From Escherichia coli (lineage in GTDB: Bacteria; Pseudomonadota; Gammaproteobacteria; Enterobacterales; Enterobacteriaceae): DNA of 64,000 bases. Positions 1 to 64,000 of the stretch are shown piece after piece. Location of the stretch: the NCBI RefSeq assembly GCF_003018115.1, contig NZ_CP027457.1; one strand, written 5' to 3'. The notes under the pieces were generated by a model. That model worked only from the letters and a program-made list of their open reading frames with translations. It had not been told where the DNA came from and searched no databases. How positions within the stretch are numbered: position 1 is the first letter of the stretch; each line of letters starts with the position of its first letter. The translations under genes and the position numbers were made by a program.

Positions 1-215
1 CGGCGCATCTCTGCGACCAGCTTCCTGACCACCGGGCGAACAACATCGAATTGTCCGCGATATTGCAGGGTGGTGTAGTTTGATAGCCAGTCATCCCATT
101 GCGACACTCGGCTAAAATACAGGTCATTTGTCGCCTCGGTTCTGGCTTCATCGCTCGCCATCCAGTCCGCGTCAAACTTACACAGAATGGAATTGAGTCT
201 GTTTTCGTCGGCCAT
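1..215 (-). CDS. Portal protein, N-terminal fragment (P22 gp1-like); gene continues beyond window start
   Basis: Minus-strand translation from ATG at 213-215 reads [63 protein letters not shown], recognised as a P22-type portal N-terminus; ATG abuts the terL stop. Confidence 0.75.
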
Positions 216-1715
216 TTAAGTTCTCCGTGCGATGGGCCTGATTGGGGCTGGTATCTTTTTCTCTTTTGGTTTTTTGATGTCGCGCATCATTTTGGCGAAG
301 CGGCGCATCATGTATGCATAGCGAACGGCTGAGAGAACGTCGTCGTTAAGCTTGACGATCTTCCCGTTTTCATCACGGTGATAGAGGCGGAATTCCTCAA
401 AGAATGGTTCACAGGTGTTGAATACCTTGAAGCGACCATCTAGCATCATGTCGCGCAATTCAGTGATTCCAGGCTCAACAGCATTACCGCCATCAGGCCA
501 TGTCGCATGCTCCTGCAACATCATAAATCCAGCGTCCGCATACTGCCCTTTGAGCTGCTCACCGCCGCCCTTCTCGTGCTGGTTTCCGTCATGGGGCCAT
601 GCGGTTGGCACTTTATGCGCCCATGGTTTAACGGCTCCCCACGCCTGAACGGCTGTCTTTTCTTTCGCCTTCCACACGCGTGAAAGGTAGATTATGTCTG
701 CGTCCTTATCCCACCAAAGCTGAACCTGCGCCTGTGGGTGATCCCATCCGAAATCCATCCCGCCAATTACGTAGAAGTGATCCGGACACTCGAACGGCTG
801 ACACTTAATCGTCTCTTCCGGTATCTGGAAGATTCGACCGCTACCCATCGTAGGAATACCGCGAGCACGCGCCTCTCTCTCATGCTCGGGATAGGATGCG
901 ATGATTTGCTCTTTTTGCTCGTCGGTGTAGTGCTCAGCGTCGTAGATGGTCATGTTGACCACTTTCTGCGACTTGCTGGGATTCTTCAGGAACTTGGTAA
1001 CAACGTCAGACATCCCCATCAGCGGGGTAAACGTCAGAATTGAGAATTGCCCGTATTTGTTGGTACGGGTAAGGCCTTCGCCATAAATGCTGTATGGTGG
1101 TTCTTCGTCAAACCACACGCCATGGATTGTATCACCCTGCCAGCGAGCACGGCCTTGCGAGTATGGCTTGAAGTAGCAGATTGAAATGCCATCTTCAACG
1201 CCATCAGCCGTGTGATGCTTAACCAGAAGATGATCAACAAGGTTCGGAAAGAAAGGAGACTTCTTCCAGCTAATGATGTCTTCTTTCGGTATGGAACCGT
1301 AGCCAGGCTCATCATTCTCTTCGATACGACCGCACAGGATGCGTTGAGTCGTTTTGGTTACCGTCTCGTTTGTCTCGCCGCCAATCCAGAAGACAACAGG
1401 CTCATAGAAACGCTTACCTTTCCACTCGCCGCCATATTTACCATCAGCAGGATAGCCTTTTGTGCCAGGATAACGCCCTGTAAGGTGAAACGCGACTTCA
1501 GCAGCGCCAGTAAATGACTTACCAAGCTGGTTACCAGCCATAAAACATCGCTCTGGATAGTCATGCCCGGCGTCGATGAACTCACGCTGTTTGCTGTATG
1601 GCGTAAATTCATACAGCAGGTGTGTGTTCCGGTAGTTCTCTTCTTCTTCGAGTAGATCGAGCAATTCGATTTGCTCTTCATCGCTCAGGTTATCAAGAAT
1701 CGCGTCCAGTTCCAC
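216..1715 (-). CDS. Terminase large subunit (P22 gp2-like, 499 aa)
   Basis: 499-aa ORF directly upstream of the portal; length and position match the P22 gene 2 arrangement; overlaps terS end. Confidence 0.85.
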
Positions 1716-2181
1716 GGTTGAATAGCTCCTTGATACGAGAGCGCCGCTTATCGCGATCTCCCTTATCAGGTGTCACGTCTTCAACTTGCGACTGCTCTTT
1801 GAGGCCCAAATCACGGGCGATGATGTTAGCGTTGAGAAGGTCAGCGGCTGCGCCAGAGAATTTCTGGTCGTAGATGACCTGCTCTGCTCGCGTAACGACT
1901 TCAGATAAATCTTCTCGCAGGCGATATGTGCGCCATGTTTCAAGCGTCACATCAATGAACAGAGTGAGGCCGGTGATGGTCATCGCTCGCATCTTGGCGA
2001 TAGGCTCTTGCATCACTTCCCCCTGATACGAGAACGCCTTCATCTCCCATAGCGGGTTAGCTTCCACCCACTCGAAGTATTCACAACAAGCAGCCCACAG
2101 CGCCTCAGGCGATTCGAATTTAGGGTTTCGCCCATGACTACTGCGGGCCTCCCAAAATCGGTTGCCCTTTGGTGCTGCCAT
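1693..2181 (-). CDS. Terminase small subunit (P22 gp3-like, 162 aa)
   Basis: 162-aa ORF immediately upstream of and overlapping terL; same size and position as P22 gene 3. Confidence 0.7.
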
Positions 2182-2260
2182 ATTGATTATTTCCCTTCTG
2201 CTTGCTTATCCCATTCATCGCGGAATTTGGATGGGTTGTCGAAACCTTGAGTTGCCATGA

Positions 2261-2503
2261 TTATGCTCCGGTGGTGAACAGGTCTAACACTTCCTTCGAT
2301 TTACGTACCGCTTCGATAGTGCGGGTCGTGATATCTGAATTAGCGCCGCCTGACTGGAAGTGAATTTTGAATAGCTCAAGCTTCAGCTCGTCAGTGCCAA
2401 TGAACTGAAATGCTTCTTCTGCGGCTGCGTTCTGGTTCATGACCAGTTTGTAAATCTCTAACTGGAATTTCTGTTCTTCAGTCATGGGAATAATCTCTGC
2501 CAT
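2261..2503 (-). CDS. Hypothetical 80-aa phage protein (orf80-like, upstream of terminase)
   Basis: 80-aa ORF between rha and terS, as in P22-like genomes; no function recognised. Confidence 0.5.
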   Translation of the reverse strand: MAEIIPMTEEQKFQLEIYKLVMNQNAAAEEAFQFIGTDELKLELFKIHFQSGGANSDITTRTIEAVRKSKEVLDLFTTGA

Positions 2504-2712
2504 TGTTGGCTCCGTTTATCCGTTAAAAGGGATATCAGTTAAGTTATCCCGTGCAGGGTATAAGCTATTGTCGAGACCACTCATTGAATGGTCTCTCCAT
2601 CAGTCCGCCACCACAAAGAATCTTTTTTGCCATAAGGCAGGAGGTTCATCTTTCAGTGGCTGCCAGTGTTATTTCCCCACTTACTGGCTTGGGTTGTTTC
2701 GTGGTACTGCCG

Positions 2713-3255
2713 TTAATTGGTGAGTCCGGGGATTACGGTTTGCCCGTGCTGTTCAAGGCGTTCAATTCTCGCCAGTAGCTGAGGCTTCTTAATTTTTCCC
2801 CAGCGATTAAGCAGGCGGCCTGACATGCTGGCAACATCCTTCTCTTTCATGTACTCCAGCATTACGGCATTTCTCTCTTCTTCAAATTGACGATGACCAA
2901 CCTGAAGCATGGCGTACATCCAGTTGAATGCGTTGATGTAAGCAATTTTGATACGCATTGCTTCTTTTTTGGTGTAGGACATAACCAAAAGCATCAACCC
3001 ATCCTTACGTAGCCGATAGAATTTTTGCGGCTTACCATTCTGTAACTCATTGTTTTTATAGCAAAGCTCAAAGTTGAGCTTTGTATCAAACTCAGGAGGG
3101 CAAGCTTCTATGGTTCGCTCAATGTCACGGACTACGTTCTTCGGCAGCTTTCCAAATGCTTTTGCCACCATAAAAGAATCTGTAACCGGATCGTTGTTTG
3201 CTACAAAAATTAGGTCTCTGAAATCTATATCGTTAACAACGGTTGGGTAGTTCAT
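2713..3255 (-). CDS. rha: Rha-family phage regulatory protein
   Basis: 180-aa ORF with motifs typical of the Rha family (KDGLMLLVMSYTKKEAMRIKIAYINAFNWM); sits between lysis cassette and packaging genes. Confidence 0.6.
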   Translation of the reverse strand: MNYPTVVNDIDFRDLIFVANNDPVTDSFMVAKAFGKLPKNVVRDIERTIEACPPEFDTKLNFELCYKNNELQNGKPQKFYRLRKDGLMLLVMSYTKKEAMRIKIAYINAFNWMYAMLQVGHRQFEEERNAVMLEYMKEKDVASMSGRLLNRWGKIKKPQLLARIERLEQHGQTVIPGLTN

Positions 3256-3601
3256 TGCGTCTTTACCTTTTAGAAAGATGAGCCTGTTCGCACAGAAAAG
3301 CCGTCCCCGAGATGGTCGCCACCATATACGGCAATTCTCAGGCTCAGCTTTCTGAAAGACTCGGGATTGTTACGCGCTGCGATGCGCGGTTTACTGCAGA
3401 TGTAAAAAAGCCCCGCTACTGCGAGGCTAAATCCTGGTGTTTGTGATGACTGGCCCTTATCTCAACGCAGCCCCTTACCGCGCGCCAGATGCTCAATATC
3501 AAGCATCAGCAATGAGATGTTTAATCTGGATTCACTCCAGAAGTGATCACCACCCTGTCTACAGAGCCAGATGTGAAGGATGATGAGTAGAATTATCGCT
3601 A

Positions 3602-4039
3602 TCATCGAAGGCATTGCGTCCTGATGTATTCCTGCAGGTAGTTAACCTGCGCGGTTATCCTGTCGATTCCACTTCGGAGACGGTAATAATTGAGTTCAGC
3701 ATCTGCTGTAAGTCTTGGGCTTTCTCCATCGCCCATGCTGCTGGCTCCGGTCGTTGACTTTGCACAGGTGGCGGAGACTTGCAGGCGCTTACGACCAACA
3801 GAAACATCAGCACGGAGACTTTCGATAGTCGCGTTAGCATCAGCAAGCTCCTTTGTGTATCTGGCGTCGAGTTCTGCTACATCACGTTGACGCTTCTGCA
3901 TATCAGCGATGATGGATGTGGCTTTGTCGCGCTGGTCTTTATAGGCGATGGCGTTATCACGGTAATGATTAACAGCCCATGACAGGCAGACGATGATGCA
4001 GATAACCAGAGAGGAGATAATCGCGGTTACTCTGCTCAT
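3602..4039 (-). CDS. Rz: Rz spanin (inner-membrane subunit)
   Basis: 145-aa ORF beginning [30 protein letters not shown] (lambda Rz-like N-terminus), overlapping the endolysin stop. Confidence 0.8.
3655..3846 (-). CDS. Rz1: Rz1 spanin (outer-membrane lipoprotein), embedded in Rz in another frame
   Basis: ORF nested inside Rz with signal peptide, lipobox cysteine (LLVVSAC) and proline-rich segment ([13 protein letters not shown]); true start probably an internal Met. Confidence 0.65.
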
Positions 4040-4512
4040 ACCTCAATCTCTCTGACCGTTCCACCTGCTTCTTTGAATTTTGCAATCAGGCTGTCTGCCT
4101 TATGCTCGAACTGACCATAACCAGCCCCCGGCAGTGAAGCCCAGATATTGCTGCAACGGTAGATAGCCTGACGAATATCGCCGCGATCAATCATCGGTAA
4201 AGCGCCACGCTCTTTAATCTGCTGCAGCGCAACAGCATCCTGGCTTTTCGGAGAGAAGTCTTTCAGGCCAAGCTGCTTACGGTAGGCATCCCACCAACGG
4301 GAAAGAAGCTGGTAACGTCCAGCGGCTGTTGATTTGAGTTTGGGGTTTAGCGTGACAAGTTTGCGAGGGTGATCGGAGTAATCAGTGAATAGCTCTCCGC
4401 CAACAATGACGTCATAACCATGATTTCTGGTTTTCTGACGTCCGTTATCAGTTCCCTCTGACCACGCCAGCATATCGAGGAACGCCTTACGTTGATTATT
4501 GATTTCCACCAT
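4036..4512 (-). CDS. R: Endolysin (lambda R-type lytic transglycosylase)
   Basis: 158-aa [42 protein letters not shown]..., recognised as lambda R. Confidence 0.9.
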
Positions 4513-4819
4513 CTTCTACTCCGGCTTTTTTAGCAGCGAAGCGTTTGATAAGCGAACCAATCGAGTCAGTACCGATGTAGCCGATGAACACGCTCGTTAT
4601 ATAAGCGAGATTGCTACTTAGTCCGGCGAAGTCGAGAAGGTCACGAATGAACCAGGCGATAATGGCGCACATCGTTGCGTCGATTACTGTTTTTGTAAAC
4701 GCACCGCCATTATATCTGCCGCGAAGGTACGCCATTGCAAACGCAAGGATTGCCCCGATGCCTTGTTCCTTTGCCGCTAGAATGGCGGCTAACAGGTCAT
4801 GTTTTTCTGGCATCTTCAT
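4496..4819 (-). CDS. S: Holin/antiholin (lambda S-type)
   Basis: 107-aa [37 protein letters not shown]..., recognised as lambda S including the dual-start MKM motif. Confidence 0.9.
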
Positions 4820-5225
4820 GTCTTACCCCCAATAAGGGGATTTGCTCTATTTAATTAGGAATAAGGTCGATTACTGATAGAACAAATCCTGGCTACTGTG
4901 TTTAGTAATCAGATTTGTTCGTGACCGATATGCACGGGCAAAACGGCAGGAGGTTGTTAGCGCAGCCTCTTGCCACCCGCTTTCACGAAGGTCATGTGTA
5001 GAAGGCCGCAGCGTAACTATCACTAATGAATTCAGGACAGCCAGTGGCTACGGCTCAGTTTGGGTTGTGCTGTTGCTGGGCGGCGATGACGCCTGTACGC
5101 ATTTGGTGATCCGGTTCTGCTTCCGGTATTCGCTTAATTCAGCACAACGGAAAGAGCACTGACTAACCAGGCTCGCCGACTCTTCACGATTATCGACTCA
5201 ATGCTCTTACCTGCTGTGCAGATAT

Positions 5226-5283
5226 AAAAAATCCCGAAACCGTTATGCAGGCTCTAACTATTACCTGCGAACTGTTTCGGGAT
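5226..5283 (-). terminator. tR'-type terminator of the late leader (6S) RNA
   Basis: Minus strand reads CCCGAAACAGTTCGCAGGTAATAGTTAGAGCCTGCATAACGGTTTCGGGATTTTTT (hairpin plus T-run), matching the lambda tR' context downstream of Q. Confidence 0.7.
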
Positions 5284-5424
5284 TGCATTTTGCAGACCTC
5301 TCAGCCTGCGATGGTTGGAGTTCCAGACGATACGTCGAAGTGACCAACTAGGCGGAATCGGTAGTAAGCGTCGCCTCTTTTTATCTCACTACCACAACGA
5401 GCGAATTAACCCATCGTTGGGTCA

Positions 5425-5453
5425 AATTTACCCAACTTTATTCAATAAGTCAA
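5425..5453 (-). promoter_or_regulatory. Late promoter pR' (-35 TTGACT, 17-bp spacer, -10 TAAATT) with overlapping Q-utilisation (qut) region
   Basis: Minus strand TTGACTTATTGAATAAAGTTGGGTAAATT just downstream of the Q stop. Confidence 0.65.
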
Positions 5454-5495
5454 TATTATGCCGTTAATATGTTGCCATCCGTGGCAATCATGCTG

Positions 5496-6119
5496 CTAAC
5501 GTGTGACCGCGTTAAAAATGTTGTCTGCGATTGACTCTTCCTTGTGGCATTGCACCACCAGAGCGTCATACAGCGGCTTAACAGTGCGTGACCAGGTGGG
5601 TTGGGTAAGGTTTGGGATTAGCATCGTCACAGCGCGATATGCGGCGCTTGCTGGCATCCTTGAATAACCGACGCCTTTGCATCTTCCGCACTCTTTCTCG
5701 ACAACTCTCCCCCACTGCTCTGTTTTTGCTATATCAACCGCACGGCCTGTACCGTGGCAATCTCTGCATCTTGCGCCCGGCGTCGCGGCACTACGGCAAT
5801 AATCCGCATAAGCGAATGTTGCGAGCACTTGCAGCACCTTTGCCTTAGTATTTCCTTCAAGCTTTGCCACACCACGGTATTTCCCCGATACCTTGTGTGC
5901 AAATTGCATCAGATAGTTGATAGCCTTTTGTTTGTCGTTCTGGCTGAGTTCGTGCTTACCACAGAATGCAGCCATGCCGAATCCGGCTTGTGATTGCGCC
6001 ATCCCCATAGCAGCCATCACATCAGTACCGGAAAGAGAGTCAGAAGCCGTGGCCCGTGGTGAGTCGCTCATCATCGGGCTTTTTGGCGAATGAAATTTAG
6101 CTACGCTTTCGAGTCTCAT
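5496..6119 (-). CDS. Q: Late-gene antiterminator Q (lambda Q-type, 207 aa)
   Basis: 207-aa ORF with zinc-binding motif CRDCHGTG...CGRCKG, positioned immediately upstream of pR' and the lysis genes. Confidence 0.85.
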   Translation of the reverse strand: MRLESVAKFHSPKSPMMSDSPRATASDSLSGTDVMAAMGMAQSQAGFGMAAFCGKHELSQNDKQKAINYLMQFAHKVSGKYRGVAKLEGNTKAKVLQVLATFAYADYCRSAATPGARCRDCHGTGRAVDIAKTEQWGRVVEKECGRCKGVGYSRMPASAAYRAVTMLIPNLTQPTWSRTVKPLYDALVVQCHKEESIADNIFNAVTR

Positions 6120-6304
6120 GGTCTTCCCCTCTTGCCCTGTTTGACCATCAGGACGCCGTTAACTATTACGTGACGCTCGCCTTTGCTGTCTCGGTTGTAC
6201 TTGAGCACTGTTCCTCTTGCGCAGGAAAGCATCCTCGCCACTTCGGTCTGATTGCCTCGTGTCTGGATAAGAAGCTCTGGTATCGTTTGAATTGTGGCGT
6301 TCAT
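6116..6304 (-). CDS. ninH: NinH-like protein
   Basis: 62-aa ORF with YGNQTEVARxLxCxRGTVxKY motif resembling lambda NinH; adjacent to Q. Confidence 0.6.
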   Translation of the reverse strand: MNATIQTIPELLIQTRGNQTEVARMLSCARGTVLKYNRDSKGERHVIVNGVLMVKQGKRGRP

Positions 6305-6663
6305 ACGTTCTCCAGTTCGGTGATTTTTATTCCAAGCCTTCCGCCTGGTACTTTCACACCACGAATTACGCGAATGTCATCGAATTGCTCGTCGTCTTCC
6401 GCAAATCCGGCGTGGATAAGGGAGTCGAGTAAACCCTTCAGGATGTTATCGAGGTCGCGGCGGCGGGAGTCTGGAACGTCTGCGATGACTTTGATGCGGA
6501 GTCGTGATTTGGTGAAAATATCTAACTTGAGTTGGCGGATGATTTGCTGAACGTCTTTTCGGTATTTCTGGCCTTTATCGCTGATGTAGTATTGGCTTCC
6601 CCGTCTTCGCCAGTAGGTATTCACCGACGGCGGGTATGGAAGCACAAACCGATATTCATTCAT
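6301..6663 (-). CDS. rusA: RusA-family Holliday junction resolvase
   Basis: 120-aa ORF with RusA signature (PPSVNTYWRRRG...RRRDLDN...GGRLGIKITE). Confidence 0.8.
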   Translation of the reverse strand: MNEYRFVLPYPPSVNTYWRRRGSQYYISDKGQKYRKDVQQIIRQLKLDIFTKSRLRIKVIADVPDSRRRDLDNILKGLLDSLIHAGFAEDDEQFDDIRVIRGVKVPGGRLGIKITELENV

Positions 6664-6950
6664 GACTTAACCTTCCCCTCCTTCAGCAATACCGCCTGCG
6701 TCCTGATCACGCCTTCGAGGTGGTAAAGTCTGGCGTCTTTGTTGTCGAGGTTATGGGTGCGTCGGTCGATTTCATCGTGACACGCGCTACAAGCCCATGC
6801 GCCGATCAGGTCGTCAGGCTTCATTCCCGTTCCGCAAATTCCAGCCATCCGGTAATGTGCCAGAACTGTAGTTTCAGGATTGCCATTGCATACGCCGTAA
6901 ATACGTACCTGGCATTCTCTGCCGCGTGCTTCTTTGCGTAGGTTAGCCAT
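6660..6950 (-). CDS. Cysteine-rich nin-region protein (DUF1364-like)
   Basis: 96-aa ORF with several Cys/His pairs, start/stop overlaps with neighbours. Confidence 0.5.
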   Translation of the reverse strand: MANLRKEARGRECQVRIYGVCNGNPETTVLAHYRMAGICGTGMKPDDLIGAWACSACHDEIDRRTHNLDNKDARLYHLEGVIRTQAVLLKEGKVKS

Positions 6951-7219
6951 TATGGTTCACTCCAGTAATTCTCAATTGCAGCAGCCATTCTCTGCATCCA
7001 CTCAGCCAGCTTTAACGCGGCTTCTCTTTCAGAACCACATTTAGGGAAATCCTTCATTTCCATGCTGGCCTTATATGTTCTGAATGCCAGGTCTCCGGTA
7101 ATAACCAGCTCCTGATCAAGCACCGAGCGTTTATTCCGGTGTTGAACGTAATAGACAGATTCAGTCCGCATTTCTTCTCTGTCTTTTTTGAAGGAAATAA
7201 GCTCAGAGAAATCACTCAT
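6950..7219 (-). CDS. Hypothetical nin-region protein (89 aa)
   Basis: ORF with ATGA start/stop coupling to neighbouring genes. Confidence 0.5.
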   Translation of the reverse strand: MSDFSELISFKKDREEMRTESVYYVQHRNKRSVLDQELVITGDLAFRTYKASMEMKDFPKCGSEREAALKLAEWMQRMAAAIENYWSEP

Positions 7220-7388
7220 CGTCTTCTTCCTCGTACATTGAGCTATTCGGATCGCTCATCAGTTCTGCGCAGCAGTGCTCACATACGTGAACTTCCAGCA
7301 CATGCAGCTTCTGACCGCAGTTAGCGCACGTTAAAGCCCGCTCGACGCTTTCTTTCTGGTATTGAAGGGATTGGGATGGGCTAAGCAT
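7212..7388 (-). CDS. ninF: NinF-like small zinc-ribbon protein (58 aa); absent from the supplied ORF track (below its length cut-off)
   Basis: Hand translation of minus strand: [58 protein letters not shown]; ATG overlaps upstream stop (TAATG) and stop overlaps downstream ATG. Confidence 0.55.
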   Translation of the reverse strand: MLSPSQSLQYQKESVERALTCANCGQKLHVLEVHVCEHCCAELMSDPNSSMYEEEDDE

Positions 7389-7753
7389 TATTGGATTCTC
7401 TGCATCATGAGAAAGACAATCATGGCGGCGCGGAGGGGATTTTCATGTATAACTCGCTTAGATTTACAGTAGGCCACACCGCGTGCACCCCACTCGTCTT
7501 CATCGAGATTGATAATGCTAATCCTGTATTTTTCAATAATCGGCCATGCGTCTGCTGGGTTTGCGCATGGGTTAAAGGATCCGCGCTCAACTTCTACTTC
7601 AACTGCGTCTCCGTTTACAATGTCTCCCTCAAATGAGACAAACACCATATCGCCATTCTCACCTTCTTTGTAATCCGGTGATCCGTTATGAATGGCTTCG
7701 AATACCGCCACGTTAATTTCAAAATCACTTAACTGTGAATAATCCATTGTCAT
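7388..7753 (-). CDS. Hypothetical nin-region protein (about 121 aa from internal Met; ORF extends to 7789)
   Basis: ORF 7388-7789; likely start MTMDYSQ at 7753 overlapping the ninE stop. Confidence 0.5.
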
Positions 7754-7926
7754 TTCCTCGCACGATGTCTTAGCCACCGGATATCCCACAGGTGAGCCGT
7801 GTAGTTGAAGGTTTTTACGTCAGATTCTTTTGGGATTGGCTTGCGTTTATTTCTGGAGCGTTTCGTTGGAAGGTATTTGCAGTTTTCGCAGATGATGTCG
7901 GTGATACTTCGTCGCTGTCGTCTCAT
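7750..7926 (-). CDS. ninE: NinE-like protein (58 aa)
   Basis: [51 protein letters not shown]... starting at ATG overlapping the ninB stop; recognised as lambda NinE-like. Confidence 0.5.
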
Positions 7927-8333
7927 TCGTACCTCCTGTCGGTAAATCTGACACCCTGACCAATAGCCCACGCTGTTGTGTACTCAATCAGACTTGCCAT
8001 ACGCTTTACACTCATCTGCGCGCTGCTTTCGCGGATGTTGACGTATTCGCCTTCAAGCCCGGGCAAAACATCAGCTTCCTGCTTTGTTGCCACTGCATGA
8101 CCGCTGATCAACAAAACCTTCCATTGTTCTGGTTTTAACCATTTATCGCGCCACTGAACTTGCCTGGCGATATCTGCGACCATCGCGTGAAATTTTGCGT
8201 TCTGGTCAAGATTTCGCTTGTAGTCAGTAATGCGGATGGTGACTGGCTTGTCTTTATCGAGTGGTGTTGCGAGGATGGCATTTATTGCGGCTTGCTGTTG
8301 TTGCTTAGTTCGGAGGAAGATTGTTTGCTTCAC
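7923..8333 (-). CDS. ninB: NinB (Orf-family recombination mediator)
   Basis: 136-aa ORF in the nin region, recognised by similarity to NinB/Orf. Confidence 0.7.
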
Positions 8334-8344
8334 TGAATACTCCT

Positions 8345-8536
8345 TTATTTTTTATGCCTGTAACCCCATTCTTCCAGCAACCTTGCGGCGTACCACCCAA
8401 GAAACAAAGGAAAGAACATTACAATGAGATATTCCCCGCCACGGTCAATGTTCGAAATTGACCAGATTACGATGTAACCAGTGCAGGACAGGAATATTAC
8501 AAACCCCAAAAAGCTACTTCGTCGACTCATGCTCAC
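8345..8536 (-). CDS. Small hydrophobic protein (63 aa)
   Basis: ORF with two predicted transmembrane stretches; stop overlaps next gene. Confidence 0.4.
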   Translation of the reverse strand: MSMSRRSSFLGFVIFLSCTGYIVIWSISNIDRGGEYLIVMFFPLFLGWYAARLLEEWGYRHKK

Positions 8537-8853
8537 TCCTTCACTTTGATTCCAGCAGCGCGGATGTTTTCCTCATAAGCATCCATTGCATCACCGAAGC
8601 CATTGGAATAATCAACAGTAAACCCTTTGGCTAAGGCTTCTCTGCTGTCGATAAACTTTGGCGCGGTTATTTCAATAGCTGCTCGCGATGCCTGCCACGT
8701 TTGCCAGTGGCCTTGAACATCGTCCATCACGTATTGACCACCAATATTACCGCTGCCAATTTCATGGTGATTTTCAGGGTAACGGATAAGGTCTGAAGAT
8801 TCGCCCCCACGTCGTAACCAACTCTCTTCAAACTGCTTTCTTGATTCGTCCAT
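8533..8853 (-). CDS. Hypothetical phage protein (106 aa)
   Basis: ORF in operon context between helicase and ninB. Confidence 0.5.
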   Translation of the reverse strand: MDESRKQFEESWLRRGGESSDLIRYPENHHEIGSGNIGGQYVMDDVQGHWQTWQASRAAIEITAPKFIDSREALAKGFTVDYSNGFGDAMDAYEENIRAAGIKVKE

Positions 8854-8870
8854 CGATACTTATCCTCAGT

Positions 8871-9077
8871 TCAACTCACAAAACGCCACGCCATTTTTGC
8901 AACAGCGACAGGCGCAACACCGATAATCACCCACATGAGAGTGCTACCGAAAAGCACACCCACCATGTCTTTACCTTCACCTACCAACCGGATAAAACTG
9001 CTGGCAATCACAATGAACGTCACCACCATCCACGACGCACCGAGAAGCCTCAATGCAGAGAAAATTAACTCAGCCAC
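8871..9077 (-). CDS. Small membrane protein (68 aa)
   Basis: Hydrophobic ORF just downstream of the helicase gene. Confidence 0.4.
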   Translation of the reverse strand: MAELIFSALRLLGASWMVVTFIVIASSFIRLVGEGKDMVGVLFGSTLMWVIIGVAPVAVAKMAWRFVS

Positions 9078-9149
9078 GATTTACTCTCCCCCAAATAAAA
9101 AGGCCTGCGATTACCAGCAGGCCTGTTACAAGCTCAGTGATGTAGATGG

Positions 9150-10526
9150 TCATACGTCAGCCCCTTGTGCATATCGTCTGCCACGCGCAGCAGGTGCATT
9201 TGATGCTGTGCAAATCTGTCTGGCTTCATCCTGGTCACATGCAACAAAGTGTCCGTTACAGAACCGCTGGTAAACCGTACCAAGCGAGCCAAAACGGTTT
9301 TTCGTCACAATGATTTCAGCAAATGGTGCGGCGCTACTGTTCTCGTCATATACCGCTTCCCGATAGAGCATGATGATTGAGTCTGCGTCCTGCTCAATGC
9401 TTCCTGAATCACGCAAATCTGCGTTTGTCGGGCGTTTGTTTGGTCGCTTCTCAACATCGCGCGAAAGCTGACTCAGGGAGATAACAGGCGTTTTCAGGTC
9501 TTTCGCCATCGCCTTCAGGCTTCCGGAGATGTGAGCAATTGCAAGGTCGTTGCGGTCTGCTTTCGGCTTCTCAATCAGGCCAAGATAATCCGCCATGATG
9601 AGTGACAGGTTTGGATTTTCCTGTTTGTGCCGTTCTGCGATTGAGCGTATTTCTTCGACCGATAAACGCGAGGCATCGACTACCCATACATCCAAATCTG
9701 CGAGCTGACTCATGCCGTTAGCAACACGCGCCCAGCCTTCGTCATCCATCGATGCAGGATTTCGCAGTACGCTAACCGACATCCTCCCGGCGTTGGCAAT
9801 GCTTCGCTCTGCAATCTGCAATGCGCTCATTTCCATTGAGAAAATCAATACCCCGCGCCGGACGTCAGAACCAGGAATAACGCGGCTTGCAACGCCTTCG
9901 GCAATCTTCAGCGCCAGTTCGGTTTTCCCCATACCAGGACGAGCGGCGATAATCACCAGGTCTTCCGCGTTCATCCCTCCGGTGATAGCGTCAAGTTCTT
10001 CGATTCCGGTCTTCAGGGTATCTGACTCTTCTCCGTTCCTCAGACGCCTGTCAAGCGTGTCAGTGTAGTCGGTGATGATTTCCCCTAACCGTACCGGTTT
10101 AACCTCGTCACGGGGCTTTCTGATGGCTGAAAGACGCTTTACAAGCTCATCCATCGCCTGACTAGATGCGTCGATGGTTCCGCTCTGAATTGGTTCACGC
10201 ATTTCGTCCATGATTTCCAGCACCAGACGGCGGTGATAGTTATCCGCGACCATTCCGGCATATCCCTTCAGGTTTGCGGCACTCGGGCAGTTTTTGCTGG
10301 TCATCAGGATTGACGTGAAATGCTCCTCTCCGCACGCCTCGGCAACCATCAGCGCGTCGATTAGGTTTCTGTTTCGCGCCTGCTTGCGGATAACCTCGAA
10401 GGCTTTCCGGTAGAGCGGAATTGAAAACGCTTCCGGCTCAAGCGTTGCCAGAACGTCACTGGCGGTTGGAGTTAATCCACCAATCAGCAGGCCACCGATA
10501 ACGCTCGCTTCGATATCCTGTCTCAT
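9150..10526 (-). CDS. Replicative DNA helicase, DnaB family (P22 gene 12-like; replaces lambda P)
   Basis: 458-aa ORF with Walker A (GMGKT) and DnaB-type motifs; start overlaps O stop. Confidence 0.85.
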
Positions 10527-11344
10527 GCAATCCCCCTGTCTGCAAACTTCCCTTCCCGAACTCCCGTTAACGAGTCTTCCCTCAGCAGGTAATCAAAATC
10601 AGCCGTCCAGCCCGTGTCGTTGTCTCCGAAGTAAAACGGCTTGGCCTGATGCACAAACGCCCTGACATACGCTCTGAAACCGTCCACATTTGGCGTTTTC
10701 AGTTGCGGGATGATTTTCTTCAGGCGGCGTTTGCGTTTCTCGTTGACCGCAACAGCGTGTGGCAGTCTGTCACCGACTTCGGTGTTGTAGGCGTTCAGGA
10801 AGGATTCGTAGTCGATTCGTTCTGCCTTGCGACGTTCAGGTTTAACCTGCCCATCGCCACCCCCGTTAGGGGGTAAGGGGGTATTTGTATTTATTGTCTT
10901 TTGTATATTGTCTTTTGTGTTTAGCTGACTTGGCTTATACCCATTAGCCGACTTGGCTAATGTTTTATTAGCTGTTTTAGCTAATGTTAAGCTGTCATGG
11001 CTAATCCACTGAGAAACCACCTTGTTCACTCCGATTTTCACGCCATCAGCAATGAGGAATTTACGCTCGATAAGCTGGCGCTTGGCAGCGCAAACATGAG
11101 TGTGATGAATACCTGTCATGGCTGCTATCTGCGTGTTTGTGAGTCGATCCATCGGCTTATTGAATCCGTATGTCTTGCGCATGATAGCGAGCATCACCTT
11201 CATCTGCCGGACGGTTAAATCAGCCATCAGCAGACTGTCGGTAATCTCGTTAGCAACGCGCATGAAACCATCTTCGGTATCTGCCACGCGATGCTCCACG
11301 ACCTCCAGTTGAGGCCTGTAATCAGCTAACTTAACGACGCCCAT
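10523..11344 (-). CDS. O: Replication initiator O-like protein (contains the origin iterons)
   Basis: 273-aa ORF with HTH N-terminal domain; iterons and AT-rich tract lie within the coding sequence as in lambda O / P22 gene 18. Confidence 0.75.
10880..11007. repeat. Phage replication origin: four ~19-bp iterons (TTAGCYGNYTTGGCTAAT-like) at about 10921, 10944, 10968 and 10987, plus adjacent AT-rich tract (10880-10920)
   Basis: Direct repeats TTAGCTGACTTGGCTTATA / TTAGCCGACTTGGCTAATG / TTAGCTGTTTTAGCTAATG / TTAAGCTGTCATGGCTAATCC read from the sequence. Confidence 0.7.
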
Positions 11345-11502
11345 GTTTCACTCCTGCTTTGGCTAGTCTGTAAACACCAACAAGGCGCTCTGCGAACGCC
11401 CTGTTATTTGCTGCGGCTACCACTAATCCCTCAGGTGAATCAGGGTGTCGAATCTCTTCTTTTTCCTGGTATTTCTTACGACGTTTTGTCATAATTACTC
11501 CT

Positions 11503-11566
11503 GTGGATTGATCCAGTCTTTCTACATCAGGCCTCGAAGAATTCGCCGTTCTTCGGGGCTTTTTCT
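11503..11566 (+). ncRNA. oop: Putative OOP-like antisense RNA overlapping the 3' end of cII
   Basis: Plus-strand hairpin CGAAGAA-TTCGCCG-TTCTTCG followed by a T-run (11535-11566) inside the cII 3' end; upstream GTGGATTGATCCAGTC resembles the lambda oop 5' end. Confidence 0.45.
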
Positions 11567-11805
11567 TTTGTCAGCATTCTGGCTACTTTCTTAGCCAGTT
11601 CCGCCAACTCCTCGTCTTCAACACCCCATTCAAGAACAGCCAGAAGCATTCCCATTTTTGGGATGAAGCTGTCTTTCCATCGCGAAATTTGCGATTCATT
11701 AATTCCTAACGCGTCGGCAACCTTTCGCTGGCCACGTACAGCAATTCGATTCAGGATGTTGCTTGTAATTGCATTCGCTTTCTTGCGAGTACTTGTAAGT
11801 TCCAT
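11527..11805 (-). CDS. cII: CII-like transcriptional activator
   Basis: From internal ATG at 11805: MELTSTRKKANAITSNILNRIAVRGQRKVADALGINESQISRWKDSFIPKMGMLLAVLEWGV, lambda CII-like. Confidence 0.75.
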   Translation of the reverse strand: MELTSTRKKANAITSNILNRIAVRGQRKVADALGINESQISRWKDSFIPKMGMLLAVLEWGVEDEELAELAKKVARMLTKEKAPKNGEFFEA

Positions 11806-11864
11806 ATGTAAGTATTTCCTTAACAAATAAGAAGTTATGCGCATCAACTTATGCGCGTTGTATT

Positions 11865-11907
11865 CCCGCATTTCGGCGGGAATGAGGACCATGACTGTTA
11901 AAGAGCG
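11865..11907 (-). promoter_or_regulatory. nutR (boxA-like CGCTCTTTAACA plus boxB hairpin CCCGCCGAAATGCGGG)
   Basis: Downstream of cro on the minus strand; boxB is identical to the one at nutL. Confidence 0.6.
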
Positions 11908-11913
11908 GTGTTA

Positions 11914-12114
11914 CTATTTGTTTTTCTTGTTGCTTGGGAAAGGACGAACTTCCTCTCCAATCACACTGCCATCAGGCTTTACCGTAACCATGATGTTACG
12001 GCCTGCCAGAATGGCCTTGCTGATAGCGCACTGGATTACACCAAAGTCACTGGCTGCTTTAGCCTGTCCATGGATTTTGGCGTAATCGGCAAGTGTCATT
12101 CGAATCATATGCAC
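11914..12114 (-). CDS. cro: Cro-like repressor
   Basis: 66-aa [67 protein letters not shown], lambda Cro-like, divergent from cI. Confidence 0.8.
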
Positions 12115-12139
12115 TCTCCGTTATTAACCATGAACAAAG

Positions 12140-12179
12140 AATACTACAGGTATTCAAAGCAATCAATACTCAGGGTATT
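12140..12179. promoter_or_regulatory. oR operators: two 15-bp palindromes AATAC-N5-GTATT (12140-12154, 12165-12179) in the cI-cro intergenic region (pR/pRM)
   Basis: AATACTACAGGTATT and AATACTCAGGGTATT read directly from the sequence. Confidence 0.65.
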
Positions 12180-12214
12180 TTTAGTTTAAGTACCTTAGCT
12201 ATTAGAATTAAGCT

Positions 12215-12931
12215 ATGGAAAATAAAAAATCACTGACGACAGAACAGCTCGAAGACGCTAAGCGGCTTAAGGCTTTGTATGAGTCAAAAAAGAAAGAATT
12301 GGGAATAACCCAATACTCAATCGCTGATGAACTGGGTATCACCCAAGGAGCGGTAGGGCATTATCTTAATGGCAGAAACGCGCTAAACGTTGAGGTCGCA
12401 TCTGGTTTTGCACGTTTGTTGCAAGTCTCAATTGCTGATTTTAGCCAGTCAATTGCTGCCAAGGTTGCAGAACAGGCAGAAAGCCTTAAGAGCGATGCCA
12501 ACGTAAGGTATGCAGGGGAATACAGAGCAGGAAAGAGGTATCCGGTGTTAAGCAGTATCCAGGCTGGCTCGTGGTGTGAAGCATGCGAACCATACACCAT
12601 TAAAGACATAGATGTTTGGCTTGAGTCTGACGCGCATATTCAAGGTAATGCGTTCTGGCTTAAAGTGGAAGGTGATTCAATGACGGCACCGGTTGGGTTA
12701 AGCATTCCAGAGGGAACATTCGTTCTTTTCGATACCGGAAGGGAGGCGATCAACGGCAGCTTGGTCATAGCAAAACTTTCTGACTCTAACGAAGCAACAT
12801 TCAAGAAGCTGATAATCGACGGCGGAAATAAATACCTCAAGGGACTTAATCCTGCATGGCCTCTCGTGCCAATCAATGGAAACTGCAAGATTATAGGCGT
12901 TGCAATTGAGACAAAACTAAGGCTGGTTTGA
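12215..12931 (+). CDS. cI: CI-type prophage repressor (HTH plus LexA/S24-like C-terminal domain)
   Basis: 238-aa ORF; N-terminus MENKKSLTTEQLEDAKRLKALYESKKKELGITQYSIADELGITQGAVG parallels lambda CI; C-terminus AFWLKVEGDSMTAP...FKKLI is the autocleavage domain. Confidence 0.85.
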   Translation: MENKKSLTTEQLEDAKRLKALYESKKKELGITQYSIADELGITQGAVGHYLNGRNALNVEVASGFARLLQVSIADFSQSIAAKVAEQAESLKSDANVRYAGEYRAGKRYPVLSSIQAGSWCEACEPYTIKDIDVWLESDAHIQGNAFWLKVEGDSMTAPVGLSIPEGTFVLFDTGREAINGSLVIAKLSDSNEATFKKLIIDGGNKYLKGLNPAWPLVPINGNCKIIGVAIETKLRLV

Positions 12932-13317
12932 TCACGCAAGGGGCGATTATGGTTGGAACCGCTATAGCAAGCTTTTTTGGGATGTTGGCAATCTCGACAA
13001 TTTACGGCTTAGCGCATGCTTTTATTGCGAAATCTCTATCAGAAAAAATAAGCCAGGCTTGGGCGCATAGATCAGCTCGTTTCATGATTCTGGTGATCAT
13101 AGCAATACAAGGGATATCTGCATTTATCCTCTATGGATCAAGCTTATACCTATTGTATCAAGGCGCGACATTTACGCCTTACACCAGTGATTACGGAACT
13201 CTATACGATGGTAGTGAAGACATCACTGTGGCTTGGATCGTCTTTGGTTTATCTATGGCCGTGTCTGTTGTAGCAGACATCATTAAGGTAATTCTCGTCT
13301 TAACCTTCGCTGACTAA
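12928..13317 (+). CDS. Integral membrane protein (about 4 TM helices) co-transcribed with cI, at the rex position
   Basis: 129-aa hydrophobic ORF whose ATG overlaps the cI stop (ATGA); lower GC than surroundings. Confidence 0.6.
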   Translation: MITQGAIMVGTAIASFFGMLAISTIYGLAHAFIAKSLSEKISQAWAHRSARFMILVIIAIQGISAFILYGSSLYLLYQGATFTPYTSDYGTLYDGSEDITVAWIVFGLSMAVSVVADIIKVILVLTFAD

Positions 13318-13403
13318 CCTATAATCCCGGCAGCAATAGCTATCGGGATCCACTTCACATATCCCGCATAAAAAGCACTGAACAAGCAGACACCGAAAAA
13401 ATA

Positions 13404-13488
13404 AATATCCTTTGTATTCATTTGCTTATCATTATTTCACCAAAAATAAATACCTTGGGTATTTACACAATAAAATACCTACAGTATT
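13404..13488. promoter_or_regulatory. oL operators: AATAC-N5-GTATT palindromes at 13449-13463 and 13474-13488, plus a degenerate AATAT-N5-GTATT at 13404-13418 (pL region)
   Basis: AATACCTTGGGTATT, AATACCTACAGTATT and AATATCCTTTGTATT read directly; same half-sites as oR. Confidence 0.6.
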
Positions 13489-13536
13489 CTTTAGCCATCA
13501 GCAGGACGCTGGAAGCCAAACGGAACAGATTGGCAG

Positions 13537-13576
13537 GCTCTTTAACATTGATGGGATTGTCCCGCCGAAATGCGGG
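13537..13576 (+). promoter_or_regulatory. nutL (boxA-like GCTCTTTAACA plus boxB CCCGCCGAAATGCGGG)
   Basis: Same boxB hairpin as at nutR, in the pL leader upstream of N. Confidence 0.6.
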
Positions 13577-13684
13577 AACCAAAGAGTAGTTGGCTTTGGG
13601 GTGACGTGAAGTGCAGCTGCACGACGGCAACCGGAAGATAAGCACCCGGCGCGTCACCGCCAAAGTCAATCATCGGAGGTCAAC

Positions 13685-13990
13685 ATGACAGTAGTCATTA
13701 CATATCTGGCTGACGATAACGCCAGAAATCGCCGCAGAGCACGCAGACAGGCTCAACGTGAACAGGCAATGCAAGAGCAGCGACTGGCGCGAAAAATTGC
13801 GCTAAAGCTCTCTGGTTGCGTCAGGGCAGACAAAGCAGCATCACTCGGAAGCCTTCGCTGCCAGAAGGCAGAAGAAGTCGAGCGTAAACAGAACCGTATT
13901 TACTACCGCAAGCCACGCAGTGAAATGGGTGTGACATGCTCAGGCCGCCAGAAGCAACGCGGAAAATCAATTCCAGCTTATTACGATTGA
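13685..13990 (+). CDS. N: N-type antitermination protein (arginine-rich motif)
   Basis: 101-aa ORF with N-terminal ARM (NARNRRRARRQAQREQ); first gene after nutL; central region resembles phage-21-type N as recalled. Confidence 0.6.
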   Translation: MTVVITYLADDNARNRRRARRQAQREQAMQEQRLARKIALKLSGCVRADKAASLGSLRCQKAEEVERKQNRIYYRKPRSEMGVTCSGRQKQRGKSIPAYYD

Positions 13991-13995
13991 GGTTA

Positions 13996-14265
13996 ATGAT
14001 GAAATTCAAATTGAACGATGAAGTTAAATGGTCTAGCTCATCAAACGGTGTAACGAAGGTAAAAATCGGGTTTATCGTTGAGGTGATTCCTCCTGGTGTC
14101 AACGTAAAAAAATTCGAACTAGGCCGTCTGCTAGATGCACCTGGCCTTCCGAGGAAAGAAGAGAGCTATATAGTTTGTGTAGGTCCAAGACCAGGATCTC
14201 GTGCCAAGCCAAAATATTACTGGCCGCGAGTTAATAACCTGCGTCGCTTACACGATGACAAATAG
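13996..14265 (+). CDS. Hypothetical early protein (about 89 aa)
   Basis: ORF with RBS GAGG before ATGATG at 13996; frame open from 13936. Confidence 0.5.
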   Translation: MMKFKLNDEVKWSSSSNGVTKVKIGFIVEVIPPGVNVKKFELGRLLDAPGLPRKEESYIVCVGPRPGSRAKPKYYWPRVNNLRRLHDDK

Positions 14266-14320
14266 AAGTGAGTATCCTTGTTTTACTTTTTCGCAGCAAA
14301 CCACTTATTTGAGGTGAGAT

Positions 14321-14572
14321 ATGGAATTTCATGAAAGTGCGATTTGTGATTTTCGCGCTAACGCAAATTCAGTAAAACCACAGCCAATTGCAGTTCTTTT
14401 TAAAACAATGGGTGCGTGGGCTGTTTTATGCTTCGCCGCTGATGACACTGACGCAAGAATGGCAATAGGCCAAGAGATGGAGATGGACCCGACAAACGAT
14501 GAATTCATAATTTATGGCGCTCCATCTAATTACTTACTTGATACCTGCAACATTTACAACAAGGCTGCCTGA
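14321..14572 (+). CDS. Hypothetical early protein (83 aa)
   Basis: ORF in pL operon between N and cIII. Confidence 0.5.
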   Translation: MEFHESAICDFRANANSVKPQPIAVLFKTMGAWAVLCFAADDTDARMAIGQEMEMDPTNDEFIIYGAPSNYLLDTCNIYNKAA

Positions 14573-14611
14573 TGGTGGCCTTTATTTTTGGCATAAACAA
14601 CAGAGGCTAAC

Positions 14612-14908
14612 ATGGAATTTAAAGGTACTAAAGGTAAGTGGGAAATAATGATTGATGGCGATGAGATTAAAATCATCCAGGCAGACTCACTTGAAAATGG
14701 CGCAGGCTGGCGTTCGTATATTGCAATCTGTGAGGAAGTTCAATGCATTGAAGATGCCAATCTAATAGCGGCAGCGCCTGACCTTCTCGAAGCACTTCAG
14801 TTATTACTTAAGCAAACCAAAAATAGAACAACGACAACATATCCAGAATGGTATGGAGCTGTTAATAAAGGTATCGCAGCAATCAGAAAAGCTCTTGGGG
14901 ATAAGTAA
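14612..14908 (+). CDS. Hypothetical early protein (98 aa) with IAAAPDLLEAL motif
   Basis: ORF in pL operon; motif recurs in lambdoid Ea22-like proteins. Confidence 0.5.
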   Translation: MEFKGTKGKWEIMIDGDEIKIIQADSLENGAGWRSYIAICEEVQCIEDANLIAAAPDLLEALQLLLKQTKNRTTTTYPEWYGAVNKGIAAIRKALGDK

Positions 14909-15096
14909 TGAAAGTAAAAATAACTGCTTCTAATACCAGTTTTGTTAGTGTTGGTGATATTACAGAAGTAATAACAAACCATGATGGAACACAAGTTATG
15001 TGGTCTGATTTTTGTAAAAGATATGAGCGAGTCACTTGGTGTAAACTCGTATGGGGAGTCGAATACGAAGAATTACCTGAAATGCATGACGAATAA
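14908..15096 (+). CDS. Hypothetical early protein (62 aa)
   Basis: ORF whose ATG overlaps the upstream stop. Confidence 0.45.
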   Translation: MKVKITASNTSFVSVGDITEVITNHDGTQVMWSDFCKRYERVTWCKLVWGVEYEELPEMHDE

Positions 15097-15191
15097 GCAC
15101 TGTGTATTCATTCCAACGAGTGAATACACGGAGCAATGTTGCTCGTAACTAAACAGGAGCCGACTTGTTCTGATTATTGGAAATCTTCTTT

Positions 15192-15216
15192 GCCCTCCAG
15201 TGTGAGGGCTTTTTTA
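15192..15216 (+). terminator. Intrinsic terminator (tL-like) between the small-ORF cluster and cIII
   Basis: GCCCTC-CAGTGT-GAGGGC hairpin followed by TTTTTT. Confidence 0.6.
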
Positions 15217-15281
15217 TATGCATACCAATAACGCTTCACTCGAGGCGTTTTCGTTATGCAATCAAACAGAAGGAGCATCCT

Positions 15282-15452
15282 ATGCAACAGTTCGCTATTG
15301 CAGGGGCGGCATCGGTTCGCCCTTTCAACCCGATTTTATCGGTACAGCATTCACGAAAAAACATTCTAACCGGAGCAGACTTTAAACAACCAAGAATGAA
15401 AAGTTTGCTCGAAAAGCTTTGGGATATTTTGAAACAACAAGGCCGCCCATGA
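15282..15452 (+). CDS. cIII: CIII-like protein (FtsH inhibitor)
   Basis: MQQFAIAGAASV...SLLEKLWDILKQQGRP parallels lambda CIII (MQYAIAGWP...LLERITRKL...); start is an internal ATG of the listed ORF. Confidence 0.65.
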   Translation: MQQFAIAGAASVRPFNPILSVQHSRKNILTGADFKQPRMKSLLEKLWDILKQQGRP

Positions 15453-15533
15453 GTTTTACAGATAGCTGGTCAGACGAAGAATTCATTCGTCAGATGAACA
15501 AAATGCTCAATCAGCACAAAGAACAGGAGAAAG

Positions 15534-15845
15534 ATGATGATTCTGACTCTGAATGATAAGCGTGAAATATCGCAAATAATCGCAAGTTTTACTGATGAAG
15601 ATTACGAACGAATCAACAGTGAAGTTGATCGCCTCTGCAAACGTTGCGACCCAATAAGCGAAATGCTTCGATCATATAAACCAGATGAACACACTAAGGA
15701 CGCTATCGACTGGCTGGAAGATGATGACTGTAACTATCAGGAAAAAGCCGCTGAATGGTTCTGGGATGCAATAACCGAAAGAGTTAAGGCTGAATATGCC
15801 TTCGCAATATTCAAACGCAGACATATTTATGGAGAAGCTGCATGA
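15534..15845 (+). CDS. Hypothetical protein (103 aa) at the gam/kil position
   Basis: Acidic ORF immediately upstream of and overlapping recT. Confidence 0.5.
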   Translation: MMILTLNDKREISQIIASFTDEDYERINSEVDRLCKRCDPISEMLRSYKPDEHTKDAIDWLEDDDCNYQEKAAEWFWDAITERVKAEYAFAIFKRRHIYGEAA

Positions 15846-16744
15846 GCAATATCGTTGAATTCGTTAAACAGCAAGAGCAGTTATTCTGCGGAGCATTGAC
15901 TGAACAGACGGTGACATGGGCTAAGGAAAGCCAGTTTGCAATTCAGTATTTCCAGAAAAACGATTACCTGGCTAAAACAGCACTGGCAAATCCAACCAGC
16001 GCACAGAACGCCATCATCAATGTTGCGGCGATCGGCATCACCTTAAACCCGGCCAGCAAACTGGCTTATCTGGTTCCTCGCGACGGCATGGTGTGCCTTG
16101 ATATCAGTTACATGGGATTACTTCATCTTGCGCAATCGACAGGATCAATTAAGTGGGGGCAATGCAAACTGGTGTACTCAAACGACACCTATGAATCAAA
16201 TGGCCTTGATTCAGCACCAACCCACAAATACAACGCATTTGGTGAGCGAGGCTCTATTGTTGGAGGTTATTGCACGGTTAAAACAGCAGATGGTGACTAC
16301 CTGACTGAAGAAATGAGTCTGGCAGAAATTAAAGCTGTGGAAGCAACGAGCAAGGCAAAGAATGGACCGTGGAAAACATTCTGGGAAGAGATGGCGCGTA
16401 AAACAATAGTTAAACGCGCCAGCAAATACTGGCCTAAAGCCCAGCGACTGGATAATGCCATTCACCTGCTTAACGAAGATGAAGGTGTGCATCAGGAACC
16501 AGTTATGCCGCACAAATCAGAGGAAGATATCCGCGAAGATGAACGGAAACGCCAGCAGGAAATAATGGATAAAGCACAACTTCTTTGCGATGAAATGTCT
16601 CAGGCAGAAAACATGGATGATTTGAAGCGATATTTTGCAGAAGCATATCGCCTGACATCTGGAATGAAATTGCAGCAGAACGTACAAGCCATTTACATAG
16701 AATGCAAAGCGAAACTGGAGGTTGCCAGTGAGCAAACTGTATGA
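15842..16744 (+). CDS. recT: RecT-family single-strand annealing protein
   Basis: 300-aa ORF; motif NGPWKTFWEEMARKTIVKRASKYWP matches the RecT signature. Confidence 0.8.
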   Translation: MSNIVEFVKQQEQLFCGALTEQTVTWAKESQFAIQYFQKNDYLAKTALANPTSAQNAIINVAAIGITLNPASKLAYLVPRDGMVCLDISYMGLLHLAQSTGSIKWGQCKLVYSNDTYESNGLDSAPTHKYNAFGERGSIVGGYCTVKTADGDYLTEEMSLAEIKAVEATSKAKNGPWKTFWEEMARKTIVKRASKYWPKAQRLDNAIHLLNEDEGVHQEPVMPHKSEEDIREDERKRQQEIMDKAQLLCDEMSQAENMDDLKRYFAEAYRLTSGMKLQQNVQAIYIECKAKLEVASEQTV

Positions 16745-17210
16745 AATAGCCAATGAATACGCAAAGCTGATGGATTCAGATTTAGAGCCAGAGATGATTG
16801 CTGACACAATAGAAGGCATGGAAGGAGAATTTACCGATAAAATAGAGCAACTTCTCGCCATTATTAAAAATGAATCTGGTTATGCTGAACGCCTCAAGGA
16901 AGAGGCAAAGTCACTAAATGAGAGAGCCGCAGTAATTCAAAATAAGATTGACAGCATTATGGCGTATATAGCGTCATCGCTTGAAATGGTTGGCAAGAAA
17001 AAGATTCGAGCAGGTATTCACCAGGTAACAATCCGCAAACCGTCAGAAACTGTAGAAATCATCGACTCAAGCGCCCTTCCTCCTGAATACGTTGAATTTG
17101 AAACGACAATTAAAGCCGACAAACTGGCAATCAAACACCAACTAAAAGCAGGAATAAATATCCCCGGCGCTCAACTCAAAGTTGGGAAACCTTCACTTCT
17201 TATCAAATAA
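16722..17210 (+). CDS. Siphovirus Gp157-family protein
   Basis: About 160-aa ORF overlapping recT end; resembles Gp157-family proteins that commonly accompany RecT/Erf genes; probable GTG start at 16728. Confidence 0.45.
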   Translation: MPVSKLYEIANEYAKLMDSDLEPEMIADTIEGMEGEFTDKIEQLLAIIKNESGYAERLKEEAKSLNERAAVIQNKIDSIMAYIASSLEMVGKKKIRAGIHQVTIRKPSETVEIIDSSALPPEYVEFETTIKADKLAIKHQLKAGINIPGAQLKVGKPSLLIK

Positions 17211-17221
17211 CGGTATCGCCT

Positions 17222-17536
17222 ATGAAAAAGACTCCATGGGAGAAATGGGAAGTCGATTTCTTGCGCGAAGTGGCGGCGACAATGCCAGTTGAAGTTATCG
17301 CTGAAAAACTGGAAAGGACTGAAAAAGCAGTAATGGCGAAAGCAACAAGGATTGGAGCTGACATTGTTAGCCGACTTCGTGGAAGACGCTGGACAAGAGC
17401 CGAAGTATCACTTTTCGGTAAGTTCTCCGCAGAAGAAATAGCAATTGCAACCTGCCGCTCAATTTATTCAGTAAGAGCTATGAGATACAAGCTAAAAAAA
17501 CTCGATGAAGAAAGAGCAGGCATACGAATAAATTAA
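17222..17536 (+). CDS. Hypothetical protein (104 aa) with two internal repeats (possible DNA-binding)
   Basis: Two similar segments (WEKWEVDFLREVA...AEKLERTEKAVMAKATRIG and RRWTRAEVSLF...TCRSIYSVRAMRYKLKK). Confidence 0.5.
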   Translation: MKKTPWEKWEVDFLREVAATMPVEVIAEKLERTEKAVMAKATRIGADIVSRLRGRRWTRAEVSLFGKFSAEEIAIATCRSIYSVRAMRYKLKKLDEERAGIRIN

Positions 17537-17552
17537 CATGGAGTAATTAACA

Positions 17553-17834
17553 ATGAAGCTAAACATAGACCTAGGCAAATATGTTATTACAGGAACCAAA
17601 CACGACCTGATTCTTAGTGAAAGAGGAATTATCAAAGAAGGTGAGAATGCAGGGAAAGAAACACTAAGCCGTATCGGTTATTACAGCAAGTTTGAGCATC
17701 TGGTTAAAGAGTTATGTAACCGTGAAATCCTGTTATCTCAGGCGCAGACGCTACAGGATATTCAGCAGCATATCGAAACTTTAGGTATGTCACTTAGCAT
17801 GGCTATTGACCAGTTCGTGGAGAGTAAATCATGA
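17553..17834 (+). CDS. Hypothetical protein (93 aa)
   Basis: ORF with RBS, in the early leftward operon. Confidence 0.5.
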
Positions 17835-17973
17835 GAGGACTTGCATACAATCCCGGCATTCTTCCGGCAGAAATGATTATTCGCCAACGCGTAAAACCAA
17901 TGCCATCGAGAGAGGAATTGCTTAAGAGAAATTCTTTTCCATCAGTGAATCAAAACAAATATCTGAATGCTAT

Positions 17974-18468
17974 GTGGCGGAGTGGGAAGAAATGAAACTA
18001 ATGTCACTAATTGAGATGGATGGTTTTCTGAAAGGTAAATGCATCCCACGAGATTTAAAGGTTAACGAAACAAACGCTGAATATCTGGTGCGTAAGTTCG
18101 GTGAGCTTGAATCAAAACTGGAAACGGCGTTGCGGGAGTGTCGTTCTGCTGGAATCACGATTGATAACCTTGAGGCTAAATGCGCGAAGATGGCTGCTGA
18201 AAATACCTCGCTTAAGCAATCTGAGAAGGAATTTAATGACTTTTGTCGTGAGGAGTTTAGCGAATGGGAAGATGATGTTACTGAACCCCAAGCCACCGAT
18301 GCTTTCCTGGCTGAAGTCCGGGCTAAGGCGTTTGATGACCTTTGCGCGGCGTTCGTTAAGCACGCGTCGGTGTCCGGGCTGGACGATGGCGACTGCGTTA
18401 CGGTGAAAGAGGCGACTGACGCCCTGCTGCATTGTGCGGAACAGCTTCACGAGGGAGTGCATTCATGA
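17974..18468 (+). CDS. Hypothetical acidic coiled-coil protein (about 158-164 aa)
   Basis: ORF; stop overlaps the next gene's ATG (ATGA). Confidence 0.5.
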
Positions 18469-18707
18469 GCAACCTACTACCATGTCCATTCTGTGGCGGC
18501 GCAGCGCACGTTGCCAGCGAAGCAGATCACCCTGAATATGGCTCTGGCGGTCGATTCTATTTCGTTCGATGCGGTACGTGTCGCGCTCAATCTGGTAGCA
18601 AATATGCAGCGCCTGGAAATGACTGCGCGATTTTTTATTCAGAGGTTAGAGCAGAGTGGAATCAGCGAGCAAAGGAGGCAACCAGTGAGCGGAAAAAGAA
18701 TGACTAA
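18465..18707 (+). CDS. lar: Lar-like restriction alleviation protein (CPFCGG zinc-finger)
   Basis: From ATG 18465: [42 protein letters not shown]..., the Cys pattern of the Lar family. Confidence 0.5.
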   Translation: MSNLLPCPFCGGAAHVASEADHPEYGSGGRFYFVRCGTCRAQSGSKYAAPGNDCAIFYSEVRAEWNQRAKEATSERKKND

Positions 18708-18909
18708 CAGAGAGCTTGTTGATGCCGCCATTAAGCTTGCTGGTGATTTTTATTCAATGATGGGGTACACGCATCGCCCAGGCTTCAAATATTGGGAGTC
18801 TCCGCACCCGCAAGAGCAACTGGTATTTCAAATGGCCTGCCGTGCTTTTGAGGTTATTCGCGGTTCTGATGTGATGGACGCCGTTGCCGACTTGGAGGAT
18901 GAAGAGTGA
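18685..18909 (+). CDS. Hypothetical protein (about 74 aa)
   Basis: GTG at 18685 preceded by AAAGGAGG; overlaps the Lar 3' end in another frame. Confidence 0.45.
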   Translation: MSGKRMTNRELVDAAIKLAGDFYSMMGYTHRPGFKYWESPHPQEQLVFQMACRAFEVIRGSDVMDAVADLEDEE

Positions 18910-19358
18910 GCAAGATTGACTATCAGGCACTGCGTGAAAAGGCAGAGAAAGCAACGTGTGGGGTGTGGTCGCTCGAATATGGAGAGGAGAGATTTGATGC
19001 TGATGATGCGCTAATTCATCGTGAAGTTGTTGGATATCTTCCCATTTGCAGAATTGAAGGAGCGCATCCAGAAAGCGGTTTCGATGAAGATTTCCAAATG
19101 GAACAGCAGGCCAATGCTGAATTCATCGCCGCAGCCAATCCAGCTACCGTGCTGGCGCTGCTGGATGAGCTGGAAGCCAAAGACAAGCGGATTGCTGACA
19201 TGGAGGCGCGGGAGGTTGTACTGCCGCGTGCGCACGATGTTCACCCATTAGGGCCGCAGGCGGCGAAAATTTTTTGTGAGTTTCACCGGAGTATCGTGAA
19301 CAGATGCGCCGATGAGATTCGCAAGGTTGGCATCAAAGTCAGCATCAAGGGGAATTAG
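18906..19358 (+). CDS. Ea22-like early protein
   Basis: 150-aa ORF with AAANPATVLALLDELEAKDKRIADME motif typical of Ea22-family proteins. Confidence 0.45.
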   Translation: MSKIDYQALREKAEKATCGVWSLEYGEERFDADDALIHREVVGYLPICRIEGAHPESGFDEDFQMEQQANAEFIAAANPATVLALLDELEAKDKRIADMEAREVVLPRAHDVHPLGPQAAKIFCEFHRSIVNRCADEIRKVGIKVSIKGN

Positions 19359-19362
19359 GGAT

Positions 19363-19896
19363 ATGGCTGAACTAACCAAAGAATGGCTGAAGCAAACTAT
19401 CGCTGAATACGAAGCCAATCGTGATGAATTACCGTTTGGACTGGATACCAACAGTGCCATTGGGCTTCAGGCGTTCAAGTTGGCGCTGGCATCGCTGGAA
19501 GCAGAGCCGGTGGCGTGGGAGGTAACCTTCACGCAAATTGACCGTGAATATAACACGTTCACTGGTATGTATCCTGACAAAGCAGAAGTCGAACGGTGGG
19601 TGCGTCTGCATAAAGCATGTAATTTTCGGGCAGATATAACACCGCTTTATACCGCCAAGCCAGTGCCGGTAACTCCGGATGGTTGGATAAGCTGTAGTGA
19701 GCGAATGCCGGAAAAGAATCAGAACGTGCTTATTTCGGTGAATTTCGATAGCTCTCTGGTTGAACCGCTAATATGCTCCGCACGCTATACAGGAAGCACA
19801 TTCCGGCGAGGGGAAGCAACGATTAAGCCGGGTAATGGTATTGAGCAGGCAACTCACTGGATGCCGCTACCAGAACCGCCGCAGGAGGCGAAATGA
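19363..19896 (+). CDS. DUF551-like phage protein
   Basis: About 177-aa ORF with C-terminal ATHWMPLPEPP motif seen in DUF551 prophage proteins. Confidence 0.5.
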   Translation: MAELTKEWLKQTIAEYEANRDELPFGLDTNSAIGLQAFKLALASLEAEPVAWEVTFTQIDREYNTFTGMYPDKAEVERWVRLHKACNFRADITPLYTAKPVPVTPDGWISCSERMPEKNQNVLISVNFDSSLVEPLICSARYTGSTFRRGEATIKPGNGIEQATHWMPLPEPPQEAK

Positions 19897-20153
19897 TGGA
19901 TGTAAAAGAGAAGGTTTTGCAGGTGATGCGTTCCCGGGCTGCCCTGCAAGATAAAGCTCTCGGCGGGGAATATCAATTCAGGATGGCAACCTGGAATCTG
20001 CGGTTGGCAATGGAGAAGGAATTTCCTGATGAAGAATGGCGTTCGGCAGATTTGCGCAAAATTCTTATGGAGCTGGCTAAAGACGGAGCAGTATCCAAAG
20101 ATACCTATGCCAGCCGGATTGGTCAGGCGGTATGGAGACTGGAGGTGCGGTAA
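19893..20153 (+). CDS. Hypothetical protein (86 aa)
   Basis: ORF with ATGA overlap to upstream gene. Confidence 0.5.
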   Translation: MMDVKEKVLQVMRSRAALQDKALGGEYQFRMATWNLRLAMEKEFPDEEWRSADLRKILMELAKDGAVSKDTYASRIGQAVWRLEVR

Positions 20154-20247
20154 TGGCTAACCTGCAACTTGCCGTCAAAGGTGAATAACAATCCTCGCAC
20201 TCGCGGGGATTTCTTTTATCTGAACTCGCTATGGCGGGTTTTGTTTT

Positions 20248-20559
20248 ATGGAGATGATTATGGCCTATTCAACATTCAACCCTTTAACGTTACAGAAATA
20301 CCAGACAGACCCTGAAGATTTATGCTCACTGTGTGGCGGAAATCATGGTAAAGCAGCCATGATCGAATGTAAGGACAAAATCCACATTTGCCTTAATTGC
20401 GTTGATGTCCTCGTTGATATCAAAAATGAAAGAGAAGATAAAAAGCGTAGCGAGGCTATTCGCGCCTTAGATTCATGGATGCGAGATGGGTATAGTGCTG
20501 CGCAAATTTATGACTTAGCCATTTCAAAAGGCGAAATACCAGGTGTGCGAATCGAATAA
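20248..20559 (+). CDS. Small Cys-rich protein (CxxC...CxxC; about 99-103 aa)
   Basis: Motifs CSLCGG and CLNCVD. Confidence 0.5.
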   Translation: MEMIMAYSTFNPLTLQKYQTDPEDLCSLCGGNHGKAAMIECKDKIHICLNCVDVLVDIKNEREDKKRSEAIRALDSWMRDGYSAAQIYDLAISKGEIPGVRIE

Positions 20560-20594
20560 GAAGCGCACTCAAGCATCTTTTGGAGAAATCACAA

Positions 20595-20762
20595 ATGCAC
20601 TTCCGAGTCACAGGTGAATGGAATGGAGAGCCATTCAACAGAGTTATCGAAGCAGAGAACATCAATGACTGCTATGACCACTGGATGATATGGGCGCAGA
20701 TAGCACATGCAGAAGTAACCAATATTCGAATTGAAGAACTGAAAGAACACCAAGCCGCCTGA
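20595..20762 (+). CDS. Hypothetical protein (55 aa)
   Basis: ORF MHFRVTGEWNGEPF... ending in an intrinsic terminator. Confidence 0.4.
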   Translation: MHFRVTGEWNGEPFNRVIEAENINDCYDHWMIWAQIAHAEVTNIRIEELKEHQAA

Positions 20763-20776
20763 TGGCGGTTTTTTCT
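20753..20776 (+). terminator. Intrinsic terminator upstream of xis
   Basis: GCCGCC-TGAT-GGCGG hairpin followed by TTTTTTCTT. Confidence 0.65.
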
Positions 20777-20801
20777 TGCGTGTAATTGCGGAGACTTTGC
20801 G

Positions 20802-21020
20802 ATGTACTTGACACTTCAGGAGTGGAACGCACGCCAGCGACGCCCAAGAAGCCTTGAAACAGTTCGTCGATGGGTGCGCGAATGCAGGATATTCCCACCA
20901 CCGGTTAAGGATGGAAGAGAGTATCTGTTCCACGAATCAGCGGTAAAGGTTGACTTAAATCGACCAGTAACAGGTAGCCTTTTGAAGAGGATCAGAAATG
21001 GGAAGAAGGCGAAGTCATGA
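20802..21020 (+). CDS. xis: Excisionase (lambda Xis-type)
   Basis: 72-aa ORF MYLTLQEWNARQRRPRSLETVRRWVRECRIFPPPVKDGREYLFHESAVKV..., recognised as lambda Xis; overlaps int start. Confidence 0.85.
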   Translation: MYLTLQEWNARQRRPRSLETVRRWVRECRIFPPPVKDGREYLFHESAVKVDLNRPVTGSLLKRIRNGKKAKS

Positions 21021-22068
21021 GCGCCGGGATTTACCCCCTAACCTTTATATAAGAAACAATGGATATTACTGCTACAGGGACCCAAGGACGGGTAAAGAGT
21101 TCGGATTAGGCAGAGACAGGAGGATAGCAATCACTGAAGCTATACAGGCCAACATTGAGTTATTTTCAGGACACAAACACAAGCCTCTGACAGCGAGAAT
21201 CAACAGTGATAATTCTGTTACGTTACATTCATGGCTTGATCGCTACGAAAAAATCCTCGCCAGCAGAGGAATCAAGCAGAAGACACTCATAAATTACATG
21301 AGCAAAATTAAAGCAATAAGGAGGGGGCTGCCTGATGTTCCACTTGAAGACATCACCACAAAAGAAATTGCGGCAATGCTCAATGGATACATAGACGAGG
21401 GCAAGGCGGCATCAGCCAAGTTAATCAGATCAACACTGAGCGATGCATTCCGAGAGGCTATAGCTGAAGGCCATATAACAACAAACCCGGTCGCTGCTAC
21501 TCGCGCAGCAAAATCAGAGGTAAGGAGATCAAGGCTTACGGCTGACGAATACCTGAAAATTTATCAAGCAGCAGAATCATCACCATGTTGGTTAAGACTT
21601 GCAATGGAACTGGCTGTTGTTACCGGACAGCGAGTTGGTGATTTATGCGAAATGAAGTGGTCTGATATCGTAGATGGATATCTTTATGTCGAGCAAAGCA
21701 AAACAGGCGTAAAAATTGCCATCCCAACAGCATTGCATGTTGATGCTCTCGGAATATCAATGAAGGAAACACTTGATAAATGCAAAGAGATTCTTGGCGG
21801 AGAAACCATAATTGCATCTACTCGTCGTGAACCGCTTTCATCCGGCACAGTATCAAGGTATTTTATGCGCGCACGAAAAGCATCAGGTCTTTCCTTCGAA
21901 GGGGATCCGCCTACCTTTCACGAGTTGCGCAGTTTGTCTGCAAGACTCTATGAGAAGCAGATAAGCGATAAGTTTGCTCAACATCTTCTCGGGCATAAGT
22001 CGGACACCATGGCATCACAGTATCGTGATGACAGAGGCAGGGAGTGGGACAAAATTGAAATCAAATAA
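20998..22068 (+). CDS. int: Tyrosine integrase (lambda Int-type, 356 aa)
   Basis: 356-aa ORF MGRRRSHERRDLPPNLYIRNNGYYCYRDPRTGKEFGLGRDRR..., recognised as lambda Int; transcribed toward the att junction. Confidence 0.9.
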   Translation: MGRRRSHERRDLPPNLYIRNNGYYCYRDPRTGKEFGLGRDRRIAITEAIQANIELFSGHKHKPLTARINSDNSVTLHSWLDRYEKILASRGIKQKTLINYMSKIKAIRRGLPDVPLEDITTKEIAAMLNGYIDEGKAASAKLIRSTLSDAFREAIAEGHITTNPVAATRAAKSEVRRSRLTADEYLKIYQAAESSPCWLRLAMELAVVTGQRVGDLCEMKWSDIVDGYLYVEQSKTGVKIAIPTALHVDALGISMKETLDKCKEILGGETIIASTRREPLSSGTVSRYFMRARKASGLSFEGDPPTFHELRSLSARLYEKQISDKFAQHLLGHKSDTMASQYRDDRGREWDKIEIK

Positions 22069-22141
22069 TGATTTTATTTTGACTGATAGTGACCTGTTCG
22101 TTGCAACAAATTGATAAGCAATGCTTTTTTATAATGCCAAC

Positions 22142-22156
22142 TTAGTATAAAAAAGC
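22142..22156. other. attL core (lambda 15-bp common core, complement of GCTTTTTTATACTAA) at the prophage-host junction
   Basis: TTAGTATAAAAAAGC preceded by lambda P'-arm-like sequence and followed by host AGGCTTCA. Confidence 0.8.
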
Positions 22157-22202
22157 AGGCTTCAACGGATTCATTTTTCTATTTCATAGCCCGGAGCAAC
22201 CT

Positions 22203-23486
22203 GTGAACACATTTTCAGTTTCCCGTCTGGCGCTGGCATTGGCTTTTGGCGTGACGCTGACCGCCTGTAGCTCAACACCACCCGATCAACGTCCTTCTGA
22301 TCAAACTGCGCCTGGTACCTCTTCTCGCCCGATTCTGTCGGCAAAAGAAGCGCAGAATTTCGATGCTCAACACTATTATGCATCCCTGACACCAGGTGCT
22401 GCAGCGTGGAATCCGTCCCCGATAACCCTGCCTGCGCAACCTGACTTTGTTGTCGGCCCGGCGGGTACTCAAGGTGTAACGCATACCACGATTCAGGCGG
22501 CGGTAGATGCGGCAATTATCAAGCGCACCAACAAGCGCCAGTATATTGCCGTGATGCCTGGTGAGTATCAGGGAACGGTGTATGTCCCTGCTGCTCCAGG
22601 TGGAATTACTCTGTACGGTACAGGTGAAAAACCGATTGATGTGAAGATTGGGCTTTCCCTTGATGGGGGCATGAGCCCTGCCGACTGGCGTCACGACGTC
22701 AACCCGCGCGGCAAATATATGCCAGGTAAACCAGCGTGGTATATGTACGATAGCTGCCAGCGCAAACGCAGCGACAGTATCGGTGTTCTGTGTTCTGCGG
22801 TCTTCTGGTCACAAAACAATGGCCTGCAACTGCAAAATCTGACCATCGAAAACACGCTGGGCGATAGCGTAGATGCAGGTAACCATCCGGCGGTGGCACT
22901 GCGTACTGACGGTGACCAGGTACAGATTAACAACGTTAACATTCTCGGTCGTCAGAACACCTTCTTTGTCACCAACAGCGGTGTGCAGAACCGTCTGGAA
23001 ACGAATCGTCAGCCGCGTACGCTGGTGACCAACAGCTACATTGAAGGGGATGTGGATATCGTTTCTGGTCGCGGCGCAGTGGTGTTCGATAACACCGAAT
23101 TCCGCGTGGTGAACTCACGTACTCAGCAAGAAGCGTATGTGTTTGCACCGGCTACGCTGTCCAACATCTATTACGGTTTCCTCGCCGTAAACAGCCGTTT
23201 CAATGCTTCCGGTGATGGCGTGGCGCAACTGGGCCGCTCGCTGGATGTTGATGCCAATACCAACGGTCAGGTGGTGATCCGTGATAGCGCCATCAACGAA
23301 GGTTTTAACACGGTTAAACCGTGGGGCGATGCGGTGATCTCTAATCGTCCGTTTGCGGGTAATACCGGCAGCGTTGACGATAGCGACGAAATACAGCGCA
23401 ATCTGAATGACACTAACTACAACCGCATGTGGGAATACAATAACCGCGGCGTGGGTAGCAAAGTGGTTGCAGAGGCGAAGAAGTAA
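22203..23486 (+). CDS. ybhC: Pectinesterase-like outer-membrane lipoprotein YbhC
   Basis: 427-aa ORF with lipoprotein signal (LTACSS); position adjacent to attB-lambda. Confidence 0.9.
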   Translation: MNTFSVSRLALALAFGVTLTACSSTPPDQRPSDQTAPGTSSRPILSAKEAQNFDAQHYYASLTPGAAAWNPSPITLPAQPDFVVGPAGTQGVTHTTIQAAVDAAIIKRTNKRQYIAVMPGEYQGTVYVPAAPGGITLYGTGEKPIDVKIGLSLDGGMSPADWRHDVNPRGKYMPGKPAWYMYDSCQRKRSDSIGVLCSAVFWSQNNGLQLQNLTIENTLGDSVDAGNHPAVALRTDGDQVQINNVNILGRQNTFFVTNSGVQNRLETNRQPRTLVTNSYIEGDVDIVSGRGAVVFDNTEFRVVNSRTQQEAYVFAPATLSNIYYGFLAVNSRFNASGDGVAQLGRSLDVDANTNGQVVIRDSAINEGFNTVKPWGDAVISNRPFAGNTGSVDDSDEIQRNLNDTNYNRMWEYNNRGVGSKVVAEAKK

Positions 23487-23501
23487 GAGCTATTAACTAT
23501 T

Positions 23502-23612
<111 letters not shown>

Positions 23613-23626
23613 TCACATGGCGCTTT

Positions 23627-25888
23627 TTACATCTGACGGTTTTTATTGAAGTTAATCAAACTACCCGCCTTGATAATCTCGCGCTCTTCAGCAGTCAGAC
23701 TTTCCATATAGAGCGTAATTTCCGTTACCGGCGCATCTTCATGGATCACATAACCTTTAAACGTCGTACCCGGATTATCCAGCGCCGCTTTAATGCCAGG
23801 GATGTAAATGTAATCCCCCACTTCAAAGGTTGGCACTTCCGCCATTTGCAGCGGTAACATCCCCCAGTTGATGACGTTAGAACGATAGCGTTTAGTCGCG
23901 TACTCCTCGGCAATATTCGCCAGACCGCCAATCACACGCTGGCAGCTCGCCGCCTGTTCACGCGCAGAACCATCGCCTGGTTTCACCGCATAGACCATGC
24001 TGCCAATTTCAGTTTGCAGCGGATCAATATGCTCCTGACCAGCAATCTGCTTAATGCGCGCAAACACCTCTGTCAGCTCGCTGACATTCCCCGCCAGACG
24101 CTGATTTTCCAGCTCAGCAGTCGCTTTACTTCTGCCAACATAACCGGGATCGCGGCGAGACAGGGTAAACTCCGCCAGACCAATCGGATTTGAACGATAA
24201 GAAGAGGTTTCACCGGAAGGGATCAGTTCGTCGGTGGTGGTCACTTCGTCGAGGATCTTCGAGCACACTTTGAGGACGATATTGTCAGTCAGCGCACCTA
24301 ATTCCGGCCAGTCTTTAATGTTCGGTCCGTAAATCAGCGGTTGCTGAGTTGCCCCTTTCACAAAGCCCTGATAAACACGGTTTTTATACGGCGTTACATC
24401 GAAGGCGTACTCCGGCACGTTGTCCCAGCAATCGAGTTCGCTGGCAGAAGTTAAATAGCCACCGTTTCCCGCAGTCGCAGCGATAGAACGAGCGTCCATC
24501 AACGCCACCGCTGACATCTGCCCATTAGCTGGCTTAGAGCCTTCGCGGTTCGGGAAGTTACGCGTGGTGTGGCGAATACTTAAACCGTTGTTGATTGGCG
24601 TATCGCCCGCGCCAAAGCATGGGCCGCAGAACGCGGTTCTGATGATTGCGCCTGCGCCAATCAAATCTGCTACCACACCTTTTTTGGCGAGATCCATAAA
24701 CACCGGCTGTGATGACGGGTAAACCGCCAGCGAGAAGGTGTCATTGCCACAGGATTGACCGCGCAGTGCATTCGCCGCCGCGATGACGTTTTCGTAGTTA
24801 CCGCCAGAACAGCCCGCGATAATCCCCTGCTGCACTTTCAGGCGACCATTTTCCACTTTATCCAGCAGCGAGAGTTTGGCTTTACCGTGCGCCACGCGCT
24901 CGGACTCAATTTCAATCTCACGTAGAATGTCGGTCAGGTTCTGGTTCAGCGTGTCGATTTCATACACGTTGCTCGGGTGGAACGGCAGCGCAATCATTGG
25001 TTTGATGGCGCTTAAATCAACGCTGATGCAGCCATCGTAGTACGCCATCGGTTGAGGGTTAAGCTGGCAGTAATCCTGGCCGCGACCGTGCAGCGCCAGC
25101 CAGTTATGCACTTCTTCATCGGTTTGCCAGACAGAACTTAAACAGGTCGTTTCAGTGGTCATAACGTCAACACTGTTACGGAAATCGGTAGAGAGCGCAG
25201 CAATACCGGGACCTACGAATTCCATCACTTTGTTTTTGACGTAGCCGTTTTTGAACACGGCACCGATGATAGCCAGCGCCACATCCTGCGGCCCCACATA
25301 CGGCGCTGGTTTTCCGGTCAGATGCACCGCAACAACTCCCGGATAGTCGATATCCCAGGTGTCATTAAGCAATTGTTTTACCAACTCGCCGCCGCCCTCA
25401 CCGACTGCCATTGTCCCTAATGCACCGTAACGGGTGTGACTGTCTGACCCGAGGATCATTTTGCCGCCACCTGCCATCATCTCACGCATATATTGATGGA
25501 TGACCGCAATATGCGGAGGCACAAAAATACCGCCATAACGCTGAGCCGCCGATAAACCAAAAACATGGTCATCACCGTTAATGGTGCCGCCGACGGCGCA
25601 AAGTGAGTTATGGCAGTTGGTCAGCACATACGGCAGCGGGAAACGTTCCATACCGGACGCTTTAGCGGTCTGTACTATACCAACAAAGGTAATATCGTGA
25701 GAGGCTAATGAATCAAACTTAATTTTAAGTTTATCCATATTTCCGGACGTATTATGAGAAGAGAGAATAGACCAGGCAATAGTGCCTTTTTTGGCTTCTT
25801 CTTTTTTAATTTCGCCGGTGAAATGTTCTTCGGCAATTATTTCGTTATTACTGGCGAGAAACACGCCTTTTTCAGATAACTTGATCAT
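23627..25888 (-). CDS. ybhJ: Aconitase-family protein YbhJ
   Basis: ORF of about 753 aa (start MIKLSEKG) with aconitase-type Cys ligand motifs. Confidence 0.85.
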
Positions 25889-26070
25889 TAAATGCTCCAG
25901 ATATCTGCGCACCGTGAAGTGCGCAAAAAGATAATAAATGGATATACTCTAAATAATTCGAGTTGCAGGAAGGCGACAAGCGAGTGAATCCCCAGGAGCT
26001 TACATAAGTAAGTGACTGGGGTGAGCGAACGCAGACTCAGCACATGCAACTTGAAGTATGACGAGTATAT

Positions 26071-27504
26071 TTACAGCATGTTCCAGCCGATCAGCATATT
26101 CCACCACCACACTCCGAGGGTGATATGCACCAGGAAGGTTAATATCGTCAGTACCGCACCGACCAACCACCAGGATTTAATATCGTTATAACCCACGCCA
26201 AAGATGACCGGACCTGCCGCGCCGCCATAGTGAGTAACCATGCCGCCATAGGAGTTGGAGAACAACAGTGCCAGCGCGGTTAACATTAACGGTGCGCCGG
26301 AGACGTTCGCCAGCATGGCAAATACCGGTAACATAGCAACGATATAGGCACTACCGGAAGCGAAGAAATAACGCACGATGATGCTGAGGAAAATAATAAC
26401 GAAGAAAGCAACGTTACCGTGACCATCAAATGCCAGGTTATTTTTAAAGACTTCAGCTAACCATTCGAAAAATTTAACTTTCGATAATAAGGAGCTTAAG
26501 CCGATAATACCGCCGTACCAGATTAAGGTATTCCAGCCGCCTTTATTTTTAACCACGTCTTCCCAGGTAACGATACCCAGCAGCAGCATAGTCGCCATAA
26601 CAACGATTGCCACGGTGGATTCATCAACCCCCAGAGACTTACTGAAAATCCAGCCCAGCAGCGCCAGCACAAAGACACCGAGCAGCATTTTTTCGCGGAT
26701 TTTCATCGGTCCCAGTTCGGCAAGGCCCGCTTTAGCGATGGTTTTGTTATCCACCTTCTTAATTTCTGGTGGATACATGGTGTAAATCACCAGCGGGGTG
26801 ACCAGCAGCATAATGATGCCCGGCAATCCGGCGGCCAGCGCCCATCCACCCCAGCTAATTTGCAGGTGCAGAATGTCGTTGATCATTTTCAGCGCCAGAA
26901 TGTTCCCCGCCATTGCGGTAAAGAACATATAGCTGGTGGTTTTGGTGACCATGTAAATGGACATCATCAGGTAATGTCCGACACGACGCGGACTTTTTTC
27001 CGGTTCGGACCCCAAAGCCACCGCCACGCTGTTGATGATCGGTAACACAATGCCGCCCGCACGCGCGGTGTTAGACGGTGTTGCCGGAGCCAGTACCAGA
27101 TCGAGGAATACCGTAACGTAACCCAGACCCAGCGTGGTGTTACCGATTTTACCAATCAGCAGATAGGCAATACGTTTACCTAAACCGGTGGTCACAAATG
27201 CGGCGCTTAAGGTAAACGCCGAGAACACCAGCCAGGTAGTACCTGAAGAGTAACCGCTTAATACGGCGGTGGTTTTAAACGCACCGTCGGATAAGTTACC
27301 GACCACCACCATGGAGGCAGCAACGGCAATTAACAGTACGACAGGTTCCGGGAAAGGCTTGATAACCAGCCCCACAATGGCCGCCAGGTAAATACCAAAA
27401 AGCACCCACGCCAGTTCGCTTAATCCTGCCGGAGCTGGCATAAAGCCAATAATACATGGGATCGCTAATATGAGAATTAGCTTCCATAACGATTTCTTAT
27501 TCAT
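26071..27504 (-). CDS. ybhI: Anion (DASS-family) transporter YbhI
   Basis: 477-aa polytopic membrane ORF in conserved position. Confidence 0.85.
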   Translation of the reverse strand: MNKKSLWKLILILAIPCIIGFMPAPAGLSELAWVLFGIYLAAIVGLVIKPFPEPVVLLIAVAASMVVVGNLSDGAFKTTAVLSGYSSGTTWLVFSAFTLSAAFVTTGLGKRIAYLLIGKIGNTTLGLGYVTVFLDLVLAPATPSNTARAGGIVLPIINSVAVALGSEPEKSPRRVGHYLMMSIYMVTKTTSYMFFTAMAGNILALKMINDILHLQISWGGWALAAGLPGIIMLLVTPLVIYTMYPPEIKKVDNKTIAKAGLAELGPMKIREKMLLGVFVLALLGWIFSKSLGVDESTVAIVVMATMLLLGIVTWEDVVKNKGGWNTLIWYGGIIGLSSLLSKVKFFEWLAEVFKNNLAFDGHGNVAFFVIIFLSIIVRYFFASGSAYIVAMLPVFAMLANVSGAPLMLTALALLFSNSYGGMVTHYGGAAGPVIFGVGYNDIKSWWLVGAVLTILTFLVHITLGVWWWNMLIGWNML

Positions 27505-27579
27505 TTAAAATCCTGTTCTTTCTGTATGACTCATACAGAAGTCCTTTATTGATTGTCCTTATCCTGACAACGAATCTTT

Positions 27580-28632
27580 TCAGGGAAGATAAACTTCACC
27601 GGAAAATATTTTTCTGGTCGTCCGAATAACAGATGCGCGTAACGTCGTGGCATCCTGACCTTCATTAGTTAAATGAACGTCGAGCGCACCACTGGGGTGT
27701 TCAATATTGATATTGCCATATCCTACAGAAGGGATGATTTGTCGGGTGACGGTGCCTTCCAATGCACAACTACTGGAAATAGCAATAGCACCGGTTATCG
27801 CCAACGCGCGATGGCAAGAATGCGGCATAAAATAACGCACATTAATTGCCCCGCCTTTCTGCGCTGGAGAAATAAGCACAGGTTTAGGGATAACCATATT
27901 ACTGACATCACCTAAGCCCATTGCTTTACCCGCTTGTAGACGGATAGATTCAATGCGGGCTAATAATGCTTTGTCGGCATCCAGTTCCGCCGGTAATTCA
28001 TAGCCTGTTTTTCCCAGATATTCAGCCGGAATAATGACGACTGGCATCGCCATATCGATACAGGTCACCGGGACATCGTCAAAATAATCAATCTGATTAT
28101 CAGTCGGGAAAACTTTTCCGGTTTTGGTTCCAGCGGCATTCAGGAAAGTGAGCGCAACCGGTGCGGCAGTACCCGGTACGCCGTCAATTCTGGCGCTACC
28201 CTCGTACTCGACAACACCATTTGGCGTTTGCACATCAGCTTCGATGAACGTACCCGTATTGACGTTGCGGATACGTACACGGGTAACTGGCGAAGTCGCT
28301 GCAATCAAACCATTTTCAATGGCGAATGCGCCAACGCCAGACAGCATATTGCCGCAGTTAGGCGTGGTATCGACACGTTGCTCATGGACGATAACTTGAG
28401 CAAACAGATAATCAACATCAGCACGCGGATCGCTGGAACGGCTAATAATGGCGACTTTACTAGTCAGCGGATTACCGCCGCCAATACCGTCAATTTCCAG
28501 ATCGTTACCGGAACCCATAATTGCCATCAATATTTTATCGCGCTGCGTTTGATCTTCGGGTAAATGTTCCGCTAACAGGAACGCGCCCCTCGAGGTTCCA
28601 CCTCGCATCATCACGCAGGGTATTTTTTTCAT
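27580..28632 (-). CDS. ybhH: PrpF/AcnD-accessory-like isomerase YbhH
   Basis: 350-aa ORF, conserved neighbour of ybhI. Confidence 0.8.
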   Translation of the reverse strand: MKKIPCVMMRGGTSRGAFLLAEHLPEDQTQRDKILMAIMGSGNDLEIDGIGGGNPLTSKVAIISRSSDPRADVDYLFAQVIVHEQRVDTTPNCGNMLSGVGAFAIENGLIAATSPVTRVRIRNVNTGTFIEADVQTPNGVVEYEGSARIDGVPGTAAPVALTFLNAAGTKTGKVFPTDNQIDYFDDVPVTCIDMAMPVVIIPAEYLGKTGYELPAELDADKALLARIESIRLQAGKAMGLGDVSNMVIPKPVLISPAQKGGAINVRYFMPHSCHRALAITGAIAISSSCALEGTVTRQIIPSVGYGNINIEHPSGALDVHLTNEGQDATTLRASVIRTTRKIFSGEVYLP

Positions 28633-28815
28633 AATAATGCCCTCAATTTAAAAACATAACTTATTGCGATATGGTTACATTAAGGACAAAGCATCTCTAA
28701 TGACTTTAGCTCAACGATTAATAACATTTTTTCATTAATTTAAGTTGGCTAAATGCAGTTAAAATTTTTAACGACCAGCCACCCAAAATCGTCGCTTCCA
28801 TTTTCCGGAGTAATA

Positions 28816-29769
28816 ATGAAGCATGAATTATCAAGTATGAAGGCATTTGTCATACTGGCAGAGTCCAGTTCATTTAACAATGCCGCTAAATTACTCAACA
28901 TTACGCAACCTGCATTAACGCGAAGAATAAAAAAGATGGAGGAAGATTTACATATTCAACTATTTGAGCGTACAACTCGCAAGGTTACGTTAACAAAAGC
29001 AGGAAAAAGGTTGCTCCCGGAGGCGCGGGAATTAATAAAGAAATTCGATGAAACGCTTTTTAATATTCGTGATATGAATGCTTATCATCGTGGTATGGTG
29101 ACGTTAGCGTGTATTCCGACCGCAGTATTTTATTTTTTACCGCTGGCAATCGGTAAATTTAATGAGCTGTATCCCAATATTAAAGTGCGGATTCTGGAAC
29201 AAGGCACGAATAATTGCATGGAATCGGTGCTATGTAACGAATCAGACTTTGGCATAAACATGAACAACGTCACAAATTCATCCATTGATTTTAGCCCACT
29301 GGTCAACGAGCCGTTCGTGCTGGCCTGTCGGCGTGACCATCCATTGGCCAAAAAGCAGCTTGTAGAATGGCAGGAGTTAGTGGGTTACAAAATGATTGGC
29401 GTACGCTCCTCCAGCGGCAACCGACTGTTGATAGAACAACAGCTAGCCGACAAGCCCTGGAAGCTGGACTGGTTTTACGAAGTGCGTCATCTTTCGACGT
29501 CATTAGGACTGGTGGAGGCAGGACTGGGGATTTCAGCGCTTCCTGGTCTGGCAATGCCCCATGCGCCCTATTCTTCGATTATTGGTATCCCACTGGTGGA
29601 ACCCGTTATACGTCGGACATTGGGGATTATTCGCCGCAAAGATGCCGTGCTTTCTCCGGCAGCTGAACGCTTTTTTGCCTTGCTGATTAATTTGTGGACT
29701 GACGATAAAGACAATTTGTGGACCAATATCGTCGAACGCCAGAGACATGCGTTACAGGAGATAGGTTAA
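28816..29769 (+). CDS. ybhD: LysR-family transcriptional regulator YbhD
   Basis: LysR HTH (MKAFVILAESSSFNNAAKLLNITQPALTRRIKKMEE); start at internal ATG 28816 for 317 aa. Confidence 0.85.
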   Translation: MKHELSSMKAFVILAESSSFNNAAKLLNITQPALTRRIKKMEEDLHIQLFERTTRKVTLTKAGKRLLPEARELIKKFDETLFNIRDMNAYHRGMVTLACIPTAVFYFLPLAIGKFNELYPNIKVRILEQGTNNCMESVLCNESDFGINMNNVTNSSIDFSPLVNEPFVLACRRDHPLAKKQLVEWQELVGYKMIGVRSSSGNRLLIEQQLADKPWKLDWFYEVRHLSTSLGLVEAGLGISALPGLAMPHAPYSSIIGIPLVEPVIRRTLGIIRRKDAVLSPAAERFFALLINLWTDDKDNLWTNIVERQRHALQEIG

Positions 29770-29809
29770 TACACCGGCGCAGGAGAGACTGCGCCGGGTA
29801 AATCAGCGG

Positions 29810-30841
<1,032 letters not shown>

Positions 30842-30959
30842 CTAAAATTAGTCGCTTTTGGCGGTGAATGCTGAATTAAAACGCAGAATTTTGTCCGATA
30901 GTGGTATCGGTGTACCATTCGCGCAGACGAAAATTCTTAACCTTAATCTGGAATACGCC

Positions 30960-31778
30960 ATGACCACACGCGTGATTGCTCTCGACTTAGACGGCACCTT
31001 ATTGACCCCGAAAAAGACCCTGCTTCCTTCATCGATAGAAGCCCTGGCCCGTGCTCGCGAAGCAGGCTATCGATTAATCATCGTCACAGGTCGCCATCAC
31101 GTCGCTATTCATCCTTTTTATCAGGCGCTGGCGCTGGATACACCTGCTATTTGCTGTAATGGCACCTATTTGTATGATTATCATGCAAAAACCGTGCTGG
31201 AAGCGGACCCAATGCCCGTTAATAAAGCCCTGCAACTCATTGAGATGCTGAATGAACACCACATTCACGGTCTGATGTATGTGGATGATGCAATGGTCTA
31301 TGAGCACCCGACCGGGCATGTCATTCGCACGTCTAACTGGGCGCAAACCCTGCCGCCGGAACAGCGTCCGACTTTCACACAAGTCGCTTCTCTGGCTGAA
31401 ACGGCGCAACAAGTTAACGCCGTATGGAAGTTCGCCCTGACGCACGATGACCTGCCGCAATTGCAGCATTTTGGTAAGCATGTCGAACATGAACTGGGAC
31501 TGGAGTGTGAATGGTCCTGGCACGATCAGGTTGATATTGCACGCGGCGGCAACAGCAAAGGTAAACGTTTGACGAAATGGGTTGAGGCGCAAGGCTGGTC
31601 GATGGAAAACGTCGTGGCGTTCGGCGATAACTTTAATGATATCAGTATGCTGGAAGCCGCTGGTACAGGCGTGGCGATGGGCAACGCCGATGACGCGGTA
31701 AAAGCGCGCGCCAACATTGTGATTGGTGATAACACCACCGACAGCATTGCCCAGTTCATTTATAGCCACCTGATTTAA
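30960..31778 (+). CDS. ybhA: HAD-family phosphatase YbhA (pyridoxal phosphate phosphatase)
   Basis: HAD motif IALDLDGTLL after start MTTRVIALD (272 aa). Confidence 0.85.
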   Translation: MTTRVIALDLDGTLLTPKKTLLPSSIEALARAREAGYRLIIVTGRHHVAIHPFYQALALDTPAICCNGTYLYDYHAKTVLEADPMPVNKALQLIEMLNEHHIHGLMYVDDAMVYEHPTGHVIRTSNWAQTLPPEQRPTFTQVASLAETAQQVNAVWKFALTHDDLPQLQHFGKHVEHELGLECEWSWHDQVDIARGGNSKGKRLTKWVEAQGWSMENVVAFGDNFNDISMLEAAGTGVAMGNADDAVKARANIVIGDNTTDSIAQFIYSHLI

Positions 31779-32837
31779 TCAGGCGGTTATCGACACACTT
31801 TTAATTTGCGCGTACAGCCACAGGCCAGGTTTGATCGCCAGTTCATCCCTGGCCCACGGGCTGATACGCGCCCACAGCGTTTTACCGCCGACTTCCAGTT
31901 CCACTTCCACCTGGCCGTTGTCGTCATAACTATTAACAACTTTTGCCCGCAATACGTTACGAATGCTGGTTTGCTGCGGCGGTTGTAAAACCAGAGAAAC
32001 ATCGGAAGCCTGAATGCGGATACGTAGCGCAGCTTGCAGCGGTTCGTCCAGCTTATTGACCCACAAATGCTGATCGCCCAGCGCCAGCGCGGTCATCGCG
32101 TAATGCGGATGATGCTCAAGTACCGTCACTTTCAGAATGCTACTTTGTTGCTCTTTCGGCAGCCACGGATTCATCACGCTACTACCCCAGACTTCTTCCA
32201 GCGCGCCAAAGGCTTTCACCTGACCGTTTTCCAGTACCATCACTCTGTCTGCCAGATGGAGGATCTCATCCAGCGAATGGCTGACATACAACATCGGGAT
32301 GTTGATTTCCCGCGTCAGACGTTGCAGATAAGGCAACAGTTCGCGTTTACGCGGAATATCCAGTGACGCCAGCGGTTCATCCAGCAACAGCAATTCTGGT
32401 GCTGTCAGCAAAGCCCGACCAATCGCCACGCGCTGTTTTTCGCCTCCGGACAGGCTGCCTGGTAAACGGTCAAGCAACGGTTCAATGCCTAAAAGCGCCA
32501 CCAGCTTATCGAACTGATCGACCATACTTTTCGACATGCCGTAGCGCAGATTGCCACGCACTTTGTAATGCGGGAACAGCCGCGCATCCTGAAAAACATA
32601 GCCAACGCGACGCTTTTCCGGCGTCAGGCAGATACCTTTTTCGGCATCATTTAGTACCCGCCCATTGAGGACAATCCGCCCTTTTTGCGGGCGCGTCAGT
32701 CCACTGATGGCGTTAATCAGCGAAGTTTTTCCGGCACCGGAGACGCCAAAGATAGCAGTGATGCCATTGGCGGGCAGCGTTTCATTAATGGTCAGGCAAT
32801 GGTTGCCCAACGTCTGGGAAAAATTCAGCTCCAGCAT
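31779..32837 (-). CDS. modC: Molybdate ABC transporter ATPase
   Basis: 352-aa ABC ATPase (Walker [10 protein letters not shown]) downstream of modB. Confidence 0.9.
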
Positions 32838-32839
32838 GA

Positions 32840-33529
32840 TTAGCGCCCCGCCCGTTCACGGCTGATTCTGGCCAGCCATTCTGAAATCAACAGGGAGATC
32901 ATCGCCAGTGCAATAGAAATAATGCACAGTCTCGCCGCTCCACTTTCCCCGCCGGGGGTCTGGATCAGGGTATACATGGCAGAAGGAATGGTTCGCGTTT
33001 CACCAGGAATGTTCGACACAAAGGTGATGGTTGCACCAAACTCACCGAGAGAACGAGCAAAAGCCAGTACCGTACCAACAATAATGCCCGGTAATGTCAG
33101 CGGTAACGTGATAGTAAAGAAAACGCGCCAGCGCCCGGCCCCCAGTGTTCTTGCGGCCTGTTCCAGTTTGACATCAACCCCTTCCAGCGCCAGACGAATT
33201 GCCCGCACCATCAGCGGAAACGACATGACGGCGGCAGCGAGAACCGCGCCGCGCCAGCTAAAGGCGAAGGTAATACCAAACCAGTCATACAGACGTTCAC
33301 CGATAAATCCGCGCCGTCCCATCGAAACTAATAATAAGTAACCGACGACCACGGGCGGTAACACCAGCGGTAGATGCAGTACGCTGTCGAGCAGAGCTTT
33401 GCCCGGAAACGTGCATCGCACCAGTAACCAGGCAAAAAAGATCCCAAACGGCAGGCTAAACAGCACAGCCAGGGAAGAAACTTTCAGGCTTAATAAAACT
33501 GCCTGCCATTCTGGATCGGTCAGTATCAT
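32840..33529 (-). CDS. modB: Molybdate ABC transporter permease
   Basis: 229-aa permease in the modABC operon. Confidence 0.9.
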
Positions 33530-34302
33530 TACTTGGTTGTAAATCCGTAACGTTTAAAGATTTCCGCAGCCTGCGGTCCCTTCAGATAATCATAAAATGC
33601 TTTCACTGTCGCATTGTTATGCCCTTCCACAACAGCAACCGGATATTCCACTTTTTTATGTGAATCTTCCGGGAAGGTGGCAACCACTTTTACCCCTTTG
33701 CTGGCAACTGCGTCAGAACCGTAAACAATGCCCAACGGCGCTTCATTGCGTTCGACCAACGCCAGCGCCCCACGAACATCTTCCGCTGGGGCCAGTTTCG
33801 GAGAGAGCGTATCCCATGCGCCCAGTTTTTGCAGTGCTTCTTTTGCATAAATGCCAGCAGGGACATGTTCCGGATCGCCAACCGCGAGGCGACCGCCATT
33901 CAGCAGCGAAGTCCAGTTAGTTTTGCTGTCGATGATGAAATCTTTCTGCTCGCTGGCTTTCGGTGCTACAACGACCAGGCTATTGCCGAGCAGTGTCTGG
34001 CGCGAAGCCGTATCGATCGCTTTTTTATCAACCGCATAATCCATCCATTTCTGATCGGCAGAGATAAACAGATCCGCAGGGGCACCCGCTTCAATCTGAC
34101 GGGCGAGAGTAGATGACGAAGCGAAAGAAGAAACCACATCCACGCCTTTCTCTTTTTTATACTGCGTAGCAATGTCCTGCATTGCGTTAGTCAGTGATGC
34201 GGCGGCGAACACCGTGATTTTCCCTTCATCTGCCAGTGCATTGCCAGCAACAGCGAAAGAGAGTGCCGCCCCGGCAAACAAGTTCAACCATTTACGAGCC
34301 AT
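33529..34302 (-). CDS. modA: Molybdate-binding periplasmic protein
   Basis: 257-aa ORF with signal peptide; first gene of modABC. Confidence 0.9.
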   Translation of the reverse strand: MARKWLNLFAGAALSFAVAGNALADEGKITVFAAASLTNAMQDIATQYKKEKGVDVVSSFASSSTLARQIEAGAPADLFISADQKWMDYAVDKKAIDTASRQTLLGNSLVVVAPKASEQKDFIIDSKTNWTSLLNGGRLAVGDPEHVPAGIYAKEALQKLGAWDTLSPKLAPAEDVRGALALVERNEAPLGIVYGSDAVASKGVKVVATFPEDSHKKVEYPVAVVEGHNNATVKAFYDYLKGPQAAEIFKRYGFTTK

Positions 34303-34317
34303 TGGTAACCCCTTAAT

Positions 34318-34346
34318 GTAACGTTATGTAGGCGACAATATAACGA
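34318..34346. promoter_or_regulatory. ModE operator in the modA promoter
   Basis: Minus strand reads CGTTATATTGTCGCCTACATAACGTT, the characteristic ModE-binding motif as recalled. Confidence 0.6.
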
Positions 34347-34468
34347 ATAACTCGGAATTTTCCCAGCAGTTATTGCTAACCTTTGTGAGGTAGATAAGAA
34401 AAAATATCGGCAGGAAAAGCAGGAAGTTGAGAAAAAGAAAATGCCCGACTAAGCGGGCATTCAGGGAA

Positions 34469-34636
<168 letters not shown>

Positions 34637-34746
34637 TCATGAGACTATTCTAACCGCTAAGCACAGAAAAGCACTCCCCTTTTGTGCGGTCAGCTTTGCG
34701 TGGCGTTCGTTTTCCGTCACAATAAGACTTTTGCCAGGACATTGTT

Positions 34747-35535
34747 ATGCAGGCCGAAATCCTTCTCACCCTTAAGCTCCAACAAAAATTATTCGCCGAC
34801 CCGCGCCGCATTTCGCTACTAAAACACATTGCGCTTTCCGGTTCCATTAGCCAGGGAGCGAAAGATGCCGGTATCAGCTATAAAAGCGCCTGGGATGCCA
34901 TTAACGAGATGAATCAGTTAAGTGAGCATATTCTGGTCGAGCGCGCAACAGGCGGTAAAGGTGGCGGCGGCGCAGTACTGACCCGCTATGGTCAGCGACT
35001 GATTCAGCTCTATGACTTACTGGCGCAAATCCAGCAAAAAGCCTTTGATGTGTTAAGTGACGATGACGCCCTGCCGCTGAACAGCCTGCTGGCCGCGATC
35101 TCACGTTTTTCACTGCAAACCAGCGCCCGTAACCAGTGGTTCGGTACCATCACCGCCCGCGATCATGATGACGTTCAACAGCATGTTGATGTCTTACTGG
35201 CTGACGGAAAAACACGCCTGAAAGTCGCAATTACCGCACAAAGCGGCGCGCGTCTGGGGCTGGATGAAGGCAAAGAAGTGTTGATATTGCTAAAAGCGCC
35301 GTGGGTAGGCATTACTCAGGACGAAGCGGTCGCGCAAAACGCTGACAACCAATTACCGGGTATTATTAGTCATATTGAGCGCGGCGCAGAGCAGTGCGAA
35401 GTATTAATGGCGCTACCGGACGGGCAAACACTGTGCGCCACAGTGCCGGTAAATGAAGCGACTTCTCTTCAGCAAGGACAGAATGTCACGGCCTACTTTA
35501 ATGCCGACAGCGTGATTATCGCCACGCTGTGCTAA
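34747..35535 (+). CDS. modE: Molybdate-responsive transcriptional regulator ModE
   Basis: 262-aa ORF MQAEILLTLKLQQKLFADPRRISLLKHIALSGSISQGAKDAGISYKSAW... Confidence 0.9.
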   Translation: MQAEILLTLKLQQKLFADPRRISLLKHIALSGSISQGAKDAGISYKSAWDAINEMNQLSEHILVERATGGKGGGGAVLTRYGQRLIQLYDLLAQIQQKAFDVLSDDDALPLNSLLAAISRFSLQTSARNQWFGTITARDHDDVQQHVDVLLADGKTRLKVAITAQSGARLGLDEGKEVLILLKAPWVGITQDEAVAQNADNQLPGIISHIERGAEQCEVLMALPDGQTLCATVPVNEATSLQQGQNVTAYFNADSVIIATLC

Positions 35536-35602
35536 GCGTGTTGACAATTTGTTATGAAACACGTATCCCTGTCAGTAATCGCTGCACAAAATGGGATATA
35601 AA

Positions 35603-37075
35603 ATGTCATCGTTGCAAATTTTGCAAGGCACGTTTCGTCTTAGCGACACAAAAACGCTGCAATTGCCTCAGCTAACGTTAAACGCGGGTGATAGTTGGGC
35701 GTTTGTCGGTTCGAATGGAAGCGGGAAATCGGCCCTGGCCCGCGCGCTGGCGGGGGAACTTCCGCTTTTGAAAGGTGAACGGCAAAGCCAGTTTTCCCAC
35801 ATAACTCGTCTCTCCTTCGAGCAATTGCAAAAACTCGTCAGCGACGAATGGCAGCGGAATAACACCGATATGCTCGGCCCTGGCGAAGATGACACCGGAC
35901 GCACTACGGCTGAGATCATTCAGGATGAAGTAAAGGATGCACCGCGTTGCATGCAACTGGCGCAGCAGTTCGGTATTACCGCCCTCCTCGACCGACGCTT
36001 TAAATACCTTTCCACTGGCGAGACGCGAAAAACCCTGCTGTGTCAGGCGCTGATGTCGGAGCCTGACTTGTTGATTCTTGATGAGCCGTTCGATGGCCTG
36101 GATGTTGCCTCACGTCAGCAGCTGGCTGAGCGACTCGCCTCGTTACATCAGTCCGGTATTACTCTGGTACTGGTGCTCAATCGCTTCGATGAGATCCCGG
36201 AGTTTGTCCAGTTTGCTGGCGTGCTGGCGGATTGCACGTTAGCGGAAACGGGCGCTAAAGAGGAACTGCTCCAACAAGCACTCGTCGCGCAACTGGCGCA
36301 TAGTGAACAGCTTGAAGGTGTGCAACTGCCGGAGCCGGATGAACCTTCAGCACGTCACGCCTTACCCGCCAACGAACCGCGCATTGTGCTGAACAATGGC
36401 GTGGTTTCTTATAACGATCGCCCCATTCTTAATAACCTTAGCTGGCAGGTGAATCCAGGTGAACACTGGCAAATTGTCGGGCCAAATGGTGCAGGAAAAT
36501 CGACGTTATTAAGCCTGGTTACTGGCGATCATCCGCAAGGTTACAGCAACGATTTGACGCTTTTCGGCCGACGTCGCGGCAGCGGCGAAACCATCTGGGA
36601 CATCAAAAAGCATATCGGTTACGTCAGCAGTAGTTTGCATCTGGATTACCGGGTCAGCACTACCGTGCGTAATGTGATTCTTTCTGGCTATTTTGATTCG
36701 ATTGGCATTTATCAGGCCGTTTCGGATCGCCAGCAAAAACTGGTGCAGCAGTGGCTGGATATTCTCGGCATTGATAAACGCACGGCTGACGCTCCGTTCC
36801 ATAGTCTTTCCTGGGGACAGCAGCGTCTGGCGCTGATCGTCCGCGCACTGGTGAAACATCCGACGTTGCTTATTCTCGATGAACCACTACAGGGGCTTGA
36901 TCCGCTCAATCGCCAGCTTATCCGCCGTTTTGTTGATGTGCTGATTAGCGAAGGTGAAACGCAATTGTTGTTTGTTTCGCACCATGCTGAAGATGCACCC
37001 GCTTGTATTACCCATCGACTGGAGTTCGTGCCGGACGCTGGGTTCTATCACTATGTGCTGACAAAAATAAATTGA
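35603..37075 (+). CDS. modF: ABC-family ATPase ModF (two ATP-binding cassettes)
   Basis: About 490 aa from MSSLQILQG; two Walker A motifs (GSNGSGKS, GPNGAGKS). Confidence 0.85.
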   Translation: MSSLQILQGTFRLSDTKTLQLPQLTLNAGDSWAFVGSNGSGKSALARALAGELPLLKGERQSQFSHITRLSFEQLQKLVSDEWQRNNTDMLGPGEDDTGRTTAEIIQDEVKDAPRCMQLAQQFGITALLDRRFKYLSTGETRKTLLCQALMSEPDLLILDEPFDGLDVASRQQLAERLASLHQSGITLVLVLNRFDEIPEFVQFAGVLADCTLAETGAKEELLQQALVAQLAHSEQLEGVQLPEPDEPSARHALPANEPRIVLNNGVVSYNDRPILNNLSWQVNPGEHWQIVGPNGAGKSTLLSLVTGDHPQGYSNDLTLFGRRRGSGETIWDIKKHIGYVSSSLHLDYRVSTTVRNVILSGYFDSIGIYQAVSDRQQKLVQQWLDILGIDKRTADAPFHSLSWGQQRLALIVRALVKHPTLLILDEPLQGLDPLNRQLIRRFVDVLISEGETQLLFVSHHAEDAPACITHRLEFVPDAGFYHYVLTKIN

Positions 37076-37092
37076 GTCGGTAGTGCTAACCG

Positions 37093-37150
37093 TGCCGGAT
37101 GTGGCGTAAACGCGTTATCCGGCCCACGGTCAGACGCATCCAGGCATGAA
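37093..37150. repeat. REP element
   Basis: GCCGGATGTGGCGTAAACGCGTTATCCGGCC-type palindromic unit downstream of modF. Confidence 0.75.
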
Positions 37151-37242
37151 ACCGAGTCTTTTTTTCAGATAAAAAGCGCAATCATTCATAAACCCTCTGT
37201 TTTATAATCACTTAATCGCACATAAAAAACGGCTAAATTCTT

Positions 37243-37258
37243 GTGTAAACGATTCCAC
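37243..37258. promoter_or_regulatory. gal operator OE (GalR/GalS site) upstream of galE
   Basis: GTGTAAACGATTCCAC read directly; recalled as OE. Confidence 0.7.
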
Positions 37259-37336
37259 TAATTTATTCCATGTCACACTTTTCGCATCTTTGTTATGCTA
37301 TGGTTATTTCATACCATAAGCCTAATGGAGCGAATT

Positions 37337-38353
37337 ATGAGAGTTCTGGTCACCGGTGGTAGCGGTTACATTGGAAGTCATACCTGTGTGCAATTACTGC
37401 AAAACGGTCATGATGTCATCATTCTTGATAACCTCTGTAACAGTAAGCGCAGCGTACTGCCTGTTATCGAGCGTTTAGGCGGCAAACATCCAACGTTTGT
37501 TGAAGGCGATATCCGTAACGAAGCGTTGATGACCGAGATCCTGCACGATCACGCTATCGACACCGTGATCCACTTCGCCGGGCTGAAAGCCGTTGGCGAA
37601 TCGGTACAAAAACCGCTGGAATATTACGACAACAATGTCAACGGTACTCTGCGCCTGATTAGCGCCATGCGCGCCGCTAACGTCAAAAACTTTATTTTTA
37701 GCTCCTCCGCCACCGTTTATGGCGATCAGCCCAAAATTCCATACGTTGAAAGCTTCCCGACCGGCACACCGCAAAGCCCTTACGGCAAAAGCAAGCTGAT
37801 GGTGGAACAGATCCTCACCGATCTGCAAAAAGCCCAGCCGGACTGGAGCATTGCCCTGCTGCGCTACTTCAACCCGGTTGGCGCGCATCCGTCGGGCGAT
37901 ATGGGCGAAGATCCGCAAGGCATTCCGAATAACCTGATGCCATACATCGCCCAGGTTGCTGTAGGCCGTCGCGACTCGCTGGCGATTTTTGGTAACGATT
38001 ATCCGACCGAAGACGGTACTGGCGTACGCGATTACATCCACGTAATGGATCTGGCGGACGGTCACGTCGTGGCGATGGAAAAACTGGCGAACAAGCCAGG
38101 CGTACACATCTACAACCTCGGTGCTGGCGTAGGCAGCAGCGTGCTGGACGTGGTTAATGCCTTCAGCAAAGCCTGCGGCAAACCAGTTAACTATCATTTT
38201 GCACCGCGTCGCGAGGGCGACCTTCCGGCCTACTGGGCGGACGCCAGCAAAGCCGACCGTGAACTGAACTGGCGCGTAACGCGCACACTCGATGAAATGG
38301 CGCAGGACACCTGGCACTGGCAGTCACGCCATCCACAGGGATATCCCGATTAA
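37337..38353 (+). CDS. galE: UDP-glucose 4-epimerase
   Basis: 338 aa from MRVLVTGGSGYIGSH; NAD-binding Rossmann motif. Confidence 0.95.
   Translation: MRVLVTGGSGYIGSHTCVQLLQNGHDVIILDNLCNSKRSVLPVIERLGGKHPTFVEGDIRNEALMTEILHDHAIDTVIHFAGLKAVGESVQKPLEYYDNNVNGTLRLISAMRAANVKNFIFSSSATVYGDQPKIPYVESFPTGTPQSPYGKSKLMVEQILTDLQKAQPDWSIALLRYFNPVGAHPSGDMGEDPQGIPNNLMPYIAQVAVGRRDSLAIFGNDYPTEDGTGVRDYIHVMDLADGHVVAMEKLANKPGVHIYNLGAGVGSSVLDVVNAFSKACGKPVNYHFAPRREGDLPAYWADASKADRELNWRVTRTLDEMAQDTWHWQSRHPQGYPD
37356..37371. promoter_or_regulatory. gal operator OI (internal, within galE 5' coding region)
   Basis: GTGGTAGCGGTTACAT read directly; recalled as OI. Confidence 0.7.
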
Positions 38354-38362
38354 GGAACGACC

Positions 38363-39409
38363 ATGACGCAATTTAATCCCGTTGATCATCCACATCGCCG
38401 CTACAACCCGCTCACCGGGCAATGGATTCTGGTTTCACCGCACCGCGCTAAGCGCCCCTGGCAGGGGGCGCAGGAAACGCCAGCCAAACAGGTGTTACCT
38501 GCGCACGATCCAGATTGCTTCCTCTGCGCAGGTAATGTGCGGGTGACAGGCGATAAAAACCCCGATTACACCGGGACTTACGTTTTCACTAATGACTTTG
38601 CGGCCTTGATGTCTGACACGCCAGATGCGCCAGAAAGTCACGATCCTTTGATGCGTTGCCAGAGCGCGCGCGGCACCAGCCGGGTGATCTGCTTTTCACC
38701 GGATCACAGTAAAACGCTGCCAGAGCTCAGCGTTGCAGCATTGACGGAAATCGTCAAAACCTGGCAGGAGCAAACCGCAGAACTGGGGAAAACGTACCCA
38801 TGGGTGCAGGTTTTTGAAAACAAAGGCGCTGCGATGGGCTGCTCTAACCCGCATCCGCACGGTCAGATTTGGGCAAATAGCTTCCTGCCTAACGAAGCTG
38901 AGCGCGAAGACCGCCTGCAAAAAGAATATTTTGCCGAACAGAAATCACCAATGCTGGTGGATTATGTTCAGCGCGAGCTGGCAGACGGTAGCCGTACCGT
39001 TGTCGAAACCGAACACTGGTTAGCCGTCGTGCCTTACTGGGCTGCCTGGCCGTTCGAAACGCTACTGCTGCCCAAAGCCCACGTTTTGCGGATCACCGAT
39101 TTGACCGACGCCCAGCGCAGCGATTTGGCGCTGGCGTTGAAAAAGCTGACCAGTCGTTATGACAACCTCTTCCAGTGCTCCTTCCCCTACTCTATGGGCT
39201 GGCACGGCGCACCATTTAATGGCGAAGAGAATCAACACTGGCAGCTGCACGCGCACTTTTATCCGCCTCTGCTGCGCTCCGCCACCGTACGTAAATTTAT
39301 GGTTGGTTATGAAATGCTGGCAGAGACCCAGCGAGACCTGACCGCAGAACAGGCAGCAGAGCGTTTGCGCGCAGTCAGCGATATCCATTTTCGCGAATCC
39401 GGAGTGTAA
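38363..39409 (+). CDS. galT: Galactose-1-phosphate uridylyltransferase
   Basis: 348-aa ORF with the HPHGQ active-site motif. Confidence 0.95.
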
Positions 39410-39412
39410 GAA

Positions 39413-40561
39413 ATGAGTCTGAAAGAAAAAACACAATCTCTGTTTGCCAACGCATTTGGCTACCCTGCCACTCACACCATTCAGGCGCCTGGCCGCGTGA
39501 ATTTGATTGGTGAACACACCGACTACAACGACGGTTTCGTTCTGCCCTGCGCGATTGATTATCAAACCGTGATCAGCTGTGCGCCACGCGATGACCGTAA
39601 AGTTCGCGTAATGGCAGCCGATTATGAAAATCAGCTCGACGAGTTTTCCCTCGATGCGCCCATTGTCGCGCATGAAAACTATCAATGGGCGAACTACGTT
39701 CGTGGCGTGGTGAAACATCTGCAACTGCGTAACAACAGCTTCGGCGGCGTGGACATGGTGATCAGCGGCAATGTGCCGCAGGGTGCCGGGTTAAGTTCTT
39801 CCGCTTCACTGGAAGTCGCGGTCGGAACCGTATTGCAGCAGCTTTATCATCTGCCGCTGGACGGCGCACAAATCGCGCTTAACGGTCAGGAAGCAGAAAA
39901 CCAGTTTGTTGGCTGTAACTGCGGGATCATGGATCAGCTAATTTCCGCACTCGGCAAGAAAGATCATGCCTTGCTGATTGACTGCCGCTCACTGGGGACT
40001 AAAGCAGTTTCCATGCCGAAAGGTGTGGCTGTCGTCATCATCAACAGTAACTTCAAACGTACCCTGGTTGGCAGCGAATACAACACCCGTCGTGAACAGT
40101 GCGAAACCGGTGCGCGTTTCTTCCAGCAGCCAGCTCTGCGCGATGTCACCATTGAAGAGTTCAACGCTGTTGCACATGAGCTGGACCCAATCGTGGCGAA
40201 ACGCGTGCGGCATATCCTGACTGAAAACGCCCGCACCGTTGAAGCTGCCAGCGCGCTGGAGCAAGGCGACCTGAAACGTATGGGCGAGTTGATGGCGGAA
40301 TCTCATGCCTCTATGCGCGATGATTTCGAAATCACCGTGCCGCAAATTGACACTCTGGTAGAAATCGTCAAAGCTGTGATTGGCGACAAAGGTGGCGTAC
40401 GCATGACCGGCGGCGGATTTGGCGGCTGTATCGTCGCGCTGATCCCGGAAGAGCTGGTGCCTGCCGTACAGCAAGCTGTCGCTGAACAATATGAAGCAAA
40501 AACAGGTATTAAAGAGACTTTTTACGTTTGTAAACCATCACAAGGAGCAGGACAGTGCTGA
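39413..40561 (+). CDS. galK: Galactokinase
   Basis: 382-aa ORF with GHMP kinase motifs. Confidence 0.95.
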
Positions 40562-41595
40562 ACGAAACTCCCGCACTGGCACCCGATGGTCAGCCGTACC
40601 GACTGTTAACTTTGCGTAACAACGCAGGGATGGTAGTCACGCTGATGGACTGGGGTGCGACTTTACTTTCAGCCCGTATTCCGCTTTCCGATGGCAGCGT
40701 CCGCGAGGCGCTGCTCGGCTGTGCCAGCCCGGAATGCTATCAGGATCAGGCCGCGTTTCTGGGGGCCTCTATTGGTCGTTATGCTAACCGCATCGCCAAT
40801 AGCCGTTATACCTTTGACGGTGAAACCGTGACGCTGTTGCCAAGTCAGGGCGTCAACCAATTGCACGGCGGCCCGGAAGGGTTCGACAAACGTCGCTGGC
40901 AGATTGTGAACCAGAACGATCGTCAGGTGCTGTTTGCCCTGACTTCAGATGATGGCGATCAGGGCTTCCCGGGTAATCTCGGCGCGACGGTGCAATATCG
41001 TCTGACCGACGATAACCGTATCTCCATTACTTATCGCGCCACAGTTGATAAACCTTGCCCGGTGAATATGACTAATCACGTCTATTTCAATCTTGACGGC
41101 GAGCAGTCTGACGTGCGCAATCACAAGTTGCAGATTCTGGCGGACGAATATCTGCCGGTTGATGAAGGCGGCATTCCGCTCGACGGCCTGAAATCTGTCG
41201 CCGGAACGTCTTTTGATTTCCGCAGCGCCAAAATCATCGCCAGTGAGTTTCTTGCCGACGACGATCAGCGCAAAGTGAAAGGTTACGATCACGCATTCTT
41301 GTTACAGGCCAAAGGCGATGGCAAGAAAGTGGCGGCGCATGTCTGGTCAGCAGATGAAAAATTGCAGCTGAAGGTCTACACCACCGCTCCGGCTCTGCAA
41401 TTCTACTCCGGCAACTTCCTCGGCGGCACACCGTCGCGGGGAACCGAACCTTACGCCGACTGGCAAGGGCTGGCGCTGGAAAGCGAGTTTCTGCCGGACA
41501 GCCCGAACCACCCTGAATGGCCGCAACCGGACTGCTTCCTGCGTCCTGGCGAAGAGTATTCCAGCCTGACGGAATATCAGTTTATTGCTGAGTAA
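40555..41595 (+). CDS. galM: Galactose mutarotase (aldose 1-epimerase)
   Basis: 346-aa ORF, last gene of galETKM. Confidence 0.9.
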
Positions 41596-41600
41596 TGTTA

Positions 41601-41624
41601 AGCCCTCGTCATGAGGGCTTTATC
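41601..41624 (+). terminator. Possible intrinsic terminator after galM
   Basis: AGCCCTC-GTCAT-GAGGGCT hairpin followed by a weak T tract. Confidence 0.4.
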
Positions 41625-41796
41625 TCATATTGTTCAAATCACCAGCAAACACCGACATATTTGCAACTCAATATTCACAACAACCTTACACTGCGACACT
41701 ATTTTCGCTATGGTTATGCGTAAGCATTGCTGTTGCTTCGTCACGGCAATATAATGAGAATTATTATCATTAAAAGATGATTTGAGGAGTAAGTAT

Positions 41797-42549
41797 ATGG
41801 CTGTAACTAAGCTGGTTCTGGTTCGTCATGGCGAAAGTCAGTGGAACAAAGAAAACCGTTTCACCGGTTGGTACGACGTGGATCTGTCTGAGAAAGGCGT
41901 AAGCGAAGCAAAAGCAGCAGGTAAGCTGCTGAAAGAGGAAGGTTACAGCTTTGACTTTGCTTACACCTCTGTGCTGAAACGCGCTATCCATACCCTGTGG
42001 AATGTGCTGGACGAACTGGATCAGGCATGGCTGCCCGTTGAGAAATCCTGGAAACTGAACGAACGTCACTACGGTGCGTTGCAGGGTCTGAACAAAGCGG
42101 AAACTGCTGAAAAGTATGGCGACGAGCAGGTGAAACAGTGGCGTCGTGGTTTTGCAGTGACTCCGCCGGAACTGACTAAAGATGATGAGCGTTATCCGGG
42201 TCACGATCCCCGTTACGCGAAACTGAGCGAGAAAGAACTGCCGCTGACGGAAAGCCTGGCGCTGACCATTGACCGCGTGATCCCTTACTGGAATGAAACT
42301 ATTCTACCGCGTATGAAGAGCGGTGAGCGCGTAATCATCGCTGCACACGGTAACTCGTTACGTGCGCTGGTGAAATATCTCGATAACATGAGCGAAGAAG
42401 AGATTCTTGAGCTGAATATCCCGACCGGCGTGCCGCTGGTTTATGAGTTTGACGAGAACTTCAAACCGCTGAAACGCTATTATCTGGGTAATGCTGACGA
42501 GATCGCGGCGAAAGCAGCAGCCGTTGCGAACCAGGGTAAAGCGAAGTAA
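41797..42549 (+). CDS. gpmA: 2,3-bisphosphoglycerate-dependent phosphoglycerate mutase
   Basis: 250 aa from [17 protein letters not shown] (catalytic RHGE motif). Confidence 0.95.
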
Positions 42550-42574
42550 ACGTCATTCGTTTAAAAATGAGAAA

Positions 42575-42601
42575 GCCGACTGCAAGTGAGTCGGCTTTTT
42601 T
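42575..42601 (+). terminator. Intrinsic terminator after gpmA
   Basis: GCCGACT-GCAAGTG-AGTCGGC hairpin followed by TTTTTTG. Confidence 0.6.
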
Positions 42602-42714
42602 GTTTGTCGTTGCTAACAATGGAGCACATTGCCTGATGCGACGCTGCGCGTCTTATCAGGGCTATGGTGATTCATCGGATACGCCACTCTGGCGGTGCAT
42701 CCGACAATTAACCC

Positions 42715-43767
42715 TTACCCGCGACGCGCTTTTACTGCATTCGCCAGTTGACGTAACAGAGCATCGGTATCTTCCCAGCCGATGCAGGCATCGGTGATGC
42801 TCTTACCGTAGGCCAGCGGCTCCCCGCTCTCGAGGCTCTGATTGCCTTCCACCAGATGGCTTTCCACCATCACGCCAATAATGGCCTTTTCGCCACCGGC
42901 AATCTGCTGGCAAACGTCAGCACAAACATCCATCTGCTTTTTGAATTGTTTTGACGAGTTAGCATGGCTGAAATCGATCATCACCTGTGCTGGCAGGCCT
43001 GCTTTGTTCAGCCCTTCTTTCACTTCAGCAACGTGCTTCGCGCTGTAGTTAGGCTCTTTACCGCCGCGCAGAATGATATGGCAATCGCCGTTACCGCTGG
43101 TATTCACAATCGCCGAATGCCCCCATTTCGTTACGGACAGGAAGCAGTGCGGCGCACCGGCGGCATTAATAGCATCGATAGCCACTTTAATCGTACCGTC
43201 GGTGCCATTTTTGAAGCCGACCGGACAAGAAAGCCCTGATGCCAGTTCGCGGTGCACCTGCGATTCGGTGGTACGTGCGCCAATTGCGCCCCAGCTCATC
43301 AGGTCAGCGAGATATTGTGGGGTGATCATATCGAGAAACTCACCCGCCGCTGGCAGACCGCTGTCGTTAATATCAAGCAGCAATTTACGGGCTATACGCA
43401 GACCGTCGTTGATCTGGAAGCTGTTATCCATATGCGGATCGTTAATCAGCCCTTTCCAGCCCACCGTGGTACGCGGCTTTTCAAAATAGACGCGCATTAC
43501 GATTTCCAGCTCATCTTTCAGCTCTTCACGCAGCGCCAGCAAGCGAGTGGCATACTCTTTAGCCGCGACAGGATCATGAATTGAGCACGGGCCAATCACC
43601 ACCAACAGGCGATCATCATTACCTTTCAGGATCTTATGGATCGCTTTTCGGGCATGGGCAACCGTATTCGCGGCATTTTCAGTAGCGGGGAATTTTTCCA
43701 GCAATGCGACAGGAGGAAGTAACTCTTTGATTTCTTTGATGCGTAAATCGTCGTTCTGATAATTCAT
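42715..43767 (-). CDS. aroG: DAHP synthase, Phe-sensitive
   Basis: 350-aa ORF MNYQNDDLRIKEIKELLPPVALLEKFPATE... Confidence 0.95.
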   Translation of the reverse strand: MNYQNDDLRIKEIKELLPPVALLEKFPATENAANTVAHARKAIHKILKGNDDRLLVVIGPCSIHDPVAAKEYATRLLALREELKDELEIVMRVYFEKPRTTVGWKGLINDPHMDNSFQINDGLRIARKLLLDINDSGLPAAGEFLDMITPQYLADLMSWGAIGARTTESQVHRELASGLSCPVGFKNGTDGTIKVAIDAINAAGAPHCFLSVTKWGHSAIVNTSGNGDCHIILRGGKEPNYSAKHVAEVKEGLNKAGLPAQVMIDFSHANSSKQFKKQMDVCADVCQQIAGGEKAIIGVMVESHLVEGNQSLESGEPLAYGKSITDACIGWEDTDALLRQLANAVKARRG

Positions 43768-44082
43768 GTCTGTTCCAGTGTTGCCATACTTATCTTAGTG
43801 AATGCAATACTTCCAATCTATATCTTCCGTCAGAATGTGTAAACGGGGTTTTACACTATGAACGGATTAATCCTGGAATTAGCAAGAAAAACGCCAGATT
43901 GTCGCGAAAAACGAGATCTCTCCTACAATTTCTAACTGTAACTCCTTTGTTTGTTAATTATTTCAAGATTCTCTGCTGCGTTTCATAACCTGGCTGAAAT
44001 CTTAAACCAATGCCTTATATTCACCTGCAAATGCACTGTTGGAAGAGGTTATCCGACATAACGACCATAACAGGAGCATCCT

Positions 44083-44463
44083 ATGAAAATGACAAAACTG
44101 GCCACACTATTTCTGACTGCCACTCTAAGCCTTGCCAGCGGTGCCGCACTGGCTGCCGATAGCGGAGCGCAAACCAATAACGGCCAGGCAAACGCCGCAG
44201 CTGATGCGGGCCAGGTAGCCCCTGACGCCCGTGAAAATGTCGCGCCAAATAACGTCGACAATAACGGGGTAAATACCGGTTCTGGCGGCACTATGCTGCA
44301 TCCGGATGGTTCTTCAATGAACAATGACGGCATGACCAAAGATGAAGAGCACAAGAACACCATGTGCAAAGATGGTCGCTGCCCGGATATCAATAAAAAG
44401 GTACAAACCGGTGATGGCATCAATAATGATGTCGATACCAAAACCGACGGTACCACGCAGTAA
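44083..44463 (+). CDS. ybgS: Secreted low-complexity protein YbgS
   Basis: 126-aa ORF with signal peptide and Asn/Gly/Asp-rich sequence. Confidence 0.8.
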
Positions 44464-44484
44464 CCCTGCAAAATAGCCAATAAT

Positions 44485-44510
44485 GGGAGAGCGGAGTCTC
44501 TCCCTTTTAA
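44485..44510 (+). terminator. Intrinsic terminator after ybgS
   Basis: GGGAGAG-CGGAGT-CTCTCCC hairpin followed by TTTT. Confidence 0.6.
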
Positions 44511-44576
44511 TTTTTCCCTTCTAAAAGCAGTATGATGTCATAAAGTTAAGTGAGAATAATTAAGGGATGACTCGTC

Positions 44577-45518
44577 ATGGCGCACTCACACTCACACACG
44601 TCCTCACACCTGCCAGAAGATAATAATGCTCGTCGCTTGTTGTATGCTTTCGGCGTGACTGCCGGGTTTATGCTGGTAGAAGTCATTGGTGGTTTTCTTT
44701 CTGGTTCTCTGGCTTTGCTGGCCGATGCGGGTCATATGTTGACCGATACTGCCGCCCTGCTTTTCGCCCTACTCGCCGTGCAATTTTCACGTCGTCCTCC
44801 CACCATTCGCCACACTTTCGGTTGGCTAAGACTGACCACGCTCGCGGCGTTTGTGAATGCCATCGCCCTGGTGGTAATTACCATTTTGATTGTCTGGGAG
44901 GCGATAGAACGCTTCCGCACGCCGCGTCCGGTCGAGGGCGGCATGATGATGGCAATTGCCGTGGCTGGGTTGCTGGCAAATATACTTTCTTTCTGGTTAC
45001 TCCATCACGGCAGCGAAGAGAAAAACCTCAACGTGCGAGCAGCGGCACTGCATGTGCTCGGGGACCTGCTGGGTTCGGTTGGGGCTATTATTGCCGCGTT
45101 GATTATTATCTGGACCGGCTGGACACCTGCTGACCCCATTCTCTCGATACTGGTGTCGCTTCTGGTTCTGCGTAGCGCGTGGCGACTGTTGAAAGATAGC
45201 GTGAATGAATTACTTGAAGGTGCACCGGTATCGCTGGATATCGCTGAACTGAAGCGTCGTATGTGCCGGGAAATCCCGGAAGTCCGCAATGTGCACCATG
45301 TACATGTATGGATGGTAGGCGAGAAGCCGTTGATGACACTGCATGTGCAGGTGATCCCGCCACACGATCACGATGCCTTGTTGGATCAGATCCAACACTA
45401 CCTGATGGATCACTATCAGATTGAGCACGCCACCATTCAGATGGAATATCAACCTTGTCATGGGCCAGACTGCCACCTGAATGAAGGGGTGTCTGGCCAT
45501 TCACATCATCACCATTAA
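44577..45518 (+). CDS. zitB: Zinc efflux cation-diffusion-facilitator transporter
   Basis: 313-aa CDF ORF with His-rich N- and C-termini. Confidence 0.9.
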
Positions 45519-46234
45519 TGGGACAGCGCGCGTGAGCCTCTTTCACGTGCGCTGTTGATCCACATCCGGCTGCCGTTGAGCGCAATAAAGGTCAGGATGA
45601 TGTACTCCAGAGACATGGCGTAAACGCCCTGAAGTGCAAAAATAACGACGCTAATCACGTTAATAATCACCCACAACAGCCAGTTTTCCACATACTTACG
45701 CGTCATCAGAATCATTGCCACGATAGATAACACCATCATGCAAGAATCCCAGAACGGGAAAGCGTCCGGTTGCAGTTCAGGCATCACAACCTGTAATCCT
45801 AATGCTTGCATGATCATGACTGCCACGCGGGTCAAAAATGCAAACACCGGATTGATAAATACCGTCATCAGACCAATCGAAACAACGCAAACCGCCAACC
45901 AGCTGAGTGCCTTCGGCAATGGCAACCAGCGAATTTTCAACTCCGCCTCGTTCTGACTGGTTTGTCGCGACCACGCATACCAGCCGTAAATATTCGCGGC
46001 AAAGAAAAACACCTGTAATAGCAGGCTGGCATACAGCTGAATCTGAAAGAAAATAATGCCAAACAAGGTGACGTTGATCAGGCCAAAGAAGTAGTTGCTG
46101 ATCTTCTCCAGACTGGCAAGGCCAATACACAGCAACCCGGCGATCGTGCCTACCGCTTCGATCCATGAGAGATCATAACCGCCTGCCCCTATTGGTATAT
46201 GTACCAGGATATTCTGCACACTAAAAAAATCCAT
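45515..46234 (-). CDS. pnuC: Nicotinamide riboside transporter
   Basis: 239-aa membrane ORF downstream of nadA. Confidence 0.9.
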
Positions 46235-46271
46235 CTTTCCCCCAAAGCGTAACGTTACGCCTTATTATTCG

Positions 46272-47315
46272 TTATCCACGTAGTGTAGCCGCAAAATCCA
46301 GCATACGATTGAGCGGCACCAGCGCCCTCTCTCGCAGCCTTTCATCAACATGAACCTCGTGATTGCTTCCTTCCTGTTCTAATGCCTCTGCGATGGACTG
46401 AAGGCCATTCATGGCCATCCACGGACAATGCGCGCAGCTGCGGCAGGTTGCACCCTCACCTGCGGTTGGTGCTTCCAGTAACTCTTTATCTGGCACCGCC
46501 TGCTGCATTTTGTAGAAAATGCCCCGATCGGTTGCCACGATAAGCCGCTGATGTGGCAATGTTTTCGCAGCAGCGATCAGTTGACTGGTGGAACCGACCG
46601 CATCCGCCATATCGACAATAGCTTGTGGTGATTCTGGATGCACCAGTATGGCAGCATCCGGGTATTCTTCTTGCAAGCGGGTTAACGCCTGAGTCTTAAA
46701 TTCATCATGCACAATACAGGCACCCTGCCAGCATAAAATGTCTGCGCCCGTCTGTTTTTGCACGTAACGCCCCAGATGTTTGTCGGGTGCCCAGATGATT
46801 TTTTCACCCAAACTATCCAGATGATCAATAAGTTCGACGGCAATGCTTGAAGTTACCACCCAATCTGCGCGCGCTTTTACCGCAGCAGAAGTGTTGGCGT
46901 AGACGACGACAGTATGATCGGGATGGGCATCGCAAAATGCGTTAAATTCTTCAACAGGGCAGCCGAGATCCAGTGAACATTCAGCCTGAAGTGTCGGCAT
47001 CAGAATTGTTTTTTCCGGACTGAGAATTTTGGCGGTTTCTCCCATAAATCTCACCCCAGCGACTAACAACGTAGAAGCGGGATGCTTTGCACCGAAGCGC
47101 GCCATTTCCAGAGAATCAGAAATACAGCCACCGGTTTCTTCTGCCAGTTGTTGAATTTCGGGGTCGGTATAGTAGTGGGCAACCATCACCGCATTACGTT
47201 CTTTTAGCAGACGTTTTATCTTCTCGCGGTAATACGCTTTTTCATCAATGCTTAACGGCGTCGGCTTCGGGGGGAAAGGATAAATCGCCGTGTCTGGATC
47301 AAACATCACGCTCAT
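46272..47315 (-). CDS. nadA: Quinolinate synthase A
   Basis: 347-aa [37 protein letters not shown]... Confidence 0.95.
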
Positions 47316-47561
47316 CTTACCATCTCGTTTTACAGGCTTAACGTTAAAACCGACATTAGCGTGATATTCGCTGTTATCGGTGAAGTTTGTTTTATATGCT
47401 AAACAAGATAGTCGAATGGTGGGGAAAAGTCACTCGAATTACGTATGAGATGCCGAATGCCACACTTTGCGTCTTATTCCTCCGACGTAAAGTTGTTTAC
47501 GCAGCAAGCGCGTAGTATGTCATCAGGGTCAAGAATTGAAATTGAGAGATGCCTGAATAGC

Positions 47562-47588
47562 AAAAAATCGCCTTTAGGGCGCTTTTTT
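47562..47588 (-). terminator. Distal (second) copy of the lysT-operon terminator hairpin
   Basis: AAAAAATCGCCTTTAGGGCGCTTTTTT; duplicate of the hairpin at 47718-47744. Confidence 0.5.
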
Positions 47589-47717
47589 ACATTGGTGGGT
47601 CGTGCAGGATGACTCGCTTCGCTCGCCCTTCGGGCCGTCGCCGCGAGCGGCTCCGTTGTTTCGCTGCGCTCAACTCAAACCTGCTGCAGGTTCGAATCTT
47701 TGAGTATCGCAGATAGC

Positions 47718-47744
47718 AAAAAAGCGCCTTTAGGGCGCTTTTTT
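47718..47744 (-). terminator. Intrinsic terminator following lysQ (end of the tRNA operon)
   Basis: Minus strand AAAAAAGCGCCCTAAAGGCGCTTTTTT hairpin immediately 3' of the last tRNA. Confidence 0.7.
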
Positions 47745-47748
47745 ACAT

Positions 47749-47824
47749 TGGTGGGTCGTGCAGGATTCGAACCTGCGACCAATTGATTAAAAGTCAACTG
47801 CTCTACCAACTGAGCTAACGACCC
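47749..47824 (-). tRNA. lysQ: tRNA-Lys (UUU)
   Basis: 76-nt sequence (minus strand GGGTCGTTAGCTCAGTTGGTAGAGCAGTTGACTTTTAATCAATTGGTCGCAGGTTCGAATCCTGCACGACCCACCA). Confidence 0.9.
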
Positions 47825-47857
47825 CTTGCGGGATTATGATGCTTTAATCATTCAGGA

Positions 47858-47933
47858 TGGTGGGTCGTGCAGGATTCGAACCTGCGACCAATTGATTAAA
47901 AGTCAACTGCTCTACCAACTGAGCTAACGACCC
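47858..47933 (-). tRNA. lysZ: tRNA-Lys (UUU)
   Basis: Identical 76-nt tRNA-Lys sequence. Confidence 0.9.
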
Positions 47934-48079
47934 ATACGGGTGTTACCTGAAAGATTTTTACTCGGGGCCAATCTTTAAGATTGGTGGGTCGTGCAGGATG
48001 ACTCGCTTCGCTCGCCCTTCGGGCCGTTGCTGGCGCAACGTTATCCTTCACGCTTAACATCTGAGTTTGATGTTAAAAC

Positions 48080-48155
48080 TGGTGGGTCGTGCAGGATTCG
48101 AACCTGCGACCAATTGATTAAAAGTCAACTGCTCTACCAACTGAGCTAACGACCC
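48080..48155 (-). tRNA. lysY: tRNA-Lys (UUU)
   Basis: Identical 76-nt tRNA-Lys sequence. Confidence 0.9.
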
Positions 48156-48158
48156 GAG

Positions 48159-48234
48159 TGGTGGGTGATGACGGGATCGAACCGCCGACCCCCTCCTTGT
48201 AAGGGAGGTGCTCTCCCAGCTGAGCTAATCACCC
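48159..48234 (-). tRNA. valZ: tRNA-Val (UAC)
   Basis: 76-nt sequence (minus strand GGGTGATTAGCTCAGCTGGGAGAGCACCTCCCTTACAAGGAGGGGGTCGGCGGTTCGATCCCGTCATCACCCACCA). Confidence 0.9.
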
Positions 48235-48285
48235 GATACTGCGCTGGATACTACAAACTACTTCCACCGAACCCACCGTAATTAG

Positions 48286-48361
48286 TGGTGGGTCGTGCAG
48301 GATTCGAACCTGCGACCAATTGATTAAAAGTCAACTGCTCTACCAACTGAGCTAACGACCC
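48286..48361 (-). tRNA. lysW: tRNA-Lys (UUU)
   Basis: Identical 76-nt tRNA-Lys sequence. Confidence 0.9.
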
Positions 48362-48363
48362 GG

Positions 48364-48439
48364 TGGTGGGTGATGACGGGATCGAACCGCCGACCCCCTC
48401 CTTGTAAGGGAGGTGCTCTCCCAGCTGAGCTAATCACCC
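48364..48439 (-). tRNA. valT: tRNA-Val (UAC)
   Basis: Identical 76-nt tRNA-Val sequence. Confidence 0.9.
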
Positions 48440-48474
48440 GATACTACGCTGGATACTACAACTAACTAGGTTAG

Positions 48475-48550
48475 TGGTGGGTCGTGCAGGATTCGAACCT
48501 GCGACCAATTGATTAAAAGTCAACTGCTCTACCAACTGAGCTAACGACCC
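48475..48550 (-). tRNA. lysT: tRNA-Lys (UUU), first gene of the operon
   Basis: Identical 76-nt tRNA-Lys sequence. Confidence 0.9.
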
Positions 48551-48714
48551 ACTTTTTCGTTGCTTTCGGTTTGTTTGATATCCCGTGGCAACGGCGGCAT
48601 ATATTACTGATTTCAGACTTGAGCGCAACAAAAATTTCGATGTAGATCACTCAACTGCTTATGATTCGCACGACACGACCAGAAATAATGCGACTTCTGG
48701 TCGTGTGTTATGCA

Positions 48715-49506
48715 TTACATCGCGTTCAGACGTTTTTGTGCCTGTTTAGCGCCATCAGTACCAGGGTATTTACTGATAACCTGCTGGTATACGGCTTTCG
48801 CTTTTGCGGTGTCACCTTTGTCCTGCATGATGACGCCGACTTTAAACATCGCATCTGCAGCCTTTGGTGACTTCGGATAGTTTTTCACTACCGAAGCAAA
48901 ATAGTACGCCGCATCATCTTTTTTACCCTTGTTGTAGTTTAACTGACCCAGCCAATAATTGGCGTTTGGCAGGTAAGTTGAATCAGGGTAATTTTTGATG
49001 AAATTCTGAAATGCCACCATTGCGTCATCCTGGCGGGATTTATCCTGCACCAGCGCAATAGCTGCATTGTAATCCGTGTTTGCATCACCGCTTTTCACCG
49101 GCGCGCCAGCATTCGCAGTACCAGCATCAGCTGTCGGCGTCGTTGATGCCGCCGCACCGCTTTGATCACCGCTGGTTGATTGCGCCGCTGCACCACCGCT
49201 GCTGAGGCTGTCGATCTGCAACAGGATCTGCTTTTGCCGCTCCACGACCTGATTCAGTTGATACTGATTTTCCTGAATCTGACCACGCAGGGAATCAATA
49301 TCGGATTGATTATCAGAGAGTTGTTGCTGGAGTTGGGTTAAAAGCTGGCTGTGAGCATTAGAAATACGCTCAAGTTGAGTGACGCGGTCTTCGACCGAGC
49401 CTGAGCCGACACTACTGATTGGTGCCTGAGCAAAAGCGGCCCAGGGGGCCGCTATACCAACCAGTAACGACAGACTCAATAGTTGATGTCTGAAGTTACT
49501 GCTCAT
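48715..49506 (-). CDS. cpoB: Cell-division coordinator CpoB (YbgF), TPR protein
   Basis: 263-aa ORF with signal peptide, coiled coil and TPR repeats; last gene of tol-pal. Confidence 0.9.
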   Translation of the reverse strand: MSSNFRHQLLSLSLLVGIAAPWAAFAQAPISSVGSGSVEDRVTQLERISNAHSQLLTQLQQQLSDNQSDIDSLRGQIQENQYQLNQVVERQKQILLQIDSLSSGGAAAQSTSGDQSGAAASTTPTADAGTANAGAPVKSGDANTDYNAAIALVQDKSRQDDAMVAFQNFIKNYPDSTYLPNANYWLGQLNYNKGKKDDAAYYFASVVKNYPKSPKAADAMFKVGVIMQDKGDTAKAKAVYQQVISKYPGTDGAKQAQKRLNAM

Positions 49507-49515
49507 GCAATTCTC

Positions 49516-50061
<546 letters not shown>

Positions 50062-50071
50062 TTAATTATTA

Positions 50072-51364
50072 TCACAGATACGGCGACCAGGCAGGGAATT
50101 TGACCTGTCCATCAGTTGCCGGAAGACGCGCTTTGAAACGCCCATCTGTAGAAACCAAATTCAGCACGGATCCCATCCCCTGAGAAGAGCTGTAGATTAC
50201 CATAGTGCCGTTAGGTGCCAGACTTGGCGTTTCATCCAGGAACGTGGACGACAGAACTTGTACGCCTCCCGTTGCCAGATCTTGTTTGGCAATGTGCTGC
50301 TGCCCACCGTTGGAGCTGACCATTACCATAAATTTACCGTCGCTGCTGACATCCGCATCCTGGTTCTGCGAACCTTCCCAGGTAATACGTTGTGGCGCAC
50401 CGCCGTTGATATTCACTTTATAAACCTGTGGACGACCGGCCTGGTCAGAAGTAAATGCCAGGTTCTGGCTGTCCGGGAACCAGGTCGGTTCGGTATTGTT
50501 ACTGCGACCATCAGTCACCTGGCGGATCTGGCCAGAAGCCAAATCCATTACGTACAGGTTCAGGCTACCGGTTTTCGACAAGGCGAATGCCAGTTTGCTG
50601 CCGTCTGGCGAGAATGCAGGCGCACCGTTGTGACGCGGGAATGAAGCCACCTGACGTACAGCGCCATTTGCCAGCGTCTGAATAACCAGCGCGGAACGAC
50701 CGCTTTCGAAGGTCACATAAGCCAGTTTAGAACCGTCTGGTGACCACGCCGGGGACATCAGCGGCTGCGGTGAACGGTGAACGACAAACTGGTTGTAACC
50801 GTCATAGTCAGATACGCGCAATTCATACGGGAACTGACCGCCGTTGGTCTGAACAACGTAGGCAATACGGGTACGGAACGCACCTTTAATGCCGGTCAGT
50901 TTTTCAAACACTTCATCACTGGCGGTATGACCAGCATAACGCAGCCACTGCTTGTTCACTTTGTACGAGTTCTGAGCAAGTACAGTACCCGGTGCGCCGC
51001 CAGTGTCAACAAGTTGATAAGCAACATTGTAAGAACCATCCGGATTCGGAGTGACCTGACCGACAACTACAGCGTCAATGCCCAGTGCGGACCATGCAGC
51101 TGGTTGTACTTCCTGCGCACTACCCGGCTGCTGTGGCAGACGAGCGCGATCTAACGGATTAAATTTACCGCTGTTACGCAAGTCAGCAGCAACGATGCCG
51201 CCAATATCTTCAGGTGCCGCACCAGGCCCCGCCCACTGGAAAGGAACAACACCAATAGGACGACCGGAATCTACACCGCTGTCGATCACAATGCGGACTT
51301 CAGCATGCAGAACTGATGCCCACAGTATGAGAAAACCAAATGCTACTCGTAATGCCTGCTTCAT
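50072..51364 (-). CDS. tolB: Tol-Pal periplasmic beta-propeller protein
   Basis: About 430-aa [24 protein letters not shown]... Confidence 0.95.
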
Positions 51365-51496
51365 CATATCTCCCTTATCTGGACCGATGGCCCACGATAA
51401 TTTAGCAGAATGTTAACAAACTAAAATACACAAAACTACCAGAACCCCGTGGCAACCGGTGCCTGATGTTGACCGTCGGAACAGTCAACATCGCGA

Positions 51497-52762
51497 TTAC
51501 GGTTTGAAGTCCAATGGCGCGTTTTTGAACACTTCATATACTGCCTGGCTTGGTGGTTTCGGGATCTTCGCAAGTTTAGCTGCTGCCAACGCAGCCTGAC
51601 AAAGTGTGGGATCGCCACCTTCAGGTTTGATATCCAGTAACATGCCATCGGGTGCCAGTTTTATGCGCAGCGTACAGGTTTTGCCTGCATAGGACGATGC
51701 GTCATAGAACTTACTTTCGATAGCAGATTTAATCTGCCCGGCATAGTTATTGATATCGGCCCCTGATGCGCCATTGTTTTTAGTATTACCACTCCCGGCA
51801 GGCGAAGCATTGTTCCCTTTCGCCCCTCCCCCCGTTTTCGGTGCATTCTTACCAGAGCTTAGCTCACCGAAAATATCATCTGCCTCTGCGGCAGCTTTTG
51901 CTGCAGCGGCTTTTTCAGCTGCTGCTTTTGCAGCTGCCGCTTTTTTGTCTGCGGCGGCTTTTTCTGCCGCTGCTTTCTTATCAGCTGCTGCCTTTTCAGC
52001 AGCCGCTTTTTCTGCTGCTTTTTTGTCGGCTGCAGCTTTCTCTGCTGCCGCTTTCTTATCAGCTGCAGCCTTTTCAGCAGCCGCTTTCTTCTCAGCTTCT
52101 GCCTTGGCTTTTTCAGCAGCTTCAGTTGCCGCTTTCTTTCTTGCTTCAGCTGCAGCTGCTTCTGCCGCTTCCGCTTTCTTCTTCAGTGCCGCAGCGGCTG
52201 CCTCGGCTTTTTTCTGCGCTTCGGCTGCGGCTTTGGCGGCTTCTGCTTCTGCTTTTTTCTTCGCGTCTGCAGCCGCTTTCTTCGCTGCTTCTTCCGCAGC
52301 TTTAGCATCCGCTTCGGCCTTCGCTTTAGCATCTGCCGCCGCTTTCGCTGCCGCCTCTTCCGCTTGCTTCTGCTTTAACTCGGCCTGTTTTGCGGCTTCT
52401 TCAGCCTGCTTTTTCTGTTCCTGAGCAGCTAACCGCTCTTTCTCAAGTTGCTTCAGGCGTTCCTGTTCAGCCGCTTGTTTCTCACGCAGTTCTTCAGCAG
52501 CCTGCTGTTCCTTCATCTTGCGCTGCTCATCAGAACGCTTCGCGCTTGATTCCTGGCTTTGCATGCGTTTGTACTGCTCAACTACCGCACCTGAATCAAC
52601 CATGACAGCGTCGATGGACGAACCACCGCCGCCTCCAGCTGAAGCTTCTATATTCTCATCGAACGAACTCCAGATCAGCGCCGCAAATAAGATGACATGC
52701 AGCACTGCTGAAATAATTATCGCCCGCTTGAGCTTGTCGTTTTGTTCGGTTGCCTTTGACAC
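51497..52762 (-). CDS. tolA: Tol-Pal system protein TolA (Ala/Lys-rich repetitive domain II)
   Basis: 421-aa ORF with long A/K/E-rich helical repeat region. Confidence 0.95.
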   Translation of the reverse strand: MSKATEQNDKLKRAIIISAVLHVILFAALIWSSFDENIEASAGGGGGSSIDAVMVDSGAVVEQYKRMQSQESSAKRSDEQRKMKEQQAAEELREKQAAEQERLKQLEKERLAAQEQKKQAEEAAKQAELKQKQAEEAAAKAAADAKAKAEADAKAAEEAAKKAAADAKKKAEAEAAKAAAEAQKKAEAAAAALKKKAEAAEAAAAEARKKAATEAAEKAKAEAEKKAAAEKAAADKKAAAEKAAADKKAAEKAAAEKAAADKKAAAEKAAADKKAAAAKAAAEKAAAAKAAAEADDIFGELSSGKNAPKTGGGAKGNNASPAGSGNTKNNGASGADINNYAGQIKSAIESKFYDASSYAGKTCTLRIKLAPDGMLLDIKPEGGDPTLCQAALAAAKLAKIPKPPSQAVYEVFKNAPLDFKP

Positions 52763-52826
52763 TCTCGGTTTCCAAAAACTGTTCGCCTGTTACCCGCTCT
52801 CTTTCAAGCAAGGGAAACGCAGATGT

Positions 52827-53255
52827 TTAGATAGGCTGCGTCATTAAACCAACCGATTTCACACCCGCACTATGTAACAAGTTCAGTGCTTTAATTATTT
52901 CATCGTAAGGCACATCTTTTGCGCCACCGATCAGAAAGACCGTTTTCGGGTTGGCCTTGAAACGGCTGGACACTTCCGCCACCACCTGCTCTGGTGGTAA
53001 ACGCTCCAGGCGATCTTTCTCAACCACCACGGTGTACTGACCAATACCAGACACTTCAACAATCACTGGCGGATTATCGTTACTGCTCACCGCCTGTGAT
53101 TCAGTAGCGTCTGGCAGATCGACCTCCACGCTCTGGGTGATGATGGGCGCTGTCGCCATAAAGATCAGCAACAGCACCAGCAGTACGTCCAACAACGGTA
53201 CAATGTTGATTTCGGACTTGAGATCGCGACGACCTCGTCCACGCGCTCTGGCCAT
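52827..53255 (-). CDS. tolR: Tol-Pal system protein TolR
   Basis: 142-aa ExbD/TolR-family ORF. Confidence 0.95.
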   Translation of the reverse strand: MARARGRGRRDLKSEINIVPLLDVLLVLLLIFMATAPIITQSVEVDLPDATESQAVSSNDNPPVIVEVSGIGQYTVVVEKDRLERLPPEQVVAEVSSRFKANPKTVFLIGGAKDVPYDEIIKALNLLHSAGVKSVGLMTQPI

Positions 53256-53258
53256 GGC

Positions 53259-54352
<1,094 letters not shown>

Positions 54353-54501
54353 TTTACATCCCGGTAATGCAACAAAAGTTAGAGCTTTTAAACGCTGCTA
54401 CTATACGCGCGCGATTGAGGTTTGGGAATGAGGGCAAGTTAAGGGAGCGTAAAAATTTATGGGCCTGGCGCGGCCCATGATTTTTTAAAGAGAATTCTGA
54501 T

Positions 54502-54795
54502 TTAAAGGAAGAAGAAAATCAGCCCGACAATGAGAACAATATCGGCAAGCAATGGGCAAAAAATCCCTTGCCAAAGAACCTTCTGCGGACGAAAGCCCAC
54601 GCCGTGAATCACACCAGCACAGACGGCCCACATCAGCAATAAACCATGCCAGATTTCCAGTTCACTGGTCTTCGCGGCAAAACGAGATGGGTCCCAAAGC
54701 ATACATCCTGCTAACAGAAGCGCCATCACGAAGGAAAGCGCCCGCAGGGGGCGCTTGTCCATTACCGCATACAAGGTCGCGATAATCTTACTCAT
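54502..54795 (-). CDS. ybgE: Small membrane protein YbgE
   Basis: 97-aa hydrophobic ORF downstream of cydX. Confidence 0.85.
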   Translation of the reverse strand: MSKIIATLYAVMDKRPLRALSFVMALLLAGCMLWDPSRFAAKTSELEIWHGLLLMWAVCAGVIHGVGFRPQKVLWQGIFCPLLADIVLIVGLIFFFL

Positions 54796-54908
54796 CAGAT
54801 GTCTTCTTGACCGGCTTTGCCTGATTCGACGTGCTCAAGCGCCAGCGCGGTGATTACCCCAAACGAACAGGCAAGAAGCGTTCCCAGAATCCATGCGAAA
54901 TACCACAT
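54795..54908 (-). CDS. cydX: Cytochrome bd-I oxidase small subunit CydX (37 aa)
   Basis: Hand translation MWYFAWILGTLLACSFGVITALALEHVESGKAGQEDI; below the ORF-track cut-off. Confidence 0.85.
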   Translation of the reverse strand: MWYFAWILGTLLACSFGVITALALEHVESGKAGQEDI

Positions 54909-54922
54909 TTTTAGCTCCTTAC

Positions 54923-56062
54923 TTAGTACAGAGAGTGGGTGTTACGTTCAATATCTTCTTTGGTGATACGACCGAACATTTTCCAGTAACACCAGGCGGT
55001 GTAGAGCAGAATGATCGGTACCAGAACCACCGCAACCCAGGTCATGACGTTAAGCGTCAGCTGGCTGGAAGTTGCATCCCACATTGTCAGACTTGCGTTC
55101 ATCATGGTGCTGGACGGCATCACAAACGGGAACATTGCGATACCGGCAGTCAGGATGATGCAGGCCAGCGTCAGGGAGGAGAACACAAACGCCCACGCGG
55201 CTTTATCCATACGTGCAGTCAGGATGGTCAGCAGCGGCAGAACCACACCCAGTGCCGGAATAGCCCACAGAATTGGCGTGTTGTTGAAGTTAACCAGCCA
55301 TGCGCCAGCTTCACGAACCACTTCTTTATTCAGCGGGTTAGAGGCTGCGTAATGGTCCATTGTCGATTTCACGACATAACCATCGATACCGTACATCACC
55401 CATACGCCAGCCAGTGCGAAACAGACCAGTGTCACCAGTGCCGCCACCTGAGCCGTTGCACGGGTACGCAGGTGCAGTTCGCCCACGGTACGCATTTGCA
55501 GATAGGTTGCGCCCTGAGTAATGATCATCCCTACGCTCACCACGCCTGCCAGCAGGCCGAACGGGTTAAGCAGCTGGAAGAAGTTACCGGTGTAGTACAG
55601 ACGCAGATATTCATCAACGTTGAACGGTACGCCCTGCAACAGGTTACCGAACGCTACACCAATCACCAACGGCGGAACGAAGCTACCAATGAAGATGCCC
55701 CAGTCCCACATGTTACGCCAGCGGGTTTCTTCAATCTTGGAGCGGTAGTCAAAACCGACCGGACGGAAGAACAAAGACGCCAGCACGAGGATCATCGCCA
55801 CATAGAAGCCGGAGAACGCAGCGGCATAGACCATCGGCCAGGCAGCAAACAGTGCGCCGCCTGCGGTGATCAGCCATACCTGGTTACCGTCCCAGTGTGG
55901 CGCGATGGAGTTAATCATAATTCGACGCTCGGTGTCGTTACGACCGAGGAAACGGGTGAGCATGCCCACCCCCATGTCGAAACCGTCAGTGACTGCAAAA
56001 CCAATCAGCAGAACGCCAACCAGCAGCCACCAGATAAAACGCAATACTTCATAATCGATCAT
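54923..56062 (-). CDS. cydB: Cytochrome bd-I ubiquinol oxidase subunit II
   Basis: 379-aa polytopic ORF MIDYEVLRFIWWLLVGVLLIGFAVTDGFDMG... Confidence 0.95.
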   Translation of the reverse strand: MIDYEVLRFIWWLLVGVLLIGFAVTDGFDMGVGMLTRFLGRNDTERRIMINSIAPHWDGNQVWLITAGGALFAAWPMVYAAAFSGFYVAMILVLASLFFRPVGFDYRSKIEETRWRNMWDWGIFIGSFVPPLVIGVAFGNLLQGVPFNVDEYLRLYYTGNFFQLLNPFGLLAGVVSVGMIITQGATYLQMRTVGELHLRTRATAQVAALVTLVCFALAGVWVMYGIDGYVVKSTMDHYAASNPLNKEVVREAGAWLVNFNNTPILWAIPALGVVLPLLTILTARMDKAAWAFVFSSLTLACIILTAGIAMFPFVMPSSTMMNASLTMWDATSSQLTLNVMTWVAVVLVPIILLYTAWCYWKMFGRITKEDIERNTHSLY

Positions 56063-56077
56063 TTGACGACTCCTGTC

Positions 56078-57646
56078 TTAGCGTGCCGGCTGAGTAGTCG
56101 TGGAAGACTGCTCAAAGTGATAGCGACCGGTTTTCAGGCTGCTTGGGCCGAGGCGTGCAAACTTGAACATTAAGAACAATTCTGCCACCAGGAACAGGGT
56201 ATACAGGCCGCAAATCAGCACCATCGAGAAGATGAGGTCGCCTGCGGTCAGCGACGAGTTCGCCACGGCGGTAGGCAGCACTTCACCGATAGCCCACGGT
56301 TGGCGACCATATTCGGCAACGAACCAGCCCGCTTCTACAGCAATCCACGGCAGCGGAATACCGTACAGCGCGGCGCGCAGCAGCCATTTTTTCTCGCCAA
56401 TGCGGTTGCGGATGACACTCCAGAAAGAGAGCGCGATGATTGCCAGCAGCAGGAAGCCACACGCCACCATGATACGGAACGCGAAGTACAGCGGCGCTAC
56501 ACGCGGAATGGAGTCTTTGGTTGCCTGTTGAATCTGAGCTTCAGTCGCATCAGCCACGTTTGGCGTATAGCGTTTCAGCAGCAGACCGTAACCGAGGTCT
56601 TTCTTCATGCTATTGAACTGGTCACGAACCGCCTGGTCGGTAGAACCAGAACGCAGTTGTTCGAGCAGAGAGTACGCCTTCATCCCGTTACGAATGCGTT
56701 CTTCATGCTGCACCATCAGTTCTTTCAGGCCGATAACTGGAGTATCCACGGAACGCGTTGCAATGATGCCCAGCGCGTAAGGGATCTGGATCGCAAATTT
56801 GTTCGTCTCCTCTTCCTGATCAGGAATGCCGAACAGAGTAAAGGCAGCAGGCGCAGGTTGCGTTTCCCACTCGGCTTCAATAGCAGCCAGTTTGGTTTTC
56901 TGCACGTCGCCCATTTCGTAACCAGATTCATCACCCAGAACAATAACAGACAGAACGGCAGCCATACCGAAGCTGGCAGCGATAGCAAAGGAGCGTTTAG
57001 CGAAGGCGAAGTCACGACCTTTCAGCATATACCATGCGCTGATACCGAGGATGAACATCGCGCCAGTCACATAACCAGACGCTACAGTGTGAACGAATTT
57101 CACCTGAGCAACCGGGTTAAGCACCAGCTCGGAGAAGCTCACCATCTCCATACGCATAGTTTCAAAGTTGAAATCGGACGCGATTGGGTTTTGCATCCAG
57201 CCGTTCGCAACCAGAATCCACAGTGCGGACAGATTTGAACCGAGCGCCACCAGCCAGGTGACACACATATGCTGAACTTTACCCAGACGATCCCAACCGA
57301 AGAAGAACAGACCTACAAAGGTGGATTCGAGGAAGAAGGCCATCAGACCTTCGATTGCCAGCGGCGCACCGAAGATATCCCCTACATAGTGGGAATAGTA
57401 AGACCAGTTAGTCCCGAACTGGAACTCCATGGTCAGACCGGTAGCCACACCCAGAGCGAAGTTGATACCAAACAACTTGCCCCAGAACTTGGTCATATCT
57501 TTATAAATCTGTTTGCCGGAAAGGACGTAGACCGTTTCCATAATGGCCAGCAGGAACGCCATACCGAGCGTCAGTGGCACAAAAAGGAAGTGGTACATCG
57601 CGGTCAAGGCAAACTGTAAGCGCGACAGTTCGACTATATCTAACAT
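56078..57646 (-). CDS. cydA: Cytochrome bd-I ubiquinol oxidase subunit I
   Basis: About 522-aa [31 protein letters not shown]... Confidence 0.95.
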
Positions 57647-57983
57647 CATGACTCCTTGCTCATCGCATGAAGACTCCGAGAGTGAACCCCGTTAGAAAGG
57701 GTCACACGCATGCCCCAATACAAAATTATTTGCTCGCCTCTATCGTTGCCATTTCATCAAAAGAGGAAAAGACAATGATAAAAAAGTTACAAATATGTTA
57801 ATGAATAAACCAAATTGATCCCGTAATTATATTACGCCGCAAAATCCTTACAATAAACAGGTTTTTATTGAGCAAATTTGCATTTTTCGACAGTGATCAA
57901 TTTATAGCGAAATTGTCACGATCTCACCAATTTGATCTACGACAATTTATCGTGTTTTGCAGATTTTTTTCAAGAATTAAAAA

Positions 57984-57997
57984 TTGATTTATATCAA
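57984..57997. promoter_or_regulatory. FNR-type box (TTGAT-N4-ATCAA) in the cydAB upstream regulatory region
   Basis: Perfect palindrome TTGATTTATATCAA about 340 bp upstream of the cydA start. Confidence 0.55.
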
Positions 57998-58451
57998 AAT
58001 CAACCAAATATGTTAATTATGTATAAACCATAGATCATTGGTGATTTTATTGTTAATTTATTGTGAAATATTTATGCAACACAATTATTACAATGAAAAG
58101 GTATAGATAAAAAACCAGTATTTTATTTAACAGAACCGCCTTATCCACTTTTTATAATACCAATTGATTAGAGTAGCCAATTTGTTGCTATTTTACATAA
58201 CATATTTTTATCAAAGTTAATTGATTGTTGCCTTTATGAGCACCGACCGTAAGCCCGTTATGTTATTGTTTCATTAGTAATAATCACTTAAATGTATCGA
58301 TGAAACAGGTATGACTTACCGGGAGTGATTGTTTCTGAGTGAACAGAGGCCACTTTCGCCTGATAAATGAAAAATGAGCGATTTTTGCAAGTTAGTTTTT
58401 CTATAGCCGAGTACGCTCAGCGCCTCGCTTGATTACAATGAGGTTGCTGCT

Positions 58452-59396
58452 ATGAGTCCTGATAATATCGGTTCGGCTGTCAATCGCTTCTCAGGTTGGC
58501 CATCTAATGATCCTCTAAAAACAGATGAAGAATCAATGACATCACCCGTGACTGTGCAAGTAATAAAGATGATTGCCGCCATCCTTGACCCACATCGGAT
58601 AGTCGGTGGAATTGATACACTTTATACAACGCAGCGCGAAACATTTACCTCAGAGAGTCAACAGCTCATTGAATCAGCATTGCAAACACTTCATGTGATG
58701 AATTTAAATAATCTGGAAACAAATCGCGATGAAGAAGGTCACTATCTGGCTTTTGAATATAACGTTGACACCTCTGACAGAATAACCGTTTCTGCTTATA
58801 ATGAAAAAAAGCCTGGCTGCTATGGCCAATGTCTTTTAATACAGGATGACGAAACAGACTTATTTAACCTGATAAAAATTAAAATTTTCGAAGCCAGGCA
58901 TAATTATGTCGCTCAATTGATGAGCGATCCGGAATTTATGTTCAAATTCAGTTATAGCGCTCAACAAAATAGATTAGAACCTCATCTTCTGGTTCCCGCT
59001 TATTTCCCTCTAAAAACAAACGAACCGGTTACGCAAGAGGATGTACTGTTACTTTATCGTTTCTTTAAAATGAATGATGATTTTAATAAATTAACATCAG
59101 AGGAATACATGAGTATCATGACTCCTCTGATGAAGTGTGAGCGTAGCGTCCACGACAACAACAGGTATGTGACGGGCAAAGATACCCTTCTTCTGGACTA
59201 TCCTCCTTCTGGTAACCAGATACATTTCCATATTTTCCCTGACGAATCAGCAACACTAGTCCTTTATTTTTCAAACAATGACCTTGAATGTTTCGTCTTT
59301 GAAAGAGATATTCCTAGCCAGTATCGCTTTTTCAAAATGTTTACCAATCTGGCACTGGTTATAGATCAGTTAACCGAAGCCAATAAAATACTTTAA
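58452..59396 (+). CDS. Hypothetical protein (314 aa), AT-rich, no family recognised; internal YRFFKM repeat
   Basis: Long ORF in a very AT-rich segment; motif LYRFFKMNDDF / QYRFFKMFTNL occurs twice. Confidence 0.55.
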   Translation: MSPDNIGSAVNRFSGWPSNDPLKTDEESMTSPVTVQVIKMIAAILDPHRIVGGIDTLYTTQRETFTSESQQLIESALQTLHVMNLNNLETNRDEEGHYLAFEYNVDTSDRITVSAYNEKKPGCYGQCLLIQDDETDLFNLIKIKIFEARHNYVAQLMSDPEFMFKFSYSAQQNRLEPHLLVPAYFPLKTNEPVTQEDVLLLYRFFKMNDDFNKLTSEEYMSIMTPLMKCERSVHDNNRYVTGKDTLLLDYPPSGNQIHFHIFPDESATLVLYFSNNDLECFVFERDIPSQYRFFKMFTNLALVIDQLTEANKIL

Positions 59397-59476
59397 TTTT
59401 CTATATATCCCTATGGCAAATATTGCTAAACAATGCCTGGGGATTAATTTTTATTACTCACGGAAAGATTTAAATA

Positions 59477-59899
59477 ATGATACCATCTCAGATCTCTTTC
59501 AATACCCTTCCAGTCAATGCAACATACGCTTCAGAGACAACAGTTGACACACAAAAATTCTCTGACATCCTCTACTCAGCGGGGTGTTCCCTAAAGGATA
59601 TGGCTTATCTGAGCAGATGTCTGGCATCAATACACCCGACTCTCGCCAAAAACATTTATGAAACAGAAAATCTCAGCGATCAAAAATTACTGCATATTGA
59701 TTGCCGTAGTACAAATGACATCAAGATAAATATCTTTTTTGGTCAGCAACGAGAAGGATTAATTGAAATTAGTTCTGACACAGTTATTTTTTCGATACTG
59801 TCTTCATTGATTGACTCCGCCATTTCTAAATTTCAACATCAAAACCCCGTTAACGGTTCAGTTAATCCTGAACTATTGTATGAGGATTATACTGATTAA
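59477..59899 (+). CDS. Hypothetical protein (140 aa), AT-rich, acidic C-terminus
   Basis: ORF 80 bp downstream of the 314-aa gene, same strand. Confidence 0.5.
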   Translation: MIPSQISFNTLPVNATYASETTVDTQKFSDILYSAGCSLKDMAYLSRCLASIHPTLAKNIYETENLSDQKLLHIDCRSTNDIKINIFFGQQREGLIEISSDTVIFSILSSLIDSAISKFQHQNPVNGSVNPELLYEDYTD

Positions 59900-60446
59900 A
59901 CCCACCCAGTCGCGAAAAATGGCCTGCGTTATTGCCAGACGTAATAAAACCGTTGATTAACGTTACTCATACTGGTAGCACCTTCATGTACCTCTCTTTT
60001 TTACGAAAAATCAAAAGAGCTAACTAAGGTCATAATTCGCATGAATCATTAACCATTTGTTATTTTCAACATTATTTTTACATTAAGCAGAGATGAATTG
60101 CAGTGAAATTCGACTTAAATCTTATGAAATGCATTTACTCATGGCTAAAACCACGTCACAAAAATGCAAATTAGAAGTAGATCACAATTATCTCAATACA
60201 TTAAATCAAGTTAATTTTAAAAATTTAACATTCATGTCATTAGTTGACATAACACACTGAATTAACATGGAAATTTAAAAACACACTTTAAACAATCATT
60301 TCCCGAAAGACATTTTGAAAATAGATCAATTGCAACATTACGGTCAGATAAAGACACTCCTGTGATATTAAACCTGTGCCGTTATGAACGGCCATAAATA
60401 CGACGTGTGTAACTTATTTTACTCTCTGTCTTACAAAGGATTACCC

Positions 60447-60896
60447 ATGAAGAAAGCAACACTTGTGATTGGCGTTATTGGCGCGGACTGCCATGCAGTA
60501 GGCAATAAAGTTCTGGACCGCGTTTTTAGCAACCACGACTTCAGAGTCATTAATCTGGGCGTAATGGTCAGCCAGGACGAATATATTGATGCTGCCATCG
60601 AAACTGGCGCTGACGCGATTATCGTCTCCTCTATCTATGGGCATGGCGATATCGACTGTCTGGGCATGCGCGAACGCTGCATCGAGCGTGGACTGGGTGA
60701 CATCCTCCTCTATGTGGGCGGTAACCTGGTGGTCGGAAAACATGACTTCGCTGACGTGGAAACCAAGTTCAAAGAGATGGGATTTGATCGCGTCTTTGCC
60801 CCAAGTCATGACTTAGAAGATGTTTGTCAGCTGATGGCCCACGATATCAATCAACGTCATGACGTTGATACTCGTATTCTTGAAGAGGCTATCTGA
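60447..60896 (+). CDS. glmS: Glutamate mutase sigma subunit (methylaspartate mutase S; B12-binding domain)
   Basis: [27 protein letters not shown]... with the DxHxxG cobalamin-binding signature; about 149 aa from internal ATG. Confidence 0.85.
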
Positions 60897-62284
60897 TGCA
60901 AATCGTCTCTGTCGATATTGGATCGACGTGGACCAAAGCAGCCCTCTTCACCCGGGAGGGGGACGCGTTAACGTTGGTTAACCACGTACTGACCCCAACC
61001 ACCACCCATCATCTGGCGAAGGGGTTTTTCTCCAGCCTGAACCAGGTGTTAAACGTAGATAATGCCCTCCCCCTGTTAAACAGCGGTGAGGTTGCATTGA
61101 AGTATTCCTCCTCTGCCAAAGGTGGGCTGGCGGTTGCCGCAATGGGATTGGTGCCTTCTATCACCCTGGAAACCGCGAAAGTAACCGCTCACTCTGCGGG
61201 GGCTAAAATTGCGCAATATTACGCCTACAAGCTGAACCGCCGTGATATCCAGGCACTGGAAGAAACGCAGCCCGATATTCTCTTGTTCACCGGCGGCACC
61301 GACGGCGGAGAAGAAAGCTACGGACTGAATAACGCCCGTGTGCTGGCAGAATCCAAACTCGACTGCGCCATTATTTATGCCGGAAACCGGGATATTCAGG
61401 ACGAGGTGCAGGAGATCCTCGGGCATAAAGACCTGACCATCGTCGACAACGTTCTGCCCGATCTTGACCATCCGAACCCTTTAGCCGCACGCCAGGCTAT
61501 CTGCGACATATTCCTTAAACGCATCGTTAAAGGGAAAGGGCTGGATATCATTGTTGATAAAACAGGCGAAGAACCAATGCCGACACCGTGGACAGTCTTT
61601 GAACTGGTTAAGGCAATCAGTAATGTCGATCACAGCTGGAAAGAGTTCATGCTGATCGACATGGGTGGCGCAACCACCGATGTCTATTCCGCCTGTGCCA
61701 ACACGCTCTCGCCCGACACCGTTTTACACGGCGTACCGGAACCCTTCGTAAAACGGACGGTGGAAGGCGATCTGGGAATGCGCGTCTCGGCAATGGTGGT
61801 TGGTGAAAGTGCGAAAGAGTTAGTCAATGTGAATTTTGCTCAGCACCCCGCACAGCTGGACGCTTTTTATCATTACCTCCGTCATCTAGTCGCTCATCCC
61901 GACTACTTACCCGCAAATGCAGAAGAGAAATATTTCGATACCGTCCTGGCCGGACTGTGTGTGGGTTATGCCACCGAAAGACATGCGGGCACCAAAAAAG
62001 AGGTCTGCACCTGCGTCGGCAATGTCGATTTACAGATGGGACGTGACCTGACAACCGTGCGTAAAGTCGTCGGATCCGGCGGATGGCTCTCGCGTGCCTG
62101 TCAGTTCGATATGCATCACTGGTTGAAATACCGCGAGTTAAACGACGACGGTAAACGCATTCTCTTACCGACCGAATTTGAATATTACCGCGATTCCCGG
62201 GGGCTATTACCACTGCTGGCAAACGTCGCCAGAGTCGATCCGCTGGCCGCCGCGCGCACCAGTATTCAATGCTTAACCCTATAA
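60896..62284 (+). CDS. glmL: Glutamate mutase accessory protein (GlmL/MutL-like)
   Basis: 462-aa ORF between the S and E subunit genes with overlapping start (ATGA). Confidence 0.75.
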   Translation: MQIVSVDIGSTWTKAALFTREGDALTLVNHVLTPTTTHHLAKGFFSSLNQVLNVDNALPLLNSGEVALKYSSSAKGGLAVAAMGLVPSITLETAKVTAHSAGAKIAQYYAYKLNRRDIQALEETQPDILLFTGGTDGGEESYGLNNARVLAESKLDCAIIYAGNRDIQDEVQEILGHKDLTIVDNVLPDLDHPNPLAARQAICDIFLKRIVKGKGLDIIVDKTGEEPMPTPWTVFELVKAISNVDHSWKEFMLIDMGGATTDVYSACANTLSPDTVLHGVPEPFVKRTVEGDLGMRVSAMVVGESAKELVNVNFAQHPAQLDAFYHYLRHLVAHPDYLPANAEEKYFDTVLAGLCVGYATERHAGTKKEVCTCVGNVDLQMGRDLTTVRKVVGSGGWLSRACQFDMHHWLKYRELNDDGKRILLPTEFEYYRDSRGLLPLLANVARVDPLAAARTSIQCLTL

Positions 62285-62302
62285 CAATTAAGGCTGCAAT
62301 CA

Positions 62303-63748
62303 ATGGAACTTCGAAATAAGAAATTAACCCATGACGAATTCATGACCGAGCGGCAACAGGTACTGAAAACCTGGGAAACCGGCAAGGATGTTGAAAACTT
62401 TGAAGATGGCGTTAAATACCAACAAACCATTCCTGAGCATAAACGCTTCTCTCTTGCGCTGCTGAAAGCAGACAAGGAAGGTAAAACCCTTAGCCAACCG
62501 CGCGCAGGTGTGGCGCTGATGGACGAACACATCGAACTACTGAAAACACTACAAGAAGAGTGCGATCTGCTGCCGAGCACTATCGATGCATATACCCGTC
62601 TGAATCGGTACGAAGAAGCGGCTGTAGGAATTAAAAAATCCATCGAAGCCGGAACCTCTAAACTGAACGGTTTACCGGTAGTTAACCACGGCGTCGCAGC
62701 TTGCCGTCGCCTCACCGAAACCCTGCAAAAACCGCTACAGATCCGCCACGGCACGCCAGATGCGCGTCTGCTGGCTGAAATCTCGATGTCCAGCGGCTTT
62801 ACCAGTTACGAAGGCGGCGGCATTTCCTACAACATTCCGTATGCCAAACGCGTAACGCTGGAAAAATCGATCCACGACTGGCAGTACTGCGACCGTTTAA
62901 TGGGGATGTATGAAGAACACGGGATCCGCATCAACCGCGAACCGTTTGGCCCACTAACAGGTACGCTGATCCCGCCGTTTATCTCGCACTCTATCGCGAT
63001 AATCGAAGGCTTGCTGGCGCTGGAACAGGGTGTGAAATCTATCACCGTTGGTTATGGACAGGTCGGCAGCCTGACGCAGGATGTTGCGGCGATCCAGTCT
63101 CTGCGTGAACTTGCACACGAATATTTTCAGAGCTATGGCTATACCGACTATGAATTAAGTACCGTGTTTCACCAGTGGATGGGCGGCTTTCCGGAAGACG
63201 AATCGAAAGCGTTCGCTATTATCTCATGGGGCGCAGCCGTCGCGGGGATGTCTGGTGCCACCAAAGTCATCACCAAAAGTCCGCATGAAGCCTGGGGCAT
63301 CCCGACTGCCGCTGCCAACATTCAGGGGCTGAAAGCCTCCCGCCAGATGCTCAACATGGTCAACGAGCAGAAATTCCCGCCGTGCCCTGCGGTTGAACTG
63401 GAAATTGAACTGATTAAGAGCGAGGTTCGCGCGGTACTGAATAAAGTGTTCGAACTGGGTAATGGTGATATTGCGCGCGGTACGGTGCTGGCATTTGAAG
63501 CGGGCGTACTGGATGTGCCGTTTGCGCCAGCCGCCTGCAACGCGGGCAAAATTCTTCCGGTCCGTGACAACACCGGCGCGATACGCGTACTGGAAGCCGG
63601 AGCCGTTCCATTGCCAAAAGATATTCTCGACCTCCACCACGATTACGTTGCGGAACGCGCACGTTTTGAAGGACGCCAACCGACATTCCAGATGGTTGTA
63701 GATGACATCAATGCTGTATCCCATAGTAAATTAATAGGAAGACCATAA
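62303..63748 (+). CDS. glmE: Glutamate mutase epsilon subunit (methylaspartate mutase E)
   Basis: 481-aa ORF, TIM-barrel catalytic subunit by recognition; gene order S-L-E as in clostridial operons. Confidence 0.85.
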   Translation: MELRNKKLTHDEFMTERQQVLKTWETGKDVENFEDGVKYQQTIPEHKRFSLALLKADKEGKTLSQPRAGVALMDEHIELLKTLQEECDLLPSTIDAYTRLNRYEEAAVGIKKSIEAGTSKLNGLPVVNHGVAACRRLTETLQKPLQIRHGTPDARLLAEISMSSGFTSYEGGGISYNIPYAKRVTLEKSIHDWQYCDRLMGMYEEHGIRINREPFGPLTGTLIPPFISHSIAIIEGLLALEQGVKSITVGYGQVGSLTQDVAAIQSLRELAHEYFQSYGYTDYELSTVFHQWMGGFPEDESKAFAIISWGAAVAGMSGATKVITKSPHEAWGIPTAAANIQGLKASRQMLNMVNEQKFPPCPAVELEIELIKSEVRAVLNKVFELGNGDIARGTVLAFEAGVLDVPFAPAACNAGKILPVRDNTGAIRVLEAGAVPLPKDILDLHHDYVAERARFEGRQPTFQMVVDDINAVSHSKLIGRP

Positions 63749-64000
63749 TGAAAATAAAACAGGCCCTGTTCACCGCTGGCTATTCCTCATTCTATTTCGA
63801 TGACCAGCAGGCGATAAAAAACGGAGTGGGTCACGACGGCTTTTTTTATACCGGGGAGCCATTAACACAGGGGTTTAACGCCGTACGTCAGGCCGGGGAG
63901 TGCGTATCGGTACAGTTGATTCTGGAAAACGGCGCGGTCGCTGTAGGTGACTGTGCTGCCGTACAGTATTCCGGGGCAGGTGGTCGCGATCCACTGTTCC
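63748..64000 (+). CDS. 3-methylaspartate ammonia-lyase, N-terminal fragment (continues beyond window)
   Basis: MKIKQALFTAGYSSFYFDDQQAIKNGVGHDGFFYTGEPLTQGFNAVRQAGECVSVQLILENGAVAVGDCAAVQYSGAGGRDPLF; ATG overlaps glmE stop. Confidence 0.8.
   Translation, partial: MKIKQALFTAGYSSFYFDDQQAIKNGVGHDGFFYTGEPLTQGFNAVRQAGECVSVQLILENGAVAVGDCAAVQYSGAGGRDPLF

Follow-up and report, generated by a model that had tools for sequence, protein, structure and literature searches.

Among P22-like phages, Gally (OV696608), carried by the AIEC strain LF82, is an active, laterally transducing E. coli prophage of the pac type (PMC9928086). It is compared here with positions 1 to 22156 (the region) of a 64,000-nucleotide stretch of Escherichia coli contig NZ_CP027457.1 (the window). 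Gally resembles the region in its int-xis pair, which belongs to the lambda family (xis, 99%; int, 75%), its RecT/Gp157 module, its lysis block, and Q, but it has an Sf6/HK620-type terminase, a P22 C2-type immunity, and a divergent integrase allele. HK620 (NC_002730), also a P22-like E. coli podovirus, is alike across the immunity region (cII, cro, cI, hkaS, OL, nutL, and the 5' part of N; 98.6% nucleotide identity), with exact operators and nut sites, whereas its integrase is of the IntS type, its helicase is 31% identical, its terminase has no match, and its recombination genes are others. The best single match is the Lederbergvirus HZ41 (OM022251; an unverified record), which is 96.4% identical over 56% of the region and is close in terL, the start of the portal gene, the lysis genes, Q, the helicase and O (99 to 100%), and an HK620-type immunity region (cI, 100%); however, identity in terS drops to 81%, lambda int/xis and the RecT/Gp157 module are both absent from it, and the accessory regions are different.

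P22 (NC_002371) has the same overall gene order as the region and close counterparts of both terminase subunits, pac, the portal start, Orf80, the helicase, Q, and Rz, whereas its integrase and att site, C2 immunity, Erf and Abc recombination functions, gp19 lysozyme, and gp18 initiator are its own; it matches only 8% of the region at 90% or higher nucleotide identity. Lambda (NC_001416), which matches only 20% at that level, is alike in int/xis, in the attP core and P' arm, in attB and regulatory logic, and in the late genes Q, S, and R with pR', but its immunity, N, replication genes (lambda P in place of a DnaB-type helicase), Red, Rz/Rz1, and cos-type packaging are different from or absent in the prophage. 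HK97 (NC_002167) has 36% of the region in common, including int, xis, the att core, O, the helicase, orf53, S-R-Rz, rusA, and ninH, but it is a cos siphovirus with another terminase and portal, another immunity, and an Erf recombinase.

Local blastn and tblastn comparisons of each module with seven references (lambda, P22, HK620, HK97, HZ41, 611R6, and Gally) indicate, with a probability of roughly 0.93, that a temperate lambdoid prophage with P22-like (Lederbergvirus-type) packaging lies in attB-lambda, a patchwork of modules circulating among enterobacterial lambdoid phages, and that the region is its attL-side part. The host strain is close to O169:H41 ETEC, and the integration site is the classical lambda one, with ybhC on one side and ybhB-bio on the other; the remaining part of the prophage, with attR, is placed to the left of the window. 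Known parts, from lambda, P22, HK97, and HK620, are newly combined in it, and it is not a novel kind of element. The sequence-only reading was borne out in its main point, a lambdoid mosaic in attB-lambda that combines the integration and late control of lambda with packaging of the P22 type, and all of the elements it named were found in their places.

The seven references combined cover 84% of the region at 90% identity or more. The other ~16%, without such a match in any of the seven, comprises the N-terminal part of Rha, part of the nin region, the ORFs between N and cIII, and the ea ORFs, which other lambdoid phages match only in patches. Uniform identity to one known phage was sought and was absent; the best phage record is HZ41, and the best complete E. 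coli genome covers 70%. Chance similarity is not an issue, because the matches extend over kilobases at 87 to 99% identity with BLAST E values of 0. PHROG families were matched by 48 of the 49 ORFs, in canonical lambdoid order, and Pfam domains scored above curated cutoffs in int, xis, cI, cro, Q, terS, terL, the helicase, O, and Rha. By ORF map, PHROG, and Pfam, the modules run int-xis, recombination, N, cI, cro, cII, replication, nin, Q, lysis, and packaging with no exceptions, as in a lambdoid phage. Near-identical DNA shared with lambda is what permits recombination with lambda, and the region has two such segments: 3791-6129, with 95% identity to lambda 46235-43875, and 20578-22156, where the identity (to lambda 29300-27724) reaches 97.8%.

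The second of these segments ends at the attachment site, with the following features:

22065..22156, minus strand: attL, consisting of the P' arm and the 15-bp core (22142-22156); exact 92-bp match to lambda 27724-27815
20998..22068, plus strand: int, 356 aa; 99% aa identity to lambda Int, 100% to HK97; Pfam Arm-DNA-bind_1 and Phage_integrase
20802..21020, plus strand: xis; 99% aa identity to lambda Xis, 100% to HK97; Pfam Exc

The plus strand at 22142-22156 reads TTAGTATAAAAAAGC, which is the lambda core GCTTTTTTATACTAA in reverse complement, and is followed by host B-arm sequence and then by the ybhC ORF at 22203-23486. The exact core at a phage-host junction adjoining ybhC marks the site as attB-lambda, and a P' arm identical to that of lambda, together with an Int having an arm-binding domain, marks the system as lambda Int/Xis. 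Earlier assignments of integration to the lambda core beside ybhC, and of int and xis to the lambda type, thus stand. In the related prophage of strain P393-F10, the portal gene is followed by P22-like virion genes, a tailspike, and a lambda (attR) core adjoining ybhB-bioA, an arrangement consistent with the earlier claim that attR lies beyond the window.

The regulatory segment had previously been described as differing from lambda in repressor, operators, and N. This is correct (cI and its lambda counterpart are 43% identical, and neither the operators nor the nut sites are those of lambda), but the immunity region is more specifically that of HK620, in cI, cro, operators, nut sites, and the N-terminal part of N; positions 11483-13876 are 98.6% identical to HK620 in nucleotides. 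It comprises:

11527..11805, minus strand: cII-type activator; PHROG 191 match from residue 30 of a longer ORF; 98% aa identity to HK620 cII
11529-11561, strand opposite to cII: oop-like terminator, from a terminator scan
11862..11907, minus strand: nutR; identical to nutR as annotated in HK620
11914..12108, minus strand: cro; 100% aa identity to HK620 Cro; Pfam Cro
12139..12204: OR1 (12139-12155), OR2 (12164-12180), and OR3 (12188-12204), with pR; all exact as annotated in HK620
12215..12931, plus strand: cI repressor, 238 aa, with HTH and S24 peptidase domains; 100% aa identity to HK620 cI; Pfam HTH_3 and Peptidase_S24
12949..13317, plus strand: hkaS homologue directly downstream of cI, a predicted 122-aa membrane protein; 99% aa identity to HK620 hkaS; PHROG 6534
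13448..13577: OL2 (13448-13464), OL1 (13473-13489), pL (13462-13497), and nutL (13536-13577); exact to the HK620 annotation, with pL also found by a promoter scan
13685..13990, plus strand: N-type antiterminator with an arginine-rich N terminus; PHROG 271

Identical repressor, Cro, and operator sequences define homoimmunity. Here cI and Cro are identical to those of HK620 and OR1, OR2, OR3, OL1, and OL2 are exact, which would place the prophage in the HK620 immunity group; an exact match to HK620 OL3 was sought and was not found. The N gene is HK620-like in its 5' part, up to 13876, and resembles HZ41, 611R6, and Gally in its 3' part. The translated hkaS homologue has four hydrophobic stretches, and searches of Pfam and PADLOC gave no match to it.

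At the other end of the region, the packaging genes and their neighbors are as follows:

1..215 (portal start, 3-215), minus strand: beginning of the portal gene (71 codons), which continues past the left edge of the window; 86% aa identity to P22 gp1, 100% to HZ41; PHROG 156 (portal)
216..1715, minus strand: large terminase of P22 gp2 type, 499 aa; 93% aa identity to P22 gp2, 99% to HZ41; Pfam Terminase_6N and Terminase_6C
1693..2181, minus strand: small terminase of P22 gp3 type, 162 aa; 161 of 162 aa identical to P22 gp3; Pfam GP3_package
1893..1914, minus strand: pac site, GAAGATTTATCTGAAGTCGTTA; 22 of 22 positions match the pac annotated at P22 positions 4-25
2261..2503, minus strand: orf80 (DUF2560 family); 98% aa identity to P22 Orf80; PHROG 571; DUF2560 is also the annotation of the homologue in P393-F10
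2713..3255, minus strand: Rha-family regulator, 180 aa; only 56% aa identity to P22 Rha; Pfam Phage_pRha and ORF11CD3; PHROG 518

A gp3/gp2-type terminase with pac inside gene 3 is the P22-like (Lederbergvirus) arrangement. The large terminase gene is itself mosaic: from 2187 to about 800 the DNA is 91 to 99% identical to P22, and beyond that point it is 67 to 82% identical to P22 as against 95 to 100% to HZ41. The first 71 residues of the portal are all that the window holds of the P22-type virion genes, and the start of that gene agrees with the P393-F10 annotation. The P22 pattern claimed for the terminases, the portal N terminus, orf80, and the DnaB-type helicase (below) was confirmed by these identities. 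The same claim for rha holds at the level of the family, but the allele is divergent, and its N-terminal part had no nucleotide match in the seven reference phages.

Between Q and the immunity region lie the nin and replication genes:

6116..9077, minus strand: nin region, with ninH, rusA, a 96-aa ORF, an 89-aa ORF, ninF, a ninX-like 133-aa ORF, ninE, ninB, and three small ORFs; PHROG matches
9150..10526, minus strand: DnaB-type replicative helicase, 458 aa; 100% aa identity to HK97 P, 90% to P22 gp12; Pfam DnaB and DnaB_C
10523..11344, minus strand: O-like replication initiator, 273 aa; 100% aa identity to HK97 O, 50% to P22 gp18, 41% to lambda O; Pfam Phage_rep_O
10923..11005: putative origin within the O-like gene, with four iterons spaced 20 to 24 bp apart, from a repeat search

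P22-type replication, as had been proposed, fits the helicase, but the initiator is only distantly related to gp18, and the two are therefore not both close to P22. The O-helicase-orf53 block is the HK97 allele (98.2% nucleotide and 100% amino acid identity). The class of mechanism, an O-like initiator with the phage's own DnaB-type helicase, is the same as in P22. The putative origin lies where the annotated lambda and P22 origins lie and may serve the same function. The nin region with rusA is of the HK97/HK620 type: ninH, rusA, and the 96-aa ORF are ~96% identical in nucleotides to HK97 and HK620, and the other nin genes match 611R6, HZ41, or Gally piecewise.

Late control and lysis are encoded within and just beyond the first lambda-like segment:

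5496..6119, minus strand: Q late antiterminator, 207 aa; 99% aa identity to lambda Q, 97% to P22 gp23; Pfam Antiterm
5425..5453, minus strand: late promoter pR' (TTGACT, 17 nt, TAAATT), from a promoter scan; aligns with the annotated HK620 pR' at 15560-15595
4496..4819, minus strand: S holin/antiholin, 107 aa; 99% aa identity to lambda S; PHROG 126
4036..4512, minus strand: R endolysin of lambda type, 158 aa; 98% aa identity to lambda R; no match to P22 gp19
3602..4039, minus strand: Rz i-spanin of HK97/P22 type, 145 aa; 97% aa identity to HK97, 90% to P22 gp15, 57% to lambda
3655..3840, minus strand: Rz1 o-spanin, 61 aa, embedded in Rz in the +1 frame, with a lipoprotein-like N terminus (LLVVSAC), from frame translation

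These identities uphold the lambda type assigned to Q, S, and R, and the scans placed pR', like pL and the oop-like terminator, at its expected position. A recombination scar had also been proposed in Rz/Rz1, and the loss of similarity to lambda is real: about 90 nucleotides into Rz, nucleotide identity falls from 94 to 100% to 54 to 80% below ~3950. However, S-R-Rz is matched contiguously by HK97 (96.5%) and Gally (96.9%). Since the block is common to both, the junction is old, shared, and inherited; it exists relative to lambda and P22 only and is not a scar made in this prophage.

The interval from N to xis is occupied by recombination and accessory genes:

13996..15452, plus strand: cIII (15282-15452; PHROG 550) and, between it and N, small accessory ORFs that match PHROGs of unknown function
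15534..17210, plus strand: recombination module, with a 103-aa ORF, RecT (15842-16744), and a Gp157/Mu Gam-like protein (16722-17210); PHROG 148 and PHROG 253
17222..20762, plus strand: ea-type accessory region of ~10 small ORFs, including Ea22-like ORFs and a lambdap35 homologue (20595-20762); PHROG matches

The recombination module, which has no counterpart in the lambda or P22 sequences, is 87 to 100% identical in amino acids to 611R6 and Gally and is of their type. Patchy matches to APC_JM3.2, mEp043, HK106, and Gally were obtained for the N-cIII ORFs, which had none in Pfam or PADLOC, and the ea-type region was likewise matched in patches, by ST104, Sf6, IME10, and Stx phages.

E. coli commonly carries cryptic lambdoid remnants, and it is possible, although unlikely, that this prophage is one of them, with an intact attL half but with the virion half or attR lost or damaged beyond the window, and thus capable of neither excision nor particle formation. 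The visible part of the prophage stops 71 codons into the portal gene, and sister O169:H41 genomes have a different lambdoid element at the same site, as such a history would allow. Against it, the visible genes are full-length relative to functional homologues (int, cI, the helicase, terS, and terL, and likewise Q, S, R, and Rz, at the lengths given above), no IS element or frameshift was seen within the part in the window, and the related P393-F10 prophage, which occupies the same site, lacks nothing as far as attR.

It is very improbable that the element is a lambda-like, long-tailed siphovirus with acquired P22-type terminase genes rather than a P22-like podovirus. Its integration, late control, and lysis genes are of lambda or HK97 type, and the siphovirus HK97 has more than a third of the region in common, but the portal start is of the P22 type and has no match in lambda or HK97, the terminase must interact with the portal, and the relatives that carry the terS-terL-portal block (HZ41, IME10, and P393-F10) all have P22-like virion genes. 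Scarcely credible is an assembly artifact in which several resident lambdoid prophages collapsed into one contig. While several lambdoid prophages do reside together in E. coli genomes and have long repeats in common (the query matches 20 places in the median genome), every junction is spanned by one or more independent records (HZ41 at 1-2723 and 8825-13953, Gally at 3251-4990, 611R6 at 7712-13600 and 15220-18104, and lambda and HK97 at 20578-22156 into the att core), the gene order is canonical, and ORFs are unbroken at the junctions.

For a temperate lambdoid prophage with P22-like packaging, the well-studied homologues of its genes suggest the following life cycle. The HK620-type CI would keep pL and pR off until SOS induction led to its autocleavage, N would antiterminate at nutL and nutR, and Int and Xis would recombine attL with attR. 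The O-like protein would bind the four iterons in its own gene and recruit the phage's own helicase, Q would read through from pR', and the holin, transglycosylase, and spanins would lyse the cell. The gp3/gp2-type terminase would cut at pac, and headful packaging would proceed in the direction of late transcription. That direction is leftwards in the window, towards attR and bio, so that packaging in situ would be expected to laterally transduce the bio-uvrB side.

No single parent accounts for the attL-side part of this lambdoid prophage (positions 1 to 22156). The best phage record covers at most 56% of 1-22200 and the best complete E. coli genome at most 70% of 1-24000; descent from one source was rejected, no phage or genome record reaching 80% coverage. 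The mosaic origin proposed from the sequence alone was therefore upheld, uniform identity to one known phage being absent. Modules were compared by local blastn and tblastn with lambda, P22, HK620, HK97 and the three best phage matches (HZ41, vB_EcoP-611R6, here 611R6, and Gally), coverage being counted at nucleotide identities of at least 90%.

Coverage of the prophage region by each reference phage (at least 90% nucleotide identity)
Lambda, 20%
P22, 8%
HK620, 27%
HK97, 36%
Gally, 48%
611R6, 49%
HZ41, 56%
Seven references combined, 84%

The uncovered 16% comprises the N-terminal part of Rha, part of the nin region, the open reading frames (ORFs) between N and cIII, and the ea ORFs, with patchy matches to APC_JM3.2, mEp043, HK106, ST104, Sf6, IME10 and Stx phages, among others. 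PHROG families were matched by 48 of the 49 ORFs; the one that matched none (8345-8536) has copies of 100% identity in HZ41, 611R6 and Gally. The modules are therefore combined in a way that is new to the finite phage and genome collections searched, but none of them is itself new.

Two divergent gene blocks appear in the ORF map of 1-24000: minus-strand genes occupy 1 to about 12100, plus-strand genes 12215-22068, and a host gene comes next. Features located within and beside these blocks are as follows.

3655-3840, minus strand, Rz1 (61 aa), inside the +1 frame of Rz
5453-5425, minus strand, putative promoter TTGACT-17-TAAATT, at the position where HK620 pR' aligns
10923-11005, four iterons spaced 20 to 24 bp, inside the O-like gene
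22203-23486, host gene ybhC, adjoining the prophage block

Integration is of the lambda type. A pattern search placed the 15-bp lambda core (GCTTTTTTATACTAA) at 22142-22156, followed by ybhC, as the sequence-only reading had held; the end it gave for the prophage, 22156, coincides with the core's final base. The phage-host junction, read on the minus strand as TGAAGCCTGCTTTTTTATACTAAGTTGGCATTATAAAAAAGCATTGC, has the arrangement of lambda attL (B-O-P'), and lambda 27724-27815, from the core through the P' arm to the int stop, recurs exactly over 92 bp at 22065-22156. Beyond ybhC lie ybhJ, ybhI, mod, gal, aroG, nadA and the lysT-valT tRNA cluster; the ybhC flank is the side of attB-lambda that faces gal, on which int lies in a lambda-type prophage. 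Lambda 29300-27724 aligned with 20578-22156 at 97.8% nucleotide identity (local blastn). Int (Pfam Arm-DNA-bind_1 and Phage_integrase) and Xis (Exc), both of which had been called lambda-type, are each 99% identical in amino acids to their lambda counterparts and 100% identical to those of HK97 (tblastn).

The chromosome outside the prophage is close to those of O169:H41 enterotoxigenic E. coli (ETEC) genomes such as F9792 (NZ_CP024273), with 4 differences in 23.8 kb; over 20578-58001, the chromosomal part was 99.98% identical to F9792. In F9792, attB-lambda is occupied by another lambdoid prophage, encoding lambda Red, O/P, ren, emrE and ybcK, which has only the int-xis end in common with ours (97.8% identity). 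Since the two sequences are identical from 21829 on and 2.2% different before it, we considered whether the resident O169:H41 prophage had been replaced by homologous recombination inside int. We rejected this: lambda and HK97 are just as invariant over 21829-22156, and the pattern therefore reflects conservation rather than a crossover. The comparison with F9792 also shows that closely related ETEC-type chromosomes can hold entirely different lambdoid prophages in one attachment site.

Late control and lysis also follow lambda in large part. Positions 3791-6129 aligned with lambda 46235-43875 at 95% nucleotide identity, and Q, S and R, again described from the sequence as lambda-type, are 99%, 99% and 98% identical in amino acids to those of lambda. 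Rz (145 aa) is 97% identical to that of HK97, 90% to P22 gp15 and 57% to lambda Rz. In a 50-nt sliding profile of the Rz region, identity to lambda was 94 to 100% down to about 3950 and 54 to 80% below it, and identity to P22 was 90 to 100% between about 4000 and 3611. The mosaic junction suspected in Rz/Rz1 is thus real relative to lambda, but the matches of HK97 (96.5%) and Gally (96.9%) run unbroken through S-R-Rz; the junction was therefore inherited and is widely shared.

The packaging module (1-2187, minus strand) is, by its identity profile, a mosaic within itself. From 2187 down to about 800, spanning terS (small terminase subunit) and the first two thirds of terL (large subunit), nucleotide identity to Salmonella phage P22 was 91 to 99%; in the rest of the module (about 800 to 1), which holds the final third of terL and the portal start, it was 67 to 82% to P22 and 95 to 100% to coliphage HZ41, whose own terS diverges around the pac region. 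TerS is identical to P22 gp3 at 161 of 162 residues, and 1893-1914 reproduces all 22 bp of the P22 pac site. Identity to P22 is 93% for TerL, 86% for the portal start and 98% for Orf80; to HZ41, it is 99% for TerL and 100% for the portal start. The P22 pattern proposed for the terminases, the portal start and orf80 accordingly holds; for rha it holds in domain content (Phage_pRha and ORF11CD3), but identity to P22 Rha is just 56%. Of 5426 complete E. coli genomes, 250 contain the P22-type terS-terL-portal start, taken by itself, at coverage of at least 80%.

Replication had likewise been assigned to P22, and this stood only in part: the helicase is 90% identical to that of P22, but the initiator is 50% identical and does not bear the label. 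Positions 9122-11517 are 98.2% identical to HK97 in nucleotides, and amino-acid identity to HK97 is 100% for the helicase, the O-like initiator and orf53. The adjoining immunity region, 11483-13876, is 98.6% identical to HK620 in nucleotides with zero indels; CI (HTH_3 and Peptidase_S24) and Cro are 100% identical in amino acids to their HK620 counterparts, and exact copies of the features annotated in HK620 as OR1, OR2, OR3, OL1, OL2, pR, pL, nutL and nutR are present. The 5' end of N resembles HK620, and the 3' end resembles HZ41, 611R6 and Gally. For recombination the prophage has RecT and a Gp157/Mu Gam-like protein; 611R6 and Gally have both, and they are absent from lambda, which has Red, and from P22, which has Erf. 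The nin genes (ninB, ninE, a ninX-like ORF, ninF, rusA and ninH) resemble those of HK97, HK620 and 611R6.

On the features tested, we assign the element to the lambdoid phages with lambda-type integration at attB-lambda, P22-type pac packaging and HK620 immunity; 71 portal residues only point to probable membership in the P22-like virion group. The region is correctly labelled as a pac-type, P22-like prophage that has lambda Int at attB-lambda and the immunity of HK620. The sequence-only finding and its interpretation were essentially correct, and the object is an ordinary new mosaic of a very well known kind. It is a textbook case of modular lambdoid evolution in which each module has a close described relative, and its importance beyond annotation is little.

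The best-matching prophage, in strain P393-F10, continues after the portal with scaffold, coat, gp4, gp10, needle and ejection proteins, then an immI-like region (arc, ant) and the tailspike, and ends with the lambda core 90 bp from ybhB, then bioA; by analogy, a similar architecture is expected to the left of the window. Characterized homologues suggest each step of the cycle. CI, with HK620 specificity, would repress pL and pR until the SOS response triggered its autocleavage through the S24 domain, lifting repression. N would act on nutL and nutR, Int and Xis would recombine attL with attR, and the O-like initiator would bind its intragenic iterons and recruit the phage's own DnaB-type helicase. 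Q would act on pR', and S, R, Rz and Rz1 would lyse the cell. Terminase would recognize pac inside gene 3 and package headfuls along the direction of late transcription, which here leads to lower coordinates and hence to attR and bio.

In the P22-like coliphage Gally and in P22, in-situ packaging leads to lateral transduction downstream of attR (PMC9928086). By analogy, lateral transduction of the bio-uvrB side is predicted here; if the prophage is intact, this follows from pac orientation and is testable, if unsurprising. A more ambitious reading, to which we give perhaps one chance in four, is that these modules, in this exact combination, make up a podovirus that is intact and inducible (lambda attachment, HK620 immunity, P22 pac headful packaging) and that also carries an undescribed exclusion or anti-defence gene among its uncharacterized lysogen-side or early genes. 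If that were true, pac orientation towards attR would mean that the bio-uvrB-moa side is laterally transduced in an ETEC-related lineage. The candidates for such a gene are the membrane protein encoded at 12949-13317 and the N-cIII ORFs (13996-15096).

The former (plus strand) is an hkaS homologue of 122 aa with four hydrophobic helices (PHROG 6534), directly 3' of cI and ahead of OL. Lambda uses the position downstream of cI, before OL, for rexAB, and the hkaS homologue is a candidate lysogen-expressed exclusion gene. The latter (plus strand) are four small ORFs matching PHROGs 11941, 2471, 1273 and 10407, all function-unknown families, with patchy matches to other lambdoid phages only. Searches of the hkaS homologue, the N-cIII ORFs and the ea ORFs for defence or other domains (Pfam, PADLOC) gave no significant match; the sole Pfam line, Acyl_transf_3 for a 63-aa ORF (E = 0.01), scored under the cut-off and was rejected.

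No RNA family was found in 1-22156 at Rfam gathering thresholds, every match falling in the host part, and the prophage part gave no tRNA hit with ARAGORN. The host lysT-valT-lysW cluster (47593-49615, minus strand), with five tRNA-Lys, two tRNA-Val and two RtT repeats, and a CpoB/ybgF thermometer element at 49477-49615, is ordinary E. coli core genome. Farther on, 58000-63748 is AT-rich (GC 0.36-0.41) and holds two unnamed plus-strand ORFs (58452-59396 and 59477-59899) upstream of the methylaspartate (glutamate) mutase genes glmS, glmL and glmE (60384-63748), beside cydA. Just 1129 of 5426 complete E. coli genomes contain the 57-64 kb block at coverage of at least 80%, and the block is therefore an accessory island.

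What the first reader, a model, noticed from the sequence alone, without database searches (positions are those of the whole stretch)
2261..3255. Rha-family regulator and orf80 inserted between lysis cassette and terminase
This interval is a recognised accessory site in P22-like genomes. Rha proteins have been implicated in host-dependent interference with phage growth. A 346-bp non-coding gap (3256-3601) with no ORF precedes rha.
Basis: partly seen in the sequence, partly recalled or inferred. Interest (0 to 1): 0.4.

Follow-up and report, generated by a model that had tools for sequence, protein, structure and literature searches.

The report
Rha cassette with structured leader RNA
The two genes are ordinary, already catalogued accessory genes of a P22-like prophage, but the supposedly empty gap in front of rha holds a terminator and a conserved, pseudoknotted leader RNA (not in Rfam) that pairs with the gene's ribosome-binding site and recurs in front of many different regulator genes in enterobacterial phages.

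Summary
On the minus strand, 2713-3255 encodes a 180-aa Rha-family protein (Phage_pRha plus ORF11CD3 domains). It is 100% identical to Sf101 gp63 and the CUS-3 protein, 56% to P22 ORF201 and 35% to phi80 Rha. 2261-2503 encodes the DUF2560 protein, which is P22 orf80. Both lie between Rz and terminase gene 3 of a P22-like E. coli prophage. These genes and the variable content of this slot are already known.

The 346-bp gap is not featureless. It contains three things:
- A 50-codon ORF at 3462-3614 that is annotated elsewhere, although its coding status is doubtful.
- An intrinsic terminator at 3403-3428.
- A roughly 140-nt leader at 3250-3392.

The leader is 80-90% conserved across Enterobacterales phages. 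It sits at a fixed distance upstream of unrelated genes (Rha, KilA-N, ANT, T5orf172, HNH). It folds into nested helices plus a pseudoknot, supported by compensatory changes, and it pairs the Shine-Dalgarno sequence. No Rfam family or paper was found for it, and no promoter or IHF site was found in the gap.

Most likely rha is read from the Q-antiterminated late transcript, with the terminator and leader limiting its expression. The gene finding is ordinary. The leader is a modestly novel by-product.

The parts
3602..4039 (-). Rz i-spanin, with Rz1 embedded at 3655-3846. This is the last gene of the lysis cassette and gives the context.
   Evidence: Pfam Phage_lysis 121.7 bits and phrog_13. Annotated as Rz and Rz1 in Sf101 and CUS-3.
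3462..3614 (-). A 50-codon ORF ([18 protein letters not shown]...) that overlaps the Rz stop by 13 nt. Its coding status is doubtful.
   Evidence: phrog_11822, E 3.9e-38. Annotated as Sf101 gp62, epsilon34 gp67 and by PGAP; Sf6 annotates a 'gene 65 protein' at the matching place. All 21 distinct variants are open, but variable sites fall 10/5/7 on codon positions 1/2/3.
3403..3428 (-). Intrinsic terminator: an 8-bp G+C-rich hairpin AGCCTCGC-AGTA-GCGGGGCT followed by T6.
   Evidence: Terminator scan. A terminator is annotated at the equivalent place of phi80, epsilon34 and HK106. 112 of 118 related loci have a run of at least five T 31-49 nt upstream of helix P1, and the hairpin sequences differ between loci.
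3250..3392 (-). Conserved structured leader RNA. Helices, in window coordinates: H1 3373-3388; a 3360-3365; P1 5' strand 3348-3359; b 5' strand 3339-3345; c 5' strand 3329-3338; H3 3312-3325; a' 3306-3311, which pairs with a to form the pseudoknot; c 3' strand 3294-3303; 7-nt bulge 3287-3293; b 3' strand 3280-3286; P1 3' strand 3266-3277, which includes the Shine-Dalgarno AAAGG at 3266-3270; start codon 3253-3255.
   Evidence: MFE -49 kcal/mol, z -2.77. Covariance model match 143.7 bits on the sense strand against 23.7 bits on the antisense strand. 95.1% of cells paired against 36-50% for slid partners, and 21 of 36 pairs with changes on both sides. Pseudoknot variants tabulated. No Rfam match.
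2713..3255 (-). rha: a 180-aa Rha-family (Bro-network) protein. The N-terminal Phage_pRha domain spans residues 25-113 and the C-terminal ORF11CD3 helical hairpin spans 125-176.
   Evidence: Pfam, NCBIfam and PHROG hits. 100% identical to Sf101 gp63 and CUS-3 ECRS218_0024, 55.8% to P22 ORF201, 35.4% to phi80 Rha. AlphaFold2 model with pLDDT 85.
2504..2712 (-). A 209-bp spacer between rha and orf80. This is the accessory slot, and it is empty in this prophage.
   Evidence: The same slot holds DUF551 and Gp49 genes in E. coli 401651 and orf25/pid in P22 (about 830 bp; PMC8835761). Sf101 annotates a 24-codon ORF there.
2261..2503 (-). orf80: an 80-aa DUF2560 protein, equivalent to P22 ORF80 and HK620 hkbM.
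   Evidence: PF10834 147.4 bits and phrog_571. P22 ORF80 differs at only three residues. Variable sites fall 7/3/28 by codon position.
2187..2258 (-). A 23-codon ORF ([23 protein letters not shown]) between the orf80 stop and the gene 3 start. A GGAG lies 7 nt upstream. It may be a real micro-gene.
   Evidence: Read from the sequence. Diverged copies keep the peptide, for example the Arg codon CGC becomes AGG. No PHROG match.
1693..2181 (-). Small terminase (P22 gp3 type). This is the downstream boundary of the interval.
   Evidence: Pfam GP3_package 114.4 bits and phrog_606.

Best explanation
The interval is the post-lysis accessory slot of a P22-like (Lederbergvirus-type) prophage integrated beside ybhC/gal in E. 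coli. It carries two known late-operon genes.

The first is rha. Its product has a winged-helix-like N-terminal Phage_pRha domain fused to an ORF11CD3 helical hairpin. It belongs to the domain-swapping Bro/KilA-N/ANT network and is inferred to be a DNA-binding regulator or antirepressor-type protein. The second is orf80, a DUF2560 protein of unknown role that is under purifying selection.

No promoter is found in the gap, so both genes are inferred to be transcribed only as part of the Q-antiterminated late transcript. Between Rz and rha lies an intrinsic terminator, which would stop unmodified RNA polymerase and so keep rha silent in the lysogen. Immediately after it comes a roughly 140-nt leader RNA. 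The leader folds into a long irregular hairpin (P1-b-c) with a small apical hairpin (H3), a 5' hairpin (H1) and a pseudoknot (a-a'). Helix P1 pairs the rha Shine-Dalgarno sequence.

My inference is that the leader limits or conditions translation of a potentially growth-inhibitory regulator within an otherwise very highly expressed operon. The terminator, leader and gene behave as a portable cassette: the same leader precedes Rha, KilA-N, ANT, T5orf172 and HNH genes in many enterobacterial phages.

Shown here: the gene identities, the terminator motif, and the leader's conservation, structure and covariation. Inferred: the transcription route, translational attenuation, and the function of Rha.
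For: Gene identities.

Late-operon context: Q, holin, endolysin, Rz, rha, orf80, gp3 and TerL all lie on one strand.

No promoter-like site in 2100-3800 (0 found against 1.7 expected), and a strong terminator at 3409-3428.

The leader is conserved while the flanking genes are swapped.

Structure:
- MFE -49 kcal/mol, z -2.77.
- RNAalifold recovers H1, P1, b and c.
- On the 57-row model-fitted alignment, 95.1% of cells are paired against 36-50% for slid partners, and the covariation score is 0.257 against 0.03-0.06.
- P22-type leaders keep every helix with different base pairs.
- Many G-U pairs fit only the sense strand.

The pseudoknot is kept with six different sequences: CCCGAG/CUCGGG, ACCCGAG/CUCGGGU, CGAGAG/CUCUCG, CCACCGA/UCGGUGG, GUCGA/UCGAC and CCAAGAG/CUCUUGG.

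Shine-Dalgarno pairing: mean pairing probability of the SD core is 0.91 in 73 leaders against 0.51 when the upstream part is shuffled. A Yersinia copy keeps the P1-SD pairing through a U-A to A-U swap.

The Rha fold is a beta-beta-alpha-alpha-beta-beta-alpha N domain plus two long helices.

Literature: rha is a late-operon gene that is detrimental in IHF-deficient hosts (PMC4936722 citing Henthorn & Friedman 1995).
Against: - No expression data were available, so transcription from the late promoter and read-through of the terminator are inferred.
- In the window's own leader the predicted SD pairing probability is only 0.43, the lowest of the set. In P22 the SD lies just outside P1.
- Compensatory changes come from a few deep lineages (types A, B, C, P22 and rare copies), so independent events are few. 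The best statistics also come from an alignment fitted to the model. On the plain MAFFT alignment the signal is weaker: 88.3% paired and 8 pairs with double changes.
- With P1 formed, a and a' sit at opposite ends of the hairpin. The pseudoknot therefore requires either a sharp bend at the 7-nt bulge or an alternative conformation.
- A conserved pseudoknot, a conserved GGCG loop and a conserved GUGNGA bulge are more elaborate than simple SD masking needs.
- No IHF consensus was found in the leader, so the published IHF link is unexplained.
Confidence: 0.6

Rival explanations
1. The leader is a true switch: a riboswitch-like or protein-binding RNA. Its pseudoknotted fold would sense a metabolite, a second messenger, a host factor (possibly the IHF-dependent effect) or a phage protein, and would open the Shine-Dalgarno sequence only under that condition.
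For: The architecture is complex and conserved, with a pseudoknot. Unpaired elements are strongly conserved: the GGCG loop of H3, the GUGNGA bulge and the CUCGG region. The distribution is Enterobacterales-wide. The two-arm geometry, P1+b of about 19 bp against c+a:a' of about 17 bp, would allow a compact fold; this last point is inference.
Against: No ligand or partner is indicated. The downstream genes are regulators and nucleases, not metabolic genes that would hint at a ligand. There is no similarity to any Rfam riboswitch. Alternative ON and OFF structures were not demonstrated.
Confidence: 0.2
2. The leader is an RNA-processing or stability element. For example, it could be an RNase III site like those between T7 genes or in the lambda N leader. 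It would separate the rha mRNA from the lysis mRNA and set its half-life or activate its translation.
For: There is a long, nearly continuous duplex (P1-b-c, about 28 bp) with an asymmetric internal bulge, placed between cistrons of a polycistronic late transcript. Resemblance to the phage RNase III sites is recalled from memory only.
Against: RNase III sites do not need a pseudoknot or a conserved apical hairpin. No processing data exist. The fixed distance to the start codon and the pairing of the SD point to translation.
Confidence: 0.12
3. The gap carries rha's own promoter and operator, as the first reader's suggestion of promoter mapping implies. rha-orf80 would then be a moron expressed independently of the late operon, possibly under IHF control.
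For: A terminator directly upstream would insulate an independent unit. The palindrome GCGC-N6-7-GCGC (H1) could be read as an operator. The literature says IHF regulates rha.
Against: No sigma-70-like promoter is predicted. The linker between H1 and helix a, where a -10 element would have to lie, is the least conserved part of the leader. H1 covaries as an RNA helix, with C-G changing to U-A. No IHF consensus is found with up to one mismatch. No terminator follows orf80 before gene 3.
Confidence: 0.08
4. The conserved leader has no RNA function. It would be a DNA 'boundary sequence' kept similar by frequent homologous recombination between mosaic lambdoid genomes.
For: It lies exactly at a mosaic joint where downstream genes are exchanged. 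Boundary sequences are annotated elsewhere in CUS-3.
Against: Divergent versions (the P22 type, the L130 and L019 second copies, a Yersinia copy) have different sequences but keep all helices through compensatory and G-U changes. The distance to the start codon is fixed. Recombination alone does not predict base-pair covariation.
Confidence: 0.06

Closest known systems
rha of phage phi80 and ORF201 (rha) of phage P22 (Henthorn & Friedman 1995; Pfam PF09669, TIGR02681)
   Same: Same family by HMM. Same position, after Rz and before the packaging genes. Same strand as the late operon. A homologous leader and terminator lie upstream in both phi80 and P22.
   Different: Only 35% (phi80) and 56% (P22) identical. 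Against P22 the N-terminal 124 residues are 41% identical (49/119), while the C-terminal ORF11CD3 part is 53/56 identical, so there is a mosaic joint inside the gene. The Rha phenotype itself was not tested here.
Sf101 gp63 / CUS-3 ECRS218_0024 with their DUF2560 neighbours (Sf101 gp65, CUS-3 hkbM)
   Same: The Rha protein is 100% identical. The DNA is 96.5-97% identical from orf80 to the endolysin. This is the same cassette.
   Different: The window joins this cassette to a P22-type gp3/gp2 terminase, and no phage record covers 80% or more of 1600-4100. CUS-3 annotates a 23-codon longer start that is out of frame in the window.
Bro-network proteins (Bro-N, KilA-N, ANT, ORF11CD3, Phage_pRha, T5orf172; Iyer et al. 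2002; PMC10111431)
   Same: The genes found behind the same leader are exactly these domain-shuffled families. ORF11CD3 is shared by the Rha and KilA-N versions.
   Different: The shared upstream RNA leader has not, to my knowledge and in the papers searched, been described as part of this network.
SD-sequestering mRNA leaders and pseudoknot riboswitches (for example preQ1-II, SAM-II), the lambda N leader, P1 c4-ant and Gifsy-1 IsrK-AnrP control of antirepressor-like genes
   Same: A structured 5' leader pairs the ribosome-binding site of a phage regulator. A pseudoknot is part of the fold. The gene controlled is antirepressor-like.
   Different: No sequence or structure match to any Rfam family, including C4 and IsrK. 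No ligand or antisense partner is known. The position is inside the late operon directly after a terminator. These resemblances are from memory and are functional analogies only.
Morons of lambdoid phages (Juhala et al. 2000), for example P22 pid
   Same: An optional extra gene sits between conserved modules, at a hot spot that holds pid in P22.
   Different: A moron has its own promoter and a downstream terminator and is expressed from the prophage. Here no promoter is found, the terminator is upstream, and the orientation matches the late operon.

Membership tests
Rha family (Pfam PF09669 Phage_pRha / NCBIfam TIGR02681) | Profile score above the curated cut-off. | tested here: met
   PF09669 77.1 bits (cut-off 29.9), residues 25-113. 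TIGR02681 84.8 bits (cut-off 45.95). phrog_518 E 1.5e-81.
Rha family (Pfam PF09669 Phage_pRha / NCBIfam TIGR02681) | Pairwise homology to the founding members, phi80 Rha and P22 ORF201. | tested here: met
   BLASTP 35.4% identity with E 1e-24 to phi80 Rha, and 55.8% with E 2e-65 to P22 ORF201.
Rha family (Pfam PF09669 Phage_pRha / NCBIfam TIGR02681) | Late-region position between the lysis genes and the packaging genes, as in phi80 and P22. | tested here: met
   Gene order Rz, rha, orf80, gp3 on one strand. Same order in P22 and phi80.
Rha family (Pfam PF09669 Phage_pRha / NCBIfam TIGR02681) | Rha phenotype: inhibition of phage growth in IHF-deficient hosts. | not testable with these tools
   Needs plating of the induced phage, or a lambda hybrid, on himA/hip mutants with and without rha.
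Rha family (Pfam PF09669 Phage_pRha / NCBIfam TIGR02681) | IHF control of rha through an IHF site near the gene. | tested here: inconclusive
   No WATCAANNNNTTR match with up to one mismatch in 3230-3480 of the window or in the phi80 leader. One 1-mismatch match lies inside the start of the P22 ORF. Absence of a consensus does not exclude binding.
ORF11CD3 domain (PF10549) | Profile score above the cut-off. | tested here: met
   91.2 bits (cut-off 25), residues 125-176. Modelled as two long antiparallel helices.
DUF2560 (PF10834; P22 orf80 / HK620 hkbM) | Profile score above the cut-off and near-identity to P22 ORF80. | tested here: met
   147.4 bits (cut-off 25). The P22 ORF80 sequence differs at three residues. 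Purifying selection at 7/3/28.
Moron (autonomous accessory transcription unit) | Own promoter upstream and own terminator downstream of the inserted gene. | tested here: not met
   0 promoter-like sites in 2100-3800. The only sense-strand terminator is upstream of rha.
Intrinsic (rho-independent) terminator | G+C-rich hairpin followed by a T run on the transcribed strand. | tested here: met
   8-bp stem with 6 G-C pairs, loop of 4, then T6, at 3403-3428 on the minus strand. Annotated at the equivalent place in phi80, epsilon34 and HK106. Termination activity was not tested.
Any described RNA family (Rfam 15, including C4, IsrK, riboswitches and ribozymes) | Covariance-model match. | tested here: not met
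   cmscan of 1500-6500, both strands, permissive filters, E up to 1: 0 matches.
Structured cis-regulatory leader with pseudoknot | Helices supported by compensatory changes across homologues, on the sense strand only. | tested here: met
   21 of 36 nested pairs have changes on both sides, and 95.1% of cells are paired against 36-50% for slid partners (the alignment is fitted to the model). The a-a' pairing is kept with six different sequences. Sense strand 144 bits against antisense 24 bits.
Structured cis-regulatory leader with pseudoknot | Effect on expression of the downstream gene. | not testable with these tools
   Needs reporter fusions and probing. Only SD pairing is predicted: mean 0.91 against 0.51 for shuffled controls, and 0.43 in the window itself.
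Riboswitch | Ligand-dependent alternative structures. | not testable with these tools
   No ligand candidate. No alternative fold demonstrated.

The most novel reading that the evidence does not exclude
The roughly 140-nt leader is a previously undescribed class of pseudoknotted riboregulator. It would be a riboswitch-like or factor-responsive switch that, together with the upstream terminator, forms a portable control cassette. The cassette would gate Bro-network regulators and homing-type nucleases (Rha, KilA-N, ANT, T5orf172, HNH) inside the late operons of lambdoid phages across Enterobacterales. It could be the unexplained target of the IHF-dependent Rha effect.
Probability: 0.2. Interest if true: 0.7.

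Novelty: new member of a known kind. Interest (0 to 1): 0.4.

Why it matters
The genes themselves add nothing new. Rha and orf80 at this slot have been catalogued in P22, Sf101, CUS-3 and thousands of E. coli prophages.

The value lies in the gap. A leader RNA is present in about half of complete E. coli genomes at least in part, in Stx-converting phages, P22, phi80 and HK620, and in prophages of at least a dozen enterobacterial genera. It appears to have escaped description.

It offers three things:
- A concrete handle on how phages restrain potentially toxic antirepressor-like proteins within a very strongly transcribed operon.
- A possible mechanistic lead on the old Rha/IHF puzzle.
- A compact natural part (terminator plus leader) that evolution re-uses in front of unrelated genes.

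It also warns annotators that CDS starts extended into this leader, as in CUS-3 and P22 ORF201, are probably wrong.

Tried and rejected
- Rfam 15 scan of 1500-6500 at E up to 1: nothing.
- Sigma-70 promoter scan of 2100-3800: none.
- IHF consensus search in the window, P22 and phi80 leaders: none in the leaders.
- Literature searches found no description of the leader. I searched for rha/IHF, EHEC prophage sRNAs, Pas sRNAs, boundary sequences, BTP1 transcriptomics, Rha-family function, and literal sequence strings. The anti-sRNAs of Tree et al. lie at the pR' moron site, not here. Henthorn & Friedman 1995 (PMC177009) is not held, so what that paper says about the upstream region could not be checked.
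- The plain MAFFT alignment misaligns the P22-type leader and the a-a' register, which weakens the covariation counts. I used a model-fitted alignment instead and state its bias.
- The viral-contig scan for the P22-type leader returned mostly chance hits and little diversity.
- The search for related loci with the Rha alignment failed because no conserved stretch was available. I replaced it with tblastn plus a model search: Rha-domain genes of a Pseudomonas phage, Vibrio phage VHML and the early region of Ss-VASD have no leader.
- The 50-codon ORF was considered as a real small membrane protein. I neither accepted nor rejected it: it is always open, but it shows no codon-position bias.
- I considered whether the leader codes for an N-terminal extension of Rha, as annotated in CUS-3 and P22. 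I rejected this because the frame is broken in the window and the region covaries as RNA.
Full report
**Context.** The first 6.2 kb of the window, read on the minus strand, is the late region of a lambdoid prophage. The gene order is:
- Q antiterminator, 5496-6119
- lambda-type holin, 4496-4819
- endolysin, 4036-4512
- Rz with embedded Rz1, 3602-4039
- the interval in question
- P22-type small terminase gp3, 1693-2181
- large terminase, 216-1715

From about 20,593 onward the window is core E. coli chromosome (ybhC, gal, mod), so the prophage sits in the att-lambda neighbourhood. The nearest phage records are Lederbergvirus members: vB_EcoP-720R6, CUS-3 and Sf101, at 96.5-97.2% identity from orf80 to the endolysin. 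P22 itself matches only in pieces.

The 180-aa product of 2713-3255 passes the curated thresholds of three models. These are Pfam Phage_pRha (77.1 bits against 29.9, residues 25-113), Pfam ORF11CD3 (91.2 bits against 25, residues 125-176) and NCBIfam TIGR02681 (84.8 bits against 45.95). It also matches PHROG 518, 'Rha-like transcriptional regulator', at E 1.5e-81. It is 100% identical to Sf101 gp63 and to residues 24-203 of the CUS-3 protein, 55.8% identical to P22 ORF201 and 35.4% (E 1e-24) to phi80 Rha.

The 80-aa product of 2261-2503 is a DUF2560 protein (147.4 bits) and differs from P22 ORF80 at three residues. Its variable sites in 27 distinct homologues fall 7/3/28 on codon positions 1/2/3, so it is a protein under purifying selection.

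**The accessory site.** The content of the slot differs between close relatives:
- E. coli 401651 has DUF551 and Gp49 genes inserted between the same Rha and DUF2560 genes.
- P22 has about 830 bp there, which hold orf25 and the oppositely oriented pid moron (PMC8835761).
- HK620 has a KilA-N gene in place of rha.
- epsilon34 and HK106 have a T5orf172-type gene in place of rha.

In the window the rha-orf80 spacer is only 209 bp. About 55% of complete E. coli genomes (2995 of 5426) match part of 2150-3700, and 111 match 80% or more of it. All of this is ordinary and already catalogued.

**The gap is not empty.** Three features occupy 3256-3601.

*First, a small ORF.* A 50-codon ORF (3462-3614) overlaps the Rz stop by 13 nt. 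It matches phrog_11822 and is annotated in Sf101, epsilon34 and PGAP genomes; Sf6 annotates a 'gene 65 protein' at the matching place. It is open in all 21 distinct variants. However, its variable sites fall 10/5/7 on codon positions 1/2/3, so it shows no coding signature. I leave it undecided.

*Second, a terminator.* An intrinsic terminator lies on the coding strand: an 8-bp G+C-rich stem and then T6, at 3403-3428. The equivalent hairpin is annotated as a terminator in phi80, epsilon34 and HK106. 112 of 118 related loci have a T run at the same place, behind hairpins of differing sequence.

*Third, a conserved leader.* The remaining 150 nt down to the rha start codon are strikingly conserved. 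BLAST of the gap shows it is modular. The Rz-proximal half travels with the 50-codon ORF (Sf6, mEp043). The rha-proximal half (window 3257-3427) recurs at 80-91% identity in phi80, HK106, 74 Stx2a-converting phages, and Hafnia, Pantoea, Enterobacter and Erwinia phages.

**The leader is independent of the gene behind it.** A pattern scan of viral contigs returned at least 120 loci. In 118 usable elements (96 distinct) an ORF starts at a fixed distance behind the leader, yet the ORFs are unrelated. By Pfam they include Phage_pRha with or without ORF11CD3, KilA-N with or without ORF11CD3, ANT/KilAC, T5orf172/MUG113 and HNH_3. These are the domain-swapping 'Bro network' (PMC10111431).

A species-representative genome scan found the core in Escherichia, Enterobacter, Citrobacter, Leclercia, Pluralibacter, Shimwellia, Buttiauxella, Intestinirhabdus, Pantoea, Serratia, Rahnella, Chimaeribacter and Yersinia.

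Rha-domain genes elsewhere lack the leader. I tested a Pseudomonas phage, Vibrio phage VHML and the early region of Ss-VASD. The leader therefore belongs to the post-lysis slot of enterobacterial lambdoid phages, not to the Rha family.

Some phages carry a second, diverged copy. In L130 it lies between Q and the holin, ahead of an HNH gene. In L019 it lies in tandem, ahead of a 75-codon ORF. There is also one in a Yersinia prophage. The window has a single copy.

**Structure of the leader.** The window's 143-nt RNA folds to -49 kcal/mol, with z -2.77 against shuffles. The fold consists of:
- a 5' hairpin H1;
- a long irregular hairpin of three stacked helices, P1, b and c, with a 7-nt bulge on the 3' side;
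- a small apical hairpin H3 with a GGCG loop.

RNAalifold on 19 representatives recovers H1, P1, b and c. P1's 3' strand contains the Shine-Dalgarno AAAGG.

The P22-type leader is too diverged for MAFFT to align well. Even so, it keeps every helix with different base pairs. Examples are b GAGCCUG/CAGGCUC against GCCUUUG/CAAAGGU, c AGAAUUGCCG/CGGCUUUUCU against AGGAUACCAG/CUGGUUUCCU, and H3 GGU/ACC against GCU/AGC.

A covariance model built from the 19 sequences finds the sense strand at 78-155 bits and the antisense strand at about 24 bits. On the resulting 57-row alignment:
- 95.1% of cells are standard pairs, against 36-50% when partners are slid by 1-3 columns;
- 21 of 36 pairs show changes on both sides;
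- the covariation score is 0.257, against 0.03-0.06 for slid partners;
- many G-U pairs fit only this strand.

There are caveats. That alignment is fitted to the model. The compensatory changes stem from a handful of deep lineages. The unfitted MAFFT alignment gives weaker numbers: 88.3% paired and 8 pairs with double changes.

**Pseudoknot.** Six nucleotides just 5' of P1 (segment a, 3360-3365, CCCGAG) are complementary to six nucleotides between H3 and the 3' strand of c (segment a', 3306-3311, CUCGGG). This complementarity is kept with different sequences in different lineages:
- ACCCGAG/CUCGGGU
- CGAGAG/CUCUCG
- CCACCGA/UCGGUGG (P22)
- GUCGA/UCGAC (L130 second copy)
- CCAAGAG/CUCUUGG (Yersinia second copy)
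- possibly GAAAG/CUUUC (L019 second copy)

With the a'-side loop segment shuffled, a match of 6 nt or more arises 2.5% of the time. Only a decayed copy lacking a start codon has lost the pairing. With P1 formed, a and a' lie at opposite ends of the hairpin. Either the two arms (P1+b about 19 bp, c plus a:a' about 17 bp) fold back on each other at the bulge, or the pseudoknot belongs to an alternative state. I could not decide this.

**How it most likely works.** No promoter-like site is predicted anywhere in 2100-3800 (0 found against 1.7 expected). The only poorly conserved stretch of the leader is the A-rich linker where a -10 element would have to lie. I therefore infer that rha and orf80 are read only by Q-modified polymerase coming from pR'. 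The terminator would block stray transcription in the lysogen.

The leader pairs the Shine-Dalgarno core. The mean pairing probability is 0.91 in 73 distinct leaders against 0.51 when the upstream part is shuffled, although it is only 0.43 in the window's own copy. A Yersinia copy preserves the P1-SD pairing through a U-A to A-U exchange. The simplest reading is a translational throttle on proteins that are harmful in excess. This fits the literature report that rha of phi80 and P22 blocks phage growth when IHF is missing (PMC4936722 citing Mozola & Friedman 1985 and Henthorn & Friedman 1995).

The elaborate conserved fold leaves room for a true switch, responsive to a ligand or a factor, or for an RNase III-type processing site. 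I found no IHF consensus in the leader.

**Comparison and novelty.** The genes are members of known families, and identical copies are already deposited. The leader matched no Rfam 15 family, and I found no paper describing it. The key 1995 paper could not be read. It may mention sequence similarity upstream of the two rha genes.

I rate the original finding as ordinary. The leader is a new member of a known kind, namely structured SD-pairing mRNA leaders, and deserves moderate interest.

Noticed in passing
window 3462-3614 (-): A 50-codon ORF with a hydrophobic N-terminus overlaps the Rz stop. It is annotated in several phages and by PGAP (phrog_11822) and is always open in 21 variants. Its variable sites fall 10/5/7 on codon positions 1/2/3, so it may not be a protein gene.
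   Followed up: partly
window 2187-2258 (-): An unannotated 23-codon ORF ([23 protein letters not shown]) is wedged between the orf80 stop and the gene 3 start, with a GGAG 7 nt upstream. Diverged copies conserve the peptide through synonymous and conservative changes, so it may be a real micro-gene.
   Followed up: partly
window 2713-3255 (-), compared with P22 ORF201: There is a mosaic joint inside rha. The N-terminal 124 residues are 41% identical to P22, while the C-terminal ORF11CD3 part is 53/56 identical. The same C-terminal module is fused to KilA-N domains in HK620-type genes.
   Followed up: yes
L130 5177-5317; L019 11795-11913; L276 1-122; L067 11586-11724 and L263 5114-5252: Second, diverged copies of the leader occur in the same phage genomes. 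One lies between Q and the holin ahead of an HNH gene. One lies in tandem ahead of a 75-codon ORF. One is in a Yersinia prophage. Two are decayed copies without a start codon. The leader plus gene therefore behaves as a portable cassette.
   Followed up: partly
L002 (CUS-3) 1978-2589 and L003 (P22) 2863-3468: The deposited CDS starts for rha in CUS-3 (203 aa) and P22 (ORF201, GTG start) extend 23 codons into the structured leader. The extension is out of frame in the window, so these annotated starts are probably too far upstream.
   Followed up: partly
window about 20,593 onward: This is the prophage-host junction. From 20,593 the window is core E. coli chromosome (ybhC, ybhJ, ybhI, modF, galK), matched at 80% or more of the query in 5345 of 5426 genomes and up to 99.9% identical. 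The P22-like prophage therefore sits in the att-lambda neighbourhood.
   Followed up: no
window 47,749-48,550 (-): A cluster of seven tRNA genes (five Lys-UUU and two Val-UAC). It is a host feature unrelated to the finding.
   Followed up: no
window 2504-2712 (-): The rha-orf80 spacer contains two short inverted repeats on the sense strand: CCAGT...ACTGG, and GAGACCA-TTCAATGA-GTGGTCTC in which 6 of the 7 opposed bases pair. Sf101 annotates a 24-codon ORF there. No function is evident, and the leader model does not match it.
   Followed up: no

Follow-up and report, generated by a model that had tools for sequence, protein, structure and literature searches.

Gene content of the locus

The interval 6116-8333 of the 64-kb stretch of DNA that we analysed (the window) is a standard lambda/P22-type prophage nin region of E. 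coli, in which the genes NinB, NinE, NinX, NinF, an 89-aa protein (phrog_1258), YbcO/DUF1364, RusA and NinH follow each other in this order and lead into the late-gene antiterminator Q. Every gene of the block, Q included, lies on the minus strand, as judged from the ORFs and from the junctions read directly from the sequence, and NinB, NinE, NinX, NinF, YbcO, RusA, NinH and Q match their Pfam families above the curated cut-offs. A sequence-only reading of the same DNA, which gave no strand, had called this block a nin region, and this is borne out by the Pfam matches and by the position of the block, with a DnaB-type helicase and a lambda-type tR2 terminator on one side and a PR' promoter on the other. 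In the direction of transcription, the features are:

9150-10526, minus strand: DnaB-type replicative helicase (ORF; annotated as replicative helicase in related records)
9070-9153, minus strand: ninA-like ORF, 27 aa (23/23 aligned residues identical to P22 NinA)
9101-9124, minus strand: tR2-type intrinsic terminator, AGGCCTGC-loop-GCAGGCCT followed by a T-run (terminator scan)
8871-9077, minus strand: orf68, predicted small membrane protein, GTG start (phrog_1165)
8533-8853, minus strand: orf106 (phrog_343)
8345-8536, minus strand: orf63, small hydrophobic protein, GTG start
7923-8333, minus strand: NinB/Orf recombination mediator, 136 aa, GTG start (PF05772, E = 4.6e-53)
7750-7926, minus strand: NinE, 58 aa (PF05322, E = 7e-44)
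7388-7747, minus strand: NinX, 119 aa (PF10765, E = 4e-19)
7212-7388, minus strand: NinF, 58 aa (PF05810, 47.3 bits against a cut-off of 27.5)
6950-7219, minus strand: orf89, 89 aa (phrog_1258)
6660-6950, minus strand: YbcO/DUF1364 putative HNH-type nuclease, 96 aa (PF07102, E = 3.2e-44; phrog_131, HNH endonuclease)
6301-6663, minus strand: RusA Holliday-junction resolvase, 120 aa (PF05866, E = 1.1e-16; annotated in related records)
6116-6304, minus strand: NinH, 62 aa (PF06322, E = 2e-24)
5496-6119, minus strand: Q late-gene antiterminator, 207 aa (PF03589, E = 1.3e-57)
5425-5453, minus strand: PR'-type late promoter, TTGACT-17-TAAATT, downstream of Q (promoter scan)

The block sits between the replication genes and Q on the same strand as cro-cII-O, with Cro, CII, O and the helicase upstream, and terminase and lysis genes downstream of Q. 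We are thus highly confident in assigning the segment 5496-9153 (minus strand) to a P22/lambda-type mosaic prophage, of whose early-right (PR) operon it forms the distal part. The prophage adjoins ybhC, and its left end is cut by the window. Its genes NinB, NinE, NinX, NinF, YbcO, RusA and NinH, together with the ninA-like ORF, are members of a nin gene pool that has been put at 30-50 genes, of which a phage carries about 10 (PMC5630979).

The helicase, which closes the series of replication genes ahead of the nin region, occupies the position that P has in lambda and gene 12 in P22. Its stop codon overlaps the start of the ninA-like ORF (ATGA), which heads the interlinked chain, is too short for any ORF track, and has its frame passing through the tR2 hairpin; the NinA initiation site is also known to adjoin tR2 in lambda (PMC4824070). 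The hairpin, which marks the upstream end of the nin region, is identical to the tR2 in the ren-ninB intergenic region of lambda, and its homologues are annotated as terminators in mEp235 and P22. The terminator scan found tR2 alone, with no intrinsic terminator on the coding strand inside 6116-8333, and an Rfam scan of the whole window gave no match in the prophage part. Downstream of tR2, the start of orf68 overlaps the ninA-like stop by 8 nt and that of orf63 overlaps the orf106 stop (GTGA). While orf106 matches mEp235 and phiv205-1 genes annotated there as similar to Sf6 gene 48, orf63 matched no family in Pfam or PHROG; phiv205-1 has an annotated hypothetical protein at its position. Hence, of the claim that the chain spans 6116-8333, the overlaps inside the interval stand, while the boundary does not, since the chain reaches upstream to the helicase, the ninA-like ORF and tR2 (~9153).

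Two start codons or frames within the block deserve mention. The ORF track listed NinE only as a GTG-extended 73-aa frame, and NinX has an alternative start at 7753 that yields 121 aa; the short NinX start is the one used by PGAP in E. coli G3 and the long one is that of P22. No Pfam family matched orf89; mEp235 and phiv205-1 carry this gene too, under the erroneous name 'portal protein'. At the distal end, the TTGACT and TAAATT hexamers of PR' recur in the intergenic region between Q and orf64 of lambda, and a homologue of the promoter is annotated in mEp235. Q is the last gene of the chain and the sole essential one. Deletions of nin remove tR2; in lambda they lead to N-independence, and nin is dispensable there for plaque formation. 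None of the lambda nin genes is essential, ninF being no exception, and blocks inside nin are polar on Q (PMC10695390).

Comparison with known phages

The annotations of phiv205-1, mEp235 and E. coli G3 show almost the same arrangement, and matches to the region were found in 433 phage records and in 2342 of the 5426 complete E. coli genomes. We compared it with the nin regions of lambda and P22, as the sequence-only reading had proposed, and both turned out to share genes and the interlinked geometry with it. Lambda ninR (ren-ninA...ninI-Q) likewise follows the replication genes and tR2 and leads into Q, with the same ATGA-type overlaps, and its proteins are 99% (Q), 95% (NinE), 84-85% (NinF) and 56% (NinH) identical to those of the present prophage, whereas its NinB is only 37% identical. 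Lambda carries NinC, NinD, NinG/Rap and NinI, which the present prophage lacks; conversely, NinX, orf89, YbcO, RusA and the three small ORFs that separate tR2 from NinB are not shared with lambda. In P22 (ninA-B-D-E-X-F-G-Y-H-Z-23), both the ninA ORF over the terminator and the order NinE-NinX-NinF are the same, with identities of 98% for NinE and for NinF, 97% for gene 23/Q and 60% for NinH, but only 48% for NinX and 37% for NinB; moreover, P22 has NinD, NinG, NinY and NinZ where the present prophage has orf89, YbcO and RusA.

The distal half is closest to the mEp235/HK620/HK97-type phages and phiv205-1, in which the DNA of orf89-YbcO-RusA-NinH-Q shows 96-97% identity and the junctions are the same, the direct overlap of NinH with Q among them; however, mEp235 lacks NinX and phiv205-1 has a different NinX core. 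The DLP12-type nin region (ybcN-ninE-ybcO-rusA-ylcG-quuD) shares the YbcO-RusA pair and tight overlaps (-1, -8, -4, -4), and the DLP12-type prophage of E. coli F9792 occupies the same ybhC-side insertion site, but its Q is of the QuuD type, it lacks NinF, NinX and NinH, and its ybcO is only ~71% identical in DNA.

The best query coverage by any single record was at most 92% in the phage and complete E. coli collections; therefore, the exact combination of cassettes is a new mosaic of known parts. The joints of this mosaic lie near gene junctions: homology to lambda stops at 6129, and that to E. coli G3 is interrupted at 6951-7210, which nearly coincides with orf89 (6950-7219). The combination NinB-NinE-NinX-NinF-orf89-YbcO-RusA-NinH without NinC, NinD, NinG and NinI is one of many known cassette combinations, and both the content of the block and its overlap pattern are already known, so that the initial observation is correct but ordinary.

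Junction geometry and proposed translational coupling

We measured the gap at each junction from the upstream stop to the downstream start, with negative values denoting overlaps. The gaps are -4 for NinB-NinE (ATGA), +2 for NinE-NinX with the PGAP start or -4 (ATGA) with the P22-type start, -1 for NinX-NinF (TAATG), -8 for NinF-orf89, -1 for orf89-YbcO (TAATG), and -4 (ATGA) for each of YbcO-RusA, RusA-NinH and NinH-Q. Almost every gene had been said to start within a few bases of the preceding stop, and this holds throughout, since all but one of the eight junctions from NinB to Q are overlaps, the exception being either a 2-nt gap or an ATGA. Such overlapping stops and starts are those expected of a coupled operon and of the interlinked genes of a nin region, in agreement with lambda, where the nin gaps are -4, -4, -34, -4, -11, -4, -23 and -4, and with P22, where every junction overlaps; the DLP12-like prophage of E. 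coli F9792 is likewise tight. Overlaps are commoner in the chain (7/8) than among the host genes of the gal-mod-ybh part, where the E. coli F9792 annotation has them in 2 of 13 same-strand neighbour pairs (Fisher p = 0.002). The 1982 paper by Kröger and Hobom, 'A chain of interlinked genes', reportedly gave the first description of overlapping stop and start codons in lambda nin. This geometry has been termed general for lambdoid phages (PMC8022706).

Most of the genes have a recognisable Shine-Dalgarno (SD) sequence. The pairing energies of the genes from NinB to Q other than NinF range from -5.3 to -11.8 kcal/mol; SD sequences are recognisable at NinB (strong, -8.2 kcal/mol), NinE, RusA and Q (-8.2 to -11.8 kcal/mol) and moderate at NinX, orf89, YbcO and NinH. 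NinF has none, its value of -2.9 kcal/mol being the background median.

From this geometry we infer translational coupling along the chain. Transcription from PR via cro, cII, O and the helicase would meet tR2, cross the nin genes and reach Q, and a ribosome that ends one gene would re-initiate at the next, as the overlaps suggest. Re-initiation would keep the mRNA translated continuously as far as Q and would permit the expression of genes with a weak SD or none, NinF being the clearest case; it might also protect the transcript against Rho-dependent polarity. With no SD and a start codon that has one base in common with the NinX stop, NinF may be made solely through termination-reinitiation. 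On the other hand, most genes of the chain have their own SD, and therefore independent initiation could explain much of their translation.

The latter point leads to the strongest rival, in which the overlaps are the product of genome compaction or scars of cassette exchange, and each gene initiates at its own SD without any coupling. The SD sequences, recognisable at four starts and moderate at four others, are what it would lead one to expect, and as the mosaic joints lie near gene junctions, the junction sequences may have been retained as linkers for recombination. Nevertheless, we regard it as unlikely: NinF lacks an SD, yet it is under purifying selection (see below) and its start overlaps the NinX stop by one base; lambda, P22, DLP12-type prophages and the present phage all keep the overlap geometry despite their differing genes; and overlaps are far commoner here than among host neighbours.

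Missing nin genes and the NinH-Q junction

The lambda phosphatase gene ninI had been reported as absent, with NinH running directly into Q. Accordingly, tblastn searches of the whole 64-kb window with lambda NinI, NinC, NinD, NinG, P and Ren gave no match at E <= 0.01, and NinH and Q overlap at an ATGA. Since no NinI was found anywhere in the window, a relocated phosphatase is excluded, and since NinH and Q overlap, there is no remnant of ninI between them. The direct NinH-Q junction is present in 37 phage records at >= 80% coverage, among them the viable isolated phages HK140, mEpX2, mEp235, ECP1 and HZ41. RusA sits where lambda and P22 have NinG/Rap, and it has been described as a functional replacement for NinG (PMC8022706). 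NinH has been described as a Fis-like HTH DNA-binding protein (PMC7166090).

It is conceivable that ninI was lost through decay of a defective prophage and that its absence is no part of the normal architecture, seeing that the window cuts the prophage and that NinC, NinD, NinG and NinI are all missing. We consider this very improbable and reject it, as the NinH-Q junction is intact and found in viable phages, no frameshifted or truncated nin ORFs were seen, and NinG is functionally replaced by RusA.

The 58-aa gene is ninF

The sequence-only reading had drawn attention to a 58-aa gene at 7212-7388 that was missing from the ORF track through a length cut-off. Indeed, with the default cut-off of 60 aa the ORF lister leaves it out, and the ORF appears when the minimum is lowered to 30 aa. 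This ORF is ninF, which encodes a conserved Cys4 protein with an acidic tail: it is 100% identical to RefSeq WP_000950962.1 ('protein NinF'), 98% identical to P22 NinF (58 aa in both) and 84-85% identical to lambda NinF, passes the PF05810 threshold, and matches phrog_672 over its full length (E = 1.2e-37). It has 108 homologous clusters, and almost all of the named ones are called NinF. Its place in the gene order, downstream of NinE or NinX with the junction-resolvase module following, is that seen in P22, lambda, mEp235 and E. coli G3. The pN/pS ratio is ~0.15-0.28 (from small counts) against lambda, P22, mEp235 and phiv205-1, and there is no nonsynonymous difference from E. coli G3. As a side observation, the gene is 'unlisted' merely through the ORF-length cut-off, and it has long been annotated in phages (lambda, P22, mEp235 and phiv205-1) and in RefSeq E. 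coli genomes.

That the ORF is a chance open frame has a negligible probability, however short it is and despite its missing SD and low-confidence structural model, and is effectively refuted by its conservation, since it scores above the Pfam NinF gathering cut-off, matches the PHROG family and the 108 clusters, retains its cysteines and acidic tail, has low pN/pS in all four comparisons with nonsynonymous change, and is annotated in those phages and in RefSeq E. coli.

The alignments show the conserved core TCANCGQKLHVLEVHVC..CCAELM followed by the acidic tail, with C21, C24, C36 and C40 conserved and C40 invariant across the family. The protein had been described as a CxxC...CxxHCC protein, and while the four conserved cysteines are real, the motif reads C-A-N-C ... 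C-E-H-C-C, in which H38 is variable and C39 is replaced by Ser in some members. The ligand spacing C21-x2-C24 ... C36-x2-C39-C40 matches the two-knuckle (CxxC ... CxxC) arrangement of a zinc ribbon. NinF is probably a zinc-binding protein, and the motif points to a possible zinc-ribbon fold. The AF2 model (27-sequence alignment; mean pLDDT 65, pTM 0.26) contains no beta-hairpin knuckles and no confident strands, the Pfam zinc-ribbon models all scored below their cut-offs on NinF, and sequence and profile searches of the PDB returned nothing significant, the best hit being the zinc-binding ribosomal protein S14 type Z (E = 0.18-1.6).

Instead of being a stand-alone factor, NinF may bind zinc and work as a partner of the recombination proteins encoded on either side of it (NinB/Orf, YbcO and RusA), and ribosome occupancy of the ninA-like ORF across tR2 could tune termination. 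The full proposal, namely, that NinF is made solely by termination-reinitiation, that it is such a partner and that the ninA-like ORF tunes tR2, is speculative, and we think it rather doubtful as a whole.

Implications

The importance of the locus is small beyond annotation quality, and nothing in it makes the functions of the small nin genes newly testable. It does demonstrate how real and conserved phage genes drop out of view when ORFs below 60 aa are discarded, here NinF (58 aa) and the ninA-like ORF (27 aa), and it adds another case of lambdoid phages exchanging cassettes at gene junctions or no more than ~10 nt away from them.

Setting and gene content of the nin chain

The nin locus belongs to a prophage of mosaic P22/lambda type, whose distal early-right operon it forms. 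Upstream of the nin region, the accessory gene block between the replication genes and the Q antiterminator of lambdoid phages, genes for Cro, CII, an O-type initiator and a DnaB-type helicase lie on the same strand; downstream of Q there is a PR'-type (late) promoter (TTGACT-17-TAAATT), and further downstream the lysis genes and P22-type small and large terminase genes. By listing ORFs down to 30 aa, as the sequence-only reading had suggested, and by reading the sequence directly, we recovered the chain from NinB to Q. All genes named in that reading (6116-8333) are on the minus strand, and only orf89 (the unnamed small ORFs are numbered by length) lacks a named Pfam family.

Features of the nin region and its flanks (P, Pfam family above the curated cut-off)
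9101-9124, minus: tR2 terminator hairpin, identical to lambda tR2
9070-9153, minus: ninA-like ORF, 27 aa, first 23 residues identical to P22 NinA (23/23)
7923-8333, minus: NinB, 136 aa, GTG start, P
7750-7926, minus: NinE, 58 aa, P
7388-7747 (alternative start 7753), minus: NinX, 119 aa, P
7212-7388, minus: NinF, 58 aa, PF05810
6950-7219, minus: orf89, 89 aa, phrog_1258
6660-6950, minus: YbcO/DUF1364, 96 aa, P
6301-6663, minus: RusA, 120 aa, P
6116-6304, minus: NinH, 62 aa, P
5496-6119, minus: Q, 207 aa, P
5193-5384, minus: lambda orf-64 homologue, 95% identical, just past PR', placed as in lambda

The host genes flanking the prophage are E. coli ybhC-ybhJ-ybhI-ybhH, which places it on the att-lambda side of gal, adjoining ybhC (window ~20998-23486). 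A 356-aa ORF at 20998-22068 matches in position and size the integrase annotated in E. coli F9792. That strain matches the host flank at 100% identity, but its prophage at this site is a different lambdoid one, carrying a DLP12-like nin region, QuuD, an ompC-like moron and emrE. A 101-aa ORF (13685-13990, plus strand) with an arginine-rich N-terminus (NARNRRRARRQAQREQ) is placed like an N-type antiterminator and has no Pfam match. Seven clustered tRNA genes, of which five are Lys-UUU and two are Val-UAC, lie in the host intervals 47593-48550 and 49477-49615 (both minus), together with two RtT RNA elements and the CpoB/ybgF RNA thermometer.

Overlapping junctions and the absence of ninI

The stop-to-start gaps from NinB to Q are, in order, -4, +2, -1, -8, -1, -4, -4 and -4, the +2 between NinE and NinX becoming -4 with the P22-type NinX start. 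Overlaps (ATGA, TAATG or ATGAGTGA) thus occur at 7 or 8 of the 8 junctions, versus 2 of 13 same-strand neighbour pairs in the control, the gal-mod-ybh host genes of this region in their F9792 annotation (Fisher p = 0.002), which bears out the earlier claim that almost every gene begins within a few bases of the preceding stop; the pattern is real and not due to chance. Comparison with the lambda and P22 nin regions, likewise suggested by the sequence-only reading, showed overlapping junctions in both: the lambda series, NinB to Q, runs -4, -4, -34, -4, -11, -4, -23 and -4, and every P22 junction from gene 12 to gene 23 overlaps. Those of the DLP12-type prophage of F9792 are -1, -8, -4 and -4.

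The ninI phosphatase gene had been read as missing, with ninH running straight into Q; indeed, tblastn with lambda queries returned no match to NinI, nor to NinC, NinD, NinG, P or Ren, in the whole 64-kb window, and the NinH stop and Q start overlap as ATGA. This direct arrangement is common: a 161-nt junction probe was covered to at least 80% in 37 phage records, among them HK140, mEpX2, mEp235, ECP1 and HZ41, and the overlap is likewise annotated in phiv205-1, mEp235 and E. coli G3. RusA occupies the slot that holds NinG/Rap in lambda. The nin pool comprises 30-50 genes, about ten per phage (PMC5630979).

The 58-aa ORF is NinF

NinF has been annotated ever since the lambda sequence. The 58-aa ORF had been called unlisted on account of its length, and it is indeed absent because the ORF lister's default cut-off is 60 aa. 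It is NinF: it matches PF05810 (47.3 bits, cut-off 27.5) and phrog_672 (E = 1.2e-37), is 98% identical to P22 NinF and 84% to lambda NinF, and is identical to WP_000950962.1, "protein NinF", of E. coli G3. A search of 5.8 billion proteins gave 108 clusters of homologues; named clusters are nearly all called NinF, and, with one exception, every named hit comes from Escherichia or Salmonella. In codon comparisons, pN/pS is ~0.15-0.28 against lambda, mEp235, phiv205-1 and P22, and the G3 copy differs by two synonymous changes only; the counts are small, but they fit a coding sequence under purifying selection.

The protein is cysteine-rich as described, but the motif CxxC...CxxHCC does not hold as written: the residues are C21-A-N-C24 ... 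C36-E-H-C39-C40. Since C40 is invariant in the family alignment, whereas several members have Ser in place of C39 and H38 is freely variable, the ligands are likely C21, C24, C36 and C40. The zinc-ribbon fold is putative; the AF2 model is of low confidence (pLDDT 65, pTM 0.26), and PDB searches gave no significant match, only an insignificant resemblance to zinc-binding ribosomal protein S14. Lambda NinF can be dispensed with when polarity on Q is relieved (PMC10695390) and has low-confidence two-hybrid partners only (PMC3224144).

The chain extends upstream of NinB

The nin genes placed within 6116-8333 are there, but the region starts upstream of 8333, the chain reaching the helicase and the ninA-like ORF (9070-9153). 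The helicase stop overlaps the start of this ORF (ATGA), its frame runs straight through the tR2 hairpin, and it ends in an 8-nt overlap with orf68, which starts with GTG; the gaps that come next are +17 before orf106, -4 before orf63 (a GTGA overlap) and +11 before NinB. After NinF, the ninA-like ORF is the second gene invisible to an ordinary ORF track. Ribosome occupancy of this ORF might modulate termination at tR2 (compare PMC4824070). The three small ORFs between tR2 and NinB (8345-9077, minus) have no counterpart there in lambda; orf68 is phrog_1165, orf106 is phrog_343 and orf63 has no family, and both orf68 and orf63 resemble small membrane proteins.

Mosaicism and a proposed re-initiation of translation along the chain up to Q

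In DNA-level mapping, the ends of homology blocks fall close to gene junctions. Lambda similarity spans 7753-7919 in NinE and 7217-7354 in NinF, and ends at 6129, no more than ~10 nt from the ATGA that joins NinH to Q (6116-6129); in the lambda RefSeq record, a misc_recomb feature marks the NinI/Q junction of lambda itself (lambda 43884-43885). Both fit junction sequences acting as recombination linkers. Similarity to E. coli G3 breaks at 6951-7210, almost exactly orf89, which acts like a cassette exchanged nearly at its start and stop, G3 having a 72-aa gene there; the phiv205-1 copy of orf89 is mis-annotated as 'portal protein'. Since coverage of the interval by any one record, from the phage or the complete E. 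coli collection, is at most 92%, the combination is a new shuffle of known cassettes, as is normal for lambdoid phages. The finding itself is correct but already known.

Our analysis establishes how the genes are joined, what they are and which regulatory sequences accompany them. As for mechanism, a ribosome ending at each TGA or TAA would re-initiate at the start codon, ATG or GTG, that overlaps this stop. In the main alternative, the overlaps reflect compaction or serve as recombination linkers, and initiation is independent for each gene, which is possible for those preceded by good Shine-Dalgarno sequences. Anti-Shine-Dalgarno pairing is -5.3 to -11.8 kcal/mol for the genes from NinB to Q other than NinF. 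However, the 18 nt upstream of NinF pair at -2.9 kcal/mol, the background median, which argues against independent initiation and is the best internal support for re-initiation; pairing of orf63, upstream of NinB, is weak as well (-3.3). Within the block, Q alone is essential, and CRISPRi roadblocks in lambda nin genes are lethal only via polarity on Q (PMC10695390). Protection from Rho is described as established in lambda (Cheng et al. 1995, as cited in PMC8022706). With unbroken translation, ribosomes would also cover the long PR transcript all the way to Q.

Follow-up and report, generated by a model that had tools for sequence, protein, structure and literature searches.

The window (the whole stretch of DNA analyzed, 64 kb in length) is from the chromosome of E. 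coli and includes a lambdoid prophage, which is located next to ybhC/ybhJ. The replication module of the prophage lies on the minus strand, where an operon comprising cro, cII, a 53-aa ORF (orf53) and an O-like initiator gene is read divergently from cI. The helicase gene is located immediately downstream of O, and its start overlaps the O stop. The genes and encoded domains were assigned as follows.

9150..10526, minus strand, gene for a phage DnaB-family replicative helicase, 458 aa (Pfam DnaB_C, E 9.5e-78, and a DnaB N-domain)
10523..11344, minus strand, O-like replication initiator gene, 273 aa (ORF and Pfam Phage_rep_O)
10526..10867, minus strand, C-terminal domain of the initiator, approximately aa 160-273 (identity to ST415_1NRH and Stx2_481)
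11006..11290, minus strand, predicted winged-helix DNA-binding N-domain, aa 19-113 (Pfam and AlphaFold2 model)
11066..11107, minus strand, codons of the predicted recognition helix, aa 80-93 (model helix 81-93; co-varies with iteron type)
11331..12114, minus strand, early-right operon upstream of O and reading into O (Pfam; gene order as in HK97)
11331-11492, minus strand, 53-aa ORF (ORF list)
11527-11892, minus strand, cII (Pfam Phage_CII)
11914-12114, minus strand, cro (Pfam Cro)

The ORFs of O, the helicase, cro, cII and cI are all intact. Residues 19-113 of the initiator were identified as Phage_rep_O (PF04492) with an E-value of 4.1e-33 and a score of 114 bits (versus a cutoff of 28.7). 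In the AlphaFold2 model of aa 1-160, a helix (70-77), a turn, a second helix (81-93) and a beta-hairpin wing (97-106) together form a winged helix, with block-mean pLDDT values of 81-93 over aa 31-110. The segment encoded by the origin proposed below (aa 114-155) consists of blocks of mean pLDDT 49-63, consistent with a linker. A PDB sequence search with the initiator returned no solved relative; the nearest solved folds in Foldseek were winged helices of the MarR, CRP and IclR types, with weak E-values and low TM scores for a query that included disordered tails. A sigma-70 consensus scan of positions 10400-12300 gave no promoter match. When the entire window was scanned against Rfam at the gathering threshold, nothing was obtained in the prophage replication region, the matches being confined to chromosomal tRNAs, RtT and the CpoB thermometer.

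Over its whole length, the O-like gene is 99.0% identical in DNA sequence to that of HK97 and 99.1% to that of mEp213, and genes of approximately 99% identity occur in HK544, Nil2, many Stx phages (among them 1717/2851) and Salmonella ST104. Its N-domain is identical to that of the HK97 locus L018 at 113 of 113 residues. In the HK97 record, gp54 is described as "O, similar to P22 gp18" and the next gene as "P, similar to DnaB", and no rep_origin feature is annotated in this GenBank record. "HK97" appears as a prototype replication-specificity type in PMC2629481 (Table 1), and the window initiator falls into this origin-specificity class, for which an aa identity of 92% or more to the prototype is the criterion used there. 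By sequence, the gene is essentially the same element as HK97 gene O (gp54).

Within the O-like gene, four repeats of 18-19 bp were detected at 10921-11005 by a repeat finder and by direct reading, in agreement with the original prediction of four iterons of about 19 bp in an initiator gene; the consensus and the coordinates then given for the origin (10880-11007) also proved accurate. Each repeat is an imperfect palindrome with the core TTAGC-N7-GCTAA, i.e., two 5-bp arms (TTAGC/GCTAA) separated by 7 bp. The four copies, numbered in gene orientation, are listed with their plus-strand readings.

10988..11005, minus strand, iteron 1, ATTAGCCATGACAGCTTA, frame 0, right arm degenerate; plus-strand copy (10988-11005) TAAGCTGTCATGGCTAAT
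10968..10985, minus strand, iteron 2, ATTAGCTAAAACAGCTAA, frame 2; plus-strand copy (10968-10985) TTAGCTGTTTTAGCTAAT
10944..10961, minus strand, iteron 3, ATTAGCCAAGTCGGCTAA, frame 2, the best palindrome among the four; plus-strand copy (10944-10961) TTAGCCGACTTGGCTAAT
10921..10938, minus strand, iteron 4, ATAAGCCAAGTCAGCTAA, frame 1, left arm degenerate, abutting the AT-rich tract; plus-strand copy (10921-10938) TTAGCTGACTTGGCTTAT

The array spans gene nt 340-424, with copies starting at 340/360/384/407, and corresponds to aa 114-142. The start-to-start spacing is 23, 24 and 20 bp on the plus strand, or 20/24/23 in gene orientation. The iterons had been described as lying 19-24 bp apart, which holds for this start-to-start distance but not for the gaps between adjacent 18-mers, which are only 2-6 bp. 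When the consensus pattern TTAGCYGNNNTRGCTAAT was scanned on both strands of the 64-kb window with up to two mismatches, six matches were obtained, every one of them within 10921-11005. These represent the four sites, two of which are palindromic enough to match on the other strand as well. The chance expectation from shuffled sequence is 0.35 matches, and none of 100 shuffles reached six. Three further candidates were set aside: a terminator-like match at 10942-10962 is accounted for by iteron 3 and the T's after it, while an additional "copy" with five mismatches at gene nt 222 and an 11-nt repeat at 10992/11113 were both within the range of the shuffled controls and were attributed to chance.

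Read along the gene, iteron 4 is immediately followed by an AT-rich tract (gene nt 425-463, aa 142-155), so that the order along the gene is N-domain, iterons and AT tract, as in lambda. The GC content is 0.25 at 10880-10919 versus approximately 0.5 in the flanks, in accordance with the adjacent AT-rich tract that had been predicted, and strand asymmetry is strong. Three features were distinguished in this part of the gene.

10911..10920, minus strand, junction motif ACACAAAAGA at the boundary of the iterons and the AT tract (comparison of 15 genes)
10882..10920, minus strand, AT-rich tract ACACAAAAGACAATATACAAAAGACAATAAATACAAATA, A-rich on the sense strand, presumed unwinding element (GC content and strand skew)
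10860..10881, minus strand, CCCCCTTACCCCCTAACGGGGG element, a C5/G5 inverted repeat to the right of the AT tract, role uncertain

The AT tract contains two copies of the direct repeat TTGTCTTTTGT with a 14-bp period. The CCCCCTTACCCCCTAACGGGGG element encodes a Pro/Gly hinge (PLPPNGGG), and related C-run/G-run elements are present in P22, phiES15, phiEt88 and Stx2_481 but not in lambda. A weak inverted repeat (79%) was also observed at 10829-10857.

The organization of the region was further analyzed by comparing the window gene with 14 O-like genes (25-99% identity), each of which was subjected to an unsupervised scan with 18-mer seeds. As a positive control, the scan recovered lambda ITN1-4 (ATCCCTCAAAACGAGGGA) at gene nt 349/369/393/416. 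Lambda O starts at 38686, placing gene nt 349 at lambda 39034, which agrees with the published statement that base 39,033 sits "one base left of ITN1" (PMC3349717). The six iterons of the 933W-type phages, described in PMC7466680, were also recovered. In 13 of the 14 genes, three to six palindromic repeats were found at the same gene position; the remaining one, Stx2_481, carries direct repeats instead. The 20/24/23 spacing is common to the window, lambda, P22, ST415_1NRH, YenM and S.Kent. Among the 15 O-type genes, 13 have ACACAAAAGA directly after the last iteron, succeeded by the A-rich tract; the motif is shared by lambda, P22, the 933W-type phages, mEp043, phiEt88, KO-TP1, IME1369 and others, and is absent from phi80 and Stx2_481.

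In lambda and the window alike, the site occupies the central, linker-encoding part of a Phage_rep_O gene and contains four dyad-symmetric iterons of about 18 bp at 20/24/23 spacing (nt 349-433 in lambda, nt 340-424 in the window), with an A-rich tract starting with ACACAAAAGA directly after them. The iterons themselves differ, being ATCCCTC...GAGGGA in lambda and TTAGCC...GGCTAA in the window, as the original prediction had pointed out. The recognition helix is KLPVKRCN in lambda versus GIHHTHVC in the window, and to the right of the AT tract lambda has the palindrome TCAGAGAATTCTGGCGAATCCTCTGA in place of the C5/G5 element. Moreover, the C-domains are unrelated, and the partner is lambda P in the one case and a phage DnaB-type helicase in the other.

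Gene 18 of P22 carries four repeats unlike those of lambda, and initiators of this kind differ according to origin specificity (PMC8022706). The P22 helicase gp12 is of the DnaB type (cited in PMC8022706). Both systems thus pair the initiator (gene 18 in P22) with a phage DnaB-type helicase (gene 12), and both have four repeats at 20/24/23. They share an identical AT tract and C5/G5 element (approximately 60 nt), and identity over gene nt 421-510 is 93-97%. Alignment with the lambda and P22 origins, which had been suggested as a check, revealed a common spacing and different iteron sequences. The P22 iterons are TTTACC-N-GGTAAA and its helix is GMAPTKCS, both unlike those of the window gene, and only 37 of 95 N-domain residues and 72 of 117 C-domain residues are identical. 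On account of these differences, P22 is predicted to represent a separate specificity class.

The origins of the Stx phages 933W and P27 share with the window an in-gene iteron array and an AT tract, but contain six copies, with lambda-type iterons and N-domain and a lambda P-type partner. Plasmid iteron origins (RepA/RepE/pi) are similar in having a winged-helix initiator, clustered repeats and an adjacent AT-rich unwinding element. They differ in that the repeats are direct, typically bound by monomers, located outside the rep gene and usually accompanied by DnaA boxes. A Rep_3/RepA-type assignment does not fit the window, where Phage_rep_O is the only Pfam match to the initiator, the sites are palindromic and lie in the gene, and no DnaA-box-like site (up to one mismatch) is present at 10400-11500. 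The sequence-level features by which an ori-lambda-like origin in an O-like gene, as originally predicted, could be examined (Phage_rep_O, iterons, spacing and AT tract) are all present, and the repeats are almost certainly, judging from the sequence, the replication origin of the lambda-like prophage, situated inside its initiator gene.

Repeats within a coding region might be a by-product of the protein, i.e., a repeated linker peptide (LAKTAN/LAKSAN) whose DNA has no function as DNA. Iterons 2 and 3 indeed encode the similar peptides TLAKTAN and TLAKSAN, and the model shows this stretch as a linker of low confidence. However, iterons 1 and 4 encode the unrelated ISHDSLT and YKPSQLN, and the four copies occupy three reading frames (0, 2, 2 and 1), and are therefore not a peptide repeat. 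The palindromic form is likewise one that a peptide repeat would not require. The conservation of synonymous sites is equally at odds with such an explanation. For this analysis, the best 80 of about 576 IMG/VR relatives were added, with N-domains ranging from 100% down to 50% identity, and identities were calculated as pairwise means over a set of 20 non-redundant loci with an N-domain aa identity of 72%. Among the 51 distinct loci that share the helix type of the window, 49 could be aligned gaplessly, with a common register and reading frame. The displayed HK97-class loci all have the 20/24/23 spacing, with the exception of L063 (three detected copies, spacing 20/47).

Mean pairwise identity was as follows (20 loci).

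Half-sites, all positions: 0.956
Iteron centers and inter-iteron spacers: 0.645 (versus half-sites, p = 3.5e-9)
Third-codon positions in half-sites: 1.000 (n = 12)
Third-codon positions in the N-domain: 0.456 (versus 1.000, p = 1.4e-8)

The sequence register was set by the anchor ACACAAAAG, and the 100% conservation of this segment in the identity table is consequently by construction; every HHTH(V/I)C-class locus listed carries it. Since the loci share descent, the p-values overstate independence, and only about 9-10 class switches are independent. The half-sites are under purifying selection at the DNA level. With third positions 100% conserved in the half-sites versus 46% in the N-domain, the frame and synonymous-site analysis effectively refutes the coding by-product, which can be given practically no credence. 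The original prediction had been staked on conservation of the iterons in related phage O genes, and this was observed, with half-sites 95.6% identical in 20 relatives whose N-domains are 72% identical.

The relationship between the iterons and the initiator was analyzed by two independent scans, one based on repeats and the other on palindromes, from which helix and iteron classes were derived. The first residues of helix 3 (aa 78-85) partition the O family in step with iteron type. Of 62 distinct loci whose helix is of the HHTH type, every one carries the core TTAGC-N7-GCTAA, as opposed to none of the 18 distinct loci with other helices. The other helix types each have a palindrome of their own, giving about ten classes over some 80 distinct loci, as listed below (helix; palindrome; loci).

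GIHHTH(V/I)C, G/AKHHTHCS and similar; TTAGC-N7-GCTAA; 62/62 distinct loci
GMAPTKCS; TTTAC-N7-GTAAA; P22
GILPHKCS; TTACC-N7-GGTAA; Turner, KO-TP1
KLPVKRCN; TCCCT-N7-AGGGA; lambda, 933W-type, S.Kent
GLSRQNVN; GTCTC-N7-GAGAC; IME1369, L095
RLPRQKVN; GTCAC-N7-GTGAC; mEp043
RISRSKAN; GTTAC-N7-GTAAC; phiEt88
GLPETRVC; TTCCC-N7-GGGAA; L079
GLSDTHVS; TTCCCG...CGGGAA; phi80

One locus, L085 (helix GMPRTRCS), showed no clear array in these scans.

Natural hybrids provide a second line of evidence. ST415_1NRH carries the N-domain and the iterons of P22 together with an HK97 C-domain (118 of 122 residues identical) and a DnaB helicase, and its joint lies at the junction of iteron 4 and the AT tract, i.e., at ACACAAAAGA. 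In S.Kent, the lambda N-domain and lambda iterons are joined to an mEp043 C-domain, followed by an mEp043-type toprim protein. Stx2_481 has a distant Phage_rep_O N-domain (Pfam) and different direct repeats, together with an HK97 C-domain (121 of 121) and the same helicase. A DnaB-like helicase thus accompanies the HK97 C-domain in the window as well as in ST415_1NRH and Stx2_481; the mEp043 C-domain is paired with a toprim protein both in mEp043 itself and in S.Kent, and the lambda C-domain with P. It follows from the make-up of these hybrids that iterons and N-domain move together, as do the C-domain and the helicase or loader. Initiator-origin co-specificity, which the original prediction had deduced from the divergence of the iterons from lambda, is supported by the helix/iteron co-variation over about 80 distinct loci and by these domain-swap hybrids, both of which are patterns in sequence.

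The same observations bear on the possibility that the palindromes are sites for some other protein, be it a host factor or a further phage regulator, and not for the initiator in whose gene they lie. Palindromes of 17 bp whose arms measure 5 bp are of a generic type for dimer binding. The iteron type nevertheless changes with the helix of the O N-domain in about ten classes, the iterons in the hybrids remain with the N-domain and not with the flanking genes or the C-domain, and 10400-11500 is devoid of DnaA-box-like sequence. Binding by another protein is accordingly considered extremely improbable.

Taken with the co-variation, the best explanation, and a very probable one, is a theta-replication origin that belongs to a lambdoid prophage of the HK97 type and lies within the prophage's own initiator gene. 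At this origin, O-like dimers would occupy the iterons, the AT tract would open and the phage DnaB-type helicase would be recruited. The anatomy of the region, the DNA-level purifying selection on the half-sites, the co-variation of iterons and helix and the modular exchange in hybrids are demonstrated directly, while binding by O, opening of the DNA, loading of the helicase and the involvement of transcription are inferred from lambda and P22. In lambda, O binds its four iterons (PMC8022706), its N-terminal 162 aa bind the origin (PMC2629481), and binding of O proteins to iterons has been documented by EMSA and footprints for lambda, P27 and 933W (PMC7466680). By analogy, dimers of the O-like protein would bind each of the four iterons via the recognition helix (HHTHVC...) of the N-domain, and the bound array, with sites about two helical turns apart, would form an O-some-like complex that destabilizes the adjoining A-rich tract of 25% GC. 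The C-domain would then bring in the phage's own DnaB-type helicase, encoded by the downstream gene, in place of lambda P and host DnaB. Rightward transcription from pR via cro-cII-O would cross the origin, although transcriptional activation of the origin is pure analogy. Iterons 1 and 4 each have one degenerate arm, which counts against such an origin, as do the missing rep_origin feature in the HK97 record and the negative sigma-70 scan.

Sites bound by the O-like protein might instead serve mainly in autoregulation, copy control or incompatibility (by titration, handcuffing or a transcriptional roadblock), with initiation taking place elsewhere in the prophage. Plasmid iterons are known for such roles, and ectopic copies of ori-lambda inhibit lambda (PMC3349717; title of PMC4488673). 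Here, however, the array abuts a conserved AT-rich tract bearing the junction motif of the experimentally defined ori-lambda, the minimal unwinding unit of which consists of two iterons and the AT tract (PMC7466680), and the whole arrangement is conserved with lambda, including the spacing. A primarily regulatory function is therefore judged very unlikely.

The locus might also be an origin by descent that is silent here, in a cryptic or defective prophage whose module never fires. No E. coli genome covers more than approximately 71% of window positions 1-25000 in one place, which indicates mosaicism and counts in favor of this possibility. Conversely, O, the helicase, cro, cII and cI are intact and 99% identical to those of the viable phages HK97, HK544 and mEp213, and the four iterons are identical to those of HK544 (L019). 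Relative to HK97, iteron 1 differs by a single center base (CATGAC in the window versus CAGGAC). A silent module is thus regarded as unlikely.

The finding is correct but ordinary, in that the architecture is that of the textbook and the locus another copy of an already known replicon. When 5,426 complete E. coli genomes were examined, 440 contained the 161-bp origin segment, and a prophage replication module that is so common (about 8% of these genomes and many Stx phages) matters little alone. The sequences of the HK97-type iterons may nevertheless be under-documented. A full-text search for the iteron strings revealed no paper that prints them, the HK97 genome paper (PMID 10860721) being outside that search, and the literature search gave no direct report of binding or origin activity for the HK97-type sequence. 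The coordinates given here could be used to annotate the rep_origin that is missing from HK97-type records.

At the level of the family, a broader scheme can be put forward tentatively, as possible but somewhat short of probable. The O-type origins examined all use 5-bp arms, usually 7 bp apart, and the start of helix 3 (aa 78-85) would predict the arm: HHTH would specify TTAGC, P.KCS TTTAC or TTACC, PVKRCN TCCCT, SRQNVN GTCTC, PRQKVN GTCAC and SRSKAN GTTAC. The ACACAAAAGA motif may serve as a crossover for exchanging a cassette of N-domain and iterons independently of the C-domain and helicase. If so, sequence could reveal origin specificity and, with it, the replicon compatibility of prophages residing in one cell. 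The table of helices and iterons provides a means of predicting classes of origin specificity, and with them possible replication interference between co-resident lambdoid prophages. DNA recognition by winged helices could also be studied on the specificity switches that occur naturally in the O family.

Defenses of the OLD/Lamassu type have been proposed to sense hairpin structure at ori-lambda (bioRxiv 10.64898/2026.07.10.737580), in a preprint that contains nothing on the HK97 origin. As single-stranded DNA, the iteron array of the window is strongly hairpin-prone (fold z = -5.2), as palindromes would be expected to be, and could be a structure sensed by such defenses.

Nucleotides 421-510 of the O-like initiator gene, comprising the AT tract and the C5/G5 element (window 10860-10920), share 93-97% identity with P22, and on either side of this island the identity between the window and P22 drops to about 55%. 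In the locus of ST415_1NRH the crossover occurs at the ACACAAAAGA junction. Taken together, the P22-like island and this crossover suggest, at the level of sequence comparison, that the conserved ACACAAAAGA junction may act as a recombination joint for the exchange of specificity cassettes.

On its right-hand side, the AT tract is flanked by one of two alternative elements (10860-10881 in the window, with corresponding positions in P22, Stx2_481 and the compared O-like loci L008, L010 and L015). The HK97, P22, phiES15, phiEt88 and Stx2_481 types carry a C-run/G-run inverted repeat, which codes for a Pro/Gly hinge, while lambda, 933W-type phages, Turner and phi80 carry the TCAGAGAATTCTGGCGAATCCTCTGA palindrome. 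Within the compared panel, all members with this palindrome have a lambda-type C-terminus.

The Stx2a phage Stx2_481 contains a natural hybrid initiator (positions 943-1890 of its locus), in which an N-domain that is a distant member of Phage_rep_O (Pfam, E 1e-14) is joined to an HK97-type C-domain that is identical to that of the window (121/121). The repeats in this initiator gene are direct rather than palindromic, namely four copies of CCGCACATGA(A/T)GCCGCAC. The DnaB-like helicase located 3' of the gene (~1887-3387) matches the window helicase over ~205 aa. Just past the Walker A motif (GMGK), this helicase is then broken by an insert that resembles an intein and bears Hint-like and LAGLIDADG-like motifs.

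The O-like loci L069-L076 and L086-L087 form a sub-class with the recognition helix G/AKHHTHCS. Their iterons retain the TTAGC/GCTAA arms, with altered inner positions (TTAGC(T/G/A)...TGCTAA), and the ACACAAAAG junction motif is lacking. For an additional O-like gene, L085, with the helix GMPRTRCS, neither the repeat-based nor the palindrome-based scan revealed a convincing iteron array 3' of the N-domain.

Upstream of O, the following feature was identified:

11331-11492, minus strand: 53-aa ORF, whose 3' end overlaps the O start

This ORF, which had no match in a Pfam search, is the counterpart of HK97 gp53 and by position resembles P22 orf48. At its 5' end (11485-11517, minus strand) lies a sequence with no mismatches to the 33-bp pO/oop 5' sequence ACTGGATCAATCCACAGGAGTAATTATGACAAA, which is reported to be conserved among lambdoid phages (PMC3349717). 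On the plus strand, a terminator-like hairpin with a T-run (11529-11571) lies antisense to cII, at the 3' end of that gene. Judging from these elements, positions 11485-11571 likely represent an oop-like antisense RNA unit.

Elsewhere in the window, the region 47593-49615 is chromosomal and lies outside the prophage. It includes the following chromosomal features:

47752-48550, minus strand: seven-gene tRNA cluster
within 47593-49615: RtT RNA, two matches
49477-49615, minus strand: CpoB/ybgF thermometer

Follow-up and report, generated by a model that had tools for sequence, protein, structure and literature searches.

The stretch of DNA analyzed here (the window) comprises 64,000 nucleotides of the Escherichia coli contig NZ_CP027457.1, and from 9.1 to 12.9 kb it carries the immunity and replication region of a lambdoid phage in reverse orientation. 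The gene order, with cI on the plus strand followed by cro, cII, a small open reading frame (ORF), an O-like gene, and a DnaB-like helicase gene, all on the minus strand, is the lambdoid arrangement. The genes are as follows.

12215-12931, plus strand: cI-like repressor gene (HTH_3 and Peptidase_S24, Pfam search)
11914-12114, minus strand: cro (Pfam Cro, E = 4e-26)
11527-11805, minus strand: cII, 92 codons, the predicted antisense target (Pfam Phage_CII, PF05269, E = 1.2e-42, full length)
11331-11492, minus strand: orf53, a 53-codon ORF, HK97 gp53-like, between cII and the O-like gene
10523-11344, minus strand: O-like initiator gene (Phage_rep_O)
9150-10526, minus strand: DnaB-type helicase gene (Pfam search)

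The translation of the 53-codon ORF begins MTKRRKKYQEKEE, and a Pfam search with it (11331-11492, minus strand) gave zero hits; by position and annotation it is homologous to HK97 gp53 and Sf6 gene 42. In other phages the same place is occupied by the unrelated P22 orf48 (DUF2740), of 48 codons, whereas lambda has no small ORF there.

Farther along the window are genes that, from their translations, we take to be a lambda-type xis (20802-21020, plus strand) and int (20998-22068, plus strand), followed by an ORF at 22203-23486 that is presumably ybhC-like. About 30 kb beyond these lie what we assume, again from translations, to be tolB (50072-51367, minus strand) and tolA (51497-52762, minus strand). 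Because a lambda-type xis and int are followed by the ybhC-like ORF, the prophage appears to occupy the lambda attachment site in a segment of the E. coli chromosome. Matches to the CII-box motif were also present on the plus strand: TTGC-N6-TTGT at 11783-11796, in the 5' end of cII and thus in a pRE-like place; TTGC-N6-TTGC at 20776-20789, directly upstream of xis (pI-like); TTGC-N6-TTGC at 5819-5832, antisense within a Q-like ORF at 5496-6119 (paQ-like); and an additional TTGC-N6-TTGC at 11759-11772. CII-box motifs lie where lambda has its three CII-dependent promoters, with the limit that the motif count in the window is not above chance (4 found versus 5.7 expected). The pRE-like box is followed by CCATATGTAAGTATTTCC, presumably as in lambda.

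The end of cII is overlapped, on the plus strand, by a set of elements that together resemble the lambda oop gene and its promoter, pO.

11467-11472, plus strand: candidate pO -35 hexamer TGGTAT, 17-nt spacer to the -10 element, from sequence
11483-11517, no strand assigned: 35-bp lambdoid box holding the pO -10 element, the Shine-Dalgarno (SD) sequence and ATG of the next gene, the OOP 5' end, and a LexA-box-like core
11487-11495, plus strand: pO extended -10 element, TGTCATAAT, with TG at 11487-11488 and CATAAT at 11490-11495
11501-11516, no strand assigned: LexA-box-like core CTGT-N8-CCAG, a sequence motif with the same half-sites and place as in lambda
11503-11568, plus strand: predicted OOP RNA, ~63 to 66 nt, from lambda and P22 homology, covariance model, and fold
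11503-11525, plus strand: stem-loop I (5 bp), GUGGA at 11503-11507 pairing with UCUAC at 11521-11525
11529-11569, plus strand: OOP intrinsic terminator, stem at 11529-11561 and T-run at 11560-11569, TTTTTCTTTT

An earlier note, made from the letters alone, had proposed an OOP-like antisense RNA here on the basis of a -10-like CATAAT, a start region resembling the lambda oop 5' end, and a plus-strand hairpin with a T-run inside the 3' end of minus-strand cII, and had suggested alignment with lambda oop as a check. The CATAAT is indeed at 11490-11495, where it is preceded by TG, and the alignment bears out the resemblance, with the window (TTTGTCATAATTACTCCTGTGGATTGATCCAGT) and lambda (TTTGTCATAATGACTCCTGTTGATAGATCCAGT) identical at 30 of 33 bases of a box that covers pO and the oop start and spans TTTGTCATAAT to CCAGT. 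A search of the window with a 29-base pattern for promoter and start gave this site alone, against 0.00 occurrences expected even when 3 mismatches are allowed. On the oop strand the window reads TGGTAT-17 nt-CATAAT-TACTCCT-GTGGATTGATCCAGT and lambda reads TTGAGT-17 nt-CATAAT-GACTCCT-GTTGATAGATCCAGT. The lambda RefSeq record does not contain oop in its annotation; we take the lambda +1 base to be the G of GTTGAT, and the box identity therefore points to a lambda-homologous start at G11503, exactly the base from which the note had begun its interval if that assumption about the lambda +1 holds. After the shared first 15 nt, the window and lambda RNAs diverge in sequence.

The CAT of CATAAT is the complement of the orf53 ATG, so that the SD sequence and start codon of orf53 are embedded in pO; the lambda pO -10 element likewise overlaps the start codon of the next gene, O. 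The candidate -35 hexamer TGGTAT is weak, matching TTGACA at 2 of 6 positions with the 17-nt spacer and at 3 of 6 with an 18-nt spacer. It corresponds in position to the TGGTCA with which the promoter feature of the P22-pbi record opens. The -35 elements of lambda (TTGAGT) and of P22 and BTP1 (TGGTCA) are both stronger, and because the upstream gene is orf53 here and orf48 in P22 and BTP1, promoter strength is not directly transferable from those phages. A strict sigma-70 scan called no promoter at pO, which we attribute to the poor -35 hexamer. Promoters with an extended -10 element (here TGn plus CATAAT) can function despite a weak -35 element, and in view of this element and the lambda homology we did not take the missing call as a refutation.

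From this start the RNA would run into the complement of cII. Its 5' end is placed at 11503 by lambda homology or at 11506 by homology with P22 small-RNA sequencing, and its 3' end at ~11564 to 11568, within the T-run, where the end given in the note (11566) also falls. The hairpin described there proved to be a stem at 11529-11561 (plus strand) with 14 pairs, of which 6 are G-C, and a 5-nt loop, followed in the terminator scan by TTTCTTTTGT, and the gene it invades is a full-length PF05269 cII. It was the strongest of 4 terminator sites in 1.6 kb, where shuffled sequences gave 1.7. Since the cII stop codon occupies 11527-11529 (minus strand), the hairpin falls in the stop codon and the last 11 codons of cII; the RNA as a whole overlaps the stop codon and roughly 13 codons before it (~39 nt) and also covers the 24-nt spacer between cII and orf53. 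Its perfect complementarity to the pR transcript, ~66 nt, follows automatically from its being a cis-antisense RNA, and ends just before the orf53 SD sequence (the complement of 11498-11502), as in lambda.

The fold of this RNA is far more stable than its composition predicts. The sequence at 11503-11568 folds at -27.2 kcal/mol (z = -5.18), with none of 200 shuffles as stable, and the predicted minimum free energy and centroid structures agree on two domains, a 5' stem-loop and the terminator. A recoding test, in which the amino acid sequence of the cII tail was held fixed while synonymous codons were resampled 5,000 times, placed the antisense hairpin above 99.3% of the recodings: the native hairpin has -20.0 kcal/mol, the recodings have a mean of -9.9 (standard deviation, 3.6), and only 0.65% of them are as stable, which argues that the hairpin is selected at the nucleotide level beyond the needs of the protein. 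When the region was scanned against Rfam at an E value of ≤10, no family named oop scored and all hits were below gathering thresholds. The best overlapping hits, ctRNA_p42d (19 bits; gathering threshold, 50) and sX13 (18 bits; gathering threshold, 50), were rejected as subthreshold matches driven by the terminator.

As a cis-antisense RNA in the lysis-lysogeny circuit of lambda, OOP is textbook knowledge, and the lambda and window elements are built to the same plan. In both, the RNA starts in the spacer after cII and terminates inside the cII 3' end, TG lies upstream of CATAAT, the CTGT-N8-CCAG core is present, and a 5' stem-loop precedes an intrinsic terminator. The overlap of lambda OOP with cII coding sequence is ~52 to 55 nt (~17 to 18 codons), longer than the ~39 nt (~13 codons) found here. 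Stem-loop I has 5 bp from the extreme 5' end in the window, whereas lambda has a longer GAUCCAG/CUGGAUU stem; the gene that follows is the 53-codon ORF rather than O, and the replication module, an O-like gene with a DnaB-type helicase gene, differs from lambda O/P. The window RNA is also shorter than that of lambda, at ~63 to 66 nt versus 77 nt (PMC12197685). A phage 434 record annotates an "oop RNA" ncRNA.

Closer relatives are found in P22 and BTP1. Small-RNA sequencing of P22-infected Salmonella detected a 63-nt species, P22C-oop, antisense to c1 (PMC13397905), whose reported sequence, GAUUGAUCCAGUCUUUCUACAUCAGGCCUCAAAACUGUUCCCGCAGUCUUGAGGCUUUUCUUU (PMC13397905), maps on the window from 11506 to 11568; PMC13397905 cites Backhaus and Petri (1984) for P22 oop. 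P22 oop shares with the window the short architecture, the first 33 nt, the position of the stop codon relative to the hairpin, and the T-run context. Its upper terminator stem differs in a compensated manner (AAACUG...CAGUCUU versus GAAGAAU...GUUCUUC in the window), its cII tail is KPQDCGNSFEA rather than KAPKNGEFFEA, its upstream gene is orf48, and its -35 hexamer is TGGTCA. The P22-pbi GenBank record (AF527608) has two features on the strand opposite c1, at positions homologous to those of the window: within the 3' end of c1, a terminator "similar to phage lambda," and at the start of orf48, a promoter assigned by "homology with phage lambda." OOP-BTP1 was annotated from RNA sequencing of Salmonella D23580 at the lambda-equivalent position (PMC7067206). 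The BTP1 RNA region departs from that of the window at a single base, with U in place of G11505, and has the same terminator; the region upstream of the BTP1 promoter is of the orf48 type, with TGG before CATAAT versus TGT here, and the BTP1 host is Salmonella. The supplements to the BTP1 paper yielded no OOP coordinates or transcription start, and the Sf6, HK620, and ES18 GenBank records held no oop annotation, the "promoter" features under the match in those records being pRE or pRM.

Scanning viral contigs for the pattern yielded 120 loci, in which the RNA bodies are of four types: a long lambda type, a long Stx/933W type, a short type with the sequence of the window, and a short type found in P22, ES18, and HK140. 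The short type with the window's sequence was the commonest variant. Phages Huey and ECP1 carry the 181 bp at 11440-11620 with 100% identity, as do E. coli genomes such as that of strain 042, and 957 of 5,426 complete E. coli genomes have a match. The variants that we compared came from Escherichia, Salmonella, Erwinia, Klebsiella, Cronobacter, Enterobacter, and Yersinia phages and a virus from bat feces, and every one of them retains a G+C-rich hairpin followed by a U-run, located right after the complement of the cII stop codon in the short types and deeper inside cII in the long types. Most variants, among them lambda and the Stx type, also show a separate 5' stem-loop in their folds.

Within the short type, the base of the terminator stem, GCCUC/GGGGC, is invariant and encodes the conserved ...FEA* and KAP residues. 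Above it, at least 5 stem positions change on both sides among the window, P22, Erwinia EhrS49, and Klebsiella GZ7, giving such alternatives as GAAGAAU/GUUCUUC, AAACUG/CAGUCUU, and AAGUGU/GCACUUU, and the encoded cII tails vary as well (KAPKNGEFFEA, KPQDCGNSFEA, KAPSCANSFEA, KAPSAGTLEA, and KAPNAVTFEA). In an alignment of 14 variants, 98.6% of the cells in stem-loop I are paired, with one pair changing from G-C to A-U on both sides and two pairs showing changes on one side. The terminator helix is only 78.6% paired in the column-wise covariance model alignment, with a high +1 slide, a count depressed because the P22-type hairpins lie one base out of register (a 6-nt versus a 5-nt loop, 4 versus 5 T residues) in an alignment that is ungapped; we therefore judged terminator conservation by folding each sequence and comparing pair lists, which is better evidence than column counts. 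A covariance model of the short type scored the window at 100.2 bits (E = 1e-23), P22 at 84 bits, and diverged relatives at 22 to 85 bits. Its second match in the window, at 51415-51489 (minus strand; 20.8 bits; E = 0.002), is a hairpin between tolA and tolB that we judged to be a chance hit.

Two of the Klebsiella phages, RCIP0034 and GZ7, depart from this picture in their cII genes. At 301-501 of the RCIP0034 locus and 528-728 of the GZ7 locus, the annotated cII has only 66 codons and stops considerably upstream of the OOP-like hairpin; in RCIP0034, moreover, tblastn gave a match in two pieces. This suggests that cII in these phages is frameshifted or truncated, in which case the oop-like element would lie beyond the annotated stop.

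The 35-bp box recurs at 100% identity in lambdoid phages, those of the Stx type among them, with nonmatching flanks. Four types of downstream gene (orf53-like, beginning MTKRRKKY; orf48-like, MTKQLSPY; lambda O-like, MTNTAKIL; and a type beginning MTYENDKF) and four OOP/cII types are present in all combinations among 126 loci, so the box marks a recombination boundary between a cII module and a replication module. Judged from these arrangements, the 35-bp box acts as a mosaic joint between the two modules, in agreement with the Sf6 GenBank record, where the conserved box is annotated as "bsq5; boundary sequence." The box also contains the LexA-box-like CTGT-N8-CCAG, which occurs in the window at a chance rate (2 found versus 1.66 expected); a LexA site has been reported within lambda oop-pO (PMC5869508).

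Taken as a whole, position, strand, promoter box, start, and terminator match lambda oop, in support of the reading advanced in the earlier note, and we consider it very probable that this interval is the gene for a short, P22-type OOP antisense RNA belonging to a lambdoid prophage. It is scarcely credible that the cII coding sequence gave rise to the hairpin and T-run by chance. The tail KAPKNGEFFEA is biased toward self-complementarity, as the average of -9.9 kcal/mol among recodings attests, but so few recodings (0.65%) reach the native stability, and the fold lies so far from its shuffles (z = -5.2), that coding alone accounts poorly for it, and relatives with different peptide tails show compensatory changes. 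It is also very unlikely, if less so, that the box is kept only as a ribosome binding site, start codon, and recombination linker, with pO too weak to act and the hairpin serving mRNA 3' stability or cII tail coding. The poor -35 hexamer and the silent promoter scan fit such an account, as does the nature of the box, which is demonstrably a mosaic joint, corresponds to the Sf6 "boundary sequence," and holds the orf53 SD sequence and ATG. It is opposed by the textbook ability of an extended -10 element to offset a weak -35 element and by the production of the RNA in phages with the same -10 element and RNA body. Moreover, the combination of a hairpin with a U-run exists solely on the antisense strand, no U residues following the hairpin on the cII mRNA strand, and is kept across genera while the peptide changes, as expected if the need is for a terminator.

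The more serious competitor, a possible but somewhat unlikely one, concerns what the element is for: its main job may be that of a promoter, with pO, convergent with pR, tuning read-through into the O-like and helicase genes and hence replication, and with the RNA mostly a by-product. This was proposed for lambda, in which a mutation of the pO -10 element lowers lambda plasmid copy number, raised levels of oop RNA barely affect that number, and reduced pO activity leads to more pR transcription beyond pO (PMC3985674). The geometry is that of lambda as well, pO lying where the gene that follows cII begins and pointing toward pR. Such a role is nevertheless compatible with an antisense role and, if it were the only one, would leave the compensatory upkeep of the 5' stem-loop unexplained; the replication module here, an O-like gene with a DnaB-type helicase gene, is also unlike lambda O/P. 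A further departure from the lambda scheme is that the short P22-type OOP might not be merely a trimmed lambda OOP. Its chief role could instead be that of an SOS-gated or interference element associated with the joint, or it could act at a step other than the RNase III route. The short type shares with lambda only the 15-nt 5' box, which coincides with the LexA-box-like core and the mosaic joint, and has a body of its own that covers only about the last 13 cII codons; the 5' box could also be kept because it has to work with whichever replication module recombination sets beside it. Even so, we regard this reading as improbable.

For the preferred reading, that of an OOP antisense RNA, we infer from the close relatives P22 and BTP1 that the RNA is made in this prophage, and its mode of action is most likely that of lambda, in which RNase III cleaves the duplex formed by OOP and the pR transcript, cII expression drops, and overexpression favors lysis (PMC5869508, PMC2327240, PMC12197685). 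In this model, RNA polymerase would start at pO, with its extended -10 and weak -35 elements, at or near G11503, and transcribe the plus strand against the pR-cro-cII-orf53-O operon until it stops at the intrinsic terminator inside the last cII codons, releasing an RNA of ~63 to 66 nt. That RNA would pair perfectly with the pR transcript from the 24-nt spacer between cII and orf53 through the stop codon and some 13 terminal codons of cII, and the OOP-mRNA duplex would be cut by RNase III, as in lambda. Degradation of the cII part of the message would lower CII synthesis and tilt the decision toward lytic growth, and transcription from pO, converging on that from pR, may in addition reduce read-through from pR into the replication genes, as has been suggested for lambda. 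The note's prediction that the RNA controls cII mRNA stability is an extrapolation from lambda, where such control goes back to Krinke and Wulff (1987, 1990; cited in PMC5869508 and PMC2327240). How much OOP matters physiologically in lambda itself is debated; its weight is modest in some assays, and mutating OOP failed to bring back CII activity after SOS induction (PMC2327240).

A P22-type OOP has already been described, annotated, and detected, so that the element in this prophage is not novel and has little import beyond correct annotation. Most genome records, including those of RefSeq E. coli prophages, leave OOP unannotated, and since no Rfam family scored at the locus, automated pipelines likely miss it; a covariance model like the one built here for the short type would recover it.
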